Shown here one piece after another: positions 1 through 59,038 of a stretch of 59,038 nt of DNA (position 1 is the first letter of the stretch; every line of letters starts with the position of its first letter). This DNA is from a virus. Its lineage: Duplodnaviria; Heunggongvirae; Uroviricota; Caudoviricetes. The notes beneath the pieces were generated by a model. That model was not told the origin of the DNA. It did no database searches and worked only from the letters and a program-made list of their open reading frames with translations. The DNA lies in IMG/VR virus record IMGVR_UViG_3300021256_000061; one strand, given 5' to 3'. Both the position numbers and the translations under genes were made by a program.

Positions 1-124
1 TCCGATCTGAAACAGCCAAAGAACTTCTTTTGAGAGACGTCGATACGGACACCGCTGTAAAATTAGCCATAACACTTGCGGGGAAACTCAAAGAATCGGG
101 TGTATAATCTAACATTATATTAGC

Positions 125-664
125 ATGAAAAATTTCCCCGTTCAAAAAGACGGTAAAGAATATTGGGTCAGCCGCTCAGTGGCGATAGCGGTTTCCTTGT
201 ATACCTATATCAACTCTGACCTTTGCATTTTAGCAAACAAGCGAGGCAAGGGCTTGCCTAATCACGCGGGGCAGTGGAATGTTGTAAGCGGTTATCTCGA
301 TTACGATGAAACACTTCGCGAAGCGTGTAATAGGGAAGTGTTTGAAGAAACAGGCGTCGATATTTCCGACCTTAAACTCTATCAGAAAGACATTGAAGAT
401 AGCCCCAACAGGGAAAACCAAGTAATACTGTTTAGATATGCTGGTTTCCTTCTAAACTGGAACGAAATCACACTAACCACAGAAAACGCAGAGCCCGATG
501 AGGTTGAGGAAGTCAAATGGATACCGCTTAAAGACCTGGATTTATATGAGTGGACAAGTGAAGAACACAAAAAAAAGATAATTGATTACGGTGAATTCAT
601 AAAGGGGGCGGATACATACGCCGCAACATTAACGACTGTTTTTAAAGATTATGAAAAAAATTAA
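125..664 (+). CDS. NUDIX hydrolase
   Basis: Nudix box GYLDYDETLREACNREVFEETG; C-terminal EVEEVKWIP. Confidence 0.9.
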   Translation: MKNFPVQKDGKEYWVSRSVAIAVSLYTYINSDLCILANKRGKGLPNHAGQWNVVSGYLDYDETLREACNREVFEETGVDISDLKLYQKDIEDSPNRENQVILFRYAGFLLNWNEITLTTENAEPDEVEEVKWIPLKDLDLYEWTSEEHKKKIIDYGEFIKGADTYAATLTTVFKDYEKN

Positions 665-1142
665 AATTAAAGATACAGAGCTTCTAGTACGAGATGAAAT
701 GGAACCCCTTGCAATGTTTGGGGTTGAAACTGGTCCTGGCTGGCACCCAGTTATAAAGAAAGTACTAGACAAGATAAGCCAGTATAACCAAGATTCGCCA
801 GAAGATAGTAGAATTTTCGTTGACCAAGTAAAAGAGAAATTTGGAACTCTTAGGATTTACGTTACGTATGATAACGTACCCAAAGAGACAATAAAAGATA
901 TAAACGCTGCTATTTCAGAAGCGGAAAATGAAGCAAGAGACACTTGCGAGTTCTGTGGTACCAAAGAAAATGTTGGAATAAGAATTAAAGGATGGTATAC
1001 CACCATGTGTGAAAAGTGTGCCAGGAAAGAGGTTGAAAAGCACAAAAAACAAGGCCTTTACTATAAAGATGGAATTACGTGGAGACGCAATAGTGACGGA
1101 AAGGTATTTTTAATAACAGATAAAGAAACAAAAGAACTATGA
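651..1142 (+). CDS. conserved phage hypothetical protein with CxxC pairs
   Basis: QVKEKFGTLRIY motif, CEFCG and CEKC; overlaps neighbours. Confidence 0.75.
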   Translation: MKKIKIKDTELLVRDEMEPLAMFGVETGPGWHPVIKKVLDKISQYNQDSPEDSRIFVDQVKEKFGTLRIYVTYDNVPKETIKDINAAISEAENEARDTCEFCGTKENVGIRIKGWYTTMCEKCARKEVEKHKKQGLYYKDGITWRRNSDGKVFLITDKETKEL

Positions 1143-1780
1143 GTACAAGAGCACATATCACAATTATTGGCAACGAAGAGACACTCCACATGAGTCACCA
1201 CTGTGATGGTTATCCAAGCGGTGTTGGTTCAGATTTGGTCCGTCTCCTTAAAAAATTCAATAAAAAGAATTGGGAGCCCCGAGAAGTACGGGATTATATT
1301 TGCGAAGAAGATGATGAATTTCATTCCGTAGAATCGGGACTACGGTGGGACCAGGAGTATCTCTATGTAATCGATTGCCGTAACCATACTCTTTCTGGGT
1401 ACTATAAAGGTATTAGTAACCCAGGCGAGGACCTGAGTGACTATAATGACGGATACGGCGATAAACTATTCATTGATGACAACATCTTTGATGGAAGGAA
1501 TGTATACTCAACAGAAAAGAATGAAACTAAAGAAAAGGGTGATTTTTGGGGTATTTTCAAAGGGGCTGGTTATACCCCCCTTGGTTCACCAGTAGCACGT
1601 GGTTATGGTAAAAGCGTAAGCATTGACTGGGACAATTATTATGCTGACTTAGCCAAAGAAGTGTTCCATGTCATGCTTGACAACATGGGGGACACTGAAG
1701 AGGTGGACACTGTTATCGCTCACACTCTTAAGGTATCCGATAAATTCATGTCAGAACTTAAAAAGCACATCAATGAATAA
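1139..1780 (+). CDS. phage hypothetical protein (MSTRA...HxDGYP type)
   Basis: MSTRAHI...HHCDGYPSGVG; ATGA coupling. Confidence 0.75.
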   Translation: MSTRAHITIIGNEETLHMSHHCDGYPSGVGSDLVRLLKKFNKKNWEPREVRDYICEEDDEFHSVESGLRWDQEYLYVIDCRNHTLSGYYKGISNPGEDLSDYNDGYGDKLFIDDNIFDGRNVYSTEKNETKEKGDFWGIFKGAGYTPLGSPVARGYGKSVSIDWDNYYADLAKEVFHVMLDNMGDTEEVDTVIAHTLKVSDKFMSELKKHINE

Positions 1781-2165
1781 GGAACCCAAATGGCTTTATC
1801 GCCTAGAATTCAAGGATAATACCTGTGGCCTATGGTATAATGGGAACGGTGGTTGGTGTTTTGAAGAGGGGATTGGGGCTCTTGATGATACCTGCAAAAC
1901 CAAAACGTTACCAATGGACTATGACCCTCGCTACAAGGCAGACGGGAGAGATTGGTTTTCTTCTTGTTCTCACAAGGAGGATTTAATGCACTGGTATTCC
2001 AAAGAAGATGCAAGACGACTTATTGAGAACGGTTTTGTGTTTACTAGATACTTAGCTACAGAATATACCGAGTATCCTCTGGAAACAGTTTTTATTAAAG
2101 AGACATGTTTAAAACGCGAAGTTATTGACTTTTTTAGCCTTTTCAATCATGAGGACCAAAAGTGA
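1773..2165 (+). CDS. hypothetical protein
   Basis: Start reassigned to ATG 1773 (MNKEPKW) overlapping upstream stop. Confidence 0.7.
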   Translation: MNKEPKWLYRLEFKDNTCGLWYNGNGGWCFEEGIGALDDTCKTKTLPMDYDPRYKADGRDWFSSCSHKEDLMHWYSKEDARRLIENGFVFTRYLATEYTEYPLETVFIKETCLKREVIDFFSLFNHEDQK

Positions 2166-2583
2166 GATATTTAAGGAATGTCAAAACTTATATCATACCA
2201 TAAACGGCGAACGCCTTATTCCACACGAATCTTATGTCGCCTTTAAGGAAAACGTAGAAAGCATTTTAACTTATACGGATGAAAACGACAAGTGGACCGA
2301 GCGTTGCCTGGGAACTGATGAGTGTGTTACTTATGTTTGCATTTTTGTTTTGTGCCATTGCTTAATAGCTGATTTGACCTTTTCGGAAAAAATTAAATCT
2401 CCAGAAAAATTTTATAACTTCGTAAGTAATTGGTTTATTGAACACCTAGACCATTACCAGATGTTAGTAGAAAGGGGATTTATAAATGAAAAAGATGCAG
2501 ACACTAAAGCTGGGGAAGATTGTGCAAAAGTAATTTATAATACATTAAAAAATAATGAAGAAGACAAGGATTTGGATAATTAA
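2149..2583 (+). CDS. hypothetical protein
   Basis: Start reassigned to ATG 2149 (MRTKSEIF). Confidence 0.65.
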   Translation: MRTKSEIFKECQNLYHTINGERLIPHESYVAFKENVESILTYTDENDKWTERCLGTDECVTYVCIFVLCHCLIADLTFSEKIKSPEKFYNFVSNWFIEHLDHYQMLVERGFINEKDADTKAGEDCAKVIYNTLKNNEEDKDLDN

Positions 2584-2602
2584 AACATTTTTCATATCTT
2601 TG
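2571..2602 (+). promoter_or_regulatory. Bacteroidetes housekeeping-sigma promoter
   Basis: TTTG-N20-TATCTTTG, 7 nt before ATG 2610. Confidence 0.65.
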
Positions 2603-2609
2603 CTTTGAC

Positions 2610-2786
2610 ATGATAGATTTAAGAAAAATAGTTTTTGTCCCAAAGACACCAACAGCAAACTGTTTTAGTGATGACACTCTCGTCTGCAGCGGGGCTGAGT
2701 ACGATGCCGTAAATGACCGTTATACTATAAATGTAACAAAGCAACGTTCATTGCGTGAAATTACGGTAAATTTTCAAATAAAATAA
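2610..2786 (+). CDS. small hypothetical protein (58 aa)
   Basis: ATG ORF MIDLRKIVFVP... filling the gap directly after a promoter. Confidence 0.5.
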   Translation: MIDLRKIVFVPKTPTANCFSDDTLVCSGAEYDAVNDRYTINVTKQRSLREITVNFQIK

Positions 2787-2798
2787 ATCTCTGAAGAC

Positions 2799-3056
2799 AT
2801 GAATAAAATAGTAGATAAAATAAAATCAGCCTACGAGAAGTTTAGGTCAAGCGTAATCTTCGAATCCCACGTTGAGGAAGGTGAAGTTTATGTTTTTGAG
2901 ATTCGTAAGGAAGATGTGTTATTTCTCGTTGATTTAGTCAAAGAAAAATTTAAAGGAAAACTTCCTGAAACTGATGAGCTTGAAGAAACTGAATCAATTT
3001 TCCATATGCTGAAAGCCGCCGAAAAACACATCAAGGAAAACGAAGTAAGCGCATGA
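2799..3056 (+). CDS. hypothetical protein
   Basis: Co-oriented ORF coupled to next gene. Confidence 0.7.
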   Translation: MNKIVDKIKSAYEKFRSSVIFESHVEEGEVYVFEIRKEDVLFLVDLVKEKFKGKLPETDELEETESIFHMLKAAEKHIKENEVSA

Positions 3057-3499
3057 GAAGAAATACCTTAACACAAATGGTAAACTATGAGTTAGCAAAG
3101 CTACTCAACAATAAGGTTTACCCATATGCAAGCGACTACTGCTATTATGCAGCTGGCCATGTCATCGTTACCTGGGACAACTACCTTGGAACCAAGGAAT
3201 ATGAAGAAGGCGATTTCATTGACGACGGCGACAACATTCACGGTGATAAAGTTATTATCCCGTCATACGCCGATGTACTTGACTGGCTCTGGATTGAGCA
3301 TCGCATCGTCGTAGAGCTCAAGCCCACCTTTACTTTTGCTCTCGAGGATAGAGTCGCCTACTATGTGAAAGCGTACCGTGTTGATGAAAAGGAAACGAGT
3401 ACACTCATTCCCGTCTTCGAGAATAAAATGGAAATGTATAGTTTTGAGCTTGCAATATACGAAATAACAAAGAAACTTTTAGAACAAAACATCATATGA
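3053..3499 (+). CDS. divergent family A paralog
   Basis: MVNYELAKLL / PSYADVLDWLWIEHRI / YSFELAIYEITKKLLEQNII parallel the three family A blocks. Confidence 0.65.
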   Translation: MRRNTLTQMVNYELAKLLNNKVYPYASDYCYYAAGHVIVTWDNYLGTKEYEEGDFIDDGDNIHGDKVIIPSYADVLDWLWIEHRIVVELKPTFTFALEDRVAYYVKAYRVDEKETSTLIPVFENKMEMYSFELAIYEITKKLLEQNII

Positions 3500-3849
3500 C
3501 GCATGAGGACATCATAAAAAAAGCATTTGAACTCTACCCCACCAAATGCTATACTGACATGGGCGGCTTCCCCGAGGATGAGAACGAGGAAGTTCGTAAT
3601 GCATATATTAAGGGTTGTGAAGACACCCTTAGGGCTAACAAGGGCAATAGCATTAAAATGCTTATTGCACCATTGAAAGATGGGCACCTGAGCCTTTCCC
3701 CAGAAAAACAGTATTACTGGAGTGACCTCAGCGGCAAATTCATATCTGCAGAGAATGATATTGTGTTAGAAAAGGCAGATACTCCAGATATCAAAATTGA
3801 ATGGGGAGACGAGCCAATCGAAGTTGAAGTTTTAATCGAAAAGAAATGA
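3496..3849 (+). CDS. hypothetical protein
   Basis: Coupled ORF; ends IEWGDEPIEVEV. Confidence 0.7.
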   Translation: MTHEDIIKKAFELYPTKCYTDMGGFPEDENEEVRNAYIKGCEDTLRANKGNSIKMLIAPLKDGHLSLSPEKQYYWSDLSGKFISAENDIVLEKADTPDIKIEWGDEPIEVEVLIEKK

Positions 3850-4505
3850 AAATACCTTTTGACATTAAGTATCGCCCGCAAATCGAAACGGGGGAGTATG
3901 AAGTAGAAACACAAGATGGTTTGCACTCAGTACGTATTATTTGCTGGGATGCAGCTGGGTCACAGCGAGATAATGACATAATTGGTCTTGAAAAAGGTAC
4001 GCTTGGAGCAGAGAATATTCAGAGATATGATGTAACAGGCCACCTTATTGCCGATAGCGCAAAAAGAGGTAATAAAGACCTTGTTCTTATTGGTAGTCCA
4101 ATCTTTGAATGCGGTGATAAGATATTTAACACCGCGTTCCCCAACATGTATGAAATTATTGATATATATTTAAACACAGACGGCAAGGCTGTATATAAAT
4201 ATAAAGACATTGATTCCAATGTGGAATTTTATCAATGCGCCCGCGAGGTTGAATCTTGGGCTGTTTTATGTTCTCCGTCAGTTGGAGAATTTCTCAATTC
4301 ATATGAAGAGCACGAAAAAGAGAATTTTAATAAAGCCCTTGAAAAATGGAGTGAGTCTGAAAAAGAAAAGTTCAATAAAATCTACAGCCTTCTTCGCCAA
4401 GCAGCCGACACACATGCATATAGTACAACCTGTAGGCTTATTGGAGACAAAGAATCTATTGAATTACAAGATTTTTTAAGGGACCTTGCTAAAATGAAGA
4501 AATAA
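3846..4505 (+). CDS. hypothetical protein
   Basis: 219 aa coupled ORF. Confidence 0.75.
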   Translation: MKIPFDIKYRPQIETGEYEVETQDGLHSVRIICWDAAGSQRDNDIIGLEKGTLGAENIQRYDVTGHLIADSAKRGNKDLVLIGSPIFECGDKIFNTAFPNMYEIIDIYLNTDGKAVYKYKDIDSNVEFYQCAREVESWAVLCSPSVGEFLNSYEEHEKENFNKALEKWSESEKEKFNKIYSLLRQAADTHAYSTTCRLIGDKESIELQDFLRDLAKMKK

Positions 4506-4506
4506 C

Positions 4507-4734
4507 ATGAAAAAGTTAATTAAAGTATTTGTGCTTTTAACAGCAGTTCTTGCTTTATCATCCTGTGCAGGTGGCATATCATATAAGATGAAAGTTAAAA
4601 AAGGTGATATAAGAACAACCGAAAGCGATGAGTATGTCCTAACTGAAGTTTGTACTGGTACCAATGGCTTTGGATATCCTTCATGGGAAAAGGTTTCCAT
4701 ACAAAAGAAGAACATGAGTATTGATTATGATTAA
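4507..4734 (+). CDS. small putative lipoprotein
   Basis: MKKLIKVFVLLTAVLALSS-C lipobox-type signal. Confidence 0.7.
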   Translation: MKKLIKVFVLLTAVLALSSCAGGISYKMKVKKGDIRTTESDEYVLTEVCTGTNGFGYPSWEKVSIQKKNMSIDYD

Positions 4735-4748
4735 AACGTCTGTCAAAA

Positions 4749-4765
4749 TTGGCATGATTTTTGCA
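4749..4765 (+). promoter_or_regulatory. sigma54-type -24/-12 promoter
   Basis: TTGGCATGATTTTTGCA; GG-N10-GC. Confidence 0.65.
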
Positions 4766-4806
4766 TAAATCAAAAGAAAAAAGTTTATACATTTGCAATG
4801 GACGGG

Positions 4807-4840
4807 ATTCATCCCACCACTAAAGTAGTGGGCTTTCTCC
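4807..4840 (+). repeat. solo IS200/IS605-type end hairpin
   Basis: attcatcccaccactaaagtagtgggctttctcc resembles the element-end hairpin at 17836-17870. Confidence 0.6.
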
Positions 4841-4865
4841 CGTATTTATCGTAAAAAAATAGATT

Positions 4866-5345
4866 ATGATTACAGAAGATTACGTCAGTTTCGAAACCGC
4901 CAAACTCTTGAAGGATAAGGGGTTTAAGGAGTGGTGCTATAAGTGCTATGGCACTGCTGTATATCATAAAGGTGTACCAATCAGTTTTGATGAAGAATGT
5001 GAACTGAAAGACGAAGGGCTTAAAGATGAAATTGAATATGTAGAAGGCGGGTATCTTTATGATATTGGGTGTGGCAATAGAAAGGAAGATGCAAATGTAT
5101 GGGCCGCTCCGACATTGTGGGTTGCAATAAAGTGGCTGATGAAGAATTATGGTATCCATATTACAGCTGTCCCCAACGGCATTGGAAAAAATGTGTTCTA
5201 TATGGGCATTTACAAAAAATATGATGATTATGGATGGATTTACATAAGTGATGGCCTTGATAAAAAATTTAAAGAAGCAGAATTTTATACACCAGAGGAA
5301 GCCTGCGAAGCTGCTATTAAGTATTGCCTTGAAAATTTGATTTAG
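4866..5345 (+). CDS. family A protein (MITEDYVSFETAKLLK...EAAIKYCLENLI)
   Basis: All three conserved blocks. Confidence 0.9.
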   Translation: MITEDYVSFETAKLLKDKGFKEWCYKCYGTAVYHKGVPISFDEECELKDEGLKDEIEYVEGGYLYDIGCGNRKEDANVWAAPTLWVAIKWLMKNYGIHITAVPNGIGKNVFYMGIYKKYDDYGWIYISDGLDKKFKEAEFYTPEEACEAAIKYCLENLI

Positions 5346-5346
5346 T

Positions 5347-5727
5347 ATGATAACAGAGGATTACGTTAGTTTTGAAACGGCAAAACTCCTGAAGGAAAAG
5401 GGGTTTGATGAAGAATCATGGTGTGTATACAATTTAGTATCTGAAAAATTCGCCAGAGAAATAGTAGACCAGAATTTTAGATATAATCACGGCTTACCTA
5501 ATTATGTTGCATCTGCTCCTACTCTCCAAATGGCCATGAAGTGGTTGAGAGAAGTACATAATATGCACATTGAAGTTAAATATTTTTTTGAGCCACACAT
5601 CTATAAGTACACTATTACTTATACCCCAGTTGCACTTGATAATATTAGTTCACATCCGCAATGTTTTAATACCTATGAAGAAGCCTGCGAAGCAGCGATT
5701 AAGTATTGCCTTGAAAATTTAATTTAA
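5347..5727 (+). CDS. family A protein
   Basis: All three conserved blocks. Confidence 0.9.
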   Translation: MITEDYVSFETAKLLKEKGFDEESWCVYNLVSEKFAREIVDQNFRYNHGLPNYVASAPTLQMAMKWLREVHNMHIEVKYFFEPHIYKYTITYTPVALDNISSHPQCFNTYEEACEAAIKYCLENLI

Positions 5728-5729
5728 TT

Positions 5730-6110
5730 ATGAATAAAGAAGAAAAACAAATATTATTGAAAGACCTTTGTGCAAGGTTGCCTTATGGAGTAATGTGTAC
5801 TGATTTACGACATGGCGACAGTAAAATAACTGAAATCGACATAAAAAGTGATTTGGTATATTGCGCTGATTTTGATGAATACGCAGAGATAGAATATTAC
5901 TGCAAACCATATCTTCGTCCAATGTCAAGTATGACTAAGGAAGAGAGGTTTGTATATGAACAACGCCTTCATGATGTCGGTAGAAGTATTAATGTTATAG
6001 ATGCCGATGATGTTGTATCACATATAGATTGGCTCCTTGCACATCATTTTGACTATCGTGGATTGATTGAAAAAGGCCTTGCTCTTGAAGCACCTGAAGG
6101 AATGTATTAA
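5730..6110 (+). CDS. family B protein (EEKQLLLKDLCARLPYG...YLRPMSSMT...LALEAPEGMY)
   Basis: All conserved blocks. Confidence 0.9.
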   Translation: MNKEEKQILLKDLCARLPYGVMCTDLRHGDSKITEIDIKSDLVYCADFDEYAEIEYYCKPYLRPMSSMTKEERFVYEQRLHDVGRSINVIDADDVVSHIDWLLAHHFDYRGLIEKGLALEAPEGMY

Positions 6111-6111
6111 T

Positions 6112-6345
6112 ATGTCTATATTTAAGAAGCTAAAATATTGGCTGTTTCCTTGCAAGCACAAGTGGGTGCAGGGTGCAGAATATTGGCATAACAAGACAGG
6201 CGCGAATTACGATTACCTCCTGCCAAACCCAATGAAGTACCACCCCGAATATCAATCCAATTGTTACGTCTGTGAAAAGTGCGGAGAGTCAATAGTAACG
6301 ATAGAAAAAATTAAAGCTCCTGAAGGAATGTATAAAATTGAATAG
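6112..6345 (+). CDS. hypothetical protein with family B tail
   Basis: CKHKW...CEKCG body; ends APEGMYKIE. Confidence 0.75.
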   Translation: MSIFKKLKYWLFPCKHKWVQGAEYWHNKTGANYDYLLPNPMKYHPEYQSNCYVCEKCGESIVTIEKIKAPEGMYKIE

Positions 6346-6356
6346 ATTATAAAGTT

Positions 6357-6602
6357 ATGGCTATAATTAAAACACTTGGTGACTTTCGACAATTAACCAA
6401 AGATTTGGATGACGATTTCGCCATTGAATTTCGTGTAAGAACAAGGGTTCCAGAGGAAGAACTAAAAAACCGAAGGTATCCTTATCCTTATGATACCGAA
6501 TACTTTGATGGATTTGAGTTCGATGATGTTGGATATAGTGATAAAGTGGCGTGCTTTGGGGTTACGTTGGAAGCTCCTGAAGGAATGTATAAAATTGAAT
6601 AG
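6357..6602 (+). CDS. hypothetical protein with family B tail
   Basis: Unrelated body; ends LEAPEGMYKIE. Confidence 0.75.
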   Translation: MAIIKTLGDFRQLTKDLDDDFAIEFRVRTRVPEEELKNRRYPYPYDTEYFDGFEFDDVGYSDKVACFGVTLEAPEGMYKIE

Positions 6603-6605
6603 AAT

Positions 6606-6818
6606 ATGCAAATTGAATTTATTTTATTTCTTATTATAATAGTTACGTGGATTCCAATGGGAATTCTTATTGATTATGTTGCAGATAAGTGCAATCTTCC
6701 CATGCAAGATGGTTTAAACCCAGCACCATGGGCACTCCTTGGATTAGTTTGGCCAATATCTTTATTCCCATTTCTTACATATTGCTTATGGCATAAATAT
6801 AGAAACAAAGTAGATTGA
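6606..6818 (+). CDS. small membrane protein
   Basis: Two hydrophobic segments. Confidence 0.7.
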   Translation: MQIEFILFLIIIVTWIPMGILIDYVADKCNLPMQDGLNPAPWALLGLVWPISLFPFLTYCLWHKYRNKVD

Positions 6819-6821
6819 CAT

Positions 6822-7250
6822 ATGATAACAGAAAATTACGTTAGTTTTGAAACCGCCAAACTCCTTAAAGAGAAGGGGTTTAATGAAAAATGTGAGGTGT
6901 GGTATGCTGAATACACGTCAGTGTGGGGTGGGGATTCTTCAGGAGATAGAAAATACATCAATATTCAATTTGATGATAAAAACAGATTTGATGAAGATTA
7001 TAAGTTTTTGTGCTACGCCCCAACCCTTCAAATAGCAATGAAGTGGCTGAGAGAAGAAAAACATTACTACATTCAAGTAATGCTTGATTCTTGGGCTTGT
7101 GGAGGACACTTGGGCTACTATGTTGTAATTCAGAGGACTGACTCAGATTTTGAAATGATGCTTCAAGAAGTTAGGGAAAAAGTTTTCTATGACACACCAG
7201 AAGAAGCTGCAGAAGATGCAATTATGTATATTGTTGAAAATTTAATTTAA
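6822..7250 (+). CDS. family A protein
   Basis: Conserved blocks; ends IVENLI. Confidence 0.9.
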   Translation: MITENYVSFETAKLLKEKGFNEKCEVWYAEYTSVWGGDSSGDRKYINIQFDDKNRFDEDYKFLCYAPTLQIAMKWLREEKHYYIQVMLDSWACGGHLGYYVVIQRTDSDFEMMLQEVREKVFYDTPEEAAEDAIMYIVENLI

Positions 7251-7252
7251 GT

Positions 7253-7462
7253 ATGAAAAAGACTATAATAACTTGCGACAGATGCGGTAAGAATCTGGAT
7301 TTGGATAATTACCACAACCACATCAAAATTGATTTATATTACTGGCACGGTGGAAGCATCGGCGGCGAAGAGGATAGAGACAAGTTTGATTTTGACCTGT
7401 GCGAATCCTGCGCCGAGAAACTATCAAATCTAATCGATAATTGGTTAAAAAATAAGAAATAA
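7253..7462 (+). CDS. small CxxC-pair protein
   Basis: CDRCG...DLCESC. Confidence 0.75.
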   Translation: MKKTIITCDRCGKNLDLDNYHNHIKIDLYYWHGGSIGGEEDRDKFDFDLCESCAEKLSNLIDNWLKNKK

Positions 7463-7465
7463 CAT

Positions 7466-7939
7466 ATGACTTACAATCCAGGGACAGGGAGTTACGAAGC
7501 AGAATTCCTCGAGAATATACTTGATACCGCTTATAAGTACGGCGTCCCTTACATCATTGACAGGGAAAAATACGAAGCCGTCATGAAGGAGTTTGAAAAA
7601 GAAGTGAGAATCAAGGACGCTAACGTCGTTGTATTCCACGCCGATTATAACAAAGACGAAGAAGACAACAGGGGTATTTACAGTTATGCGTTTTTTGCAT
7701 GGCCCAAGAATAGTCCCGAGGGAAGCGAAGACTTTTATGACTGTTCTCAATTTTGGGACTACGATTACGATTATAAGCACAAGGAGAAATTTGAAGAGTT
7801 TGTTCATGCAATTCTCGAAAGCGTAGTCGGTGTTGATGTTCCTACGGCAATGAACTTGCGCGATGAAAAGGTCAAGGAAGTCGGGCGTACCTTTGAGGAA
7901 CTTGACGAATTGGACAACATTATATTTTTCGGAAAGTGA
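7466..7939 (+). CDS. hypothetical protein
   Basis: Acidic 157 aa ORF. Confidence 0.7.
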   Translation: MTYNPGTGSYEAEFLENILDTAYKYGVPYIIDREKYEAVMKEFEKEVRIKDANVVVFHADYNKDEEDNRGIYSYAFFAWPKNSPEGSEDFYDCSQFWDYDYDYKHKEKFEEFVHAILESVVGVDVPTAMNLRDEKVKEVGRTFEELDELDNIIFFGK

Positions 7940-7943
7940 AAAA

Positions 7944-8339
7944 ATGAATAATATGATTAAAGAAATAGACGGACACACAATAGAAGTTTGCTATAGTGGA
8001 AGCGGAAGCATAGACCCGTGGTCAGGAGAATATGCAATAAAAGAAGGTGTAGCACTATGGGGCACAAGCGATATACGCTACTTCGCCCTTGTTGACGGGA
8101 GCCGTATTTATCGCCTCCAAGATAACTACGCCCAATTTATAGAATCTCTTGATGGTATTTCCTTCGAAGAATTAGAAAAACTTCTTTTAACTCAAGACAG
8201 TTTCGGCACGCTCGAAGAAAGGAAGAAAGATATTGACTGCCTCAAAATAGAGAACGATAAGATAAAGAAGATGACTCCCGAGGAAAAGCGGGCATATTTC
8301 GAGGAAAAAAGACGGAAGCGGCTCAAAATAAATTATTAA
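7944..8339 (+). CDS. hypothetical protein
   Basis: Start reassigned to ATG 7944. Confidence 0.65.
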   Translation: MNNMIKEIDGHTIEVCYSGSGSIDPWSGEYAIKEGVALWGTSDIRYFALVDGSRIYRLQDNYAQFIESLDGISFEELEKLLLTQDSFGTLEERKKDIDCLKIENDKIKKMTPEEKRAYFEEKRRKRLKINY

Positions 8340-8354
8340 TTGATAATAAATTAT

Positions 8355-9410
8355 ATGGATTACGAAAAGAAAAAAAGACTTGTTGAGCTTCGAGACAGCA
8401 TGAAATCCTACGGATACATGGACGGCGTTGAGGAGTTAGAGGACATCTTTCCTGAACTCAAGAAGAACGAGGACGAGAGGATAAGGAAATGGTTGTATGA
8501 CTATATAAGTAATTGTCCCAACAATAACTTTGCCTTCTACGGTGGGGTCGGTAAAGATGCAGTCTTGAACTACCTCGAAAAGCAGAAGCCCGCAGAATGG
8601 AGCGAGGAGGATGAAGATACCTTAGGAGATGCTATCAGTGCCGCTGACATACTTGGAAATGACGAATCCTTTAATAATGGCAATCCACACTTGGCAAAGG
8701 CATTCAGGGTAGCAAAAGACTGGCTCAAATCCCTCCCGCAAAGATTCAATCTTCAACCAAAGAATGAGTGGAGTGAGGATTACAGAGAAGAAGATTTACG
8801 TACACGATTTGCATTCTACACTTACAAAAACGAAGAAGATGATGATGTGCTATATCTTTCTAATGTCTTCGTAGAAGAAACAAGTCGAAACAAAGGCTTT
8901 GGCACAAAGATACTTATGGCAGCAGAAAAAGTTGCTGAAACTCTTGGTGCTACCAGGATTAGCTTGAAAGTGAAGCAGGACTCACCAGCAAATGCTTGGT
9001 ATCGTAAACACGGCTATGGTTATATAGCCTTTGAAGGTGACTATGATTGGCTCGAAAAAACTTTGGAGTATATGAAACCAGTTAAGTCAAAGTGGGGCGA
9101 GGAGGATGAAACAATGCTTGAAACCATTCTTTCAAGTTACAAATACCTGAGTGAGAGGTGGGTTCGCGGCGAATTTAGAATGGATTTGGGCACTCCGTCT
9201 CCGTCAGAGAGTGCAATAAAAGACAGTGAAGAAGAATTGAATTGGCTCAAATCATTACCAGAAAGATTCAATCCCCATCCAAAGCAAGAGTGGAGTGAGG
9301 AAGATGAGAAGATGCTTAAAGCTTTCCTGCATAAAGTAGAAGTATGTGACCTTCTGACAAATAAAGAAAATGTCTGGATACTTAAAAAACTCAAATCCCT
9401 TCATCCTTAA
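8355..9410 (+). CDS. family C (EWSEEDE-repeat) modular protein with internal GNAT acetyltransferase domain
   Basis: EWSEEDE/WLKSL repeats; GNAT motif A LSNVFVEETSRNKGFGTKIL and AWYRKHGY. Confidence 0.85.
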   Translation: MDYEKKKRLVELRDSMKSYGYMDGVEELEDIFPELKKNEDERIRKWLYDYISNCPNNNFAFYGGVGKDAVLNYLEKQKPAEWSEEDEDTLGDAISAADILGNDESFNNGNPHLAKAFRVAKDWLKSLPQRFNLQPKNEWSEDYREEDLRTRFAFYTYKNEEDDDVLYLSNVFVEETSRNKGFGTKILMAAEKVAETLGATRISLKVKQDSPANAWYRKHGYGYIAFEGDYDWLEKTLEYMKPVKSKWGEEDETMLETILSSYKYLSERWVRGEFRMDLGTPSPSESAIKDSEEELNWLKSLPERFNPHPKQEWSEEDEKMLKAFLHKVEVCDLLTNKENVWILKKLKSLHP

Positions 9411-9525
9411 CCTCATTGGTAGCCCAGCGAGGAATAGATGGGGGCTTAAAGAACAGTGCTTATGGTACTTATCAAAGTGGTGATGGGCGCACTTCGTGAA
9501 CTTTATTATAGTTAAAAAAATATAG
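9411..9525 (+). pseudogene. decayed family C C-terminal module
   Basis: In-frame after stop: PHW*PSEE*MGA*, versus HWKPSEEQMKAL near 32575. Confidence 0.7.
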
Positions 9526-9605
9526 TTGTGAAATATATTGAAAAAGTGTTAAACTATTTATAATAAATAGGCCCTTTATTTTTGTAAAAAATAATTTGTA
9601 TGTTT

Positions 9606-9635
9606 GCCTAACGGGGCTATTTTGCTCCGTTAGGT
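9606..9635 (+). promoter_or_regulatory. 12-bp hairpin in the fimbrial operon leader
   Basis: gcctaacggggc-tatttt-gctccgttaggt directly after a TATGTTTG -7-like box. Confidence 0.5.
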
Positions 9636-9653
9636 GTAGTATAATATAAAGTA

Positions 9654-10766
9654 ATGGATAAAATAACGACAATACTCTTGTGTGGCATTATGTCACTTCT
9701 GCTCTCTACTAAATCCTTCGGACAGATGGTGGAGAAAGACACTGTCATTACGGGCAGGGTAGAGTTTGTCGTCAATACCAACAGGATTATTGACAACGAC
9801 TGTTATTCGCAGTTTGCTAACGAGATTCTTCCCATGGTCCATTATAATGAGGACAGGGTAATTAAAGTGATGATTGTTGGCTCCGCTTCACCAGAGGGAA
9901 ACCCTGAGAGAAACAGATACCTTTCAAAGATACGCGCTGAAAAGGTGCTTGATATCCTTAGCAAGTTCATTAGTAAGGAAAAAATAGATGTGGTGAGCGA
10001 CGGCGAACTTTTCCTACAGGTATCAAGATGTAAGAAAGAAGATTTCAAGGTACGAAGGGGTGTTTATGTCGAAGCATGGATTGAAGGGGTTTCAACCCAT
10101 ACCGTTAATACACTCAAACTTGAAAGGGTTGACACGCTGTATATCCACGACACGCTTTATCTTCATGATACGGTTTATATTGAGAAACCTTTCAAGAGGA
10201 TTCCAATACTTGCCGTCAAGACCAATCTCGTATCGGATTTACTTGTAACACCAAATATTCAGGCAGAACTTTATACTCACCTGTGGGGCTTGTCGCTTGA
10301 ATTTGACTATACCTTTCCTTGGTTCCATAAGGATTATGATAAATACTTCTATTATCAGATTCTTAATGGTACCGCAGGAATCAGAAAGTACCTAAACAAC
10401 AAGTACAACGGCCATTATTTCGGCATATACGCAAACACTGCAGTATATGACATATGTCCTTTTGATAAGGATAAAGGATGGCAAGGCGAAGTGTACGGCG
10501 CGGGAATAAGTTATGGATATGTTTTCCAAAACAAGAAGCACCCGAGGTTAAAGTTTGAGCCGTACATAAGAGTTGGATGGTTCAATACGAAATTTGACAC
10601 CTATCATGCTTCGCAGCCCTGGGATGGCAAGTATTACTATAATTGGTACTTAAAGGCAAGTGATTTTGTGCCAAGAAGATTCAACATGAATTATTTCGGT
10701 CCTACAGAAATTGGATTTAATTTTACCTTTGATTTGATATGTTTAAGAAAATATTACTATTTATAA
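9654..10766 (+). CDS. DUF3575-family outer-membrane protein with OmpA-like N-terminal domain
   Basis: Signal peptide; VGSASPEG...NRYLSKIRA; AVKTNL...PNIQAE; aromatic barrel end ending GPTEIGFNFTF. Confidence 0.8.
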   Translation: MDKITTILLCGIMSLLLSTKSFGQMVEKDTVITGRVEFVVNTNRIIDNDCYSQFANEILPMVHYNEDRVIKVMIVGSASPEGNPERNRYLSKIRAEKVLDILSKFISKEKIDVVSDGELFLQVSRCKKEDFKVRRGVYVEAWIEGVSTHTVNTLKLERVDTLYIHDTLYLHDTVYIEKPFKRIPILAVKTNLVSDLLVTPNIQAELYTHLWGLSLEFDYTFPWFHKDYDKYFYYQILNGTAGIRKYLNNKYNGHYFGIYANTAVYDICPFDKDKGWQGEVYGAGISYGYVFQNKKHPRLKFEPYIRVGWFNTKFDTYHASQPWDGKYYYNWYLKASDFVPRRFNMNYFGPTEIGFNFTFDLICLRKYYYL

Positions 10767-11815
10767 TGACGACCTTTTCATTTTTGATAGGGTGTGAAAG
10801 GAAACCGCTGTACCTCCAAGGAGATACGGCGTTAAAAATAAACGTTCAGGTCGAGGCAAATATAAACGTCCTATGGAATGTACATTGGAGAGACAGCCTT
10901 AAATATGATTGGAATGAGAGTTTATGTGGCCCGTTGTTTTACACATTGCCAACACAGTGCAATGTTGTCATATTTAATGACGGAAAACTATTAAGCGAAA
11001 CAACCGTACAGACGGGAAAGAGGGAACTCATTGATGTAGAGTTAAACAAGACTTATGATTTACTTATTTATAGCAAGGAGTATTTTTGGACCAAGACCTA
11101 CTACGACGGCGGCAGATATTATGTTGAAACACCCTCAACAAAAGGAAGAGCCACTGAAAACACGATAAGTCAAGAATACGAAACCGTGGAACAGCCTGGT
11201 GAAGTATTCGCGATGAATAAAAAACAGATTTATTTGTCAAATGACCTTTCAGATTTCGAGGAGGTGATTGAAAACGGTAAACTTGTGTATGTCTATAATA
11301 TAGATGAAATGCTTGAGCCCGTTTCATACATTTACATTATACAGTTCATTGTAATAAACGACGACAATAGTCCGATAATTGAGGCCAAGGATATAGCGAA
11401 CTTTACGATTAGCGGAATATCCACGAAGAAGAATATGTTTACCAATACCCCTGTTTATACGGGAAACAAGCAGATTTCCACCTTCGACGTCAAACCTGGA
11501 CAGTTTCGTGGCACCGACAGCCTAGTGTTTGCCTCAAGGGTTACAATATTGGACCTGTTGCCTGATGAAGTAAATAGTTCGTGGAGTTCACAGATTGATT
11601 ATCTATACTATACCAACATCGATGTGGAAACATACAACTATGGCGAAGTCACGGGAACAAAGAATATTACAAAGCAGTTGAGAGAAAACCCCAAGGGTGG
11701 AATCATAACAGTGACGATACTCAACTCTGAACTGAAGAAAGATAATCCAAGCGGCTCCAATACATTTGGAATCGACTTGAACGAATGGAGAGAACACGTA
11801 TTTGACGTGCTTTAA
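10739..11815 (+). CDS. DUF5119-like fimbrial-locus lipoprotein
   Basis: Lipoprotein signal then CERKPLY; C-terminal GIDLNEW; synteny. Confidence 0.7.
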   Translation: MFKKILLFIMTTFSFLIGCERKPLYLQGDTALKINVQVEANINVLWNVHWRDSLKYDWNESLCGPLFYTLPTQCNVVIFNDGKLLSETTVQTGKRELIDVELNKTYDLLIYSKEYFWTKTYYDGGRYYVETPSTKGRATENTISQEYETVEQPGEVFAMNKKQIYLSNDLSDFEEVIENGKLVYVYNIDEMLEPVSYIYIIQFIVINDDNSPIIEAKDIANFTISGISTKKNMFTNTPVYTGNKQISTFDVKPGQFRGTDSLVFASRVTILDLLPDEVNSSWSSQIDYLYYTNIDVETYNYGEVTGTKNITKQLRENPKGGIITVTILNSELKKDNPSGSNTFGIDLNEWREHVFDVL

Positions 11816-11847
11816 TAAAGAAATAAGAAAAAGAAATTAATTATACT

Positions 11848-13353
11848 ATGAAAAAACTATTCACAATTATTCTTTCAGTAATTTTCATTTTTGCATCTTG
11901 CGCAAAGATTGAAGATTTATCTGTTAGAAATGGAAACACAAATGGGGCAGAGATTTCCTTCAGCACGAAAGCCTCTGTTGCAACTAGAGCCATTGTTGAC
12001 ACTACTGCTATGGTAGACAACTTTGGCGTTTACGGTTATGTAGTCCCTGGTGACTATACGGTTAATGGTGGCTATCTTATGAAAAATGCCGAGTATGACA
12101 AGGACGGAAACGCGGTTAGTGGTCCTTACTATTGGCCCGTATCCGACAACAATACTGGCATTGATTTTATCTTCACTGCATACTCACAGTTTGTCTCCGC
12201 TCCTACTTGGGAGAACGACACATTGAAGCTTGCGGTTCCTACACTCACTCAGGCTCTTATAGACAATCCTGACGATTTCAATGATGTTCTTTGGGCGCAA
12301 ACCGCTTACAATCATCATCAGAACAGCGTCGCTGAACACGAAAGGGTTAACCTTGATTTCAAGCACGCTCTTTCTTGGATTCAGTTCAGGGGCGAGGTTA
12401 CTAATGCCAACGTCAAGTGGGCTAAGGTAAAGCAGATTAACTTCGGTGAGTATGTAGATGCTATCCCTGCTACGCCAGACCAGCAAATTGCAAAGCCACA
12501 AAATGGTCTATTAACAGGTTCATCTTGGGCAAGAACATCCACCAGTGTTGGCGCAGTAATAACTCAAGAAGATATTGATTATATCAATGGTTTGTTTACA
12601 TATACAGGTGGACTCACATTTACTTATAGTAATAGTGCAACACTTACGAATACTGATAATGTAAATGGTTATTTCAAGGAAGCACTTGGTATTAAAGATT
12701 ATTTAATTTCAAAACATCCAAGTCTTGCTGGTGTATCTGATACATTTATGAATTCATTTACTAATTTCTATCTTATTCATATTGAAAAGAATGGAGATGA
12801 GGTTTGTGGATGGTTCTACAACAAAACGAAGGGCCAAGTTTCTTCTGTTAGCACGGTTGAATACGAAACCATTCCTGGTAATCCTGCAATTCCCGCACAC
12901 AGTTCAGAAGGTCTTTATGTCAACGGCAATCTTTGCCTTCCCACCAAGGACACCATCACAGTGAACCCTTCAGCCACCTACGGCACACAGAAGGACACCA
13001 CCCTCAACTATATAAGCGCACAGGTCGACACCATCTTTACAAATGCTCACGAGATTCTCGGTAACGCACTTGTAATCCCTCAGCCCGTTCCCCAGAACAT
13101 CACTATTGTATTCGATATCTGCATCGTAAATCCTGATGGCGACGAGGTTGTCTTCCTCGACAGGAAAATAACGAGGACTATCAATACTGGCAAGGATATG
13201 GTGAACGTAGATTACACGCCTTCTTGGGCAGCATCTAACAAGTATATCTACAACTTTAAATTCGATGGAGATAAACTTGAGTTCACGACAAGCGTCCTTG
13301 GATGGACCGACGCTGCTACTAACCAATATCATGTTTGGGATTACGGCGAATAA
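11848..13353 (+). CDS. fimbrillin-family (Mfa/type V pilin-like) lipoprotein
   Basis: ASC lipobox; ISFSTK..ATRA; FGVYGY; YYWP; DVLWAQ; LDFKHALSWIQF; YIYNF...V.GW end. Confidence 0.8.
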   Translation: MKKLFTIILSVIFIFASCAKIEDLSVRNGNTNGAEISFSTKASVATRAIVDTTAMVDNFGVYGYVVPGDYTVNGGYLMKNAEYDKDGNAVSGPYYWPVSDNNTGIDFIFTAYSQFVSAPTWENDTLKLAVPTLTQALIDNPDDFNDVLWAQTAYNHHQNSVAEHERVNLDFKHALSWIQFRGEVTNANVKWAKVKQINFGEYVDAIPATPDQQIAKPQNGLLTGSSWARTSTSVGAVITQEDIDYINGLFTYTGGLTFTYSNSATLTNTDNVNGYFKEALGIKDYLISKHPSLAGVSDTFMNSFTNFYLIHIEKNGDEVCGWFYNKTKGQVSSVSTVEYETIPGNPAIPAHSSEGLYVNGNLCLPTKDTITVNPSATYGTQKDTTLNYISAQVDTIFTNAHEILGNALVIPQPVPQNITIVFDICIVNPDGDEVVFLDRKITRTINTGKDMVNVDYTPSWAASNKYIYNFKFDGDKLEFTTSVLGWTDAATNQYHVWDYGE

Positions 13354-13388
13354 ACACAATCTTATTGATAAATTTAACATTGTTAACA

Positions 13389-13414
13389 GGAGGTCAAATT
13401 TTTGGCCTCCTTTT
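13389..13414 (+). terminator. intrinsic terminator of fimbrial operon
   Basis: ggaggtc...ggcctcc then T-tract. Confidence 0.75.
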
Positions 13415-13442
13415 GTTTTATAAAAAGTTTTTTGTATATTTG
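13412..13442 (+). promoter_or_regulatory. Bacteroidetes housekeeping-sigma promoter
   Basis: TTTG-N19-TATATTTG. Confidence 0.75.
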
Positions 13443-13446
13443 CAAT

Positions 13447-13854
13447 ATGGAAGATTACAAAGAAAAATTAAAACTTAAAGAAGGAGCAATATGGCTCAAA
13501 GATACAATGAAAAATGTACTTCAGGAAGTATATGACCACTACCGCTCCGTTGTATTGTCAAACGATTATCTTTGGAAGGAAAATGAACGCCTCAAGGGTG
13601 AAGCATACAAGGACGAGGAACTTGCGAAGATGAAGGAGCAGTATGAGAAAATGAAAGCCGATTACTACCGCGGATTTGCTATTTCTAAAGAGGAAGAAGA
13701 AAAGATTAAAAAATGGAAGGAAACGCTTCCCGATGCGAATACAGGAGCCATTGGTGGTAGGTTTACATATCAGTTTATCTGTACTTCAATCGGCAATATT
13801 GGCACGGTAAAGGATAGCGTTACAGGAGAAGAGTTCACCTTCAGGGAATTATAA
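13447..13854 (+). CDS. conserved phage hypothetical protein
   Basis: Ends GAIGGRFTYQFICTSIG...VTGEEF; start reassigned. Confidence 0.75.
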   Translation: MEDYKEKLKLKEGAIWLKDTMKNVLQEVYDHYRSVVLSNDYLWKENERLKGEAYKDEELAKMKEQYEKMKADYYRGFAISKEEEEKIKKWKETLPDANTGAIGGRFTYQFICTSIGNIGTVKDSVTGEEFTFREL

Positions 13855-13982
13855 CATAGCCAACAACGAAAAGCTCAAAAGATTACAGAAAGCCTGGCAG
13901 GACGAAAACATGTCCCACGGGGCGTTTGCTTATACACACGAAGAGATTGAGCATTATATTAATTTATTCAAACCCAAAAGAA

Positions 13983-14273
13983 ATGAAATTTTATCACGGC
14001 ACAAGTAAAGAAAATTGGGAGGCCATTCAAAAAGAAGGCATTCTTTATGGTAGAAGATATGTCCTAAATAACGATGGCAGCATAAATCATGAGGTTGATA
14101 GATGTACGTATCTCGCAGTAGATAAAGAAGAGGCAGAATGTTACGGGGAAATTGTTCTTGAAGTCGAATACGACCCATTTCAATCGAAACACAATAATTA
14201 TAAAGAAGGCTGTTGGCAAGTTAGAGTTTACGAACCAATTTCATTAAATCAAATCAAAAAATTGACAATATGA
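13983..14273 (+). CDS. small protein, possible ADP-ribosyltransferase-like fold
   Basis: FYHGTS...I.KEG...TYLA...LEV pattern. Confidence 0.5.
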   Translation: MKFYHGTSKENWEAIQKEGILYGRRYVLNNDGSINHEVDRCTYLAVDKEEAECYGEIVLEVEYDPFQSKHNNYKEGCWQVRVYEPISLNQIKKLTI

Positions 14274-15163
14274 AACTTAAAAATGAAGTTATAACACTCC
14301 CATCAGACATTGATGCTGAATGCATAGATATTTGCAACACTCTTAATTCGCTTCCTGAAACAGAGACATTCGAGTCTTGCTGCGGGCACCTCAGGTATAG
14401 GTTTAGCGTGTGGTTCTTTTGCTACAGCATTGATGTCCTTTCACGTCTTGGAAGGGCTGTTGAACGTAATTATTCTGACGGTAAATGGGAAATCGTTGTT
14501 GATTCGACTGATACATATCCAAATGGCGTATTTTGGCTTCGCTCGAAGGAACCATTTAAAACCGAAGAAGAAATGAGAGCATCCGTTAATAACCTGATTG
14601 GTAATATTAACCATTGGGTGCAGGATGCGTTTGATGAATATTTTTCAAAGGCCTCTCTTCGGTCTCTTCAGCAGGAGCAGTCCACACACGATTATTTTGA
14701 TGAGTATTTCAAAGACGAATCAGGCGCCGACAATGATGTTGTTGTCAGTCTTTCCAATAAAGTTTCTGACATAATAATTTCACAAGTGAAAGAAAATTTA
14801 TCTAAGCCAAAAACAAGAGACAAGAAATTTTCTGAACTGAAGGCGGGCGATTCTGTATGGATTTGGTGGCTCAGTGAATTATACGAATACGGCGTGCAGG
14901 ACATTGGCTTCATTACTGATGATGGCGAAAAAGAACTCTTGCCAACGGGAGATAGACATTTATTATTGAAAGGTGGAGGAGCATATTATCTCACAAAAGA
15001 TTGCGCCGACAGTGAAGCCTTTGTTTGGGGCACGGACGGTTGGCACGAATACAAGATAATCGGCACCTCTAAGGAGGCTGTAAAAAAATGTTTAGTGGAT
15101 AACATTAACGCTGACTTGAAAAAGCTCGAAAAACAAACACTTAATTGGTTATCAGAATTTTAA
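14270..15163 (+). CDS. hypothetical two-domain protein
   Basis: N-terminal TFESCCGH motif; coupled start. Confidence 0.7.
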   Translation: MKLKNEVITLPSDIDAECIDICNTLNSLPETETFESCCGHLRYRFSVWFFCYSIDVLSRLGRAVERNYSDGKWEIVVDSTDTYPNGVFWLRSKEPFKTEEEMRASVNNLIGNINHWVQDAFDEYFSKASLRSLQQEQSTHDYFDEYFKDESGADNDVVVSLSNKVSDIIISQVKENLSKPKTRDKKFSELKAGDSVWIWWLSELYEYGVQDIGFITDDGEKELLPTGDRHLLLKGGGAYYLTKDCADSEAFVWGTDGWHEYKIIGTSKEAVKKCLVDNINADLKKLEKQTLNWLSEF

Positions 15164-15175
15164 AAAGCGAAAAAT

Positions 15176-15412
15176 ATGAGTACAGTTCTTATTATTGTGG
15201 CCATTGTAGCATATATCGTTAGCGTTGTATTTCTGGCATTTATGTATGATGATGAAAACATTAGCCCTAACCTGTGGGCCTTTATAGTATTGGTTTGCCC
15301 AATATTAAACACTATTTTGCTATTGGTTTTTTGGTGTGGGGTATATAAAGGATTCTTAAGCCTGAGAGCGTTCATAAAAGAAATTCAAAATAATTTGGAT
15401 AATAAACTTTAA
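15176..15412 (+). CDS. small membrane protein
   Basis: Two hydrophobic segments. Confidence 0.7.
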   Translation: MSTVLIIVAIVAYIVSVVFLAFMYDDENISPNLWAFIVLVCPILNTILLLVFWCGVYKGFLSLRAFIKEIQNNLDNKL

Positions 15413-15425
15413 TTTCTTATATTTG
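15394..15425 (+). promoter_or_regulatory. Bacteroidetes housekeeping-sigma promoter
   Basis: TTTG-N20-TATATTTG. Confidence 0.7.
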
Positions 15426-15447
15426 CCCACAAACAATCTTGTAAGAT

Positions 15448-15765
15448 ATGATAGTACCAGTGCCCATTTTTATCTACAAAAAAGAAAAGTCTGACAAGGA
15501 ACTTCGCGAGGAAATGGCTCGCGAAGCCAGATGGCGCAAACTAATAGAGGAGGATGAGGCTCGGCGACGTGCCCGCGAACGAGAAGAAAAGGAAAAGAAA
15601 CGAACCGAAAGAGAGCTGAAGGAAAAACAGGCCAATGAGGCATATGAGGCGCTCAGACGAAAGGATGAGTGGCAAACACTCCTCCTACCCGAAGGGTGGA
15701 GCATCTTTGGACAAAGATGTTTCGACCCTATATCATTGTTTTATGAGGACGAAATGTCCGTTTAA
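15448..15765 (+). CDS. charged coiled-coil hypothetical protein
   Basis: E/R/K-rich helix. Confidence 0.65.
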   Translation: MIVPVPIFIYKKEKSDKELREEMAREARWRKLIEEDEARRRAREREEKEKKRTERELKEKQANEAYEALRRKDEWQTLLLPEGWSIFGQRCFDPISLFYEDEMSV

Positions 15766-15779
15766 ATTTTTTAAGTGAT

Positions 15780-16277
15780 ATGAATATAGCATTAGTAGCA
15801 CACGATGGGCGTAAGAAAGAACTCATTGAGTGGGTTACATACAATATAGACGAACTTACAAAGCATAATCTGTTCGCGACGGGTACAACGGGAAAACTCA
15901 TAAAAGAAATCCCAAGCGATTACAATGTTGCGGAATACGATTCTGCTACTGACACCGTTTACACCTACGCGGAACACCCGTTGGAGAATAAAGTAACATG
16001 TTTGCTCAGTGGCCCACTTGGGGGAGACCAACAGATTGGGGCTATGATTGCAGAAGGGAAGATAGATGTTCTTATTTTCTTCTGCGACAATCTTATTATG
16101 CAGGGGCATCAGAATGATGTATCAGCCCTCACGAGATTGGCATCACTTTATAATATTGCATTTGCAACCAACAGAACAACTGCAGACATGATACTAACAT
16201 CGTCGCTTTTCAATAACCCTGAATACAAAAGGGCCGTCCCCCAGGCGATTGAAAACTATAAAAATAGACAACTCTAA
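15780..16277 (+). CDS. mgsA: methylglyoxal synthase
   Basis: IALVAHD, ATGTTG, SGPLGGDQQIGA, FFCD, GHQND, ATNRTTAD. Confidence 0.93.
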   Translation: MNIALVAHDGRKKELIEWVTYNIDELTKHNLFATGTTGKLIKEIPSDYNVAEYDSATDTVYTYAEHPLENKVTCLLSGPLGGDQQIGAMIAEGKIDVLIFFCDNLIMQGHQNDVSALTRLASLYNIAFATNRTTADMILTSSLFNNPEYKRAVPQAIENYKNRQL

Positions 16278-16281
16278 TACT

Positions 16282-16491
16282 ATGAGCAATAATTCTTCAA
16301 AATTTAAAGTCTCAGAATTAATTGAGAAACTTAAGGAGTTTAATCCTGACGCATACGTCATAGGCGTTTATAATTATGTCGGCCACGACTTATTAAGTGT
16401 GGGGTTTAGTGGAGGCGATGGTTGCACAAAAGCCAACTGTGATGAAATTACCCTTCATTTTACCGACGATAAGTCAGAACAAGCAAGCTAA
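16282..16491 (+). CDS. small hypothetical protein
   Basis: KVSELIEKLKEFNPDA motif. Confidence 0.7.
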   Translation: MSNNSSKFKVSELIEKLKEFNPDAYVIGVYNYVGHDLLSVGFSGGDGCTKANCDEITLHFTDDKSEQAS

Positions 16492-16546
16492 AAGAGGTGA
16501 AAACGGTCAACCACCCACGAATTTATTCGTGGGCTTGTAACGCCAC

Positions 16547-17716
16547 TTAACGTGGGCTTACATACGATTGGGCGGTTGACAGCGCCCTGCCCGTAAGGGG
16601 TGTGAGTCCACCATCAATTGGCAGAGAACTCGATACGGGGTGTTTGGAACGAACTCCAATGTTGATTGCCGCATTCCAATCTGCATCAAGAACAACGCCG
16701 TCAGCGCAGACGTATCGCCTGCCGCAACGACGCCCGTCTTTCTTCCCTGTCCTTGAATCCGTTTGACTGGTGAATGTCGGCGAAACCGTTTCAACTCGCT
16801 TTCCTGCGAGTTGTGCCTTGTGCTCAACAATTTGTCTAAACATATAGAACGGCACCTGCGACATCGCATTGTTGTGCCGTTTTCTTTTATATCCCTCTTT
16901 TGTAGCAGAGGTATTTTTCTTAATTTTTGTAAGGTCCTCAAGGACAATCACTCCCGCATCGGTATTATTGATTAATGTATGAGCTGCACGGTAGCACATG
17001 TCCTTTGAAAGATTGTGTTCCTTCTTTTTTAATTTTTTTCTATGTTTGTAAGCACTCTTGGTTTTTTTCTTCTGTAGAGAGGATTTCAAGTGCCTAATTT
17101 TCCGCCTGTGGTCAAGATATGTTGTATCACGGAATGAGTTCCCTTCAGATGTAACAAAGAATTGACGCATCCCAAGGTCAACACCACATGCATTATCGTT
17201 GGTCATCGGTTTCTCGGGAACCTCAAATGGTATTGACAAGAAAAACCTGCCGTCGCGAAGGAAAATTGTAGGGTCGCATGCCTTAAATGCTGTTAGCATA
17301 TACTCGGCTTTTGAAAAAAGCACGAATGGTATCAATCTGCGCTTGTGTGCCAATGGCCCCGTTAGAGTAATCCCATTAACAGTTAATAACCCATATAGCC
17401 TTTTATCAAGCGTCATTACGAGGGATTTGCGTTTTGGTATGGCATTGGCGTGTTTGTTCGAACGGGCACTTTTTAAAGCAGCCGCAGCGGCTTGCTCGCA
17501 TTTAATAACCATTTGTGAAGATAGAATAGGAAACCGAGCCCTTGTTTTGTCGTAACAAGCCTTATGGATACACTTCATGGTAAGTGGTGACTTCTCTGCG
17601 ATTAGAAGTTCCACGCAGAAATTAAACGCATCGCGGGCCGAGACAAGAAGTTTCTCCCAATGTTGGGAATAGTCCTCATCCATCTGCAGCGGTATGTTAT
17701 AAGTCTCAATTACCAT
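16547..17716 (-). CDS. tnpB: TnpB RNA-guided endonuclease family protein
   Basis: RuvC motifs GVDLG, VLEDL, DADWNAAINI. Confidence 0.92.
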   Translation of the reverse strand: MVIETYNIPLQMDEDYSQHWEKLLVSARDAFNFCVELLIAEKSPLTMKCIHKACYDKTRARFPILSSQMVIKCEQAAAAALKSARSNKHANAIPKRKSLVMTLDKRLYGLLTVNGITLTGPLAHKRRLIPFVLFSKAEYMLTAFKACDPTIFLRDGRFFLSIPFEVPEKPMTNDNACGVDLGMRQFFVTSEGNSFRDTTYLDHRRKIRHLKSSLQKKKTKSAYKHRKKLKKKEHNLSKDMCYRAAHTLINNTDAGVIVLEDLTKIKKNTSATKEGYKRKRHNNAMSQVPFYMFRQIVEHKAQLAGKRVETVSPTFTSQTDSRTGKKDGRRCGRRYVCADGVVLDADWNAAINIGVRSKHPVSSSLPIDGGLTPLTGRALSTAQSYVSPR

Positions 17717-17765
17717 ATTTCACGTTCGTGATTTTATTATAAATAGTATTTTATTTGCAAAAAGT

Positions 17766-17796
17766 TTTGTTTTTTCAAAGAAAAGTAATATTTTTG
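17766..17796 (+). promoter_or_regulatory. Bacteroidetes housekeeping-sigma promoter inside the IS end, pointing outward
   Basis: TTTG-N19-TATTTTTG. Confidence 0.55.
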
Positions 17797-17895
17797 CAAA
17801 AGGTTAAACTTATAATAAATAAAAAGGCTAACCGCAATTCCTCCCAACGGCTAAAGCCGTGGGTTTCCTTGCGGTAGATATAATGAGGAATAACT

Positions 17896-17920
17896 ACGGG
17901 TTCGAGTCCCCTCCGAACCA
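17896..17920 (+). pseudogene. tRNA 3'-half remnant
   Basis: acgggTTCGAGTcccctccgaacca: T-loop plus acceptor 3' strand; no 5' half seen. Confidence 0.5.
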
Positions 17921-17932
17921 CACAAACAAAGT

Positions 17933-17949
17933 TTGGCACGGTTTTTGTA
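17933..17949 (+). promoter_or_regulatory. sigma54-type promoter (-12 variant GT)
   Basis: TTGGCACGGTTTTTGTA, 27 nt before ATG 17976. Confidence 0.6.
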
Positions 17950-17975
17950 ATATATTTTAGAAACTTTTAAAAATT

Positions 17976-18398
17976 ATGATAACCGAAGATTACGTTAGTT
18001 TTGAAACGGCTAAACTCTTAAAAGAAAAGGGGTTTAATGAAAAATGTCCCTGTTCTTATAGAAAAAAATTAGTTAACAATAAAATAGTAGATGAAGAAGA
18101 ATTATTTGTGTCTGCTCATTTAATGCTGACTAATAGTGAATTAGAAGATAAAGCATATAGAGACATTGTTTACTGTTCCGCTCCGACTCTCCAAATGGCA
18201 ATGAAGTGGCTGAGGGAAGTACATAACTATAATATTGAAATTGACACCTTGGGAATGAAAGAACTAAATAGCCTTTCTTGGAGAAGCGCTGTTTATTACC
18301 TAATAAATCAAAATGAATGTTATTGCGAAGATGAGTTTGTATCTTATGAAGAAGCCTGCGAAGCAGCCATAAAATATTGTCTTGAAAATTTGATTTAA
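17976..18398 (+). CDS. family A protein
   Basis: All three conserved blocks. Confidence 0.9.
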   Translation: MITEDYVSFETAKLLKEKGFNEKCPCSYRKKLVNNKIVDEEELFVSAHLMLTNSELEDKAYRDIVYCSAPTLQMAMKWLREVHNYNIEIDTLGMKELNSLSWRSAVYYLINQNECYCEDEFVSYEEACEAAIKYCLENLI

Positions 18399-18400
18399 TT

Positions 18401-18499
18401 ATGAGTGTAACTTTACAAGTTGTATTAGGCATAATTTGCGGTATTTGTTGTGGGTACGTAATATATGCGTTTTTGCAAAGTGATGAAAATTTGATTTAG
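18401..18499 (+). CDS. 32-aa single-TM peptide with family A tail
   Basis: MSVTLQVVLGIICGICCGYVIYAFLQSDENLI*. Confidence 0.6.
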   Translation: MSVTLQVVLGIICGICCGYVIYAFLQSDENLI

Positions 18500-18501
18500 T
18501 T

Positions 18502-19722
18502 ATGAATAAAGAAATAGAAATCCCAGAGGGCTACGAAGCCAGAATTGAGAGCAACAAAGTTGTCCTTATACCGAAAGAGTGCGAGGATGAGAAGATAAGG
18601 AAAGAGTTAATTTCTCATTTCGGGTATCTTCAAAAAGCTGCAATAAAGAAAGAGGTACCTGAAAAATGGTATGGTATATCTTATGATGATATAATAGCTT
18701 GGCTCGAAAAGCAGAAAGAGCAGAAATCTTTGAACATTAGTGCCGCATCGGAATGGCTGAGGAAGCATGTTCGTCTCTATATGAATTCGGAATATAACGA
18801 GTTCCACAAATGCGTAGAATACGACGGTGGTTTTGACGAAGAAAGGCTCATCAATGATTTTGAAGAGGCAATGCAGAAAGAGCAGCAGCCAGCAGAGAAG
18901 CAAGGCATTGTTGCTCGATTAAGGGAACATCTTGCCAATACTCCGAAGGAGCAACTTAAAGCAGAGTGGAAAAAATTGGAGAAATGGAATCATGTTGGCC
19001 CTACCGTAGAAGAGTATCTTCGTGGTATCAAGCCCGCAGAGTGGAGCAAAGAAGATGACGCAGCACATACACGAATTCTTGGCGCGGTTGCAAAGGCATT
19101 TATGGGTGTATTGCCGACAAAGCCATCGGAAGAAGACATCCATTGGTTCAAATACCTTCCTGAAAGATTCAATCTTCAGCCAAAGCAAGAATGGAACGAG
19201 GATATTATCCGAAAAGCCGTTAAAGAGGTTGGGCTAACTCAGCATCAAATAGATTGGCTCAAAACTAATGTGTTCCCACCCAAGCAAGAGTGGAGCGAGG
19301 AAGACGAACTTATGCGGAAGCGGTGTATTGCTGATTTGGGCTATCTCACAGAATATGAACCGCAATACAAAGAAAGGTATGATACACAAATTGACTGGCT
19401 CAAATGCCTTTGTCTTAACCTCAAAAAGAGGAATGAGGATATAACAAAACTCTGTTCTAATGAGTGGAGTGAGGAAGATGAAAGAAATCTTCAATTATTG
19501 AGTGCAATGTGTGATGATGTAAAGGGAAATTCGGCGACATATTCAACGATGTATCGTGAAATGGAAGAGTTAAAAACTTGGCTCAAATCCCTCAAAAATA
19601 GAGGGAATTCCCCGAAAAGTAACACTAATTCCCCTTCATGGGAACCCAGTAAACCAGTTGTTCACGAAAATGATTTCGATAGCGTGGAGGGTACAGCAGC
19701 TGACCTTGATTACTGGTCTTGA
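18502..19722 (+). CDS. family C modular protein
   Basis: MNKEIEIPEGYEARIE head; several EWSEEDE/WLK repeats. Confidence 0.85.
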   Translation: MNKEIEIPEGYEARIESNKVVLIPKECEDEKIRKELISHFGYLQKAAIKKEVPEKWYGISYDDIIAWLEKQKEQKSLNISAASEWLRKHVRLYMNSEYNEFHKCVEYDGGFDEERLINDFEEAMQKEQQPAEKQGIVARLREHLANTPKEQLKAEWKKLEKWNHVGPTVEEYLRGIKPAEWSKEDDAAHTRILGAVAKAFMGVLPTKPSEEDIHWFKYLPERFNLQPKQEWNEDIIRKAVKEVGLTQHQIDWLKTNVFPPKQEWSEEDELMRKRCIADLGYLTEYEPQYKERYDTQIDWLKCLCLNLKKRNEDITKLCSNEWSEEDERNLQLLSAMCDDVKGNSATYSTMYREMEELKTWLKSLKNRGNSPKSNTNSPSWEPSKPVVHENDFDSVEGTAADLDYWS

Positions 19723-19849
19723 TTACGCAGAATCGCTTTACAACGACCTTGGCAATTTGCTGCAGTAACTCATATATGGGTGAGAGCTTTAAATTCATTG
19801 AATATGACAAAACAGAGATATCACAAGAAATCATAAAAGAGAATTAGAT

Positions 19850-20791
19850 ATGGATAAGAAAATCACAATTCAAATTAAGTGCAGATTTACAGGTAGTATT
19901 CTTTTTGAATACACTAAAGAGAACAACACAATTAAAGATACATTATTGGAGGGAGTAAAGCAAGGTGCCGACCTCCATGGCGCCGACATCCGTGGTGTTG
20001 ACCTCTCTGATGCTGACCTCTCTGATGCTAAACTCTATGGTGTTGACCTCTCTGGTGCTAATCTCCGTAGTGCTATCCTCTCTGGTGCTAATCTCCGTAG
20101 TGCTATCCTCCCTGGTGCTAATCTCCGTAGTGCTATCCTCCCTGGTGCTAATCTCCGTAGTGCTATCCTCCCTGGTGCTAAACTCTATGGTGTTGACCTC
20201 TCTGGTGCTGACCTCTCTGATGCTAAACTCTATGGTGTTGACCTCTCTGGTGCTAATCTCCGTAGTGCTATCCTCTCTGGTGCTAATCTCTCTGACGCTG
20301 ACCTCCGCTGTGCCGACTTCCGTGGTGCTAAACTCTATGGTGTTGACCTCTCTGGTGCTAAACTCTATGGCGCTAAACTCTCTGACGCTGACCTCCGTGG
20401 TGCTAATCTCCGTAGTGCTATCCTCCCTGGTGCTGACCTCCGTGGTGCTAAAAATATTCCATACTTTCCCCTCGCTTGTCCCACCGACGGGGCTTTTATA
20501 GGATGGAAGAAGGTTGGTGGCAAATGGCTTGTTAAACTCCGTATTCCCGAAGATGCCAAAAGGAGTTCGGCAACTACGAGGAAATGCCGATGCGATAAGG
20601 CGGAAGTCTTGGCAATCACCGACCTTAAAGGAAACAACCCTGTCGAGGAAACCACCAACAATAACTATGTAAAAACCACCTATAAGGTTGGGGAAATGGT
20701 GTACCCCGATAAATTTAATGATGATAGGTGGAACGAGTGTTCCCACGGAATCCATTTCTTTATTAATAAACAAGATGCGATAGATTTTTAG
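19850..20791 (+). CDS. pentapeptide-repeat protein with DUF5758-like C-terminal domain
   Basis: A[D/N]LxG pentapeptides; GAFIGWKK...KCRC...ECSHGIHFF. Confidence 0.9.
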   Translation: MDKKITIQIKCRFTGSILFEYTKENNTIKDTLLEGVKQGADLHGADIRGVDLSDADLSDAKLYGVDLSGANLRSAILSGANLRSAILPGANLRSAILPGANLRSAILPGAKLYGVDLSGADLSDAKLYGVDLSGANLRSAILSGANLSDADLRCADFRGAKLYGVDLSGAKLYGAKLSDADLRGANLRSAILPGADLRGAKNIPYFPLACPTDGAFIGWKKVGGKWLVKLRIPEDAKRSSATTRKCRCDKAEVLAITDLKGNNPVEETTNNNYVKTTYKVGEMVYPDKFNDDRWNECSHGIHFFINKQDAIDF

Positions 20792-20836
20792 AATGGCTAA
20801 ATATAATGTCTTTGTTCCAATAAAAATTAAAGCGCT

Positions 20837-21205
20837 ATGACAAAAGAAGAAGTAAAATCGCTGGTTGACCTTCGCAAAAAGTTTAATGAAGATGTTGAAA
20901 GGGTAGTGTCAAAGCTGGCACTTTATGATGAGGATTATTTGGATGTTAAAAATTGGTGGATTAGTGGAGAGACAGTTAGTGGTAAGGGTGAAGTGTATGC
21001 ACTCAATTGCCATGTTGATACCGTATATAAAGATTTCGATACCGAACTTCTTTCATACACTGATGAGGAACTCGATGCATATGTAGATGAACTCATTAGG
21101 GAGAGAACGGAGGAAGAAAAGAAAGAGAAGGCTGAACAGGAAAAGGCTGAGAAGCAAAGAGACCTACAAAAATTTAACGAACTTAAAGAAAAGCTAGGAT
21201 TATGA
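20837..21205 (+). CDS. hypothetical protein
   Basis: Co-oriented ORF, charged C-terminus. Confidence 0.7.
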   Translation: MTKEEVKSLVDLRKKFNEDVERVVSKLALYDEDYLDVKNWWISGETVSGKGEVYALNCHVDTVYKDFDTELLSYTDEELDAYVDELIRERTEEEKKEKAEQEKAEKQRDLQKFNELKEKLGL

Positions 21206-22329
21206 CGAGAGAAGAAGCAATAAATCTAGTTAAACAAGTATTACCTTGCTTGAATATTGATAAAAAAATTCGAGAAGCTTTTGAAACCCTTGTCCCCGAA
21301 CTCCACGAGAGCGAGGATGAGAGGATAAGAAAGGCAATAATCAATGTCTTTGCTACACATAAAGATTATGAGATATTTTTTGGCGTATCTGTGAAAGACA
21401 TCCTTGCTTACCTCGAAAAGCAGAAAGAATATGTGAACGATTTGTCTCCCGAACAAGAGGCATATCTAATGTCTGAAAAATTCTTCAAGGAAGCAGAAAA
21501 AGAGAAGGATGAATTTACGACTCGTCGGTTTCTTCAATGCTTAACATCTTTCGGCAACTTTATAGAGGGTATGCACTACTGGCTTGAATACATTGGCGGG
21601 GATATGTATGTCGGGAGGAGTGATAACGTGCTTGGCGAGAAATTCCACATTACTCCAAGGCAGTTGTTTACTTTTTTCAGTGATAAACTTGAGGCAGTGC
21701 AAGGTCCTTCACAGGAAGAAAAACAATTATCGCCAAGGTGTAAATCAGTGCCTATTAAAAGCCCGTCTGACGAAGAAATTATAGATGCTCTACTACATCA
21801 CTTAAGTGAGCAAGACGGCATCCTTACTGCAATTGATGGTGTCAGCACTAAGGCAATTATGGGCTATCTCGAAAAGCAGAAAGAGCAGAAGCCTTCGGAA
21901 CAAAAATATGAAGGTGACAACTTTTTTAAGGCTCCGTGTGCAATAGATTCAACAGGACTTCAATGTCCTTATAAGGACTTAGCTTTAGTTAAAGACTTCT
22001 TTGGCAATTATAATCGAAAGTGCAAATTGTCTAATAAGGCATGTGAACCTGAAAAATGTAAACAATGGAATGAACTCCAAGCTGAATTTAAAAGAATCAA
22101 TGAGGCTTTTGAAAATGGAAAAAAAAATGAAGTAATCAATCGTCCAGAAGCATTTGGATTGCAGAAACCCGCAGAATGGAGCGAGGAGTTAAACGAAGAA
22201 ACGATTACCAATGAATTTAGAATCATACGGGATAAATGTTTTAACGAAGGCATTGAAGGATGGCAAAGAGAGAAACTTATTGCCCGTCACTTTTACAATC
22301 TCGGACTTAATGCGAGAAAGGAGAAATAA
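21202..22329 (+). CDS. family C/D chimeric modular protein
   Basis: ESEDERIRK, YLEKQKE, PAEWSEE, then D-type tail IARHFYNLGLNARKEK. Confidence 0.85.
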   Translation: MTREEAINLVKQVLPCLNIDKKIREAFETLVPELHESEDERIRKAIINVFATHKDYEIFFGVSVKDILAYLEKQKEYVNDLSPEQEAYLMSEKFFKEAEKEKDEFTTRRFLQCLTSFGNFIEGMHYWLEYIGGDMYVGRSDNVLGEKFHITPRQLFTFFSDKLEAVQGPSQEEKQLSPRCKSVPIKSPSDEEIIDALLHHLSEQDGILTAIDGVSTKAIMGYLEKQKEQKPSEQKYEGDNFFKAPCAIDSTGLQCPYKDLALVKDFFGNYNRKCKLSNKACEPEKCKQWNELQAEFKRINEAFENGKKNEVINRPEAFGLQKPAEWSEELNEETITNEFRIIRDKCFNEGIEGWQREKLIARHFYNLGLNARKEK

Positions 22330-22330
22330 T

Positions 22331-22477
22331 ATGAGAACCAAAGAAAGTGTAATATACCGTTTAGAGGATGAACGGCACAACATTCTACCAGCCGACAACG
22401 ACTATCGAAAGGGCTATTTGAAAGCAATTGAATTAGCATTGTATCTCGTAAAAGACATTAAGGAGGAAAGCAAATGA
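22331..22477 (+). CDS. small hypothetical protein
   Basis: MRTKESV...KEESK; 1 nt after upstream stop. Confidence 0.65.
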   Translation: MRTKESVIYRLEDERHNILPADNDYRKGYLKAIELALYLVKDIKEESK

Positions 22478-22647
22478 AATACGAGGCTGAAGGTATCGTA
22501 ACAAATGCAGGCGGGCTTTTTGGATATGATGTAGCCGCATTTACATTTGATGAAAACCACACATACACCGTGCTCCTTCCTCACATAGAAGGTGGCAAAT
22601 GGGGTGACAAGGTTAAATTAACAATTACAAGAGGGGAAAGCAAATGA
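22474..22647 (+). CDS. small hypothetical protein (57 aa)
   Basis: MKYEAEG...TRGESK; ATGA-coupled on both sides. Confidence 0.65.
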   Translation: MKYEAEGIVTNAGGLFGYDVAAFTFDENHTYTVLLPHIEGGKWGDKVKLTITRGESK

Positions 22648-22898
22648 AATATCAGACTGAGGGTAGTGTTGAATGCACCGCAGAAGAAAACAAACTCATC
22701 GATTCACTTAAGAGACTGGCAAAACGATGGAAAAAAGAAGGCAAAGACTTGATGCTATTTTCATGGGCGGGGAGTCTCTGCGTTGTAAAGAAATCTTGCA
22801 TTGACATGGATATATTTTCTCAAGGCGTTGTCGAATACATTGATGGAATTACCAATGACGGTGGTGACCCTGACGATAAAGTGTGGCTAATTAAATAG
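22644..22898 (+). CDS. hypothetical protein
   Basis: MKYQTEG head; GITNDGGDP. Confidence 0.7.
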   Translation: MKYQTEGSVECTAEENKLIDSLKRLAKRWKKEGKDLMLFSWAGSLCVVKKSCIDMDIFSQGVVEYIDGITNDGGDPDDKVWLIK

Positions 22899-22958
22899 GA
22901 AATAATCTGCCAAGCATTTCTTTGAACTTGGTCTTAACGCAAGAAAGGAAGAATAGAT

Positions 22959-23282
22959 ATGGTACAGGAAGAAAAATACTTGCTTCAAAAAAACATTCAC
23001 AACGATACCACACTGGAAAAAGATTATCAGTTTGGCAGGATTATGCCTTATGGAAAGTATAGGGGATGGCGCATTTATTATATGATATTGAAGCATCCTC
23101 GTTACAGTATGTGGATGAGAGATAATAAAATTTTCAATTTCAACGAAACGGAAATATGGTGGCTTAATGAAATCATTGATATAGTGAGGACCGACAATCT
23201 TATTTCCGCCCTCGGTGTGGCCGTAATCAGATATGGGGCATTACCAGAAAATATAGAAAATCCACATTCATTTATAGAATAG
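22959..23282 (+). CDS. protein with MPYGKY.G (DUF3820-like) motif
   Basis: IMPYGKYRG...KHPRYSMW. Confidence 0.55.
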   Translation: MVQEEKYLLQKNIHNDTTLEKDYQFGRIMPYGKYRGWRIYYMILKHPRYSMWMRDNKIFNFNETEIWWLNEIIDIVRTDNLISALGVAVIRYGALPENIENPHSFIE

Positions 23283-23286
23283 ATAT

Positions 23287-23913
23287 ATGAAATACATTGA
23301 TGCAGAAAAACTGAAAGCAGTTATAAAAGCTCGGATTAATGAGCGGAAAAACTGGATGAAAGATGTAGATAGGTCTGACAGGCAAGACCAATTGTGGTCA
23401 GACTTGAATGGAGAGGCTATAAGTATTATTCAAATTATTAACTCTCTCCAGCAAAAGCAGCCAGAACTATATTTCTATTGTAAATATGGAGGCACTATAC
23501 CTTTATGTTCGGATTGTAAAAGAAATCATAATAATTCTTCCTTCAAAACAGAAGAAATTACTACATGGTATGCCCCTTCAAACGGCACTAAGCATTGTAT
23601 AGATTATATTCAGCAGGAACAGCCAAAGGTTGATTTAGTCGCAGAACTTAAACACCATCTGGACACAACACCGAAAGAACAACTTGAAAAAGAGTGGAAA
23701 GAATTAGAGCCTTGGGGTAATATAGGTCCCACTGTTCAGGAATTTCTTTATGGAAAGCAACCAGAGGTGGATTTGGGGAAAGAGATAGATAATTTCCTTA
23801 ATGAAACAGGCGCTCCCTATGTATGGTGCAATGACGATGAACAGAAAGAGTGGTGCAACATAATTGCCCGCCACTTCTACGAACTTGGATTAAACGCAAG
23901 AAAGGAGGAATAA
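23287..23913 (+). CDS. family D modular protein (MKYIDAEKL...QQEQP...IARHFYELG)
   Basis: Head, QEQP linkers and tail shared with 34608. Confidence 0.85.
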   Translation: MKYIDAEKLKAVIKARINERKNWMKDVDRSDRQDQLWSDLNGEAISIIQIINSLQQKQPELYFYCKYGGTIPLCSDCKRNHNNSSFKTEEITTWYAPSNGTKHCIDYIQQEQPKVDLVAELKHHLDTTPKEQLEKEWKELEPWGNIGPTVQEFLYGKQPEVDLGKEIDNFLNETGAPYVWCNDDEQKEWCNIIARHFYELGLNARKEE

Positions 23914-23915
23914 TT

Positions 23916-24143
23916 ATGGGTCGAGTTACATATTGGGTAGCGTATGAATACACGTACAAACTATTAACAGAAGATGGATGGGAAGATTGTAGCGACTTTG
24001 ATGCAGGACGTTTCCATTGTCCTAAAAAGAATATCAAGAAAGAGGTGGAAAAACGGGTAAAAGAAGAACTTGTTTTTGATACGATAAAAGACCTCGCAAT
24101 CACAATCTCGGATTCTTATCTCACAACGGAATGCGAAGTATAG
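23916..24143 (+). CDS. hypothetical protein
   Basis: Start reassigned to MGRVTYW. Confidence 0.7.
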   Translation: MGRVTYWVAYEYTYKLLTEDGWEDCSDFDAGRFHCPKKNIKKEVEKRVKEELVFDTIKDLAITISDSYLTTECEV

Positions 24144-24153
24144 AAGGAATAAT

Positions 24154-24397
24154 ATGAAAGCACCAAACAAGATTTATGTTCATGTAAGAACAGAGCCAAG
24201 ACCAAGTATCACTTTTAGTGAAGTTCTAGAGAAAAAATTCAACAAATGAAGAATACATCCGCAAGGACGTTCTGCTGGAGTGGGCGAAAGATGAAATAGA
24301 ACTTTCGAAGAAGATTGAGTGTGCATCTGAGAAATCGTATGAAGAAGGCAGACAGCAGGTGGCTCAAAATTTAATCGACAAAATCAAATCGCTATGA
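24154..24397 (+). pseudogene. frameshifted gene (MKAPNKIY...EYIRKD...DKIKSL)
   Basis: Removing one A from the A6 run at 24232-24237 joins both halves; related to 35851. Confidence 0.6.
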
Positions 24398-24678
24398 CAA
24401 GAGAAGAATTTATTAAAGAAAAAGATGTTCTGACCGAAAAAATCAGAGAAATTGAACAAGAAATTTTGAAACTTCGTGAAAAATACTTTATGGAGGTTCT
24501 TGAGCGTAATGGATATCATATTGGGCAAAGAATCACCATCGAAGGGAAGGAATATGAGATTTACAATGTTGATAGGGCTAGCGCATTTCCTTATGTATTA
24601 GGACACCCAATCAAAAAAGATGGGACACCATCAAAAAATGTGGTATGGATTACCAGACTTCATCTTAAAGAAGATTAA
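24394..24678 (+). CDS. hypothetical protein
   Basis: Ends IKKDGTPSK. Confidence 0.7.
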   Translation: MTREEFIKEKDVLTEKIREIEQEILKLREKYFMEVLERNGYHIGQRITIEGKEYEIYNVDRASAFPYVLGHPIKKDGTPSKNVVWITRLHLKED

Positions 24679-24680
24679 AT

Positions 24681-25029
24681 ATGACAGCTGAAGAAAAACA
24701 ACTATTACTCAAGGACCTTTGTGCAAGATTACCTTATGGATTCACTGTACACAGATACAGTGACAACCGTAATATTACTTTCAAAAAAAAATGAATTGGA
24801 TGAATTTTCTCATTTTCTTGAATATTCGGAAGGAAAAGAATTCAAACCTTACCTCCGTCCAATGTCAAGTATGACTAAGGAAGAATTGAAGGAATACGAA
24901 AATGCTCGTGATGATTGGTATGATGACTTAAAAACCTACGACTGGCTTCTTGCTCATCATTTTGATTATAGGGGTTTGATTGAAAAAGGCCTTGCCCTCG
25001 AAGCACCTGAAAGAATGTATAAAAACTAA
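24681..25029 (+). pseudogene. family B gene with +1 frameshift in A9 run
   Basis: MTAEEKQLLLKDLCARLPYG in one frame, KPYLRPMSSMT...LEAPE in the next; A9 at 24783-24791. Confidence 0.8.
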
Positions 25030-25039
25030 ATTCAACAAG

Positions 25040-25066
25040 TCTCACCGTATGGTGAGATTTTTTTTG
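25040..25066 (+). terminator. intrinsic terminator
   Basis: tctcacc-gtat-ggtgaga plus T-run. Confidence 0.8.
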
Positions 25067-25093
25067 TTTTTCCAATTCTTTTAATTATATTTG
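25063..25093 (+). promoter_or_regulatory. Bacteroidetes housekeeping-sigma promoter
   Basis: TTTG-N19-TATATTTG. Confidence 0.75.
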
Positions 25094-25140
25094 CAACATG
25101 AGAACAAACTAATTGAAAAAAACGTATAAAACAGAATAAC

Positions 25141-25506
25141 ATGACTATGACACCAGAAGAAAAACAGCTACTACTCAAAGACCTTTGTGCAAGGTTGCCG
25201 TATGGGATTATCGTGCATTTTCATGATATTAATGTGGCTGATTATGATAGACAGCTGATAGGAGAAGATTTAGACTTTATTGAACTTTATTTAAGGGACT
25301 GTAAAGCATATCTCCGCCCAATGTCCTCTATGACTGAGGAAGAGGAGGATGAATATCTAAAATGTGGTTTCGATGACATTGCAGAATCAGGAGAGATTGT
25401 TGTTCCTGCTCATAGGATAGATTTTCTTAATGCCCATCATTTTGACTACAGGGGACTGATTGAAAAAGGCCTTGCTCTTGTAGCGCCTGAAGGAATGTAT
25501 AAATGA
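25141..25506 (+). CDS. family B protein
   Basis: All conserved blocks. Confidence 0.9.
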   Translation: MTMTPEEKQLLLKDLCARLPYGIIVHFHDINVADYDRQLIGEDLDFIELYLRDCKAYLRPMSSMTEEEEDEYLKCGFDDIAESGEIVVPAHRIDFLNAHHFDYRGLIEKGLALVAPEGMYK

Positions 25507-25513
25507 AATAATT

Positions 25514-25774
25514 ATGGATAAAGAAAAAGCAAAAGAATTCATATTTTATGAACCTCTTGAAGAGGTGATTTACATTTCAAAGGATGTCTATAAATTGATT
25601 GAACTCAATGATGGCTCTCTTAGAAGTATTTATGCGGTTGTAGATACTGAAAATGGTGAAAAAATGTTTGAAATGGATTTTGACTATTCAGGTGAACCAA
25701 TCATTATGAGAGTGTTCTTACACAAGGAATTTTTTATGAAACATTTCTGGGACCGAAAGAGGATTGAATTATGA
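25514..25774 (+). CDS. hypothetical protein
   Basis: Co-oriented, coupled. Confidence 0.7.
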   Translation: MDKEKAKEFIFYEPLEEVIYISKDVYKLIELNDGSLRSIYAVVDTENGEKMFEMDFDYSGEPIIMRVFLHKEFFMKHFWDRKRIEL

Positions 25775-26223
25775 CGACAGAAGATTACGTTAGCTTTGAA
25801 ACGGCAAAACTCCTGAAAGAGAAGGGTTTTGACGCCGAATGTCATTCTCATTATTATCCTTGCCATTATCCAGATGGAAGTATTCAATATCACAAATACG
25901 AAAGAACGGAATATGAAAAGGATAACCCTTATTATGCTATCTATTCTTTAAAAACCTTACCTACAGACCATTATCTCGCTCCGACACTCCAGATGGCCAT
26001 GAAGTGGTTGAGAGAAAAACATAATAAGATAATTATTCCTAGTATTAGAGTGACGGACCCAATTATGGGCATAATAGACTGTTATTGCGTTGGTATATAT
26101 TATATCCCCCAAAACAATGGCGGCGCATTATGTTTCATATCACCAACACCTGAGAATGGTTATTCTTCTTATGAAGAAGCCTGCGAAGCGGCAATAAAAT
26201 ATTGTCTTGAAAATTTGATTTAG
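25771..26223 (+). CDS. family A protein
   Basis: All three blocks. Confidence 0.9.
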   Translation: MTTEDYVSFETAKLLKEKGFDAECHSHYYPCHYPDGSIQYHKYERTEYEKDNPYYAIYSLKTLPTDHYLAPTLQMAMKWLREKHNKIIIPSIRVTDPIMGIIDCYCVGIYYIPQNNGGALCFISPTPENGYSSYEEACEAAIKYCLENLI

Positions 26224-26224
26224 T

Positions 26225-26599
26225 ATGATTAGAGAAGACTACGTAAGTTTTAAAACCGCCAAACTCTTGAAAGAGAAGGGGTTTGATTTAGAGTGTGATT
26301 ATCTTTATGTAGATGGCGAAATTAGAAGGGCACAAGGATATGCGTGTAATTGGAATAGCGGAGAAACCATTCTTACCGATTATGTAAATGAATGCTCCGC
26401 TCCAACCCTTCAAACGGCAATGAAGTGGTTAAAGAAAGTTCATAATTTGCATGTTGAAGTACACTACAATACTTTTTGGGATTATTATCAATATATAATC
26501 CTTTATCGCGGTGAGAAAATAGAGAGCGATATGGCATATCATTCTTTTGAAGATGCTGCTGAAGCTGTTATCAAATTTTGTCTTAAAAAATTGATTTAA
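26225..26599 (+). CDS. family A protein
   Basis: All three blocks, tail variant KFCLKKLI. Confidence 0.9.
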   Translation: MIREDYVSFKTAKLLKEKGFDLECDYLYVDGEIRRAQGYACNWNSGETILTDYVNECSAPTLQTAMKWLKKVHNLHVEVHYNTFWDYYQYIILYRGEKIESDMAYHSFEDAAEAVIKFCLKKLI

Positions 26600-26601
26600 A
26601 T

Positions 26602-27114
26602 ATGACAAGAGAAGAAATAAAAGATTTGTTAAAATTCATTATCCGCAAGTGTGACCTTATAATAAACGACAAGAACTATACGGCTGATGACTATGTGCAG
26701 GACAAAGTCGAAGATATCGCTGAAATGTGCCATAGGGTTTTAGACGGGCAATTCGGTGAAATTGTTCCCAATCCCGACATTGCGGATGAGCTTTTTGCTA
26801 TAGTGACAAACACTAAGACAGGACAATGGTTTCGTGGGAAATTCAGCATGGTATTAAGGAATCGCACTTGTGTTAATCCGATGGTTACCATAATTCCAGA
26901 AAACATAAATGATACCGTCCCTGTTATAGGCACTCCTCGTTTATCTGATTGGGACTTCTTACCCAAAGAAGAAGTCGTGAATAGAGAACTTCATGTTGAA
27001 ATTTTCAACAAAGATAAAATAATGCAGGATGAATTTTTCTTGTACAATGTTTGGGTAGAACGTGTTAATTATGAAACGAATGAGATGGTTCTCTCTTGTG
27101 ACTGGGTGAGATAA
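26602..27114 (+). CDS. hypothetical protein
   Basis: 170 aa co-oriented ORF. Confidence 0.7.
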   Translation: MTREEIKDLLKFIIRKCDLIINDKNYTADDYVQDKVEDIAEMCHRVLDGQFGEIVPNPDIADELFAIVTNTKTGQWFRGKFSMVLRNRTCVNPMVTIIPENINDTVPVIGTPRLSDWDFLPKEEVVNRELHVEIFNKDKIMQDEFFLYNVWVERVNYETNEMVLSCDWVR

Positions 27115-27131
27115 CATAAATTAATTTAATT

Positions 27132-27509
27132 ATGATAACAGAGGATTACGTTAGCTTTGAGACAGCAAAACTCTTGAAGAAAAAGGGATTTGATGATAAT
27201 TGTGCAGCACTGTATGATTTAAGAAATGGTGAGTTTAGTCAGCGTGGAGTCGGATACGTATTTAATAATGGTCAGTGGGACAATTTTATAACAGCTCCAA
27301 CTCTCCAAATGGCAATGAAGTGGTTGAGAGAGGTACATAGACTCGAAATATATCCATATCATAACTTCGATGATTCAAAATGGTGGTATGAAATAATAAA
27401 ATATCCTAATTTTGTGGCTGAACATGAATGTGGTAAGGATGAAGAACCTGATACATATGAAGAGGCATGTGAAGCAGCTATAAAATATTGTTTAGAAAAT
27501 TTAATTTAG
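27132..27509 (+). CDS. family A protein
   Basis: All three blocks. Confidence 0.9.
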   Translation: MITEDYVSFETAKLLKKKGFDDNCAALYDLRNGEFSQRGVGYVFNNGQWDNFITAPTLQMAMKWLREVHRLEIYPYHNFDDSKWWYEIIKYPNFVAEHECGKDEEPDTYEEACEAAIKYCLENLI

Positions 27510-27511
27510 CT

Positions 27512-27895
27512 ATGGCACAGGAAGATATACAGAAAATAAAAGACAAGCTCCAGAAAGAAAGGGAGAACCGTATCCCCAAGATTATCAAGTGGCTTGAGGG
27601 GTTGAAGCCATTCACAGAGGAATTCATACCCGAACCTCCGATACTTGACAAGGAATTGTACGACAAGTATGTAATCCCTAACTTTATCCGTTGCGGGGCA
27701 ATTCCGAAGGATAAGTTAGTCATTGGAAAGACTTACATTGGAAACTGCCGAAACGCAAGCGAAGCGGTGTGGAATGGAAATTTTTTTACTTACAAGCGCA
27801 CCAAGTTTGGATACACATATGACGAGGATATAAACCATTTTCAGGACGATGACGGTTATGATGTCTTCGTTCCAATAAAAATTAAAGAAGTATGA
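27512..27895 (+). CDS. conserved phage hypothetical protein
   Basis: IPKDKL..GKTY.G.CRNA..A.W...DDDGYDVFVP; start reassigned. Confidence 0.75.
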   Translation: MAQEDIQKIKDKLQKERENRIPKIIKWLEGLKPFTEEFIPEPPILDKELYDKYVIPNFIRCGAIPKDKLVIGKTYIGNCRNASEAVWNGNFFTYKRTKFGYTYDEDINHFQDDDGYDVFVPIKIKEV

Positions 27896-28047
27896 CACAA
27901 GAAGAAATAGATACCTTCAAAATCAAAGAGAAACTCGATGCAGCAGAAAAAGAATTGCAAAATATAGAATTAACCAGCGACAAGTCTCGACGAATCAGAT
28001 GGAGAGAGCTTAAAAAAATTATAAAACATTACAAATCAATATTATGA
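27892..28047 (+). CDS. small protein with family B-like head
   Basis: MTQEEIDT...; ATGA-coupled both sides. Confidence 0.6.
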   Translation: MTQEEIDTFKIKEKLDAAEKELQNIELTSDKSRRIRWRELKKIIKHYKSIL

Positions 28048-28415
28048 CTAAAGAAGAAAAGCAATTACTGCTTAAAGAGCTTTGTGCGAGGTTGCCGTAT
28101 GGGATAAAAGGAAAACTACGTGATTCAAACTATACCGCCATTTTAAAAGATGTAAGATATAGCTGTTTTTATCCTTTATTGGTTTACCCACTAGAATGTC
28201 CGCTTACAAACGTTGAATGCTCACTGAGTGTTGATGAATTTAAGCCCTATCTTCGACCCATGTCGAGTATGACCGAGGAAGAAGTGAAAGAAGAAGACAA
28301 CACCATAATGATGTTTCTTCAAGACTTTTATAATTCTCATCATCTTGACTATCGTGGACTTATTCCTATGGGTCTTGCGCTTGAAGCGCCTAAAGGAATG
28401 TATAAAATGAAATAA
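28044..28415 (+). CDS. family B protein
   Basis: All conserved blocks. Confidence 0.9.
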   Translation: MTKEEKQLLLKELCARLPYGIKGKLRDSNYTAILKDVRYSCFYPLLVYPLECPLTNVECSLSVDEFKPYLRPMSSMTEEEVKEEDNTIMMFLQDFYNSHHLDYRGLIPMGLALEAPKGMYKMK

Positions 28416-28756
28416 CTATGAAACAGGAAAGTAAAGTTTTAAATGGTGTTGGAGTTTTATTGGCACTATGTTTGGCGGAAGAAAGTAAAATGAATGCCGA
28501 AGATATCATCAATCTATTAAATAAGGTAGCGGAAGAGGACTAAGGAATATAAAACCAAATAAAATAATAAAATAAAAGGAAAAAAATGTTAATATTTGCC
28601 AAATCTGCATATGGCTTTAATGCACACGCTGAAGGTAGAAATAATAAAGCTTTTGGCTTTAATGCACACGCCGAAGACATGAATGGTGCTTTTGTTGTCA
28701 TTAGGATTAAAAAAACCACTATAGATGATAAAAATATAAAATAAAGGAAAATTACT

Positions 28757-29011
28757 ATGAAATACAAGGATTTAATAGAAAAGCTTCTTCCATTTTCAGA
28801 AGAAGATATTTCTATGGCAGTTAGCGATGAGGAAAAGTATTATAGCTTAGATGCCGACGGCTCTAAACATGGCAAAAAAAGAAAATGCATTGTTTCAGAG
28901 GTCAGGTTTTATCATCCATTTGAAGACAACAATGACTTGATTGTTGGTGTGAGAGCAAAATATGATAAAGAAAGTTTTGATGATTTAGGCGAAGCTAAAA
29001 TTTTTGAATAA
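28757..29011 (+). CDS. hypothetical protein
   Basis: Co-oriented ORF. Confidence 0.65.
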   Translation: MKYKDLIEKLLPFSEEDISMAVSDEEKYYSLDADGSKHGKKRKCIVSEVRFYHPFEDNNDLIVGVRAKYDKESFDDLGEAKIFE

Positions 29012-29014
29012 GAT

Positions 29015-29254
29015 ATGAAAAATGTAGAATTTGAAGGATGTAATGTAGTTTATGGTAAAGGGCAATCAGAATATATTCCTTTACACGCGCAAAAGGTGGG
29101 CAATGTATCCGTAACCTGCTATAAGCTTTCATTTAAAGAACGCCTCAAGGTTTTGTTTACAGGCGTAATTTGGCTGGGGCAAATGAACTTCGGTAAACCA
29201 CTACAGCCACAATTACCATCGGTTAATAAAAACGATTTAATTGAAAATGTATAA
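29015..29254 (+). CDS. conserved phage hypothetical protein
   Basis: GQSEYIPL...CYKLSFKER...FGKPLQP. Confidence 0.75.
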   Translation: MKNVEFEGCNVVYGKGQSEYIPLHAQKVGNVSVTCYKLSFKERLKVLFTGVIWLGQMNFGKPLQPQLPSVNKNDLIENV

Positions 29255-29267
29255 AACTGACTAGACT

Positions 29268-29495
29268 ATGACAGCATTAGAAAAATTTCAAGAATTGCCA
29301 CACATAAATTCATCGTATGAGATATTGGATGACTGGGGATATACACCTAGCCTGTATCATTTTGACGGAATGTGGCATGTATCATGGATTCATTGCTCGG
29401 ATGGGGATAGTTTAGACGATTTTAGTGGCTCCACGCCAGAAGAAGCAATTGACAAGGCATATAAATGGTTTCACAGTAAATTTAGTAACGATTAA
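29268..29495 (+). CDS. hypothetical protein
   Basis: G.TPEEAIDKA ending. Confidence 0.7.
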   Translation: MTALEKFQELPHINSSYEILDDWGYTPSLYHFDGMWHVSWIHCSDGDSLDDFSGSTPEEAIDKAYKWFHSKFSND

Positions 29496-29497
29496 CT

Positions 29498-29950
29498 ATG
29501 ATTACAGAAGATTACGTTTCTTTTGAAACAGCAAAACTCCTGAAAGAGAAGGGGTTTGACGGAAAATGCTACAAAGTTTGGGCGTATTATACTTCAAGCA
29601 CGCCAATGCTCTGGGCTGCACCGTCCTTTGTGGAAGGCGAAACAATCGTTGATAGAGAATCCGTTGAGTCTGCAGAACGTACGTGGAATACGATTTATTG
29701 CAACTCTGAAAATAAAAACCACGGATATTTAGCACCAACTCTTCAAATGGCAATGAAGTGGCTGAGGGAATTGCATAATATATTTATAAGCATTTCATTT
29801 AGATTTTCACGTAATGCAGATAACGATATAAATTTTAGTTATTATGCTGAAAAGTATGAAAATCATTATGGCTATGGTGATGGTGAATTCAATTCTTATG
29901 AAGAAGCCTGTGAGGCGGCAATAAAGTATTGCCTTGAAAATTTGATTTAA
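29498..29950 (+). CDS. family A protein
   Basis: All three blocks. Confidence 0.9.
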   Translation: MITEDYVSFETAKLLKEKGFDGKCYKVWAYYTSSTPMLWAAPSFVEGETIVDRESVESAERTWNTIYCNSENKNHGYLAPTLQMAMKWLRELHNIFISISFRFSRNADNDINFSYYAEKYENHYGYGDGEFNSYEEACEAAIKYCLENLI

Positions 29951-30017
29951 TTATGATAAGAAAATATAGAGGATTCCTTGCGAGGAACGAAGACAGTTGC
30001 CTATGGTTTCATAAATA

Positions 30018-30251
30018 ATGTTAAAAGGAAAAAAAAGAATGATTATAGAAGAGGTAGTTGATAAATGTTACTGCTGTGGCAAACCGCTTACAGATTATTT
30101 GGATACTTGCGAGATGGAAGATGGCAGGCAATTCTGCCGTGATTGTTGGGACATTATCAGTGCCAGACTTGACAGTGCTATAAACAATGTAATCAATCAG
30201 GTTAGGATGGAAAGAAGTAAACCGAAAGAACTAAAATTTAAGTTGAAATGA
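30018..30251 (+). CDS. small Cys-rich protein
   Basis: CYCCG...FCRDC. Confidence 0.65.
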   Translation: MLKGKKRMIIEEVVDKCYCCGKPLTDYLDTCEMEDGRQFCRDCWDIISARLDSAINNVINQVRMERSKPKELKFKLK

Positions 30252-30325
30252 CACAAGAAGAGAAACAACTGCAACTCATAGACCTTTGTGGGAAACTCCC
30301 TCATGGAGTAATAATTCATAATTGA
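30248..30325 (+). pseudogene. truncated family B head
   Basis: MTQEEKQLQLIDLCGKLPHGVIIHN*. Confidence 0.75.
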
Positions 30326-30480
30326 TTGACATATGGCAATAGCAGCTTGTGGTATGTACTGGTCATGGGATAGTCCCATGTGGTGTTCTGGTAATAAAAC
30401 AGACGAAAGCAAGAAGATGGACGAGGTTGATAAAAAGTGCCTTGGTTGCCCTTGGTGGAAAGGAAATAAAAAAGAAGATT

Positions 30481-30843
30481 ATGATTAATGAAGATTACGT
30501 GAGTTTTGAAACGGCAAAACTCCTGAAGGAAAAGGGGTTTATGGGTGATGTCCAAAGATGGTATGTTATAAGCGCCCCAGAAGAAGGCGTTGTAACAATA
30601 GGATTTGGAAATAAAACAGATTATGTGCAAGCTCCCACCCTCCAGATGGCAAGGAAGTGGTTGATAGAGAACTATAACATACATATTGAAGTTAGATATT
30701 TTCCCATGCCTGACATTTACAGATATGTAATTATACACTCTCCAGCAACCTTTGAAAATATTGGTTCACATTCACAATATTTCAATAAGGATGAGGAGGC
30801 TTGTGAAGCGGCTATTAAGTATTGTCTTGAAAATTTGATTTAG
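30481..30843 (+). CDS. family A protein
   Basis: Start reassigned to MINEDYVSFETAKLLKEKGF. Confidence 0.9.
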   Translation: MINEDYVSFETAKLLKEKGFMGDVQRWYVISAPEEGVVTIGFGNKTDYVQAPTLQMARKWLIENYNIHIEVRYFPMPDIYRYVIIHSPATFENIGSHSQYFNKDEEACEAAIKYCLENLI

Positions 30844-30845
30844 TT

Positions 30846-31118
30846 ATGAGCAATATAGATTACACCAAAGAAAATGTAAAGGTGCTTGATAGCATTGATT
30901 TTTCGCCCTATTTTAAATACATTGAAAAGGGAAAAAGCGTGTCGACATTCATTAGGGTTATAGAAAACGAATTCGACCACACAGAACTCGTCAACAACGA
31001 TATTCTTGAAGGCTTTATTTTTGACTGGCTGAGCGAAAGCGAGATTGTTGAATATTTTGAAAAACGCTATCCAGATAAATTCAAAACCATAGAGTATACG
31101 GAATATAGATTTTGCTAA
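30846..31118 (+). CDS. hypothetical protein flanked by family A tail repeats
   Basis: cttgaaaatttgatttag on both sides. Confidence 0.7.
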   Translation: MSNIDYTKENVKVLDSIDFSPYFKYIEKGKSVSTFIRVIENEFDHTELVNNDILEGFIFDWLSESEIVEYFEKRYPDKFKTIEYTEYRFC

Positions 31119-31144
31119 TACAGCCTTGAAAATTTGATTTAGAT

Positions 31145-31345
31145 ATGACTAATAAAGAAATAGCCGAATACATTCAGGAGAAATGGATTAACTATTCAAG
31201 GGGACTGGCAATGTCCTTTGCATTCAGGAAAGACAAGAACTATATTTTTGAGGATGTGAAGGACGCATTCTCATCTGGCGCCTGGGAAATAATCCAGCTT
31301 TTGATTAAGAATGATATTAATACAGAGGATTTGAAATATGAATAA
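31145..31345 (+). CDS. small hypothetical protein
   Basis: Co-oriented, overlaps next start. Confidence 0.65.
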   Translation: MTNKEIAEYIQEKWINYSRGLAMSFAFRKDKNYIFEDVKDAFSSGAWEIIQLLIKNDINTEDLKYE

Positions 31346-32699
31346 AGAGATAGAAATTCCAGAGGGTTACGATGCTCGAATTGAGGGTAACAGGGTTATC
31401 ATTGAACGGAGAGAAAGTGAGGACGAGAAGATAAGGAAAGAATTGTATGCTTTTATAAGTTCAGTTCAACACGCTTATCTATGTGCTAATAATAAACGCG
31501 AAAAATGGCTCGCCTACCTCGAAAAGCATAAAGAGCAGAAGCCTGTGCAATTCAATGGAGAGAGTCTTGCAGAAATTATCAAGGGAGAATTTGAAGGGTT
31601 CAGAAGCCTCTTAAAAAAGAAAGGAATAGACTATGAACCACAATCTACTTATTGGGAAAGATTTGCACGGCTATTTGATAGTTCTGCGAGAGAGTATCTA
31701 AAAGAGCAGAAACCTATAGAGTGTATTGAGTTTGACAATGAGTTTAAGAACCAAGTTTCACATCTACTTGCATCTGTCTTAAACAAGGAGCACGATTATA
31801 CCGAAGGTTTTGTCAAGTATGTCTCACAATCACTTCTTGAATATGCCAAAAATGAATTGAAGTCAAGCACCGTTAAAAAATTGAGAGAGATTTCAACTCC
31901 CGCAGATGAAAATTGGTTTGAAATTCAGAAGCAGTGGGAAAAGGAAGATGAGCAGAAGTCTATTGAAGATGCAGCAAAAGAAGCAGCAAAGGATAAGGAG
32001 TCTGCAGAAAAGTTTCTTAATAACGCAGGAATTGTGGATGAGAATGGAAATTTGGCTGAAATATATCGTTCAGAGCAGAAGCCCGCAGAATGGAGCGAGG
32101 AGGATGAACGTATCCTTAAAGGTATTATTGGCCTTGTAGACCATGACCAACATTATGGTGTATCCAATAATGAAATGTTGACTTGGCTCAAATCCCTTCC
32201 TGAAAGATTCAACCTTGGGCCAATGCAAGAGTGGAGCGAGGAAGAGATGAAAGTATTAGACTCTATAATAGACGACTATAAAAAAGGCGATAAATCATTT
32301 TGCGGTTATGCTGGAAAGATTGTACTTTTAAATAAAATTCGTGATGGCAAATATAATTTGTCAAAGCAAGAGTGGAGTGAGGAGGATGAGAAGTTTATTA
32401 ATGACCTATGTAATCTCTTGGCATCATTAGCAAAAAACAATCGTATAGGTTGTTATTATGCGCCAGACATAATAAACAAAATTAAATCCCTCCGTCTCCG
32501 ACCTATTACTTATGCATTAGATGCACCGTTGTGTTATGATATCGATTTGAATCCAGTTTATCCTCCAATCAATCATTGGAAACCCAGCGAGGAACAGATG
32601 AAAGCACTGAAAATTGCACTTCAACGTGGTATTCTACACGGGACTTGGGAGGAAGATGCACTCAAATCGCTTCACAATGTACTTAAAGAATTGATTTAA
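31338..32699 (+). CDS. family C modular protein
   Basis: MNKEIEIPEG head, EQKP linkers, EWSEE x3, HWKPSEEQM tail. Confidence 0.88.
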   Translation: MNKEIEIPEGYDARIEGNRVIIERRESEDEKIRKELYAFISSVQHAYLCANNKREKWLAYLEKHKEQKPVQFNGESLAEIIKGEFEGFRSLLKKKGIDYEPQSTYWERFARLFDSSAREYLKEQKPIECIEFDNEFKNQVSHLLASVLNKEHDYTEGFVKYVSQSLLEYAKNELKSSTVKKLREISTPADENWFEIQKQWEKEDEQKSIEDAAKEAAKDKESAEKFLNNAGIVDENGNLAEIYRSEQKPAEWSEEDERILKGIIGLVDHDQHYGVSNNEMLTWLKSLPERFNLGPMQEWSEEEMKVLDSIIDDYKKGDKSFCGYAGKIVLLNKIRDGKYNLSKQEWSEEDEKFINDLCNLLASLAKNNRIGCYYAPDIINKIKSLRLRPITYALDAPLCYDIDLNPVYPPINHWKPSEEQMKALKIALQRGILHGTWEEDALKSLHNVLKELI

Positions 32700-32705
32700 C
32701 AAACA

Positions 32706-32738
32706 AAAGGCCACAGGGTTCAACACTGTGGCTTTTTT
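32706..32738 (+). terminator. intrinsic terminator
   Basis: gccacag...ctgtggc plus T6. Confidence 0.8.
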
Positions 32739-32766
32739 ATTTTTAAGTATAAATTTTTTTACTTTT

Positions 32767-32797
32767 TTTGTTTATTCAATATTCTTTGTTATATTTG
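32767..32797 (+). promoter_or_regulatory. Bacteroidetes housekeeping-sigma promoter
   Basis: TTTG-N19-TATATTTG. Confidence 0.75.
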
Positions 32798-32826
32798 CAA
32801 AAAACATTTTAAAAGCAGATAGGCGT

Positions 32827-33015
32827 ATGTTTGACGAAGAGATAAAGAATTGTATTTTTACTGTATGGAACTACAAGTATAATAAATCTTTAGCTTGCAA
32901 GATTGTTAAAAAACTTGATGATAAATTTGTTAGAGTAATCGAGTATCCAACAAATGGTGACAGTGAAATTCATACCGTCGTTGGATGGACAGACATTAAA
33001 AATAAAACCGAATAA
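32827..33015 (+). CDS. small hypothetical protein
   Basis: Start reassigned to MFDEEIK. Confidence 0.6.
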   Translation: MFDEEIKNCIFTVWNYKYNKSLACKIVKKLDDKFVRVIEYPTNGDSEIHTVVGWTDIKNKTE

Positions 33016-33017
33016 TC

Positions 33018-33689
33018 ATGAACAGAAACGACTTAATGGAGACATTCAACATCCTTGGAGAGAACAAGGATTTGGCACTTTTCTACAAGGACAAGACTAA
33101 TTGTAGAGGTATTGGATACTGCGGTAATATTTCCCTTGTTAATGGGAAGGCAGTATTCAATGGGAAAAAGTATGGCGATGTTGAGAGCCTCAGGGCAGCC
33201 CTTGTAGAGTGGGCAGGCACCCTTGCGTGGCCCGTCGATACGTATTGCCCCCTTACCAGGGAGTCTTGCCGTATACAGGAGAGGGTTGAATGGTTCCTCA
33301 CCGATAAGTTGGGATTTAAGGGTGCGAGCCATAATTGGGACTATGTCTATGAAAGAACTATCGGCCCCGAGTTCAATATGTCTTTCAAGATTTCAAATAA
33401 GAATGATAAAGTTGAAATCATGTCGAGATATGGCGAATATACATTTTACAACCAGATTGAGAGTGCCGAGGACGGCGTAAAGATTATATCCACCCTTGTC
33501 AGGGAGTACGCGCTTTCTATGGCAAGCGATATCGTCGGAGTAGTCAGTGATTGTCCCGACACGGATATTGCAGAAATCAACGCTCTTGTGGAGACAAATA
33601 CCAATATGTTTGGATTCAAAACCATCGACTATAAGACCACGATGATTAGCCTGCTCGAAAAAGAGCTTAAAAAACTCAAAGGAGAATAA
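33018..33689 (+). CDS. hypothetical protein
   Basis: 223 aa ORF. Confidence 0.75.
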   Translation: MNRNDLMETFNILGENKDLALFYKDKTNCRGIGYCGNISLVNGKAVFNGKKYGDVESLRAALVEWAGTLAWPVDTYCPLTRESCRIQERVEWFLTDKLGFKGASHNWDYVYERTIGPEFNMSFKISNKNDKVEIMSRYGEYTFYNQIESAEDGVKIISTLVREYALSMASDIVGVVSDCPDTDIAEINALVETNTNMFGFKTIDYKTTMISLLEKELKKLKGE

Positions 33690-34082
33690 AAACGTGAAAC
33701 TTATTTGGATGCTATTTTGGGAGATTTTTTTCGTTTTATTTATTCTCCCCTGGGCATGGTTACCAATTGTATTAGAATTCTGGGACCATAACAATGAGCC
33801 CAAATGGTTTAGATGGATATGCGACCAGGCAACAGGAAATTTCGACTAAAATAACCCCCTAAACCTCAATATTTTTCACTATTTCATGACAGGTAAGGTA
33901 TGAATGTTTTTATATGCTAATTCATTATAACACAAGGAGTTATGAGAATGTATATAAATAATTGATAATCAGATAGTTATAACTAGATTACTTTATTGTG
34001 GAAAAAAGTGGAAAATTATGGTAAAAAATGGGGTTTTTTAGCACATGAAATAAAGTGAGAAATCGTGGTTTTAATTTTCATT

Positions 34083-34099
34083 CTGGCATGATTCTTGCA
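34083..34099 (+). promoter_or_regulatory. sigma54-type promoter
   Basis: CTGGCATGATTCTTGCA, 32 nt before ATG. Confidence 0.7.
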
Positions 34100-34130
34100 T
34101 ATGCGTTTTTAGAACAAAAAAAATTAAACA

Positions 34131-34592
34131 ATGGATATTCAGTATATAAACATTAGTTCATTCCGTGGCATCTCATCAGAGGCCGAACACTATTATGCAA
34201 AATTTGTTCCCGAGGAACGAAAAAGGGATGTGGCCGAATCAATATTGGAAGGCGGAAACCCGACCATATACTGTAGTAAAAATCTGCTGTTTTATCCAAC
34301 AAGAGAACAGGCGATTGATTTGATTAAAAAAGACAATCGCATAGAAGGCCAATTCCACAAGGAACCGACTGAAAACGCCATTGCGAAATACATGGAAGAC
34401 GGGACCTACCGCTTCCCGTCAATTCTTGATATTGTCAAAGAGGCAAGGAAGACGTTCCCTGGTTCCATATTATGCTTTGCCTTGGAAGAACGCGTGGACG
34501 CATTCAGAAAATACTGGATGAGGATGTATGAGGCTGGGGCTGAAACAAAAGCGCAGGTTGAAACAATGACGGATGCATTGTTGGACTTATAA
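34131..34592 (+). CDS. hypothetical protein
   Basis: First gene after sigma54-type motif. Confidence 0.7.
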   Translation: MDIQYINISSFRGISSEAEHYYAKFVPEERKRDVAESILEGGNPTIYCSKNLLFYPTREQAIDLIKKDNRIEGQFHKEPTENAIAKYMEDGTYRFPSILDIVKEARKTFPGSILCFALEERVDAFRKYWMRMYEAGAETKAQVETMTDALLDL

Positions 34593-34607
34593 AATAAAAC
34601 CATAATC

Positions 34608-35402
34608 ATGAGCAAATACATTGACGCAGGCAAACTGATTGCCGAGATAAAACGGTATAAAAACAAAGCAGATGAACGCCTTAAAATAAAAGGCAGAACT
34701 TTCGGTGAAGAACAGAAAGATTTGGCCCTTCAAAATTTATGTGGCAACTTATTACACTTCATCGCCTCTCTCCAGCAGAAGCAGCCTAAATTATTAACGG
34801 CGAAAGATGCATGGGGGAATATGCGATTGGAGGCCTATGCTCAAGCATCTGGGGCAAATTGTGTTGACGAACATTCAAAGATGTTTTCGCTTTGTGATAT
34901 AGATGAAATCTTTGAGAACATTGGAGATGTAGAGCAGCCGAATTTCCCGACAACCGATGAGCAGATTAAAGAATTTCTTGCTACACATCCTAAAATTGAA
35001 GTACCAGAGAAATATAAGAATCCAGATTGGTTGTTCAAGAAGCTGGAGCAGTCAGAAGGATTGCACTTTACTCCACTTAATCGACTTATTCAGAAAATCC
35101 CGTCCGAGAGATGGAATGATACTGTAAACAACTACGCCAGGAAACTTCGTGATTGCCTCATAAGAGAAGGGTATCGGAAAGACGCAGAGTTATTGCAAGG
35201 CTACATTTCTTATATGAACGGCCACAATGTCCCTATCGAGCAGGAGTATCCGAAGGTGGATTTAGAGAAAGAAATTGACTCAGAGTGGAAAAAATGTGAG
35301 CCCATTGATGAAGGAATGGGACTAGAATCTGCTAATATAGTTAATGAACAGTTTGACCATATCGCCCGCCACTTTTACGAACTTGGTAGAACAAGAAAAT
35401 AA
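34608..35402 (+). CDS. family D modular protein
   Basis: MSKYIDAGKL head; QQKQP/EQP linkers; IARHFYELG tail. Confidence 0.85.
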   Translation: MSKYIDAGKLIAEIKRYKNKADERLKIKGRTFGEEQKDLALQNLCGNLLHFIASLQQKQPKLLTAKDAWGNMRLEAYAQASGANCVDEHSKMFSLCDIDEIFENIGDVEQPNFPTTDEQIKEFLATHPKIEVPEKYKNPDWLFKKLEQSEGLHFTPLNRLIQKIPSERWNDTVNNYARKLRDCLIREGYRKDAELLQGYISYMNGHNVPIEQEYPKVDLEKEIDSEWKKCEPIDEGMGLESANIVNEQFDHIARHFYELGRTRK

Positions 35403-35665
35403 TGATTGTATTATATATCATAGTTTCTTTAATCAATGTGTTTTTGCACATTGTCAGGAGCATCTTGGTTATCAAAGCAAGTAAAACAATCGCATCGCTT
35501 GCGAATTGTATTTGCTATACTTTCTCAGCTATTGTTGTTAAATTTATTGCGGAGACTGATTTGTGGATTGCCATAACCGTTCAGGCGACAACAAATTTCA
35601 TTGGCTGTTACGCCGCGATGTGGTTTTGTGAATGGTGGCTTAATAAAAAGAAAGAAATTAAATGA
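35402..35665 (+). CDS. small membrane protein (DUF5698/YebE N-terminus-like)
   Basis: Three hydrophobic helices; NVFLHIVRSILVIKASK. Confidence 0.55.
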   Translation: MIVLYIIVSLINVFLHIVRSILVIKASKTIASLANCICYTFSAIVVKFIAETDLWIAITVQATTNFIGCYAAMWFCEWWLNKKKEIK

Positions 35666-35850
35666 GAGTGTCATTTATGATAGATGTGGACGAAAAAGAA
35701 ACCACACTTTCAAAAAAAGAAATATTGGATATTGGTTTGGAGGCGATTGCAGAAGCATACGAAAGACTCGGCATATATTATGACATAGGATATAATCCCC
35801 AACTAATAACAAACAGTCAATTAAGTTAACATAAAAAAAAAAATAAAATC

Positions 35851-36105
35851 ATGGAAGGGCCAAAACAAATTTATATACCCAAAAGTCATTTAAGAGCACA
35901 AATTACAAAAGGTGACGATAGTCATGTTAAATATATCCGTGCCGACTTAGCCGAATTAAGCTGGCAGGATGTTAGAATCTTATGCGATTCTTTTATGAAC
36001 GTTGGCTTGCGGTCCGACTTGCCCGCTCGTTCAAAGAATTTCTATGAGGAGGTCCTTCGCGTTTATCAGGAATGTAAAAAGGAAAAAGCCGATGCTGAAA
36101 AATAG
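35851..36105 (+). CDS. hypothetical protein
   Basis: PKQIY...KYIRADL, related to 24154. Confidence 0.7.
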   Translation: MEGPKQIYIPKSHLRAQITKGDDSHVKYIRADLAELSWQDVRILCDSFMNVGLRSDLPARSKNFYEEVLRVYQECKKEKADAEK

Positions 36106-36385
36106 AACAGACATTTTACTGCTATCAGAAAATGAATGCAGCTTGATAAATTTAGCCGTATGTGATAATGCCACGGGGCATCATTTGCTCTGCGCACGAA
36201 CCAACACCTATTGGCAAATGCGAAAGGCACTAAATGAAGCACGGGCCGCAATTTCGTCGGGCACCGCTACTCCCAAACAACTACAAATGATGGAATATTC
36301 TAAACAATGTGAAGATTATTCCTATTGGAGGGATTTGCCAGACGATAAGAAACTATTCATAGAAAATAATCCAAACCAAGAATAA
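36092..36385 (+). CDS. hypothetical protein
   Basis: Start reassigned to MLKNRTD. Confidence 0.6.
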   Translation: MLKNRTDILLLSENECSLINLAVCDNATGHHLLCARTNTYWQMRKALNEARAAISSGTATPKQLQMMEYSKQCEDYSYWRDLPDDKKLFIENNPNQE

Positions 36386-36715
36386 ATGGAAAGAGTAATT
36401 GCGGCAGCATATAAAGTCAAACCAGAGTTCATTTGTAAAAAGAATATAATCAGAAAAGTAGGAACAAGTGAGCCAGATGACATTTATCAGTGTAGGATTG
36501 CTAGACACCACGCGGAAATTCTCCATATCTGGGGAAAAGAAGTGGACCACGAGACCGACGGATTCTACACATCATATGGTAGATGGGTTAACAGGAAAGA
36601 GGCTGCAAAAATTGCAGTAGAGTCAGGTCAAATACAAAAGTGCCACTACTTTGGTGGAGAAGAACTTGACAGCAGCGACTTGTTTGATTTGGATTTTGAA
36701 GGTAAACCAATATAA
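36386..36715 (+). CDS. conserved phage hypothetical protein
   Basis: IAAAY...RHH...GFYTSYGRWVNRKEA. Confidence 0.75.
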   Translation: MERVIAAAYKVKPEFICKKNIIRKVGTSEPDDIYQCRIARHHAEILHIWGKEVDHETDGFYTSYGRWVNRKEAAKIAVESGQIQKCHYFGGEELDSSDLFDLDFEGKPI

Positions 36716-36736
36716 CCAAGACCCACCCATGAAAGT

Positions 36737-36753
36737 TTGGCACGATTCTTGCA
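36737..36753 (+). promoter_or_regulatory. sigma54-type promoter
   Basis: TTGGCACGATTCTTGCA (full consensus), 36 nt before ATG. Confidence 0.8.
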
Positions 36754-36788
36754 TTAGAACATTATAAATAAATTTAACAATAAAAAAT

Positions 36789-37340
36789 ATGAAAGAAATC
36801 GATTTTTACGCAGGAGAAAACATTGAAAATGCATGGAAAACACTCCTTAGGGCGAGCGCTGAATGCGGAGAAACCTGCTATGGAATGTTTAATGGCAAGC
36901 AGCTCCTTTCCACTGACACTTTGGATGAGGCGTATAAGAAAGTAACAGGGCTTACAAAATCCGAGTTCGACGACGAATGCAAAAGAGAACGCGAGGAATA
37001 TGAGCGTGAGGAAGAAGAACATATCGCATCCATACCTGAAAAGACTAAGAAATATTGTGATGCGGCAAGAGGCGTAATCATCGAAGAACAATATGGTTAT
37101 TGGGATGAAATTGTCCCCATTCGTCTCAATGACTTATATCACGGAATGGAACTCGACGCCACCCTTGAAATCTGCAAGATAATGCGGAATGAATCCATTA
37201 GCCTTGAAGAGCGTATCGAAAAGGCAAAAGAGGCATTCCACAATCAGGGGCATAGCGGAATGTCGGCAGGACTTGTGCTTTCTATGATAAGGGCATTCTG
37301 CTCACATGGCGAGGAACTTGTTAACAGGATAAAATTTTAA
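36789..37340 (+). CDS. hypothetical protein
   Basis: 183 aa; ends QGHSGMSA. Confidence 0.75.
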   Translation: MKEIDFYAGENIENAWKTLLRASAECGETCYGMFNGKQLLSTDTLDEAYKKVTGLTKSEFDDECKREREEYEREEEEHIASIPEKTKKYCDAARGVIIEEQYGYWDEIVPIRLNDLYHGMELDATLEICKIMRNESISLEERIEKAKEAFHNQGHSGMSAGLVLSMIRAFCSHGEELVNRIKF

Positions 37341-37416
37341 CTTATCACATCCTTTGTACACTACTCCAAATCCAGTCACAAACTCAGCGCCTGGCTTAAC
37401 TCTAATATTTAAAAAA

Positions 37417-37644
37417 ATGTTTAATCCTTTTTTCGCCCTGGTCACGGCTTATAGCCTCAGAAACATGTTTAATGAAAATGACGACACCATTCCTTATTGC
37501 TGCAACGGCTACAAACACTTTAAGGGATTAGATATACCATGCAAAAAAGGATGGGACCCTGAAGAATCGGGTGATTATTGCCCCGACGAAGATAAATACG
37601 ACGAATACGATGAAGATGATGATTTAGATGATGATGACATCTAA
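37417..37644 (+). CDS. small Cys/acidic protein
   Basis: YCC...PC...YCP then D/E-rich tail; start uncertain. Confidence 0.5.
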   Translation: MFNPFFALVTAYSLRNMFNENDDTIPYCCNGYKHFKGLDIPCKKGWDPEESGDYCPDEDKYDEYDEDDDLDDDDI

Positions 37645-37693
37645 GAAGTTGAACTCATTATAAAGGGGAAAAAATTAAACAAGACATGATTAC

Positions 37694-37710
37694 TTGGCAC
37701 GATTCTTGCA
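37694..37710 (+). promoter_or_regulatory. sigma54-type promoter
   Basis: TTGGCACGATTCTTGCA, 27 nt before ATG. Confidence 0.8.
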
Positions 37711-37736
37711 TGTATGCCACATAAAAAGATTTTATC

Positions 37737-38048
37737 ATGCTCAATAAAATTAAAGAATTGGGAATTGACTTATTCATCTTGATTATTGATGATTATTGGC
37801 ACAACAAGTACAAGGTGAAAGATTATATGGCACATGCCGATTATCATTCATACAAGCTGGTCTTCACCTTTGAGGATTGGACTGGTATTATTGGTGATGG
37901 CAAGGAACATATGAACATTGTTGCCCAGTATGTTAATGCAGGGAATCAAGTACTTATCAAATATCAGTCTGAAGATTTTGATGAACTCCTCCAGAAAGTT
38001 AAGAAGTGGAATGATGAACATAGAACGACTGAAGAAGAGGTTCGCTAA
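37737..38048 (+). CDS. hypothetical protein
   Basis: First gene after sigma54-type motif. Confidence 0.7.
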   Translation: MLNKIKELGIDLFILIIDDYWHNKYKVKDYMAHADYHSYKLVFTFEDWTGIIGDGKEHMNIVAQYVNAGNQVLIKYQSEDFDELLQKVKKWNDEHRTTEEEVR

Positions 38049-38248
38049 TAAAGAAAACAAATAATATGTTTGGCGAAGATTTATTGATAACAGTCTATGG
38101 CATTATCGTAATAGTTTTAATTGCTTTAGTATTCGCTTCTCCACTTATTATAACGGAGTATAGAATTAAAAAGAGGAAAAAGCAAAATCCAAACTATACC
38201 GATTTGGATGCATTTAATGACTTTTTTAGAATATAATTTCCTTTAATT

Positions 38249-38656
38249 ATGAAAAGAGATTGCTGGCTGGACCCATATGGACAAATAACCTACGCCCCCT
38301 TCGGGAAGCATGAAGATGTGGCAATGCAAATCCTAAAGGATGAATTTCCCATGGAGAACGAAACCACACCCATGAGAACTGGCCCCCTTCGCGTGGACCT
38401 CTGGGATGAAAGAGGCTTCTGTGGCTCATTCGGTGAGACCCTTGAAAAAAGAGGGTGGGTAAGATTTACTACTACAATGGATAGGTGGAGCTGCGAACAT
38501 AGCATTGGTTTTGAGGATAGATATCCGCGTCCTACACGAGCACAAATAGATAGAATGTGGGAACTCACAGGATTTAACTACGACGACCCTGAATCATATA
38601 GCCACCCACCATATAACTTCGACCCATATGAACCATTTAACGAAAGTGCAAAATGA
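38249..38656 (+). CDS. hypothetical protein
   Basis: WLDPYG...HEDVA motif. Confidence 0.7.
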   Translation: MKRDCWLDPYGQITYAPFGKHEDVAMQILKDEFPMENETTPMRTGPLRVDLWDERGFCGSFGETLEKRGWVRFTTTMDRWSCEHSIGFEDRYPRPTRAQIDRMWELTGFNYDDPESYSHPPYNFDPYEPFNESAK

Positions 38657-39048
38657 CACAAGAAGATAAAGAACTACTACTTAAAGACCTCTGTGCAAGA
38701 TTACCATATGAGACATTCATCGAGATAATAGATAAAGATGGCAATGTCTATGATGAAGTTGAATTAGGGCCAGAGCATATTAATACGGCGAGATATGATG
38801 AATCCACTTCTATTCGGCCCTATCTCCGTCCAATGTCAAGTATGACAGAAAAGGAAACTTATATATTTCGTCAAGATATACTTAATGATGTAGAAGCAAG
38901 GTGTATACATAGCCTTGGATGTGGTAAATATAGTGTGGCATTTACTGAAGCTAATGATTGGCTTAACGAACATCACTTTGATTTCCGTGACCTTATTGAA
39001 AAGGGCCTCGCTCTTGAAGCACCTGAAGGGATGTATAAAATTGAGTAG
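38653..39048 (+). CDS. family B protein
   Basis: All conserved blocks. Confidence 0.9.
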   Translation: MTQEDKELLLKDLCARLPYETFIEIIDKDGNVYDEVELGPEHINTARYDESTSIRPYLRPMSSMTEKETYIFRQDILNDVEARCIHSLGCGKYSVAFTEANDWLNEHHFDFRDLIEKGLALEAPEGMYKIE

Positions 39049-39056
39049 GAAAAGAC

Positions 39057-39485
39057 ATGAAAACGATTGAAGCTATCAAAGAAATCGCCTGGCAGGTAGC
39101 CATCGAAGAATTTGTAGACGATGAAAATGAGCAGGAATTGATTAACAGAATGAGAGATTACATCAATGTTGGGCATGAGGAGTTAGGTTTGGATGCCGTA
39201 GTTATCGAATGCGCAGAAGATGCAACCGATGAGCAGATTATCACCGCTATCAATGAATATCTTAAAGAGATAGATGAAAAAAAAATAGTTATGACACAAG
39301 AAGAAAAACAATTACTATACGAACCAAAATGGTGGGCTTTATACTGCAATAATGAATTCATTTATGCGTACCCATCACATAAGTCCGCTAAAGCAGCACT
39401 GCATAGAAAGTGTGAAGAGATGAAAAATGCTCCTTATGAATGCGATGGAGAATACTACACTATAAAACCATACAATCACGGCTAA
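39057..39485 (+). CDS. probable fusion of two small genes; second starts MTQEEKQLL at 39291
   Basis: One A less in the A9 at 39277-39285 gives TAG-TT-ATG, the usual junction here. Confidence 0.6.
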   Translation: MKTIEAIKEIAWQVAIEEFVDDENEQELINRMRDYINVGHEELGLDAVVIECAEDATDEQIITAINEYLKEIDEKKIVMTQEEKQLLYEPKWWALYCNNEFIYAYPSHKSAKAALHRKCEEMKNAPYECDGEYYTIKPYNHG

Positions 39486-39523
39486 AGAAGAAAAACAACT
39501 ACATTGAAATAACACGACGAAAA

Positions 39524-39889
39524 ATGGAAAAAGAAATCATTAAAACAATCACGTTGCGCCCTGTGCGCGTTATTCGTCAATCAAAACAGAATCCCTATAT
39601 GAGAGGCCTTGTTTTGAAAAGAGAAGTTACGACAAGGGAAGCATGTCATATCTACCGCAATATCTTCCTGTTCGACATTGACCTCTCTCTTAATGACATG
39701 GAAGATAAAGAGGAAAAGGATTATTTCTATTCTGACATCACCGAAAAGATGAACGAATACCTCAAAGGCAACGCTGATTGGGGTAGTTTATGTGAGGCCA
39801 CATATTGCTACGATGATGATGAAACAGGAGCATCTGTTGCGTCGCACTTGAAACTTGTAGAATACTTGCAAAAAAGAGGGATAGTTTAA
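39524..39889 (+). CDS. hypothetical protein
   Basis: Start reassigned to MEKEIIK. Confidence 0.65.
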   Translation: MEKEIIKTITLRPVRVIRQSKQNPYMRGLVLKREVTTREACHIYRNIFLFDIDLSLNDMEDKEEKDYFYSDITEKMNEYLKGNADWGSLCEATYCYDDDETGASVASHLKLVEYLQKRGIV

Positions 39890-39917
39890 CCCGATGAAAG
39901 TCTAAAAGAGAAAGAAG

Positions 39918-40406
39918 ATGACACAAGAAGAAAAACAACTACTTATTAAAGACCTTTGTGCAAGGTTGCCGTATGGAGTAAAAATTCTTCACATTGGATG
40001 GAATTATGAATTAGATGACACGTTGGCAACAGTTGAACGTGTTGTCGGTATTGATGAAAATTGGCTCTATACTAAAGTTATTGACGACCATACAGGAGAA
40101 GAATATAGAGAAGACGAACATCCAATCGATACTTTTGATGATAAATTATATCTTCGTCCTGTTTCTTCAATGACAGATGAAGAAATGGATAAACTATTCG
40201 ATATTCTCCATGTTGACAAAGACGGAAACAATGAAGATTGGATTAAAATCAATGATGCTTTAGGAATAAAGTTCTTTTTCCCGACAGGAAAATGGGTGGA
40301 AAATGTTGCAGAAGCATATGATTATCTGAATTCAATTCATATAGATTATCGCGGACTAATTGAAATGGGACTTGCTCTTGAAGCACCTGAAGGAATGTAT
40401 AAATGA
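39918..40406 (+). CDS. family B protein
   Basis: All conserved blocks. Confidence 0.9.
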   Translation: MTQEEKQLLIKDLCARLPYGVKILHIGWNYELDDTLATVERVVGIDENWLYTKVIDDHTGEEYREDEHPIDTFDDKLYLRPVSSMTDEEMDKLFDILHVDKDGNNEDWIKINDALGIKFFFPTGKWVENVAEAYDYLNSIHIDYRGLIEMGLALEAPEGMYK

Positions 40407-40415
40407 TTTTCGACC

Positions 40416-40859
40416 ATGAAAAAAGATGATGTTATAGAAACATTTAATTTGCTACAGACGGACGAAAATGCCAAAAAAATTTTTGACGCGGATATTAGCG
40501 CCCGAATACCTTATCGTCTTCATTGTTGTGTATATAATTTTAATAGAGAAGTTTGGGTAGAAGATGATATTTTGTATAACTATGACCTTGGCGGTAATTG
40601 TCAAACATTAAAAATTTTAAATGAGCATCGTGCATGTTTGATGTATTATCAAATTCGTCCATATCTCCGTCCAATGTCAAGTATGACTGAGGAAGAGAAA
40701 AAAGAACTTAATAATGTCCTTGAGTTTCAATATTATTCTGATGATAGTTGTATGTGCGAGTCTACCGATTGGCTCAATGCCCATCAATTTGATTATCGCG
40801 GACTGATTCCTATGGGACTTGCATTAGAAGCAAAGGAAGGAATGTATAAAACTGAATAG
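40416..40859 (+). CDS. family B protein with divergent N-terminus
   Basis: ARIPY, PYLRPMSSMT and tail present. Confidence 0.85.
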   Translation: MKKDDVIETFNLLQTDENAKKIFDADISARIPYRLHCCVYNFNREVWVEDDILYNYDLGGNCQTLKILNEHRACLMYYQIRPYLRPMSSMTEEEKKELNNVLEFQYYSDDSCMCESTDWLNAHQFDYRGLIPMGLALEAKEGMYKTE

Positions 40860-40862
40860 AAC

Positions 40863-41090
40863 ATGAACAGGAAAGACGAAATCATCATCGAGGCCGAGAA
40901 GGACCTTATGGACCTCATACCAAGACTCAAGGGAATGCATGGGGCGTACCTCCGTGAACGCGACTACCGTACCATACGAAACCTCGCAATGGCGGCTAAC
41001 AAAATAAAGGGAGACTGCATGAGAATCATGGACACTTTCGATTTCGTGGACCCCAACATGAGGGACGGGGACCGCGAGGTGCTGAGGTAA
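40863..41090 (+). CDS. hypothetical protein flanked by family B tail repeats
   Basis: GC-richer than neighbours; tail remnant at 41092-41129. Confidence 0.7.
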   Translation: MNRKDEIIIEAEKDLMDLIPRLKGMHGAYLRERDYRTIRNLAMAANKIKGDCMRIMDTFDFVDPNMRDGDREVLR

Positions 41091-41135
41091 CAAAAAAGGA
41101 CTTGCTCTTGAAGCAAAAGAAGGATTATACAGATT

Positions 41136-41312
41136 ATGATTTGGATTATATTGTTGTTTGTTGCATATTGTATATTGGGTTCATTTATCTGTTATAAGAT
41201 AGATGTTCTTGATATGTTGAATGAGAATGATATACTGGATAATGTAATAGGGGGGATACTGATTGCCTTCTGGCCTATCACACTTATGGCTCATTTTTTA
41301 TTGGATGATTAA
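41136..41312 (+). CDS. small membrane protein (58 aa)
   Basis: Two TM segments; AFWPITL like 6606 LVWPISL. Confidence 0.6.
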   Translation: MIWIILLFVAYCILGSFICYKIDVLDMLNENDILDNVIGGILIAFWPITLMAHFLLDD

Positions 41313-41317
41313 TAGTT

Positions 41318-41464
41318 ATGACACAGGAAGAAAAACAACTACTACTGAAAGACTTGACTTATGGGGAATTGGAGCACCTCGTGGCGTTTCAAAAGGAACT
41401 TCGGCAGTTAGAATTACAGATATTAAACAATATCTCCATCCCTTTAGATAGGCTTAACGCTTGA
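41318..41464 (+). pseudogene. internally deleted family B gene
   Basis: MTQEEKQLLLKDL head; out-of-frame IKQYLHP resembles KPYLRP. Confidence 0.65.
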
Positions 41465-41469
41465 AATAT

Positions 41470-41907
41470 ATGAAACTGATTAAATTTGGCTCACGTCATT
41501 CTTTTTATGATTGGTTCTGGAGAAATAATAGAAATGAAAATTATCCCCTAATCCAACTTAATTACCCCCATTGCTGGGAAGAAGATACACATATTTATAG
41601 AGCCGTTGAAAATGGAAAGGATGTGGGCGTTATCTTCATTTCCTGCTGTTTCCCAGGCGAAATGTATATAGACCTTTTTGAAATAAAAAGAAATTCCCAG
41701 AGAAAAAGACTTGGAACGGAAATGTTTAACCTCCTTATGAAAAGCCATAAACCAACCTTCATCCAACTCCAATGCGTAGAAGATGATAATGCCGCCCTCT
41801 CCTTCTGGAAAAAAATGGGCTTCCATAAAAATATGGTTCTAGGTTTTGATGATGGCCTCATGTATAAAAAAATTACAAAAAAATATTGGAAAACCGTAGA
41901 AGGATAA
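41470..41907 (+). CDS. GNAT-family acetyltransferase
   Basis: YIDLFEIKRNSQRKRLGTEMF; AALSFWKKMGF. Confidence 0.8.
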   Translation: MKLIKFGSRHSFYDWFWRNNRNENYPLIQLNYPHCWEEDTHIYRAVENGKDVGVIFISCCFPGEMYIDLFEIKRNSQRKRLGTEMFNLLMKSHKPTFIQLQCVEDDNAALSFWKKMGFHKNMVLGFDDGLMYKKITKKYWKTVEG

Positions 41908-41976
41908 TGAGAAACTTACTGTAAGTTTTATCTTTTCCGTAATAATGAATAAAGAATATTATTACTACCTTAACGT

Positions 41977-42993
41977 ATGAACAAAGTAGAAAGATATCAA
42001 ACAATTGATGGCTTGTTATTTGAAGATTACGTAAAAGCTCTTGAGCATGAAAACGCAACCCTTCTTGCTATGGTAAAGAAAAATACGACCGTAGACGAGA
42101 AAAGCTTGCGTGATATATATTGTAAAGTTATAGACCTCCCTAACGGCCCTGGCGTATACCTCTTAAATAATTTGAAATATGATAAGAAGTATGTTGGCTC
42201 TGCAATATCTATACGAAATAGACTGTACAATTTCTTGGCTGGAGGACATCACTCTAATAAAACGCTCGCGGACGATAGAATAAACTCACAATTAACCGAC
42301 TGGGAAATTTCCGTCCTGGAAAACATAAAACAAGAAGATATTTGTGAATTGGAAGAAAAAGAAAAATATTATATAGAACTCTTGAAAAGTTATGTACCAA
42401 ATGGCTATAACGTTGTAAAACCATGTCGGAAAAACAAAGACTTAGAACATGCGGAAAATAATTATAGCACCACAATGTCGAAGCACCTCCTACATGAAAA
42501 ATTTACGTCTATAGAACATAAGGCACATAGGTTGGGCTATGAAGTTGCATTTAACGAAAAAGAATTGGACACTTTTTTATGTAATGCAAATCCCCCTGCG
42601 CGATGGCGCATAGATTTCACCCTTTCTCTTTTATTACAAAATAGGGTCACAAAAACCGTTGAAATTTCGGACTTGTGCTTTATTCCTGATTTTTTAGAAC
42701 GAAATTCTCTTTTTTATAAAAATGAATTGTACTCTGTAAAAAGAGTTCCAAACCAGGACGATACGGAATGGTATTATTCCTACACCTGTAATAAAAAACA
42801 GTACGAAGAGAGAGGATTTAAAACTTATGACGACGCCGTATTGGGCTTTACAAAATCTCGCCTTGAAAGAATACGCGAATTTGCAGAGAATGAAAAAGAA
42901 AACCTATCAGATGAGATATATAGAAAACTGACCAGCATAAACCCTGAAAATTATATGACTGTGTTATATGTCACATATAAGAAAGCTGCTTAA
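41977..42993 (+). CDS. GIY-YIG (homing) endonuclease
   Basis: PGVYLL...KYVGSA..IRNRL...EKYYI...NGYN. Confidence 0.85.
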   Translation: MNKVERYQTIDGLLFEDYVKALEHENATLLAMVKKNTTVDEKSLRDIYCKVIDLPNGPGVYLLNNLKYDKKYVGSAISIRNRLYNFLAGGHHSNKTLADDRINSQLTDWEISVLENIKQEDICELEEKEKYYIELLKSYVPNGYNVVKPCRKNKDLEHAENNYSTTMSKHLLHEKFTSIEHKAHRLGYEVAFNEKELDTFLCNANPPARWRIDFTLSLLLQNRVTKTVEISDLCFIPDFLERNSLFYKNELYSVKRVPNQDDTEWYYSYTCNKKQYEERGFKTYDDAVLGFTKSRLERIREFAENEKENLSDEIYRKLTSINPENYMTVLYVTYKKAA

Positions 42994-43183
42994 CGCCCGA
43001 AAATAGGTCTGGAAAAGGCCATTTCCAACTGTGTCTCGTGTTAAATTTTTAAATTTTTTTCAAAATTTTTTTTCAGGATTTTTGAGCTTCTCCAGGGGTG
43101 CCCTTGGTGCTCATTTAATTCGATTACATTTTTTTCATAGAATAAAAAAACTCGATGAAATTTCTTTCACCGAGCGTTTTTAA

Positions 43184-43396
43184 TTATTCATCCTTTTTAT
43201 TATCTTCAGACGGGGGCGTGACATTCACGGGGTCGTCGATATGTTCAAGTCCATCGAGGACGATAAAGAAGCCAGCGACTCCGAGGAGTGCATTAAAGAT
43301 AAAGGTAGCGAAGAGACCACCAACGGCTAAAAGGAGGAATGAGACGCCGATGAGGATTTCACCGAGGACGAATAATTTTTTAAATAAAGTTTTCAT
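43184..43396 (-). CDS. small membrane protein
   Basis: Two TM segments, acidic tail. Confidence 0.65.
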   Translation of the reverse strand: MKTLFKKLFVLGEILIGVSFLLLAVGGLFATFIFNALLGVAGFFIVLDGLEHIDDPVNVTPPSEDNKKDE

Positions 43397-43478
43397 ATAT
43401 AAAATTGTTTACACAATAAATAGTCTGGATAGAGCAAGGGGATAGAAAAAGTATTATTTTAAAGCGACATTCAGTGAT

Positions 43479-43512
43479 AAAAAATGCCTGGGAGAAAAAT
43501 CTTCCAGGCATT
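43479..43512 (-). terminator. intrinsic terminator
   Basis: tgcctggaag...ctcccaggca plus T6 on minus. Confidence 0.75.
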
Positions 43513-43529
43513 GTCAGAAAAGAGAAAAA

Positions 43530-44522
43530 TTATTTAATAAATTTTATTGTGCCGTCTTTAATCTCTATATCTTTTACGTCGTCTGAAGTCTCTAACTTCT
43601 TATTGGTGGTTTTATTATTATGGAGTTTAATAACGGTAAGGATAGCGTAGTTAGCCATATCGAGGAGTGTATCTTCGACGGATTCATCTTTAACTTCAAT
43701 TTGTCCGTTATCGTTAATAGCTTTAAGGCGGTTATATTTATCTTTGATACGGAGGAGTGCTGAGGTCATTCCATATTCATCAAAGAGTTCATCGAAAGAG
43801 GAGCCATAATCTTTATTTTTTCTCTTATAGGTATCGAACATTTTGTCGACGATAGACTTAAAGAGTTTTTCATTGGGTGAGAGATTTTCTGTTTCATTAT
43901 TTTCCTTTACAGGGAATTCATCCAAGAGGCAAGCCTTAGCGATAGACTCAGGGAATTTTTTATGTTTTTTAATCCAGGCATCTACAGCGTTGCGATAGTC
44001 ATTATATTTTTTAACGATATCACCAGCGCCAGGGAAAAGTTCAGGGAAAGGTTTCATATCCGCTTCACTATCCAGCTGAGTCATTTTATTCCATTCTTCT
44101 ACGAAGTCAAAATCGCGGGTTCTGGGGTCGACAGGAGTTTCACCTACAGGAGGTTCTTTCTCCAAATCGAGAGATGCTTTTAATTCATTCTTTTTTTCTT
44201 TAAGTATCTTATCTGCCTTAGAATTTATTTCATTAGTTCTTTCTGCGAGCTCTTTGTTAAGTGGGCAGGCATCATCTGAACACTCGACACATGTATTGCT
44301 GAAGGGACATTCCTGTGCATCTTCCTCGTAGCATTTTGCGGGACAGTATTCATCACTACATGTGTCACAGTCCCCATAGCATATTTCATCGGCATTTAGG
44401 GGGTTATTATTAATAGGTTCATTGTTTACCTTTTCAGGTTTAACAACAGTAACAGGAATAACCGTCTTTGCACTTCTATTAGCATTAAGTGTTTTCTCAA
44501 GTTCCTTAACAGACTTTTTCAT
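43530..44522 (-). CDS. DUF1599 (nucleotide-modification-associated)-type protein with Cys-rich N-terminal region
   Basis: KNKDYGSSF...RIKDKYNRL...ESVEDTLLDMANYA; start reassigned to MKKSVKE. Confidence 0.8.
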   Translation of the reverse strand: MKKSVKELEKTLNANRSAKTVIPVTVVKPEKVNNEPINNNPLNADEICYGDCDTCSDEYCPAKCYEEDAQECPFSNTCVECSDDACPLNKELAERTNEINSKADKILKEKKNELKASLDLEKEPPVGETPVDPRTRDFDFVEEWNKMTQLDSEADMKPFPELFPGAGDIVKKYNDYRNAVDAWIKKHKKFPESIAKACLLDEFPVKENNETENLSPNEKLFKSIVDKMFDTYKRKNKDYGSSFDELFDEYGMTSALLRIKDKYNRLKAINDNGQIEVKDESVEDTLLDMANYAILTVIKLHNNKTTNKKLETSDDVKDIEIKDGTIKFIK

Positions 44523-44560
44523 GTAATTAAAATATTGGTTCTTTATTATTATCGATTTAT

Positions 44561-44592
44561 CAAATATATGTTCTTTTATTGAAAAAAGCAAG
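44561..44592 (-). promoter_or_regulatory. Bacteroidetes housekeeping-sigma promoter
   Basis: CTTG-N20-TATATTTG on minus. Confidence 0.6.
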
Positions 44593-44677
44593 GGAAAATA
44601 ATTTGATTACTTTTTTATCTATTATAATAAGAAATATATTTCTTATTATATAGATAACTACGTGGTGGTATAGTCAT

Positions 44678-44706
44678 AAAAAAAATCCCCAGCATTAAGC
44701 CAGGGA
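44678..44706 (-). terminator. intrinsic terminator after tRNA-like RNA
   Basis: tccctggc-ttaat-gctgggga plus T8. Confidence 0.7.
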
Positions 44707-44727
44707 AGAGAGAGAGGTAAAGAATTG

Positions 44728-44748
44728 TATATACTCAAAAGAGTACCT
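44728..44748 (-). promoter_or_regulatory. AGGTACTCTTTTGAGTATATA motif copy 1
   Basis: Exact 21-mer abutting the CCA end. Confidence 0.7.
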
Positions 44749-44890
44749 GGAGCCACTGCTGGGAATCGAACCCAGACCACGATGGGGGCTAGCGAGAACT
44801 ATGGAAATTGTCATCTAATTTTTTGCTAATCGCAAGCCTTAACGATATCACATCGGTTAATCCCAATGTATGCCCATACACCACACTGGC
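44748..44890 (-). ncRNA. atypical tRNA-like RNA (143 nt)
   Basis: GCCAGTG/CAGTGGC-U-CCA acceptor, CTGGG-TTCGATT-CCCAG T arm, small D arm, long insert, no canonical anticodon loop. Confidence 0.7.
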
Positions 44891-44894
44891 AAAA

Positions 44895-45079
44895 CAACAC
44901 TTCTAAAAGCAGGATACTTCAAACCTCGTGTTATACCTGGTGCACCAGGAGATTTTTACGGAGGGGGTTTCACTTTCCTTCGTCAGGTAATGCAGAACCA
45001 TTAAGGAGCCCTAAAAGCCCTGGGGTGTTTTCCTGAGACGCGATATTGACACAGACGTAAAGTCTCAGGCCTTAATAAT
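44895..45079 (-). ncRNA. candidate structured ncRNA upstream of tRNA-like RNA
   Basis: Helices 45001-06/45070-75 and 45032-39/45062-69; 14-bp palindrome 44936-49; no ORF; starts at a promoter. Confidence 0.4.
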
Positions 45080-45084
45080 CTATT

Positions 45085-45116
45085 CAAAGATACTATATTT
45101 TTTTTGAAAAAACAAA
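45085..45116 (-). promoter_or_regulatory. Bacteroidetes housekeeping-sigma promoter driving the non-coding unit
   Basis: TTTG-N20-TATCTTTG on minus. Confidence 0.7.
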
Positions 45117-45350
45117 GGTAAAATAATCTATTTCGCTGCCATCGATAAGGAGTCTTGATACGGGGACTTCAAGGGCGTTAGCGATGCCCATCAATGTGAA
45201 TAGGGTGGGATTTCCATGGAGGGTACGGCTTAGGCTTTCTGGAGCCATGTTCACTCTCATAGCAATGTCTTTCATTTTAAGTCCCCTATTCTTACACAGG
45301 TCGCGGACATTATTCAACAGTGAGGAGGATATGTTTGATTTAGATGCCAT
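45093..45350 (-). CDS. XRE-family helix-turn-helix regulator
   Basis: LKMKDIAMRVNMAPESLSRTLHGNPTLFTLMGIANALEVPVSRLL. Confidence 0.9.
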   Translation of the reverse strand: MASKSNISSSLLNNVRDLCKNRGLKMKDIAMRVNMAPESLSRTLHGNPTLFTLMGIANALEVPVSRLLIDGSEIDYFTFVFSKKI

Positions 45351-45415
45351 TTTTTCTTATCTAATAAATCTTCGATAATTGTTGAATATCTAATAAAACC
45401 TCGATAATGTTACTG

Positions 45416-45436
45416 TATATACTCAAAAGAGTCCCT
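45416..45436 (-). promoter_or_regulatory. 21-nt motif copy 2
   Basis: AGGGACTCTTTTGAGTATATA (1 mismatch). Confidence 0.7.
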
Positions 45437-45438
45437 GA

Positions 45439-45672
45439 TTATCCATTCTTCGGGTCTTTCTCTACCGCCTTCCTGGTTTCTCTTTCCAGCCATTCTTGAA
45501 GGGATTCTTTCGCCTCTACTTTATATACCCAGCGTTGTTTATACTTTGTCCAGGATTTAATGACGACGAATTCTTCATCCTTATCTTCAAAGAGTGTAAC
45601 TACATACCAGGGGTCTCTATCCCAGCCGCGAAATTTAAGCCCTGGCTTAATTTCATTAGATTTATTTGCCAT
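45439..45672 (-). CDS. hypothetical protein
   Basis: Co-oriented minus-arm ORF. Confidence 0.7.
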   Translation of the reverse strand: MANKSNEIKPGLKFRGWDRDPWYVVTLFEDKDEEFVVIKSWTKYKQRWVYKVEAKESLQEWLERETRKAVEKDPKNG

Positions 45673-45676
45673 ATTA

Positions 45677-45895
45677 TTACTTTTCTGTTTCTTTAAGATA
45701 TTTCCAGGCCATTTTAAGTGACTTACGGATTCTGTTTGAACGGAAGTGATGTTCTTCTTTGGTGATGGGGCTGTGGAGTTTTACGACAAACTGTTCCTTA
45801 CGATGTGTTGCGTAGTTGTCATAATAGATATCACACGAAAGAAAGGGGGAATGCTTACGAATTTTTACAAGCATTTTTTCAACAAAGGTATTCAT
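45677..45895 (-). CDS. hypothetical protein
   Basis: Co-oriented minus-arm ORF. Confidence 0.65.
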   Translation of the reverse strand: MNTFVEKMLVKIRKHSPFLSCDIYYDNYATHRKEQFVVKLHSPITKEEHHFRSNRIRKSLKMAWKYLKETEK

Positions 45896-45901
45896 AATCT
45901 T

Positions 45902-46216
45902 TTAAACTTTATATGTTTCTTTAATGGGGGTTGAGTATGTTTCACTTGGGTCATCATTGAAGAACCACGTGGCTGTCATTGTTTTGAAGTCCCAGGTGAT
46001 TGTTTTATTCCAGGCGGTGGTCACTCTTGTTTCCTCCATTATTTCTCCCAGGGTAAACTCTGCCAGATAGACTCCTAGTTTGGTCCCGCTCTTGTCGAAG
46101 AACTCTATCTCAAAGGACCTGTGGTTGTGATTCAGATGTTCTATATAGAGAAGATAGAGCATTAACGCGACGAGCACGAGGAGGATTAATATTATTGCGA
46201 ATATTTTCATATGCAT
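45902..46216 (-). CDS. protein with N-terminal TM anchor
   Basis: MKIFAIILILLVLVALMLYLLY. Confidence 0.65.
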   Translation of the reverse strand: MHMKIFAIILILLVLVALMLYLLYIEHLNHNHRSFEIEFFDKSGTKLGVYLAEFTLGEIMEETRVTTAWNKTITWDFKTMTATWFFNDDPSETYSTPIKETYKV

Positions 46217-46240
46217 GTAGGTGTTTAAAGGTTACCGCGG

Positions 46241-46510
46241 TTACAGCTCATTGATGAGCTTGGCCAGGACGTCTTCGGCGTCGATTGCTTTGGATACATC
46301 TCCAGCCAGGACATGGACGCCGTCGATGAATACGCCGTTGGCCCCGTTATCTGTAAGATGGACGTCTATAGTATACGGTCCTGCCTGCAGCGGCGTGCCA
46401 TGGCCATACTTACGAATCAGTTTATACAGGGAGAGTTCTACGTCTCCACATAAATCCCCGAGTCTTCTCAGATGTGAGGAAATTTCATTGGTAATATTAG
46501 TATCTATCAT
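46241..46510 (-). CDS. hypothetical protein
   Basis: ATG 13 nt after motif copy 3. Confidence 0.7.
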   Translation of the reverse strand: MIDTNITNEISSHLRRLGDLCGDVELSLYKLIRKYGHGTPLQAGPYTIDVHLTDNGANGVFIDGVHVLAGDVSKAIDAEDVLAKLINEL

Positions 46511-46523
46511 CTCTTTAATCTTC

Positions 46524-46544
46524 TATATACTCAAAAGAGTACCT
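46524..46544 (-). promoter_or_regulatory. 21-nt motif copy 3
   Basis: Exact AGGTACTCTTTTGAGTATATA. Confidence 0.75.
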
Positions 46545-46644
46545 TTTCTTCAAAAATCGTACCAAGTTTAGGGTAACTTTTCGGGTGAATGCTCTTTCAC
46601 AGTTTTACACTGAGCAAACCTTCAGTCTCGAGATGGTTCCCTGG

Positions 46645-47154
46645 TTAATGGCTGGAACTGCTATTTTCATCTTCAGACTTCTCATCGCCGAAGTTAAGTG
46701 ACACAATAAGATTGCCATCTTTATCAGCCTTGTTGAGGGCTTTCCTGGTATTAATAACCTTATCTCGTTCGTATAGTATTTTATCTCTGATTGTGAGATT
46801 AAGCATGTTGTACTTAAATGCTTTTAATATGGATAGATTACCTGTGTAGCGCGGAGTAAGTTCCTTGTCCAGGGTTTTACTTAAGGCCTGCGCATATGGT
46901 TGGAGATTGAGCCTGCATGGCGATGACGCGTACTCCGCTTCAGAGTCTGTCATATATATCCTCGAGAGAGTAATCTCACCTACAGTGATGGTCTCAGGGA
47001 ATTCCATCCTAGGATACGACTCGAGAACCTTGAGATTGGATTCCATTTCAATAAGATTCTCCTCTGAGAATTCGGTCGGTGACTTTTTATTACACAGCCT
47101 GATTATGAGGACCGTGACAATGACGGTCAATGCGATTAATAGAATTTTCTTCAT
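46645..47154 (-). CDS. membrane-anchored or secreted hypothetical protein
   Basis: MKKILLIALTVIVTVLIIRLC. Confidence 0.7.
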   Translation of the reverse strand: MKKILLIALTVIVTVLIIRLCNKKSPTEFSEENLIEMESNLKVLESYPRMEFPETITVGEITLSRIYMTDSEAEYASSPCRLNLQPYAQALSKTLDKELTPRYTGNLSILKAFKYNMLNLTIRDKILYERDKVINTRKALNKADKDGNLIVSLNFGDEKSEDENSSSSH

Positions 47155-47170
47155 GATGTTATTGGATTAA

Positions 47171-47386
47171 TTAGATTAAATTTTTCTGGTCTATAATTTC
47201 TGTCCCCTTGGGGAGCCTGCCGCAGCGATTGATACGTACGTCGGATACTGCAGCATATGAACATAACTCCATTAGGGTTTTATTGAGCTCTTCTTCAGTC
47301 TCACAGGGAATTGCTTTTCTCCTCTGAAAGGTTGGCGCGACGGTATTGTATCTGAATGTCGCGTATACTATATTTCTTTTATTCAT
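47171..47386 (-). CDS. small hypothetical protein
   Basis: Start reassigned to MNKRNIVY. Confidence 0.6.
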   Translation of the reverse strand: MNKRNIVYATFRYNTVAPTFQRRKAIPCETEEELNKTLMELCSYAAVSDVRINRCGRLPKGTEIIDQKNLI

Positions 47387-47433
47387 AACTAGGTTATTTA
47401 ATTGGGGGTGGGATTGGCACCCCCATGGTTCTT

Positions 47434-47886
47434 TTACTTGTACCAAGCGAGTGGATATATTCCTCCCTGAGAGAGTGGATTGTCGTCCATCAGATAGAGG
47501 AGGGTACCTTTCTTGGCTTGCTCGGGATTGTCTACCACGAGACAGGCCATATAGTCGCAGACGTCTTTGAGGTAGTATATCGCGAACGGTTTCCCATGCA
47601 GGTATACCTGATGCTTGGTGCACTCTTCTTCCAAGCGCTGGATGTATTCCTTACACCGTGGCGCCGCGAGCACATCGATGTTGCTTTCACCACCCCAGCC
47701 ATCATTCCATATGGAACCAATCTTCTTAAAGGCGATGTCATTCTCGGGGCAGTTGTCTTTATCATAGACGAAGATGTCTGCCTGATAAGGGAGAGAGTCA
47801 TCGTGACCCATGTTCTCTCTGACGTTGGCAAGCGCTACCCAGATACTGGGGGTTAACTTGCATACGATATCTACACTCTTTTTCAT
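47434..47886 (-). CDS. hypothetical protein
   Basis: IGSIWNDGWGGE motif. Confidence 0.75.
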   Translation of the reverse strand: MKKSVDIVCKLTPSIWVALANVRENMGHDDSLPYQADIFVYDKDNCPENDIAFKKIGSIWNDGWGGESNIDVLAAPRCKEYIQRLEEECTKHQVYLHGKPFAIYYLKDVCDYMACLVVDNPEQAKKGTLLYLMDDNPLSQGGIYPLAWYK

Positions 47887-48155
47887 TTCAGTTCGGGTTT
47901 GATTGTAAGTTCAACATCATAGTCATAGACCGAGACGGAATAGTGGTTGTTGGAGTATTCTCCATCGAGATACATTTCAAATCCGCCGCTCTTGGTGTTG
48001 GATAGTACCCAGTCCTTTGGAAACTCTCTCTTGGCGATATCCTTTATCTGCCTAATGGCATCGTCAACACTCTTACGGGAGAAGAGCATTAGAGGCTTAT
48101 GAGGAGCAACCTCGTAATCGTAGACCTCGTCAATTGTGATAATGTAAATTTTCAT
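47883..48155 (-). CDS. hypothetical protein
   Basis: First gene after sigma54-type motif. Confidence 0.75.
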   Translation of the reverse strand: MKIYIITIDEVYDYEVAPHKPLMLFSRKSVDDAIRQIKDIAKREFPKDWVLSNTKSGGFEMYLDGEYSNNHYSVSVYDYDVELTIKPELK

Positions 48156-48190
48156 GTTGGCATTTGTTTATTGGTTCATGAAAGATACTC

Positions 48191-48207
48191 TTCAAAGACC
48201 GTGCCAA
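48191..48207 (-). promoter_or_regulatory. sigma54-type promoter (-12 variant GA)
   Basis: TTGGCACGGTCTTTGAA. Confidence 0.65.
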
Positions 48208-48235
48208 ATTTTCACGTGGCAAATAATTTTATGTA

Positions 48236-48256
48236 TATATACTCAAAAGAGTACCT
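48236..48256 (-). promoter_or_regulatory. 21-nt motif copy 4
   Basis: Exact copy about 30 nt upstream of a sigma54-type motif. Confidence 0.75.
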
Positions 48257-48258
48257 AA

Positions 48259-48288
48259 ATAAGAAAGGGTGAGCGAACCCACCCTTTC
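48259..48288 (-). terminator. intrinsic terminator
   Basis: gaaagggtg...caccctttc then ttattt. Confidence 0.65.
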
Positions 48289-48300
48289 GGAACCAATAAA

Positions 48301-49212
48301 CTAAACATGACAATCGAGCATTGTCAATTCGGCGTCATCGGGGAGAGAATTGAGGAAATCCTCGTATTCTTTGTCCCAAGATGTTGCTTCTTTCTCGTTG
48401 GAAACGCAGGCCCACCAACCCATATCACCACGAGAGTGATACTCACGATTCTGAACCCAACCAAAGGAAAGCGCGTGGATGTGCTGGCTCGCCACATATT
48501 CATCCTCGGACATGCAGAAGTCATCGACTTTGGTGAAGATACCGAACTCTCTCATTAGTTCGCTGCCCATAGCGTCCCACTTCTTTACGAGTTCCTGGGC
48601 ATCATATATTGCAACGGCCTCGTCTCTTGTCATTGTGGGCTTGCCTTCATCGGGGTGGAACTTATCCACGAGGGAATTCCATGTGTGCTCGAGGATGGGA
48701 ATCTCTCCCTCTTTTAATCCGAGCAACTTGATTACTTTTCTGTACTCTTCTCGGGCTTCCCGTTCCTTGTCCTTGAACATTTTGTCGAAGTCGATTTCCC
48801 CCTTTCTTGCATGATTCACATGCAAGCCAGAACTCTTAAGTTTGAAGGCGCTATAGCCATCGCCATAATAATCATAGAAGGAGTTGGGGTTGGTTCGCTG
48901 GATGAATTCGAGGACTTCACCATCCTTATCAAGGAGGATGTATCCCCACTGCTGCTCTTCGGTGTCGGTGTCGATTTCGTTCTCAGACTTCAGTACTGGC
49001 TTGTCTCCATACCAATACTGGATAAATTCGAGGAACGACTTTCCAGCGATATCTTCGTCGCTAGCTTTGCGCTTTTCGTATTCTTTACGTGCTTCTTCAG
49101 TCTTGTCGATATCCTGAATGAATTCATCGTTGATACCGTCGCATTCGTACTCGTGGAAAGGGGCCATATTATGGTCGACGTTTCCCACTACTAAAATAGA
49201 AAAATGGCTCAT
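48301..49212 (-). CDS. conserved phage hypothetical protein
   Basis: MSHFSILVVG...TNPNS.YDYY...GDMGWW...LDCHV; start reassigned. Confidence 0.8.
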   Translation of the reverse strand: MSHFSILVVGNVDHNMAPFHEYECDGINDEFIQDIDKTEEARKEYEKRKASDEDIAGKSFLEFIQYWYGDKPVLKSENEIDTDTEEQQWGYILLDKDGEVLEFIQRTNPNSFYDYYGDGYSAFKLKSSGLHVNHARKGEIDFDKMFKDKEREAREEYRKVIKLLGLKEGEIPILEHTWNSLVDKFHPDEGKPTMTRDEAVAIYDAQELVKKWDAMGSELMREFGIFTKVDDFCMSEDEYVASQHIHALSFGWVQNREYHSRGDMGWWACVSNEKEATSWDKEYEDFLNSLPDDAELTMLDCHV

Positions 49213-49234
49213 ATTGTTATGTTGTTTTAAAGGT

Positions 49235-49495
49235 TTAAAATCCGAATGAATAAAGTGCACCCGAATTAATGGCGTGCCCAATGTTGGTGAGGTCCGTATT
49301 GAAGAGTTCCTCCTTTGTAAGGGTTTGTTCGCTGTCATCAATGTAGTTGATGATGTAGTAGGTCCCCTCCTCGTCTCCAAAGAAGATTGCCTTGTCTGAG
49401 CGCAGGCCTCCATTGAGACTGATGAAAAACTCATGCTTTTCGTCTTCAATGAGTTCGTTGAGGCGCTCGATGCTTGTTATTTTCTCGTATTCCAT
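49235..49495 (-). CDS. hypothetical protein
   Basis: FFISLNGGLRSDK motif. Confidence 0.75.
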   Translation of the reverse strand: MEYEKITSIERLNELIEDEKHEFFISLNGGLRSDKAIFFGDEEGTYYIINYIDDSEQTLTKEELFNTDLTNIGHAINSGALYSFGF

Positions 49496-49524
49496 TGTTG
49501 TGTTTATTGGTTTATTATTATCCT

Positions 49525-49541
49525 ATCAAAGAACGTGCCAA
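49525..49541 (-). promoter_or_regulatory. sigma54-type promoter (-12 variant GA)
   Basis: TTGGCACGTTCTTTGAT. Confidence 0.65.
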
Positions 49542-49582
49542 AGTTAAATAGAATTTTAGAAAAATGCAATTTTTTTTTTCTT

Positions 49583-49604
49583 TATATTACTCAAAAGAGT
49601 ACCT
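49583..49604 (-). promoter_or_regulatory. 21-nt motif copy 5
   Basis: AGGTACTCTTTTGAGTAATATA. Confidence 0.7.
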
Positions 49605-49678
49605 ATATATCTTAAAAAGCCAAAGGGCTGTCAAAATTGGACACGGTGGCAGCCCCTCGGCAAAAACGATATATGGAA

Positions 49679-50578
49679 TTAAGCAGTTACTTGTGCTGGT
49701 TCAGATACTTTGGTGTCGGTGGTTTCCTCTTTGAGGATTTCCCTTAAAGCCTTGATAGCATCTTTGATTTCTTCGGAGTTGTGCTTTGAAAGGTTGTGCT
49801 CGGCTTTGATGTTCTTGTAACCCTCAACAATAAGGTTGAGAGAGTGAGAAAGGGTGTAGTTCTCGATGAACAGCGGAGAAATTTCCTTGTATTTCTGTTC
49901 TTTGAGGCTCTTTATCAAGTCCCAATCGTTACCTGCGACCTTGATGAAGTCCCTTGCCCAAGAGCCTACGACATTCATATTTGTGCCCTCGTAGTCTCCG
50001 CCACCTCTGCCGTTTCCCTCTACGGTGAGCAGGGGGAGAGGGTGGATTGCCATTTCAAGTCCCCTCACACGCCAAAGGTCGAGGTATTCCTTTTTATCGG
50101 TGTTTATGATGTACCTTACGGCATCTTCATCGCTTTCTTTTGTATCTATGATGATTTCGGGTTTTTCCTTACGGAGCACCTTACCGTTTTCATCTTCAAG
50201 AGAGCCTGCAAGGGAATAGAGGCATTCTGCCTTATCTTCGGCGTTGATGAACAGGTCGCTGTCTTTGCTCGTAAAGAACTTCTCGAAAGAAAGGAATGTT
50301 TTTCCCTCGGCTACTTTTTTCTGCCAAATTGACATAGCCTGCTTGCGAGTAACTTTCTTGAAAAGGGTGTTAGGTTCGGGGTCTGCGTAGTCTCCAGCCC
50401 ACACGAGGTTTGCGCCACCTACTTGTTTGAGATAGGTAGCAACTGCACCTACAAAGTCGTTGTTGAGATATGAGTGCTCCATCAGTTTCAGACCGTTGCC
50501 ATAGCGGTGTGAATTGAAGAACCCCTTAATAGTCTTTCGGTTTGTGCCCAAAATCACAGGGCGATAGTATTGTCCCAT
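49679..50578 (-). CDS. conserved phage hypothetical protein
   Basis: MGQYY...GLKLMEHSY...VWAGDYAD...HPLPLLT.EGNGRGGGDY...GSWARD. Confidence 0.8.
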   Translation of the reverse strand: MGQYYRPVILGTNRKTIKGFFNSHRYGNGLKLMEHSYLNNDFVGAVATYLKQVGGANLVWAGDYADPEPNTLFKKVTRKQAMSIWQKKVAEGKTFLSFEKFFTSKDSDLFINAEDKAECLYSLAGSLEDENGKVLRKEKPEIIIDTKESDEDAVRYIINTDKKEYLDLWRVRGLEMAIHPLPLLTVEGNGRGGGDYEGTNMNVVGSWARDFIKVAGNDWDLIKSLKEQKYKEISPLFIENYTLSHSLNLIVEGYKNIKAEHNLSKHNSEEIKDAIKALREILKEETTDTKVSEPAQVTA

Positions 50579-50613
50579 AATCGTTTTAATTTATTGGTTT
50601 ATGCTTTTACTAT

Positions 50614-50630
50614 TGCAAGGTTCGTGCCAA
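50614..50630 (-). promoter_or_regulatory. sigma54-type promoter
   Basis: TTGGCACGAACCTTGCA. Confidence 0.8.
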
Positions 50631-50636
50631 ACCTTT

Positions 50637-50876
50637 CTAAAGGACATCGTTTTCTGCTAAAAAATCATAAAATTCAGCATCTGTCATATCCTTGATGTCT
50701 TCAATGGTCTTGCTCGTCGGGATTGTTGCAATCAGGTGATAGCCCCCTGTAATATCCTCGTCATATACCTCAATGCCTTCTTCGTCACAAACACAAGTCT
50801 CCCTGTTGAGACCAGCATTAAAGTAATAACGGAAGCCATATCCGCCACGAGAGTAATCTACAATATTCTTTGACAT
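50637..50876 (-). CDS. hypothetical protein
   Basis: Minus-arm ORF. Confidence 0.7.
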   Translation of the reverse strand: MSKNIVDYSRGGYGFRYYFNAGLNRETCVCDEEGIEVYDEDITGGYHLIATIPTSKTIEDIKDMTDAEFYDFLAENDVL

Positions 50877-50883
50877 AACTTGA

Positions 50884-51126
50884 TTAGATTTCTTTAACTT
50901 CTACTATCTGGAAAACAGTTTCATATTCTTCATCCTCGTCAGACCAGGATGTTGTGACGTTTTCAGGATGTACGAGCCAATCGGCTTCTTCCTGCCAATT
51001 TTCTCCATAGACTCCCTCGATAAAGTCCTTTACATCCTCACGGAGTTTACTCTGCAACTTTTCTTTGTTATCAGAGCAGGCCAGCAATTCTGTCGAATCA
51101 CCTCTGCGTATGTATTCTACAAACAT
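50884..51126 (-). CDS. hypothetical protein
   Basis: Minus-arm ORF. Confidence 0.7.
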   Translation of the reverse strand: MFVEYIRRGDSTELLACSDNKEKLQSKLREDVKDFIEGVYGENWQEEADWLVHPENVTTSWSDEDEEYETVFQIVEVKEI

Positions 51127-51138
51127 AACTCGATTAGA

Positions 51139-51357
51139 TTATAATGATTGTATCAGTTCCTGAATTGTTTTACTGGATGGTTTGTTTTTGAGGCTTTGTT
51201 TAATCCTCTGGGCTACATCACATCCATCTCGTTTAAGAGCCACATACCACAGGGGAATACCCCAGCCCCAAGGGTATTTATCTGCACGCTTTTCTACTAT
51301 AATGGTAGCGGTATTCCTCGCGTTACGATATTTCTCGGTGTGGTATGTGTAACTCAT
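51139..51357 (-). CDS. hypothetical protein
   Basis: Minus-arm ORF. Confidence 0.65.
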   Translation of the reverse strand: MSYTYHTEKYRNARNTATIIVEKRADKYPWGWGIPLWYVALKRDGCDVAQRIKQSLKNKPSSKTIQELIQSL

Positions 51358-51368
51358 AACTTGGTTAC

Positions 51369-51767
51369 TTACTGGGGGATGTTGTTTTTCACATAGTATT
51401 CGGTGACATTCTCCATATCGGTATTCTCGAAATCCGAATCGGTATCAACGTAGTCACCCTCGTTGTATTTGTCGCTTGCGAGTTCTGCCGCTTCTTCTTC
51501 ATCCCTTGCCTCTACGGTGATGTCAGTCCAGCCGTGGGTGTGGAAACGGAAAGTAAACTTCTTCTTGCCCTCGTTTGGCGTTTCAGTTTCGGGGATGTTG
51601 GTGTTTCCGCCATATTCCCAAAGGGATGTGGTCTGTACGGATGTGAGTTTAATCTCGCCCTTTTTAATCATATCAGCGAGCGCACAGCCCAATGCTTCAT
51701 TACCATAACGACTTGCGTAGGAAACAACATCGTCCAGTACTTCGGTAGTGTTTTCTTTGAGTTTCAT
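51369..51767 (-). CDS. hypothetical protein
   Basis: C-terminal ITVEARDEEEA.E.A (DpnD/PcfM-like pattern). Confidence 0.7.
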   Translation of the reverse strand: MKLKENTTEVLDDVVSYASRYGNEALGCALADMIKKGEIKLTSVQTTSLWEYGGNTNIPETETPNEGKKKFTFRFHTHGWTDITVEARDEEEAAELASDKYNEGDYVDTDSDFENTDMENVTEYYVKNNIPQ

Positions 51768-51797
51768 ATTCGTTGTTTATTGGTTCACCTATGTAAA

Positions 51798-51814
51798 AGC
51801 AAAGACCGTGCCAG
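51798..51814 (-). promoter_or_regulatory. sigma54-type promoter
   Basis: CTGGCACGGTCTTTGCT. Confidence 0.8.
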
Positions 51815-51819
51815 TTTTT

Positions 51820-52512
51820 TCAGAGCAAACATTTTCTGGAAACATTTCTGGGAACGCTCTTGCTATAATCAATCACGGCGTTCATTTTTGACTGACTATA
51901 ATTAACAGCATTATCGTAGCATTCTTTAACTTTATTACTTTGTTCTTCACCAAGAAGTTCGAGATTGATAAAGGTCGTGGCAATAATTCCCCACTCGTGA
52001 GGTTTGTAGATAAACATCCCTATATCACAAAAATTGAACATAGTATGTTTTTCGTCCTTATATGTGTACTCACCAATTTGTGATGCTGCTATGTGATTGC
52101 CCTTATAATTGAACATATCATATAAACTCATGTTGGCTCTTTCTTTTAACCTCTGGAGAGCGTGAGCGGAATAGACTACGATTTGGCTTATAGTGGGCGT
52201 TGCAGTAAAGCCTTTATAACAGGGGTTTATGTATTGCTTTACCCCCTGATTGGTTGTATATTCGTAGAAGTGCATTGACTCAACAGTGACACACTTACCA
52301 GCCTTGACTCTTACCCACGCACAGATAACTTTGTTATTTTTTGGTGTTATATATGTTGTGACGGCGAGAGTTTTATGTCCCTCGGTGGCAGTCTTGGGAT
52401 TCAGGTATTTACGATACTTTATTGAAATACCCTGACGGAGAGAGTCGAGCCAAAGGCAATCACTGAGGAGTTCCTTGCTCAACTCTTCCTTTGTCATTGT
52501 ATAAGTAATCAT
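51820..52512 (-). CDS. hypothetical protein
   Basis: Start reassigned to ATG 52512; YSAHALQRLKER. Confidence 0.75.
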   Translation of the reverse strand: MITYTMTKEELSKELLSDCLWLDSLRQGISIKYRKYLNPKTATEGHKTLAVTTYITPKNNKVICAWVRVKAGKCVTVESMHFYEYTTNQGVKQYINPCYKGFTATPTISQIVVYSAHALQRLKERANMSLYDMFNYKGNHIAASQIGEYTYKDEKHTMFNFCDIGMFIYKPHEWGIIATTFINLELLGEEQSNKVKECYDNAVNYSQSKMNAVIDYSKSVPRNVSRKCLL

Positions 52513-52542
52513 AACTGTGTTTTCTGTGTTCACCTATGTAAA

Positions 52543-52559
52543 AGCAAAGACCGTGCCAG
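52543..52559 (-). promoter_or_regulatory. sigma54-type promoter
   Basis: CTGGCACGGTCTTTGCT. Confidence 0.8.
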
Positions 52560-52569
52560 AACGACACGG

Positions 52570-52752
52570 TCAGTTATTTTCGTTTTTGTTTTCTCGATTT
52601 TTTTCTCTTTCTAAAAAGTAATCTAACTGCCAGATTAGTGCACAGCCCCACGCCAGGGCTGCCGAGTAGTCTTTCTTTATTACGCTACCAATGACACATA
52701 CGAGTGTGGCGAGCATAATTAACACTTCCCACCAGGTTAAAGTTGCATACAT
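52570..52752 (-). CDS. small membrane protein
   Basis: Two TM segments. Confidence 0.65.
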   Translation of the reverse strand: MYATLTWWEVLIMLATLVCVIGSVIKKDYSAALAWGCALIWQLDYFLEREKNRENKNENN

Positions 52753-52759
52753 AACTCAA

Positions 52760-53035
52760 TTACTTTTTGGGGTTCATTACGATGTTGTAAATCTGTTCGA
52801 TGACTGTAACGTGGAAGTCTGCTAGGGCGTCGACATCTATGCCATGTTCCAGCGTGTTCGTCGTAAGTTCCAGCCTGTCGTTCTTGATTTTCAGGTACAT
52901 CAGGGCAGTGGTGAGGTCATCATCACCGTAATCCAGAACCATCAGTGTTCCCAGAGGAAAGGCGTAGTGCTTCTTATACTGGTTCTTGACAGTTTCCTTT
53001 AACTCATGGAGCAGTGTATTTTTTGACTTTGCCAT
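52760..53035 (-). CDS. hypothetical protein
   Basis: Minus-arm ORF. Confidence 0.7.
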   Translation of the reverse strand: MAKSKNTLLHELKETVKNQYKKHYAFPLGTLMVLDYGDDDLTTALMYLKIKNDRLELTTNTLEHGIDVDALADFHVTVIEQIYNIVMNPKK

Positions 53036-53066
53036 AACAATTGTTGTTTAGTTAAACTTACACCGA

Positions 53067-53098
53067 CAAATATAATAAATATTTTTTGTCGGTGCAAG
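53067..53098 (-). promoter_or_regulatory. housekeeping-type promoter overlapped by a 10-bp inverted repeat
   Basis: CTTG-N20-TATATTTG; caccgacaaa-N14-tttgtcggtg at 53061-53094. Confidence 0.55.
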
Positions 53099-53112
53099 TC
53101 TTTCTTCACTTT

Positions 53113-53577
53113 TTATGCAGCGTCTTTGGAAAAGTAGTGGACTGACGAATAGCAATCAGAGCCGTTTTCTTCGGTGACATCTTCGCTGATTTCATCGTAG
53201 CCGATATATCGCATAAGATTGCGAAGATAGCCATGCTCATGTTTCCAATCCCCCCAAGAAATTGACACTGATAATGCATCATCGAATCGGCTGATGTCAT
53301 CGTTGTAGAGTCCGTTGTCGGAAAGGTAGTTGTTTACCATATCTACTTCGGGGAGTTTGGAATTGGGAACTACAAGAACTTCCCACTCCCTTATGTTTTT
53401 GGTATTGCCGTCCGCATCTTCGAGAATGAGGTGGGGGCAGTAATCTCCGTTGAGGCGTTCATCACCCCAGTCGATGTACTCCTTAACTTTCCAGGCCTTT
53501 TCCTTGTTGGGCTTCCAAGAGTAGTTCTTTTCCTCTAACACCCATACTTCTTTGCCGATGATTTTGTTCTTGTCCAT
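53113..53577 (-). CDS. hypothetical protein
   Basis: WGDWKHEHGYL motif. Confidence 0.75.
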   Translation of the reverse strand: MDKNKIIGKEVWVLEEKNYSWKPNKEKAWKVKEYIDWGDERLNGDYCPHLILEDADGNTKNIREWEVLVVPNSKLPEVDMVNNYLSDNGLYNDDISRFDDALSVSISWGDWKHEHGYLRNLMRYIGYDEISEDVTEENGSDCYSSVHYFSKDAA

Positions 53578-53609
53578 AATATTTGTGTTTATCGGTTTAC
53601 TTGATTATA

Positions 53610-53626
53610 AGCAAAGTTCATGCCAA
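53610..53626 (-). promoter_or_regulatory. sigma54-type promoter
   Basis: TTGGCATGAACTTTGCT. Confidence 0.75.
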
Positions 53627-53629
53627 ACC

Positions 53630-54313
53630 TTATTCGTTCCTTAAGTAATCGAGTAAACCTCTCATATCTTTTATAGGCAGTTCGTCGATGTCGTGCCATG
53701 TATTCTCTCCGTTATCTTCCCTTTCTCCGTGAATGTGATACCACATTGTTCCCTCGCCTTCCATTTCGAAGATTTTTTCTATCGCTGGGATTTCAAGGGA
53801 CGATAAACCTTGTGCTTCTTCTTCCGCAGAGGGGAGATTGAAGAAAATCTCCTTTGGATGTTCTTCACTCGTGCCGTCGAGCAGTGGACTTATCTGATGG
53901 CGCAGGTATTCTCTTGCACTATCTTCATCATCGAACAGGCGGTCACAGTCTTTGCAGTGATAACGGCCATCCTCTGCTGTCTCCAGATTCTTGGATTCAC
54001 AGTAGGGGCATTTCTGTTCTTCCTTACAAATTTCTTCTGGATAGCAGTAAGCAGTATCACCGTTCTCGAACTCGATTAACCACAAGGGCATAGCCTCAAT
54101 GTCGCATTCTTCGGCAGTAGCACGACGGATTACCTTAAAGGCCATACCATTATGCTCGCTGTTATCGTCGTAAGGAGAGTTGAATAGACTGGTGAAGCCA
54201 GTTTCTTCATACATAGAAAAGCAGTCGTTCTTAAATTCTTGAAACTGCTCGTCGGTCATTTCGTCGTCGGTAGTAAAATGTCCCCACTTCAGATTAAATT
54301 CTTTTAATGTCAT
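53630..54313 (-). CDS. hypothetical protein with zinc ribbon
   Basis: CPYCES...YHCKDC. Confidence 0.75.
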   Translation of the reverse strand: MTLKEFNLKWGHFTTDDEMTDEQFQEFKNDCFSMYEETGFTSLFNSPYDDNSEHNGMAFKVIRRATAEECDIEAMPLWLIEFENGDTAYCYPEEICKEEQKCPYCESKNLETAEDGRYHCKDCDRLFDDEDSAREYLRHQISPLLDGTSEEHPKEIFFNLPSAEEEAQGLSSLEIPAIEKIFEMEGEGTMWYHIHGEREDNGENTWHDIDELPIKDMRGLLDYLRNE

Positions 54314-54347
54314 AGCGAATGTGTTTTATAGTGTACGCTTTCTATTA

Positions 54348-54364
54348 TGCAAAGTTCATGCCAA
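54348..54364 (-). promoter_or_regulatory. sigma54-type promoter
   Basis: TTGGCATGAACTTTGCA. Confidence 0.75.
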
Positions 54365-54367
54365 AGC

Positions 54368-54405
54368 ATAAAAAAAGTACAGGGGGGGTTCACAACTGCC
54401 CTGTA
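54368..54405 (-). terminator. intrinsic terminator
   Basis: gtacagggc...ccctgtac plus T7. Confidence 0.7.
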
Positions 54406-54465
54406 CCTGACACTATGGAAAACACATATAATAGAGGTAACTTTCGTTATCTGGAATATGCTTGC

Positions 54466-54801
54466 TTACATCGTCGAAAAGACTGTGACCGCCTCAAGCT
54501 CAGTTTCTTCTTCTAGGTCTGGGGCTTCCATTTGCTTCTTTGCAAAAGCATAGAAATCCTCGACGGTTTCAAGTTTCTTACGCCAGATAGTCCAAGTCTT
54601 TAATGGTTTGTCAGATGCCTGTTCCTCGTCGAGAAAGGTGTAGCTTTGAACATCCATTGTTCGATAGGTGCACACGCCGACAGCCTTTGCTGGCAGTACC
54701 CCTCTGTGGGAATTGCTGTACCCCATCTCTTGAAGTTTCTTCTCGACCGAATTCTTTTCTTCGGGAGATGTATTCTGATTGAATAAGAAATATCCGCCCA
54801 T
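54466..54801 (-). CDS. hypothetical protein
   Basis: Minus-arm ORF. Confidence 0.65.
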   Translation of the reverse strand: MGGYFLFNQNTSPEEKNSVEKKLQEMGYSNSHRGVLPAKAVGVCTYRTMDVQSYTFLDEEQASDKPLKTWTIWRKKLETVEDFYAFAKKQMEAPDLEEETELEAVTVFSTM

Positions 54802-54805
54802 AATA

Positions 54806-55339
54806 TTAGTTTGCTTCTATGATGTCTATATCGTCAATGGTTTCGAAATCCTCATCTCCGTCAGTAAAGGCATTGATGCCGAAGCAGGCAGGAGTAGGAA
54901 CACCTTTGCAGATGCAAATGCCTGTGGTTCTGACAATGCCGAGGTCATCGAGAGTACCGAACACATCGAAATGGCTGTTACCCATAGAGAATGTGTAGTG
55001 CCACTTATTGTTCTCAAAATCCTTTTCAATTTCTTCAAGGAAAATAGAGGTTGTGCAGTTTTTCCCCTTGTAAGAGAAACCAATCATAAAGTCATGCTTG
55101 AACTCCAACACATAGGGGGTTTCTGACGGCTCGTGGTTTGTTATCTCATTGGGATAGAGTTCCACACCGAGAAGCGCGTAACCAAGTGCCTGTAAGACAC
55201 AATCCGCTTCATCTTCATCAATACCATTGTCGATGAGCACCTGCTGGGCTTTTGCCACATCTTCCTCGGAAACATTCACGAGGCGAGCAGTATTTTCGTT
55301 ACGCTCTTTAAGTGAGCCAGTTAAAATTATCTTTGTCAT
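54806..55339 (-). CDS. hypothetical protein
   Basis: LIDNGIDEDEADCVLQALGYALLGVELYP motif. Confidence 0.75.
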   Translation of the reverse strand: MTKIILTGSLKERNENTARLVNVSEEDVAKAQQVLIDNGIDEDEADCVLQALGYALLGVELYPNEITNHEPSETPYVLEFKHDFMIGFSYKGKNCTTSIFLEEIEKDFENNKWHYTFSMGNSHFDVFGTLDDLGIVRTTGICICKGVPTPACFGINAFTDGDEDFETIDDIDIIEAN

Positions 55340-55372
55340 AATCTTGTGTTTTGCTGTTGTTACTTTTGTTTA

Positions 55373-55389
55373 TGCAAAGACCGTGCCAC
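55373..55389 (-). promoter_or_regulatory. sigma54-type promoter
   Basis: GTGGCACGGTCTTTGCA. Confidence 0.75.
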
Positions 55390-55391
55390 TA

Positions 55392-55643
55392 TTATTTCGG
55401 GGTGAAAATTTTTGCAATTTTTTCTACCAGAGATGGAGTGGAGGTGATGAATGCATCTGGATTGTGTGTATCTTCAACACCCTGGATGTAGATATCCACT
55501 TGTTTTGGCGTATTAAAATCTCTTTGAATTATTTTTACTTCGTCGTTTCTTTTAATGATTGCCTTGATGGCTGGTAAGATTGTGGATTCTGTTTGCTCGC
55601 TTAGATTTTCACCCAAGACCAGCATTGTGTGATGTTTACCCAT
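55392..55643 (-). CDS. hypothetical protein
   Basis: ATG 13 nt after motif copy 6. Confidence 0.65.
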   Translation of the reverse strand: MGKHHTMLVLGENLSEQTESTILPAIKAIIKRNDEVKIIQRDFNTPKQVDIYIQGVEDTHNPDAFITSTPSLVEKIAKIFTPK

Positions 55644-55656
55644 AACTGGATTACTT

Positions 55657-55677
55657 TATATACTCAAAAGAGTACCT
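55657..55677 (-). promoter_or_regulatory. 21-nt motif copy 6
   Basis: Exact AGGTACTCTTTTGAGTATATA. Confidence 0.75.
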
Positions 55678-55939
55678 GTTATTCTTTGGCCTGAACCAGG
55701 ACGACATCTCGTGATAAGACAAGAAGCGTACCAAGAATAAATATCCTGAAGGAAAAAGAAAAAGGGTGACGGGGTTTGAATTTTATCCCTGCGTAGGAGT
55801 TCAGTCTTTTCCAATGGCACTCGGCTGAAACTTTTTGCCATTATCCACATCCTCGTAGGTGTCCAGTACTATCCTTATCCGTCCTTTGCGCGGCTCTGGG
55901 TGTTCCACCGCTTTCAACTTTCCCTTTAATTGTTTTATC

Positions 55940-56509
55940 TTATGCCGCTACGAGTTTGCCGTCATTCAATGCTTCTTCCTCGTCAATATACCCTCCACAG
56001 GACTCGATTACTTCTCCATTTTCGTCGGTCACCTCATAACGGTACACCTCGCCGTTCTCATAGTGCTCCAATTCCTCTATCTCGGCGGCGAGCACTTTCT
56101 CTACCGTTTCCCTTACCTTGGGGCTGATACGGCCACCCTTGCAGGAATATTCCTTTCTGACGGCTGCCTTGCTCACAGCGATGACGCCAGCGAGCCCACT
56201 ATCATAGGGACAGGTGAAAGGATTGCTGTCTCCGCAGCGCAGGGCTATTCCGCTATGGTCGTATATCCATATTTTCAGATAAATGAATTTCTTGGCAATG
56301 GTAGCCCAAGGCACTACATCCGTAAGAGGCTCTGCGCCTGCTGCCTCGATTAGGTCTTCTAGGTATTTCCTGTCAGGATTGAATCTTCGGCTGTTCGAAT
56401 AGATTACGCCGAGATTGTCGCAATCCACACGAGGATTGAAGTCTCCATTGTCGTAGAATGTCTTGACAGTTTTGTTACCAACCTGAATTGTTGAAATTGC
56501 ATTTTCCAT
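55940..56509 (-). CDS. conserved phage/ICE hypothetical protein (YDHSG type)
   Basis: NPRVDCDNLG...IYDHSGI...YENGEVY..SCGGY. Confidence 0.8.
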   Translation of the reverse strand: MENAISTIQVGNKTVKTFYDNGDFNPRVDCDNLGVIYSNSRRFNPDRKYLEDLIEAAGAEPLTDVVPWATIAKKFIYLKIWIYDHSGIALRCGDSNPFTCPYDSGLAGVIAVSKAAVRKEYSCKGGRISPKVRETVEKVLAAEIEELEHYENGEVYRYEVTDENGEVIESCGGYIDEEEALNDGKLVAA

Positions 56510-56542
56510 ATCTGTGCGTTTTTTGGTTTACATCCTTATACT

Positions 56543-56559
56543 AGCAAAAGGCGTGCCAA
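56543..56559 (-). promoter_or_regulatory. sigma54-type promoter
   Basis: TTGGCACGCCTTTTGCT. Confidence 0.8.
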
Positions 56560-56562
56560 GGG

Positions 56563-56703
56563 TTAATTGTTGCGTACGATTTTGTAAGAATTTTCAGGAT
56601 AACCCTCTGATTCAGCAAAGGCTTTGGCTGCTTCTTCCGTCGGGAAATATCGGCATTCAACGGTAACGCCATCTTCCCAGTAATATTTCAGTTCCCAGTT
56701 CAT
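56563..56703 (-). CDS. small hypothetical protein (46 aa)
   Basis: Start reassigned to MNWELKYYW. Confidence 0.6.
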   Translation of the reverse strand: MNWELKYYWEDGVTVECRYFPTEEAAKAFAESEGYPENSYKIVRNN

Positions 56704-56710
56704 AAGTCGA

Positions 56711-56962
56711 TTAGATTTCTTTGATAACCCACTCGTACTTGTTGTCATCGGAAACTTCCACTGATGCGGAACGCAGACCGAGGGATTTTCTAATGTTGAG
56801 GTCATCGTAACCCTCCGATGCAAGGCTATCCCTTTCTGACTCGAATTCCTGCATCATAGCCTTTTGTGCTGCTTCTTCGGTCTTGTAACCGTCGCAGGAC
56901 ACGATTTCGTTATTTTCGTTGGTGCAGATTAGTACGAACGCACCTATTTTTTCTTTTGCCAT
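56711..56962 (-). CDS. hypothetical protein
   Basis: YKTEEAAQKAM motif. Confidence 0.7.
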   Translation of the reverse strand: MAKEKIGAFVLICTNENNEIVSCDGYKTEEAAQKAMMQEFESERDSLASEGYDDLNIRKSLGLRSASVEVSDDNKYEWVIKEI

Positions 56963-56979
56963 AACTCGATTATTTTATT

Positions 56980-57183
56980 CTATTCGTATTCTTCGACGAT
57001 GTCATCTACATTTTCACGAACAAGATAACTGCTCGCGTTTGCGGTGATTTTTTGGGCTGCCTCGTCTGCTACAATAGCAAAGAGTTCATCGTCCCTCATA
57101 GGGGAATTATCCACTTTGTCTTTCGGCACATCAACCTCAACCCTTGTAGCAACACTGAAATAAACTATAAATGCTCTTTTCAT
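56980..57183 (-). CDS. small hypothetical protein
   Basis: Start reassigned to MKRAFIVY. Confidence 0.7.
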   Translation of the reverse strand: MKRAFIVYFSVATRVEVDVPKDKVDNSPMRDDELFAIVADEAAQKITANASSYLVRENVDDIVEEYE

Positions 57184-57217
57184 ATTTGTTGTGTTTATTG
57201 GTTTACATTTTATGTAG

Positions 57218-57234
57218 AGCAAAGACCATGCCAA
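57218..57234 (-). promoter_or_regulatory. sigma54-type promoter
   Basis: TTGGCATGGTCTTTGCT. Confidence 0.75.
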
Positions 57235-57237
57235 ATC

Positions 57238-57519
57238 TTACTGCTGATAGTAAAATTCCAACACTTCCAGCACGATAAAGTCACTTCCATTGTCTGGCTT
57301 CATAAGTTCCAGAAGCCCCTCCAGACCAGAAGCGTAAAACAGTATGCTGTCATCATCAGGTGCATCCTGACCGTCCAGAGCCACAACATCTTCCTGCCAG
57401 CCCTTGTCAGTATTGTCACCATCTTCCCACGCCATCTTTACGACGGCACGGTTCGGCTCCTGACCATTGTTATCGTCAGACCATTTCTGGTACAGACTCT
57501 TTACTTCTGACTCTTTCAT
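57238..57519 (-). CDS. acidic hypothetical protein
   Basis: Start reassigned to MKESEVK; DDDSILFY...NGSDF. Confidence 0.7.
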   Translation of the reverse strand: MKESEVKSLYQKWSDDNNGQEPNRAVVKMAWEDGDNTDKGWQEDVVALDGQDAPDDDSILFYASGLEGLLELMKPDNGSDFIVLEVLEFYYQQ

Positions 57520-57526
57520 AACTCGA

Positions 57527-57697
57527 TTAGTTTTCTCTGGCGATTTTTTGTATGTAGATTGTGATGTTTGCAGCACTGCTACCGTTGTTATCCTCGTAGT
57601 CATTGAGCATCACTTGCACTTCTCTTTTTGCGTCCGCCTTTGAATGGATGTTGTCACCATCGACGGTAATGATTGATGTAATCTGATACTTTGCCAT
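57527..57697 (-). CDS. small hypothetical protein (56 aa)
   Basis: MAKYQITSII..., 27 nt after sigma54-type motif. Confidence 0.65.
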   Translation of the reverse strand: MAKYQITSIITVDGDNIHSKADAKREVQVMLNDYEDNNGSSAANITIYIQKIAREN

Positions 57698-57723
57698 ATT
57701 GATTGTGTTTATTGGTTTACTTA

Positions 57724-57740
57724 ATCAAAGACCATGCCAG
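57724..57740 (-). promoter_or_regulatory. sigma54-type promoter (-12 variant GA)
   Basis: CTGGCATGGTCTTTGAT. Confidence 0.6.
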
Positions 57741-57741
57741 A

Positions 57742-57939
57742 TTAGTTCTCTGCAAAGAATTCTTCGTAGATTTTTGCTTTCTGGTCGTTGGTGAGAGATT
57801 CCCACCATTCGTCGGTTGCTTCCAGATAGATTTCTGTTTCGCCGTCATAGTTCTCCAGAAGATAGCCAGAGGCTGCCTGTCTGTCCCAGAGTCCACAGTG
57901 TCTCCACCAGTCCTCTACTATGTGATTGTATTTTGCCAT
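57742..57939 (-). CDS. small hypothetical protein
   Basis: Start reassigned to MAKYNHIV. Confidence 0.7.
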   Translation of the reverse strand: MAKYNHIVEDWWRHCGLWDRQAASGYLLENYDGETEIYLEATDEWWESLTNDQKAKIYEEFFAEN

Positions 57940-57965
57940 CGTTAATACTGTTTTATTTAACATAA

Positions 57966-57982
57966 TGCAAAGACTATGCCAG
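57966..57982 (-). promoter_or_regulatory. sigma54-type promoter
   Basis: CTGGCATAGTCTTTGCA. Confidence 0.7.
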
Positions 57983-57983
57983 A

Positions 57984-58024
57984 ACAAAAAAATGTCTGGG
58001 AATTTCACAACTGCCAGACATTTC
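57984..58024 (-). terminator. intrinsic terminator
   Basis: aatgtctgg...ccagacatt plus T-run. Confidence 0.65.
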
Positions 58025-58069
58025 CTCCTAAGAGATGTTTATATGCGAAATGAAGAATGTATATTTTGG

Positions 58070-58441
58070 TTAGATTGTTATACTTTCCAGAAGTTTATCT
58101 GCCAGAAGTTTGCTCTCGGTCTTATCAAATGTACTTAAAATACATTCGCGACCAACAGACACGTGGATTGATGCTAGGCCTGTTTCTTTCCAGATACAAA
58201 CATCGTATCTGTTGTGGTAAGTGAACCGTGTTGCAAGGTCGCTTTCACCAACATAAGACATATCTTTCACCGCATCGGTAAACCAGCCCCAGAGTTTTTT
58301 GCGGTACATTTCTTGTCCTTCGTATTGTTTAATTTGACGAGTAAGTATGGCGATTTCTATATTGCACTTTATTATAATATAAAGTCCTACGCCCAAAACT
58401 ACGCCCAAAATATAGAGCATTACTTTAATGAAAGGGTCCAT
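58070..58441 (-). CDS. protein with N-terminal TM helix
   Basis: VMLYILGVVLGVGLYIII. Confidence 0.7.
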   Translation of the reverse strand: MDPFIKVMLYILGVVLGVGLYIIIKCNIEIAILTRQIKQYEGQEMYRKKLWGWFTDAVKDMSYVGESDLATRFTYHNRYDVCIWKETGLASIHVSVGRECILSTFDKTESKLLADKLLESITI

Positions 58442-58485
58442 AATTCGTTTACTTTTTAGAGAATGTGTTTGTTATGAGTTCCAGA

Positions 58486-59037
58486 TTATACTTTTCTGCG
58501 CATAAAACTGATAATGGTTTCAAGGTCACTATCGTCAGCAATGTGCTGAAGGTAGTTCGCTACATAACTTTCCCAATTGGTGAGAAGGGTTGACAGAGCC
58601 GCATCTGTATCATCGGGAAGGTCGGCAAAGGAATCTGCGTTGTGAATTTCCTCAAAATCCCTTTGATAAAGAGCGGTAATGATATAACCGAATCTTGGCA
58701 GGTGCATCGCCCAAAGTTTGTTGATGGTGTCAACGAGTTCGGAATTGTGTCCATTTGTAGTATCCATCGGGTAATGGTAGCAAAATTCTTTTTCCAACTC
58801 TGCCTTTTTTTCAGCAAGAAGGGCAATGTCCATTTCTTTTCCGCAGTATTGCTTGATGAAGTCCTGCTCGGTAAGGATGCTGATGTACCTAATCGGGCTG
58901 GCCCAATTTGAAAGTTCCCCTGCAACATCATCCATAGAGCCGAAGATAACGGGGGTGTTATCTTTCCTCCACACCACAACATCCTCCCCTTGAAGGATTA
59001 CATAATTGTACTTGGCCTTGTTGAAGTATTCAAGGAT
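58486..59037 (-). CDS. hypothetical protein, 5'-truncated by window edge
   Basis: Frame stays open to the window end. Confidence 0.65.
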   Translation of the reverse strand: MLEYFNKAKYNYVILQGEDVVVWRKDNTPVIFGSMDDVAGELSNWASPIRYISILTEQDFIKQYCGKEMDIALLAEKKAELEKEFCYHYPMDTTNGHNSELVDTINKLWAMHLPRFGYIITALYQRDFEEIHNADSFADLPDDTDAALSTLLTNWESYVANYLQHIADDSDLETIISFMRRKV

Positions 59038-59038
59038 G

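Follow-up and report, generated by a model that had tools for sequence, protein, structure and literature searches.

Sigma-54-type (-24/-12) promoter sites in the genome of a probable Bacteroidales jumbo phage

We found that a 59,038-nt stretch of viral DNA (the window) carries 17 intergenic copies of a motif, TGGCAY-N5-TTG, that reads as a promoter of the sigma-54 (-24/-12) class. This class reading is supported by the exact spacing of its two blocks, the agreement with the consensus at positions on which we did not select, the promoter-like placement on the gene strand, the conservation in relatives and the near-universal presence of RpoN in the probable host order. An earlier note on this DNA had proposed a sigma-54 regulon; on these five grounds its promoter class stands, and we consider it probable, judging from sequence, that the 17 sites are read by RpoN. 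Our preferred explanation as a whole, namely sigma-54-type promoters that are read by a Bacteroidales RpoN-RNA polymerase and activated from solution, is held with modest confidence. Binding by RpoN, activity of the phage sites as promoters, the timing of that activity and the identity of the activator are inferred.

Motif copies and their placement

The window contains 18 exact matches to TGGCAY-N5-TTG compared with 1.03 expected, and 100 shuffled controls gave a maximum of 5. The spacer between TGGCAY and TTG is N5 in all 18 (N4 and N6 gave no copies), and the copies have the GG-N10-GC spacing of sigma-54 promoters, one helical turn. Seventeen of the 18 are intergenic, each oriented as its downstream gene. 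These 17 exactly spaced copies had all been listed before, and the previous tally of the base after TTG (-12) was reproduced exactly (C in 13, A in three, T in one), but the positions given were too low, by 1 nt for the plus-strand sites and by 2 nt for those on the minus strand. At the remaining match (28461) the bases at +6 and -12 are T and G, respectively, and the score falls under the PWM threshold. It was excluded as a site here and rightly left out of the earlier list, which nevertheless missed two further variants, TGGTACG-N4-TTG, on the minus strand; together with these variants the 17 sites would constitute the -24/-12 promoters of the window. At positions outside the search pattern we observed G at +6 in 16 of the 17 intergenic sites and W at -11 in all of them, as in the extended consensus YTGGCACG-N4-TTGCW; this comparison is with Salmonella sites. 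The sites, variants and leader motifs are:

4750..4763, plus: sigma-54-type core TGGCATGATTTTTG(CA); structured 102-nt leader, ATG at 4866
17934..17947, plus: sigma-54-type core, T at -12; 28 nt to ATG at 17976
34084..34097, plus: sigma-54-type core; 33 nt to ATG at 34131
36738..36751, plus: sigma-54-type core; 37 nt to ATG at 36789
37695..37708, plus: sigma-54-type core; 28 nt to ATG at 37737
48193..48206, minus: sigma-54-type core, A at -12, AACCAATAAA leader; gene 47883-48155
49527..49540, minus: sigma-54-type core, A at -12; small ORF, then P0001 gene (48301-49212); orthologous putative promoter in relatives
50616..50629, minus: sigma-54-type core; gene 49679-50578
51800..51813, minus: sigma-54-type core; gene 51369-51767 (DpnD/PcfM-like)
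52545..52558, minus: sigma-54-type core, top PWM score; gene 51820-52533
53612..53625, minus: sigma-54-type core; gene 53113-53577
54350..54363, minus: sigma-54-type core, hairpin and T-run before core; gene 53630-54313 (weak Zn-ribbon match)
55375..55388, minus: sigma-54-type core; gene 54806-55339
56545..56558, minus: sigma-54-type core; gene 55940-56509
57220..57233, minus: sigma-54-type core, AACCAATAAA leader; small gene, start near 57184
57726..57739, minus: sigma-54-type core, A at -12; gene 57527-57697
57968..57981, minus: sigma-54-type core, hairpin and T-run before core; small gene
46551..46564, minus: variant TGGTACGATTTTTG, PWM 15.2; then dyad GGTACTCTTTTGAGTA, ATG at 46510
55720..55733 (about), minus: variant TGGTACGCTTCTTG; then dyad GGTACTCTTTTGAGTA, ATG at 55643
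48167..48176, minus: leader motif AACCRATAAA; begins ~26-30 nt past the first base (T) of the TGGCA block, close to the predicted +1
49503-49512, 50590-50599, 51776-51785, 53588-53597, 57194-57203 and 57708-57717: other copies of leader motif AACCRATAAA

Five sites are on the plus strand, within the plus-strand gene block (1-43.4 kb), and twelve on the minus strand, within the minus-strand block, which confirms the claim that all 17 have the orientation of the gene they precede. At 16 of the 17 sites the ATG is 28-37 nt from the G of TTG, which is the 27-36 nt reported before counted one base later; at 4750 the distance is 102 nt. This regularity matters for the view that the sites are sinks or roadblocks, at which host RpoN-RNAP bound in stable closed complexes would be titrated away from host stress genes or would insulate neighbouring transcription units, with the phage genes transcribed from other promoters or by read-through. 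Sigma-54 holoenzyme makes stable silent complexes and can repress (PMC4551910), strict host sites would be far outnumbered by phage sites, and three other loci (L127, L147 and L080) show clusters of sigma-54-type sites. However, a sink requires neither constant orientation nor constant distance to a gene, and the window sites stand singly, without clustering, always on the gene strand and close to start codons, several of them after terminator-like hairpins. Nor are they accompanied by other promoter elements. The primary-sigma promoter of Bacteroidota combines TTTG at -33 with TAnnTTTG at -7, a box about 7 nt before the TSS; within -80 to +60 we found the box at only two of the 17 sites, merely overlapping the core at one, and elsewhere in the window it occurs at about 9.6, 17.8 and 25.1 kb. 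The sigma-70-type pattern TTGACA-N16-18-TATAAT was not enriched over 43.4-59 kb (39 matches versus 32.8 ± 5.6 in shuffles). We regard sinks as quite improbable.

More improbable still is that the motif acts at the RNA level, or serves some unrelated DNA-binding regulator as its operator, and that its likeness to the sigma-54 consensus is accidental. Strand-specific conservation in the 5' region is also compatible with an RNA element, and the same gene block holds a second conserved dyad motif. The core, however, has no hairpin potential, consists of two short blocks around a spacer of variable sequence and fixed length, and agrees with the sigma-54 consensus position by position.

Relatives, unrelated phages and bacterial counterparts

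Six relatives, defined as loci with P0001 homologues (38-62% identical, GC 37-51%), keep the motif; of their 64 copies, 62 have the orientation of the gene. The N5 spacing is again the only one, so the conservation of spacing by which the earlier note would have judged its reading is present in all six. In four loci (L002, L287, L289 and L290) an orthologous predicted promoter lies exactly 50 nt 5' of the ATG of the P0001-family gene. The search pattern itself dictated T-15, T-14 and G-13 in the 82 clade sites (few other variants were found); at unselected positions, 80 of these sites have R (G/A) at +6, 77 have W at -11 and 64 have Y at -1. Site density is 3.05 per 10 kb in the window, compared with 0.2 in 30 phage loci with distant homologues and 0.14 in cellular loci. 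Two phages unrelated to the window phage also carry the motif: G001, a jumbo phage of 302 kb (82% complete), has 56 sites and G004, a complete 46-kb phage, has 16, and both have hardly any genes in common with the window phage.

The phage sites share with bacterial -24/-12 promoters (Salmonella, PMC3844500; the SM4 class of Flavobacterium psychrophilum, PMC9723704) the form TGGCAY(G)-N4-TTGCW, exact spacing, orientation and short distance to the gene. Experimentally bound sigma-54 sites of Salmonella (pspG, glnK and rpoH P6-type) have the same form, and pspG, TGGCATGATTTTTGTAAG, is identical to the core of site 4750 over the first 14 nt (PMC3844500). The phage sites differ in number (dozens in a single phage genome, compared with between a handful and tens in a bacterial genome of Mb size), in that they come without upstream activator sites, and in being accompanied by a semi-conserved A/T-rich stretch (-10 to +5) and a common leader; in the clade sites the stretch 3' of the core also has G near +25 and A at +29. 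They differ further at -12, where C is present in 46-76% of phage sites but in 96% of bacterial sigma-54 promoters (PMC4551910). It is kept in 13/17 window sites, 38/82 clade sites (46%) and 14/56 G001 sites (25%), and this weak conservation means that the recognised element may differ from the canonical sigma-54 one.

A phage-specific promoter would fit the last point. A phage factor, which could be a sigma-like protein of its own, an RNAP-binding adaptor or an unrecognised polymerase, would read TGGCAYR-N4-TTG-H-W, a pattern converged on or descended from that of sigma-54, and host RpoN would not be involved. The loss of the -12 C in the clade favors this, as enteric sites instead conserve the TGC triplet, and so do the post-core stretch, foreign to bacterial sigma-54 promoters, and the near lack of strict consensus sites in the sampled genomes of the host order. 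On the other hand, convergence is unlikely to yield both agreement at about 11 consensus positions and a spacing of exactly one turn, and blocks 11 bp apart do not resemble the -35/-10 geometry of the sigma-70 family or the -33/-7 geometry of Bacteroidota. Moreover, the regulons of G001 and G004 have the same motif with so few shared genes that a shared host factor is simpler, and an RpoN-like protein was not found in complete G004 or in the 82% of G001 available. We consider a phage-specific promoter rather unlikely, and return to reading by host RpoN.

Host RpoN and the source of activation

The window phage is a giant (jumbo), uncultured gut or rumen phage whose probable host belongs to the order Bacteroidales. 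Of 79 genes, just 6 are preceded by a Shine-Dalgarno-like core, and A is the prevailing base at -13/-14; a DUF3575 outer-membrane protein is among the products of the window, and the nearest cellular homologues of its IS transposase come from Bacteroidales/Paludibacteraceae MAGs. Of 121 Bacteroidales genomes, 120 encode the DNA-binding domain of RpoN, and the RpoN-RNA polymerase of such a host would read the phage sites. Another member of the Bacteroidota, F. psychrophilum, has a typical -24/-12 motif that was TSS-mapped and mutationally tested (PMC9723704). Strict consensus sites are nearly absent from five sampled Bacteroidales genomes (0-1 in four; 11, mostly intragenic, in the fifth), and thus the RpoN consensus is not confirmed there.

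No k-mer is common to the regions -200 to -3 of the 17 sites, nor do these regions share any upstream element (enhancer or UAS); without an enhancer, activation would have to come from solution. The earlier note had offered a phage-encoded activator, a hijacked one or activator bypass. The first gains nothing from our search, as neither RpoN nor an enhancer-binding protein was found in the 59-kb window, ~109 kb of relatives' loci, G001 or G004. Neither the Sigma54_DBD nor the Sigma54_CBD domain was found in G001 (82% complete) or G004, and when host RpoN and four bEBPs of the host were used as phmmer queries, no ORF of the window, G001 or the relatives matched at E<=1. PF00158 matches in G001 are ClpB/ClpA-like proteins.

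The hijacked activator gains a concrete candidate, a host bEBP of 387-388 aa that comprises a receiver (Response_reg, 4-112), a sigma-54 AAA+ domain (Sigma54_activat, 139-306) and a lid (AAA_lid, to about 380), and has no DNA-binding domain. Orthologues occur in 83 of 101 genomes (61-69% identical, open frames of 385-424 aa, two broken by a contig end), and no adjoining kinase gene was found, which makes it an orphan response regulator. CtcC (PMC7482065) and DctD250 (PMC3844500) are activators that lack a DNA-binding domain and work without enhancers, and the same is stated of FlgR where PMC3844500 cites Brahmachary 2004. Helicobacter FlgR and Chlamydia CtcC share with the Bacteroidales protein a receiver and AAA+ domain without HTH, and it could likewise activate enhancer-less promoters; it differs in being an orphan, in its putative link to a phage and in its L1 loop (GAFTSA/GSFTSA instead of the canonical GAFTGA). 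If the sites are RpoN-read promoters, we tentatively put it forward as their activator.

The weak -12 C lends indirect support to bypass. Here the host RpoN holoenzyme would bind and open the sites without any AAA+ activator, because of the weakened -12 fork-junction contact and the A/T-rich melted region, and may be helped by a phage protein, injected or made early, that displaces sigma-54 region I. A missing -12 C goes along with bypass transcription, and the consensus C restrains basal transcription (PMC4551910); the low C content in the clade and G001, and the failure to find a UAS at the 17 sites or a phage bEBP in the sequences searched, point the same way. Against this, wild-type sigma-54 seldom permits bypass in vivo, and then weakly, even in E. 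coli (PMC4551910), the activator-dependent pspA and pspG likewise have T at -12 (PMC3844500), most window sites keep the C, and the search yielded no candidate phage factor. We judge full activator independence improbable. Under activation from solution, DNA opening may still face a lower barrier because the -12 C is often missing and the stretch from -10 to -1 is A/T-rich.

A wider, speculative proposal is that a clade of Bacteroidales jumbo phages, and independently others (G004), runs early or accessory genes through host sigma-54 RNAP without enhancers or an activator of its own, using either the host orphan ATPase or ATPase-free opening at a weakened -12. If true, it would represent the first sigma-54-based transcription programme of a phage and an example from nature of sigma-54 initiation that is enhancer-free or proceeds by bypass. 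A point against our preferred explanation is that dependence on sigma-54 would be strange for genes that have to fire immediately on the incoming genome.

Transcription units and leaders

The sites would head short transcription units of small, early or accessory-type jumbo-phage genes. T4-like phages use strong sigma-70 promoters for early transcription, about 40 in all, and some of these lie in promoter-early stem-loop cassettes. The arrangement is alike, with many close promoters, each before 1-3 small genes without annotated function and some after a terminator hairpin; the T4 promoters use the primary sigma factor, whereas the phage sites here are of an enhancer-dependent alternative sigma type. 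In the account given by PMC10914365, which cites Ceyssens et al. 2008, Pseudomonas phage YuA has a sigma-54-like promoter; P015 was detected by ONT-cappable-seq. The likeness is that of a lytic-phage promoter of sigma-54 type read by host machinery. That account reports one such promoter in a 58-kb siphovirus of a proteobacterium, compared with the dominant class of a gene block in a probable Bacteroidales jumbo phage and its relatives.

The 102-nt leader of site 4750 contains a hairpin of -24 kcal/mol and also a host-type TAnnTTTG box. The earlier note had described an IS-end hairpin at this place: the hairpin is present, but does not resemble either end of the IS that the window carries. Site 17934 lies directly 3' of the IS and a tRNA-like 3' fragment.

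Sites in the window, its relatives and unrelated phages

The pattern TGGCAY-N5-TTG matched the 59-kb window 18 times, compared to a mean of 1.03 and a maximum of 5 matches in dinucleotide-preserving shuffles. The 17 sigma-54-type sites claimed in the earlier note are all among these exact matches, although their positions had been placed 1–2 nt too low. The 18th match, at 28461, is off consensus at the unselected positions and has a low matrix score. The claim that the sites lie on the coding strand was also borne out, as 17 of 17 are oriented toward the downstream gene: the five plus-strand sites fall within the plus-strand gene block (1–43.4 kb) and the 12 minus-strand sites within the minus-strand block, which extends from 43.5 kb to the window end. 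Measured from the G of TTG, the ATG was 28–37 nt away at 16 of the sites and 102 nt away at the site starting at 4750.

We derived a position weight matrix from the 17 sites and used it with a threshold of 9 bits. Scores in the window were bimodal, with the 17 sites at 20–30 bits and a TGGTACG variant at 46564 (minus strand) at 15 bits; apart from these, one position reached at least 9 bits, and its score (9.7) was at the level of shuffled sequence. A second variant of the same type was also seen:

about 55720–55733, minus strand: second TGGTACG variant

One core (52545–52558) itself forms part of a 10-bp hairpin with a T-rich run after it (52549–52571, minus strand; GACCGTG..CACGGTC), an overlap that is probably fortuitous.

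P0001, the 303-aa protein encoded at 48301–49212, has many metagenomic homologues, and we compared six loci carrying them (38–62% identical, GC 37 to 51%; two from contigs of 363 and 388 kb). These loci held 7–15 strict sites apiece, 62 on the gene strand versus 2 on the opposite strand; the GG-N10-GC spacing on which the earlier note had relied is thus kept in all six relatives. In four loci (L002, L287, L289 and L290) a site stands exactly 50 nt 5′ of the orthologous P0001-family ATG, and in the other two (L001 and L288), as in the window, the corresponding site heads a small ORF inserted upstream of the P0001 gene. Site density was 3.05 per 10 kb in the window, compared to 0.2 in 30 control IMG/VR loci with distant P0001 homologues and 0.14 in about 575 kb of cellular loci. 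Searches of GenBank phages with the window gave no DNA matches and only distant protein matches, and the search of IMG/VR with the P0001 family returned only distant, motif-free homologues.

A 14-mer scan of IMG/VR identified five further phage sequences with groups of sites; most other matches were single and arose by chance. The largest, a 302-kb jumbo phage (G001, 82% complete) with only five proteins in common with the window, carried 56 sites, concentrated near both ends; the reversed pattern had 2. A complete phage of 46,469 bp with terminal repeats (G004, IMGVR_UViG_3300006916_000082), unrelated to the window phage, had 16 sites over 14.6–37.4 kb, 15 of them on one strand. Among the remaining loci, L127 had seven sites in 1.7 kb, and L147 and L080 had tight divergent clusters.

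Likeness to sigma-54 promoters and departure at −12

The spacer between TGGCAY and TTG was invariant: N5 occurred in 18 copies in the window and N4 and N6 in none, and every relative behaved likewise. The positions left free by the search also matched the published consensus, with G after TGGCAY in 16 of 17 window sites and A or T next to the −12 base on its 3′ side in every one. The form is shared by sigma-54 sites bound in Salmonella, of which that of pspG agrees fully with site 4750 for the first 14 nt (PMC3844500). In Flavobacterium psychrophilum a typical −24/−12 class has been TSS-mapped and mutated (PMC9723704), indicating that Bacteroidota RpoN uses such promoters. Judged by sequence and by comparison among phages, the reading of the sites as putative sigma-54-type promoters is well supported.

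The base after TTG was C in 13, A in 3 and T in 1 of the window sites, just as the earlier note had counted. Across 82 sites of the phage clade, the −12 base was C in 38, T in 24, A in 19 and G in 1, whereas C occupies this position in 96% of bacterial sigma-54 promoters (PMC4551910); in G001, 14 of 56 sites had C. Loss of this C goes together with activator-bypass transcription, and the consensus base restrains basal transcription (PMC4551910). The 82 clade sites were also A/T-rich from −11 to about +5; with the T of TGGCA as the start of numbering, they favoured G near +25 and A at +29. The A/T-rich stretch and the weak −12 C would be compatible with promoters that open easily; the same departures would leave room for a recognition factor other than canonical RpoN.

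Search for an activator in phage and host

The sigma-54 holoenzyme is the sole form of bacterial polymerase that cannot open DNA unaided, and sigma-54 promoters are usually few and enhancer-linked. Neither RpoN nor an AAA+ enhancer-binding protein (bEBP) emerged from Pfam scans of every large ORF in the window and of the genes that first follow the sites; most proteins had no known identity, and those named were NUDIX, GNAT, DUF3575, pentapeptide-repeat, GIY-YIG, DUF1599, DpnD/PcfM and TnpB-type transposase. Using phmmer, we queried every ORF of at least 40 aa with a host RpoN and four host bEBPs; the ORFs came from the window, the loci of the six relatives, G001 and three further phage loci, and none matched at E≤1. 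Sigma54_DBD and Sigma54_CBD were absent from G001 as far as it is complete (82%) and, together with PF00158, from the complete G004, and no GAFTGA-like loop was present in long open reading frames of the phage sequences searched. Borderline PF00158 matches in G001 were ruled out as bEBPs, being ClpB/ClpA-type chaperones. G001 encodes a chaperone of this type split over two nearby ORFs:

G001:C1:66449–67585: Clp_N, AAA and lid
G001:C1:68753–70684: AAA_2 and ClpB_D2-small

No k-mer common to the 17 sites exceeded background between −200 and −3, which argues that a common enhancer is absent. With dozens of genes behind such putative promoters and neither an enhancer nor an activator gene found, what provides the ATPase, or how do the promoters open without one?

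The window transposase had its nearest cellular homologues in MAGs of Bacteroidales and Paludibacteraceae recovered from the gut of deer and horse. An RpoN DNA-binding domain was present in 120 of 121 sampled genomes of Bacteroidales, the probable host order, and bEBPs numbered 1–23 per genome. In three of five genomes checked, the best-scoring bEBP was a protein of 387–388 aa with a receiver, a sigma-54 AAA+ domain and lid, and an HTH-less end:

L282:1087–2253 (genome G007): orphan bEBP
L283:1090–2253 (genome G074): orphan bEBP
L284:1252–2415 (genome G033): orphan bEBP

Orthologues 61–69% identical were found in 83 of 101 genomes (open frames of 385–424 aa, two broken by a contig end), well apart from NtrC-type paralogues of 444–491 aa (39–48% identity). 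Their L1 loop reads GAFTSA or GSFTSA in place of GAFTGA. No kinase gene adjoins the 387-aa bEBP gene, and the literature searched held no description of a regulon for this HTH-less protein. CtcC (PMC7482065) and FlgR (as cited in PMC3844500) have the same HTH-less receiver and AAA+ architecture and act enhancer-free. The 387–388-aa protein is a candidate host activator for the phage sites.

Strict consensus sites numbered 0–1 in four of five Bacteroidales genomes and 11, mostly intragenic, in the fifth, and the 1.5 kb around six host bEBP genes and around rpoN contained no sigma-54-like site. Because strict sites are nearly absent from genomes of the probable host order, by far most strong sites in an infected cell would be those of the phage. 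Sigma-54 promoters are reported to precede chaperone genes in Bacteroidota (PMC12316311); a heat-shock link was dropped for Bacteroidales, as a strict site lay upstream of groES in 1 of 30 genomes. We also rejected TGGTAY as a host-specific −24 form, since its counts were compatible with chance.

In our preferred model, host RpoN would read the sites, an enhancer-independent host ATPase would supply activation and the weakened −12 element would help opening. If this is true, gene expression of phages in dominant gut and rumen bacteria would be coupled to a host signalling pathway, and the sites would offer both a promoter class of use in annotating uncultured Bacteroidales phages and natural −12 variants for activator-bypass studies. 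Sigma-54 use by phages was limited, in the literature searched, to one sigma-54-like promoter of phage YuA, confirmed by ONT-cappable-seq (PMC10914365), and a Pectobacterium phage protein predicted, weakly and at HHpred level, to be sigma-54-like (PMC7693777); the jumbo-phage reviews and rumen virome papers searched do not mention it.

Leaders, other promoter classes and other elements

Information content at the 17 window sites was confined to the core and an A-rich leader and dropped to background directly upstream of the core; therefore the copies are not a duplicated cassette. The sequence AACCRATAAA occurred at 7 of the 12 minus-strand sites, beginning near the predicted start site, about 26–30 nt 3′ of the T of TGGCA. 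Only 6 of 79 window genes had a Shine-Dalgarno-like core, and A was dominant at −13/−14 and −3, so the A-richness of the leader in part reflects a window-wide translation signal. Few Shine-Dalgarno cores with A at these positions is reportedly the Bacteroidota pattern, attributed to Baez et al. 2019.

The host primary-sigma −7 box, TAnnTTTG, was near only 2 of 17 sites and sigma-70-type matches were not enriched, which leaves the sigma-54-type motif as the sole promoter-like element in its gaps. Such boxes do precede a few plus-strand genes:

about 9.6, 17.8 and 25.1 kb: host-type TAnnTTTG boxes

A late-type motif, ACTATTTAT, had four copies in the window, and in the minus-strand block the sigma-54 type was the dominant promoter class. 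The genes downstream of the sites are small and of unknown function and would fit an early or accessory class, a timing that we infer. Site 4750 has a distinctive leader:

4764–4866: 102-nt leader with a hairpin (−24 kcal/mol) and a host-type TACATTTG box

The hairpin had been described as an IS end; it is present, but it is dissimilar to the IS ends of the window, and the leader had no Rfam match.

A dyad element, GGTACTCTTTTGAGTA (TACTC-TTTT-GAGTA, then usually TATA), had six copies at varying positions in the window versus 0.04 expected, five in L287 and three in L290:

44732–44747, minus strand: GGTACTCTTTTGAGTA
45420–45435, minus strand: GGTACTCTTTTGAGTA
46528–46543, minus strand: GGTACTCTTTTGAGTA
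48240–48255, minus strand: GGTACTCTTTTGAGTA
49588–49603, minus strand: GGTACTCTTTTGAGTA
55661–55676, minus strand: GGTACTCTTTTGAGTA

It was found 3′ of terminator hairpins and tRNA-like 3′ ends and 35–50 nt 5′ of two sigma-54 sites, and at 46.5 and 55.7 kb it separates a TGGTAC-type site from the ATG. The dyad might act as an operator, fold as an RNA hairpin or represent another class of promoter. The tRNA-like 3′ halves consist of a T-arm (GGTTCGAnTCC) and the acceptor 3′ strand, one with a CCA end:

window, about 44750–44790, minus strand: tRNA-like 3′ half
window, about 17895–17925, plus strand: tRNA-like 3′ half
L287, about 13430–13470: tRNA-like 3′ half
L290, about 14860–14900: tRNA-like 3′ half

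ARAGORN and Rfam made no tRNA call at these halves and found nothing above threshold in the window. The half at 44.75 kb lies within a 500-nt ORF-free gap, and relatives share this arrangement, with the dyad motif coming next.

Three other window genes were identified:

16547–17716, minus strand, flanks to 17975: IS200/IS605-type TnpB-like transposase (PHROG 506, E 2.5e-43)
19850–20791: pentapeptide-repeat protein with C-terminal DUF5758 (Pfam E 3.5e-56 and 3.2e-36)
9654–10766: DUF3575 (Bacteroidales outer-membrane beta-barrel) protein with a weak OmpA-like part

The IS sits between plus-strand genes, with a sub-threshold IS605-orfB RNA match at 17754–17878, and a 60%-identical copy of the transposase lies at the extreme end of G001. 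Upstream of the DUF3575 gene are a host-type TATGTTTG promoter box and a ACTATTTAT motif.

Follow-up and report, generated by a model that had tools for sequence, protein, structure and literature searches.

Recombination scars at the conserved end of a paralog family probably explain a C-terminal tail common to unrelated small genes of a rumen jumbo phage

The stretch of viral DNA analysed here, referred to as the window, comprises 59,038 nucleotides with a GC content of 39%, and nearly all of its genes lie on one strand up to about 43 kb. Three consecutive small genes, at 5730-6110, 6112-6345 and 6357-6602, have the same C-terminal end, APEGMY. The first encodes a 126-aa member of a paralog family designated B and ends in GLALEAPEGMY. 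The second, Y1, encodes 77 aa from the ATG at 6112 and ends in EKIKAPEGMYKIE, and the third, Y2, encodes 81 aa and ends in GVTLEAPEGMYKIE. The genes of this region are separated by 1-12 nt, with a single base between the stop codon of the B gene and the ATG of Y1. The features of the array, and the evidence by which they were delimited, are the following.

5730-6110, plus strand: B-family gene of 126 aa with all three family blocks (block reading; match to phrog_10841)
6085-6110, plus strand: native tail of this B gene, GAAGCACCTGAAGGAATGTATTAA (sequence reading)
6112-6345, plus strand: Y1, a Cys/His-rich small gene whose body (6112-6312) is fused in frame to a B-type tail at 6314-6345, APEGMYKIE and stop (homolog comparison)
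6310-6316, plus strand: joint between the Y1 body and its tail, ATTAAAG (three-way sequence comparison)
6345-6352, plus strand: spacer insert of 8 extra bases, GATTATAA, between the Y1 tail and Y2 (comparison with relatives)
6357-6602, plus strand: Y2, a member of a widespread small phage protein family, with a body (about 6357-6566) fused in frame to a B-type tail at 6570-6602, EAPEGMYKIE and stop (homolog comparison, AlphaFold2)
6310-6615, plus strand: conserved mosaic block consisting of tail, spacer, Y2, tail and the next ATG (blastn homology limits in five independent relatives)
6606-6818, plus strand: downstream gene for a 70-aa membrane-type protein, with its start region inside the Y2 tail (ORF reading)

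A first-pass annotation had drawn attention to the common APEGMY ends and to a 33-nt identity between two of the tails, and direct reading of the window confirmed both. Positions 6314-6346 match 6571-6603 at 33 of 33 nucleotides, and the identity is bounded by differing bases on either side (a at 6313 versus g at 6570, t at 6347 versus a at 6604). With up to three mismatches the tail 18-mer GCTCCTGAAGGAATGTAT occurs eight times in the window, against 0.02 occurrences expected from shuffles. The same annotation had described the gene bodies as unrelated, which agrees with an all-against-all BLASTP comparison of the window ORFs: the Y1 body, the Y2 body and the B family are mutually dissimilar outside a 14-residue tail. 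In relatives, the junction between the upstream tail and Y2 reads GAATAA-GTT-ATG; the window has the same junction enlarged by the 8 bases at 6345-6352, which an X3 contig omits behind 6344. At the other end of Y2, the last 23 nt before the ATG of the gene at 6606-6818 are unpaired in the minimum-free-energy fold.

The array was built across 33-nt repeats, and the Logan unitigs of the probable source run end exactly at the tails (5762-6107, 6078-6343, 6317-6600 and 6574-7300), which leaves the original assembly as the basis for the order of the units. A false path through the repeats in the metagenome assembly graph would give rise to such an order, yet the repeat is far shorter than one sequencing read, the four unitigs have a similar depth (18.6-25.1), and each fusion of body and tail sits within a single unitig. 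In addition, tail, spacer, Y2 and tail form one contiguous stretch in five independent relatives, and the succession tail-Y1-tail is spanned by one X2 contig. An assembly artefact is thus highly improbable. The comparison of runs was made on contigs only, in which uncovered parts and apparent joints among B paralogs are uninformative on structural variants.

The window contains several multicopy families of small genes, among them A, B and a third, C. Family A is represented by 8-9 window copies with the pattern MITEDYVSFETAKLLKEKGF...CLENLI before the stop codon, and family B by at least seven with the pattern MTxEEKQLLLKDLCARLPYG...KPYLRPMSSMTEEE...DWLNAHHFDYRGLIEKGLALEAPEGMYK. All three family blocks are present in the gene at 5730, with MNKEEKQILLKDLCARLPYG at the N-terminus, KPYLRPMSSMT in the middle and HHFDYRGLIEKGLALEAPEGMY at the C-terminus, and the gene matches phrog_10841 at 1.5e-9. 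Pattern scans retrieved more than 100 further B C-termini from IMG/VR contigs of 100-413 kb, derived from rumen and gut samples, and the tail is nearly invariant across more than 100 B proteins. The N-terminal B block, M-x-x-EEKQLLLKDLCARLPYG, was found in the genes at 5730, 25141, 28044, 38653 and 39918. It is missing from Y1 and Y2, as are the middle block and the C-terminal helix that precedes the tail (DWLNAHHFDYRGLIEKGLAL). Only the last 6-9 residues plus KIE are common to Y1, Y2 and B, and PHROG and Pfam scans of Y1 and Y2 gave no B-family match. An AlphaFold2 model of B, calculated with 73 B sequences, has a pLDDT of 86-95 over residues 60-126 including the tail, with 86-91 for the tail itself; the model predicts that the B tail belongs to a folded C-terminal half of the protein. 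A Foldseek search of this model against the PDB gave nothing with an E-value below 1, and blastn of positions 4800-7300 against GenBank phages gave no match. In the C-terminal block of B, synonymous codon identity amounts to 0.63 within the window and 0.51 between loci, compared with 0.36 expected from codon usage. The higher value within the window fits an exchange at the DNA level.

A search for homologs of the two bodies elsewhere, which had been suggested as a check on the foreign origin of the bodies, supported that origin for both genes. None of 14 Y1 homologs (13 from databases and L192) carries the tail. These proteins keep the Cys/His pattern of Y1 and end in TIEKIEDGK... or in TIEKIKCK and stop. 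The similarity of the Y1 body to the native gene in L006 (93% DNA identity by blastn) extends to 6316 and thus reaches the joint. Native Y1 of L006 and the B tail of L193 both contain the 7-nt sequence ATTGAAG in the same reading frame. When the three sequences are aligned over a short stretch, L006 Y1 has AAAATTGAAG followed by ACGG, the L193 B tail has GCCATTGAAG followed by CGCC, and the window has AAAATTAAAGCTCC; over a longer stretch the corresponding sequences are GAAAAAATTGAAG followed by ACGG, CTCGCCATTGAAG followed by CGCC, and GAAAAAATTAAAGCTCC. A relative from run X2 that covers 6081-6344 has a G at 6313 and therefore reads ATTGAAG. By this comparison the window joint is ATTGAAG with one later change of G to A at 6313. 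A plausible precursor arrangement is displayed by L007, in which a tail-less Y1 (3364-3603) is followed after a gap of 51 nt by a full B gene (3655-4119) ending in LALEAPEGMY. The precursor order of the Y1 fusion is a proposal pieced together from different contigs. Neither viral nor metagenome contigs yielded a direct ancestor or sister genome with an undeleted succession of Y1, a B gene (B') and Y2 with its tail. A scan of metagenome contigs for the joint of Y1 and tail returned 39 loci, all of them chance matches and none with a Y1 body.

Homologs of Y2 are more numerous. About 80 viral loci, mostly from phages of 30-90 kb, match residues 4-70 of Y2 only and have unrelated ends; examples of tail-less ends are L114, L115, L177 and L003. 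A tail or its remnant is found only in the closest Y2 homologs, all of which come from B-bearing phages of a single jumbo-phage lineage. In L001/L002, L193/L194, L195 and L225, Y2 lies directly behind a gene with a B tail and also has a tail or relic of its own. The upstream gene in these relatives encodes either a full-length B protein (129, 125 or 146 aa) or a mini-B of 38 aa. The Y2 tails of the relatives document decay. In L001 the C-terminus reads LEAPKDMYKTK. In L193 a change of GGA to TGA truncates the protein to LEVPE, and ATGTATAAAACCGAATAG persists behind the stop codon. In L195 a 1-nt insertion (+1 frameshift) results in LEATEGNA, and in L225 an early TAA yields TMPE while the relic AATGTATAAAACCGAATAG persists behind it. 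Y2 forms ending in GVTMPE were at one point taken for tail-less, a classification that was rejected since in L225 they are decayed tails. A protein designated P0016, which seemed to be a Y2 with an N-terminal B tail, was also rejected; the gene call reads a TAG stop codon as Q across two genes. Pairwise comparison of 12 sequences of the Y2 lineage gave a mean identity of 81% over the body and of 26% over the tail. In three decayed tails the distal 18 nt are nearly unchanged and the proximal 15 nt are heavily altered. In the AlphaFold2 model of Y2 the last strand comprises residues 65-70, and residues 71-81 form a coil with a pLDDT of 47-56. From the difference in identity between body and tail, the decay by nonsense and frameshift mutations and the low-confidence coil, it was concluded that the tail peptide of Y2 is, as judged from sequences and model, free of the constraint to which it is subject in B.

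These observations bear on the question of whether the tail serves Y1 and Y2 as a functional tag. APEGMY(KxE) might be a short linear motif, for instance for docking, sorting or stability, which is required by B proteins and which the two genes acquired adaptively. Such a role would be in keeping with the near-invariance of the tail in more than 100 B proteins and with its intact, in-frame state on Y1 and Y2 in this window. Against it, the tail is predicted to be part of a folded C-terminal domain in B, of which Y1 and Y2 have only the last 6-9 residues, and several Y2 orthologs lose the tail by a stop codon or a frameshift, and it evolves far faster than the body. Tail relics also occur out of frame and behind stop codons. 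Adaptive acquisition of a tag is therefore improbable. A head-protease site of the T4 type (L/I-x-E) within the tail was considered as well and dropped by eye, owing to the misfit in spacing of LALE/A.

Comparison with relatives revealed that the unit which holds together is not Y2 alone. The block at 6310-6615 is covered by blastn from 6310 to 6608 in L001/L002, from 6310 to 6612 in L193/L194, from 6314 to 6615 in L195 and from 6314 to 6612 in L225, and partially by X3 and X4 contigs (6309-6470 and 6307-6603, respectively). It is the sole part of this neighbourhood common to the relatives. In each of five independent contig contexts, the body upstream of the block and the gene downstream of it are different. 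The conserved blocks of the B family thus appear to serve as recurrent crossover points, which would explain why the succession tail-Y2-tail has other neighbours in each genome. The first-pass annotation had advised a search for alleles with an empty site. No true empty site was found, and the position occupied by Y1 in the window is taken in relatives by a full B or a mini-B upstream of Y2. Where relatives have corresponding pairs of neighbouring tails, the two members of a pair are distinguished by 5 to 10 or more positions, in contrast to the 33/33 identity observed here.

Detached tails are not confined to the array. The following relics were identified elsewhere in the window.

18401-18499, plus strand: family A, hydrophobic mini-ORF of 32 codons that ends in an A tail (DENLI and stop), directly after an A gene
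25123-25140, plus strand: short relic of a B tail, CGTATAAAACAGAATAAC, immediately preceding the ATG of the B gene at 25141
29243-29264, plus strand: relic of a B tail, frame-shifted, GAAAATGTATAAAACTGACTAG, with which the unrelated gene 29015-29254 ends; joint AATG (ortholog comparison)
31122-31142, plus strand: A-tail relic, SLENLI and stop, in frame but behind the TAA stop codon of the unrelated gene 30846-31118
41095-41135, plus strand: orphan B tail, KGLALEAKEGLY, out of frame behind the stop codon of the gene 40863-41090 and running into the ATG at 41136

The L195 ortholog of the gene at 29015-29254 ends in NDLI and is devoid of the relic. The gene at 40863-41090 has a GC content of 0.518, compared with a block mean of 0.379 (sd 0.039), and is flanked by two tails with the rare variant AKEG. 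Related contigs also contain orphan or truncated tails (L045, L051, L059, L072, L087, L094 and L015). In a 43-kb stretch of the window, at least five relics or fusions involve the B tail and two relics the A tail. Their joints vary in position: ATTGAAG for Y1, near GGGGTT/TTGGAAG for Y2, AATG at 29243 and AAAAAGG at 41095.

Based on these observations, the tails on Y1 and Y2 are probably recombination scars, the product of modular shuffling where an amplified paralog family has its conserved coding 3' block, a reading to which we assign a probability of about 0.6. The tail is the terminal portion of the 3' block conserved in B, a tandemly amplified, fast-turnover paralog family of a rumen jumbo phage. 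The natively tail-less genes Y1 and Y2 would each have been joined to the tail of a B gene by recombination across very short homology, which removed or replaced the body of the B gene together with the last codons and the stop codon of the small gene. Translation of Y1 and Y2 would now continue into a short run of B codons and terminate at the B stop. The Y1 event was presumably recent, with its joint in the in-frame 7-mer ATTGAAG and Y1 followed by B as the likely precursor order. In the simplest history, Y1 was followed by B' and by Y2 with its tail, and the B' body was lost between two copies of ATTGAAG; exchange or deletion at this sequence would generate the in-frame end EKIEAPEGMY. The Y2 event is probably older and is common to a lineage of related phages. 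On both proteins the tail peptide would be a tolerated, disordered appendage and no functional module.

The scar reading may also account for the part of the tail that persists. The distal 18 or so nucleotides (ATGTATAAAAYTGAATAG) tend to survive, presumably because they contain the start region for the tightly packed gene that follows. With genes 1-12 nt apart, the last 20-40 nt of a gene hold the start region of its neighbour, and deletions that spare these nucleotides would leave the downstream gene intact. The distal-tail motif TAAAAYNGAMTAR occurs six times in the window versus 0.24 expected, a count made up of the tails and relics themselves, and the generic junction motif GAATAG-N3-ATG is not enriched (3 versus 0.75 expected). 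That the tails of Y1 and Y2 are identical over 33 nt would stem from local gene conversion or a recent common origin. Pure deletion alone fails to explain an identity of 33/33, and gene conversion must be assumed in addition. Since the excess in similarity of neighbouring over distant tails is not significant (permutation p = 0.19), we can do no more than infer local gene conversion. The two AKEG tails around 40863-41090 resemble the outcome of an insertion with tail duplication as much as that of a deletion. Together with the identity of the Y1 and Y2 tails, this pair around a gene of 52% GC leans towards insertion or local gene conversion.

Insertion is the core of a different proposal, which derives from the mobile regulatory cassettes with promoter-early stem-loops (PeSL) of the T4-type phages RB49 and phi1 (Arbiol et al. 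2010, PMC2839356; Comeau et al. 2014, PMC4122927). In experiments with these phages, recombination between flanking repeats excised circles with a single ORF, which possibly re-insert elsewhere (PMC2839356). Applied to the window, one small gene with one tail would be excised as a small circle by homologous recombination between flanking tails and would re-insert at other B tails, thereby duplicating them. Insertion, instead of the loss of B bodies, would have built the array, and general phage recombination would suffice without a site-specific enzyme. In favour of this mobility, tails bound the unit tail-Y2-tail in every context while the flanks differ, and rare variants are common to neighbouring tails (GCT...KIE in Y1 and Y2, AKEG around 40863-41090). 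The X2 contig, 1,123 nt long, consists of tail-Y1-tail and about 400 nt on each side that do not align at 85% identity or more, and the mechanism itself was shown experimentally for the PeSL repeats of RB49 and phi1 (PMC2839356). On the other hand, an initial fusion of body and tail is still required, for which the microhomology joint is the better explanation, and relics of varied length, some of them out of frame, are more suitably ascribed to deletions than to reciprocal exchange. Moreover, no genome was found with a single tail and no cassette at the same site, and the scan of metagenome contigs for the Y1-tail joint gave chance matches only; the circles would be invisible in contig data. 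Mobility of this kind is unlikely but credible as the principal source of the array. Loss of B bodies and insertion of tail-bearing cassettes may both have contributed to the array.

A site-specific variant of capture had been put forward in the first-pass annotation, which interpreted each unit as a new gene plus a tail repeat and the array as integron-like, with coding termini as attachment sites. Part of this interpretation is supported: the bodies are foreign to the tail, the tail has been captured, and a discrete mosaic block exists. The attachment sites and the site-specific capture are not supported. A dedicated recombinase encoded elsewhere would have to insert ORFs at the coding tail, for which the repeated arrangement of gene and repeat, the foreign bodies and a tyrosine integrase about 1.6 kb downstream in one related contig (L193) could be adduced. 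An absence of integrases from the window had already been noted from its sequence. In agreement with this statement, a Pfam scan of the 53 window proteins of at least 100 aa outside families A and B identified no integrase, serine recombinase or annealing protein; the same scan identified a TnpB (16550-17716) and a GIY-YIG protein (41977-42993). Five tail regions, when folded as RNA, revealed no shared hairpin or inverted repeat, with z-scores from -0.59 to +1.30. A role of the tail as a terminator or riboregulator was rejected because it folds no better than shuffles. The joints differ among the relics in position and frame and display microhomology at Y1, and the Y2 tail decays, all of which argues against such a mechanism. 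On the evidence from this window, integron-like capture is hardly tenable.

Among known systems, PeSL-mediated shuffling offers the closest analogy to the scar reading. In both cases small genes without a known function, located in the hyperplastic regions of large phages, have short repeats on either side, the repeats bound the differences between relatives (here the block 6310-6615 in five independent relatives), and recombination between repeats would account for insertion, deletion and replacement of single-gene units. The PeSL repeat, however, is an intergenic early promoter/terminator with a stem-loop, whereas the repeat of the window is a coding 3' end with no predicted structure, and the promoters of this genome are of the sigma-54 type and located elsewhere. 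Because the repeat is coding, recombination yields chimeric C-termini, unlike recombination at PeSL. With general phage mosaicism, caused by illegitimate or homeologous recombination and embodied in the linker idea of modular evolution, the locus has in common that joints fall close to or exactly at the ends of genes, that the homology used is very short or diverged, and that blocks are left with different neighbours in different genomes. Phage systems recombine diverged sequences efficiently, as demonstrated for lambda Red (Martinsohn et al. 2008, PMC2327257). The difference is that the recurrent crossover sequence stems from one amplified paralog family within the genome and that the relics remain as in-frame extensions on neighbouring genes. 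Integron cassettes (attC/attI/IntI) likewise consist of promoterless ORFs plus a repeat in one orientation, but here no IntI was identified among the scanned window proteins, the repeat is a coding sequence and not a folded site of the attC type, and instead of a fixed crossover position there are variable joints with microhomology. Finally, the locus resembles birth-and-death turnover of tandem paralogs, in which deletions between short repeats eliminate adjacent copies and the 3' remnant becomes the new end of the upstream gene; the density of relics is unusual for such turnover. The array is, by these analogies, a variant of known phage mosaicism and neither a new integron-like system nor a new kind of system.

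A more far-reaching generalization, which we regard as doubtful, is that conserved coding ends (LALEAPEGMYK-x-E of B, CLENLI of A) act as portable recombination linkers in jumbo phages of Bacteroidota. If so, general homologous recombination would carry cassettes, each made of a single gene with one linker, from one linker site to another, and this would also be the route by which foreign genes are captured, the 52% GC gene at 40863 among them. The linker would at once provide the captured gene with its stop codon and the following gene with its start region. The arrangement would then be the recombinase-free counterpart, in coding sequence, of integron or PeSL cassette systems. Should movement of cassettes from tail to tail be shown, the PeSL idea would extend to coding repeats and to phages of Bacteroidota.

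Regarded as scars, the tails illustrate at nucleotide resolution the gain, loss and fusion of small genes that hyperplastic arms of uncultured jumbo phages may undergo. Conserved ends of amplified paralog families would be recurrent breakpoints, the remnants of which turn into C-terminal extensions of unrelated genes. For annotation it follows that a common terminal peptide implies neither homology nor shared function. Clustering pipelines may mislink families through such tails; in our BLASTP comparison Y2 was placed in the B cluster through 14 residues.

The gene at 40863-41090 (75 aa) looks like a recent acquisition. Its GC content of 51.8% is the maximum of the plus-strand block (mean 37.9%, sd 3.9), and it lies between the tail of the B gene at 40416 on one side and an orphan B tail on the other, with the rare AKEG variant common to both tails. 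Tails of family A, ending in ENLI and a stop, are likewise present on non-A sequence, at two places in the window:

18401-18499, A-family tail on a hydrophobic mini-ORF of 32 codons
31122-31142, A-family tail relic, in frame, behind the stop of gene 30846-31118

The C-terminus of gene 32827-33015, DIKNKTE followed by the stop, is encoded with TAAAACCGAATAA at 33003-33015, which fits the distal tail motif and may be an additional tail relic.

The related viral contig L225 contains a mini-B gene of 38 aa, MSWNFYPEDRFSSYDDYIKYLKEMGFALEAPEGMHKED and a stop. The TAG stop is read as Q in the database protein P0016 (L225:100-441), such that mini-B is joined to Y2, the small gene that in the window has a non-B body fused to a B-type tail. 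The mini-B form was seen again in L082, L093 and L038.

Local recombination could be promoted by either of two window genes, the second of which is possibly a homing endonuclease; a gene of the first type also occurs in a related 108-kb contig, L001:

16550-17716, minus strand, TnpB-like gene (OrfB_IS605 / Cas12f1-like TNB)
41977-42993, plus strand, GIY-YIG protein of 338 aa, terminal in the plus-strand block
L001:988-2244, TnpB/IS605 OrfB gene, located upstream, some 4 kb from the B-Y2 pair

Many window genes are preceded by a sigma-54-type -24/-12 motif, TGGCACG-N4-TTGCW, exemplified by cttggcacgattcttgcatg ahead of 37737:

17933-17975, 34083-34130, 36737-36788 and 37694-37736, sigma-54-type -24/-12 motifs
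49491-55389, minus strand, sigma-54-type -24/-12 motifs of repeat family D19

The gene at 19850-20791 contains a tandem repeat of 15-nt period, about 640 nt long (19904-20548), a periodicity that fits a pentapeptide-repeat protein. One window protein matches the pentapeptide-repeat Pfam PF00805 (E = 3.5e-56), and the match was placed here by the repeat period.
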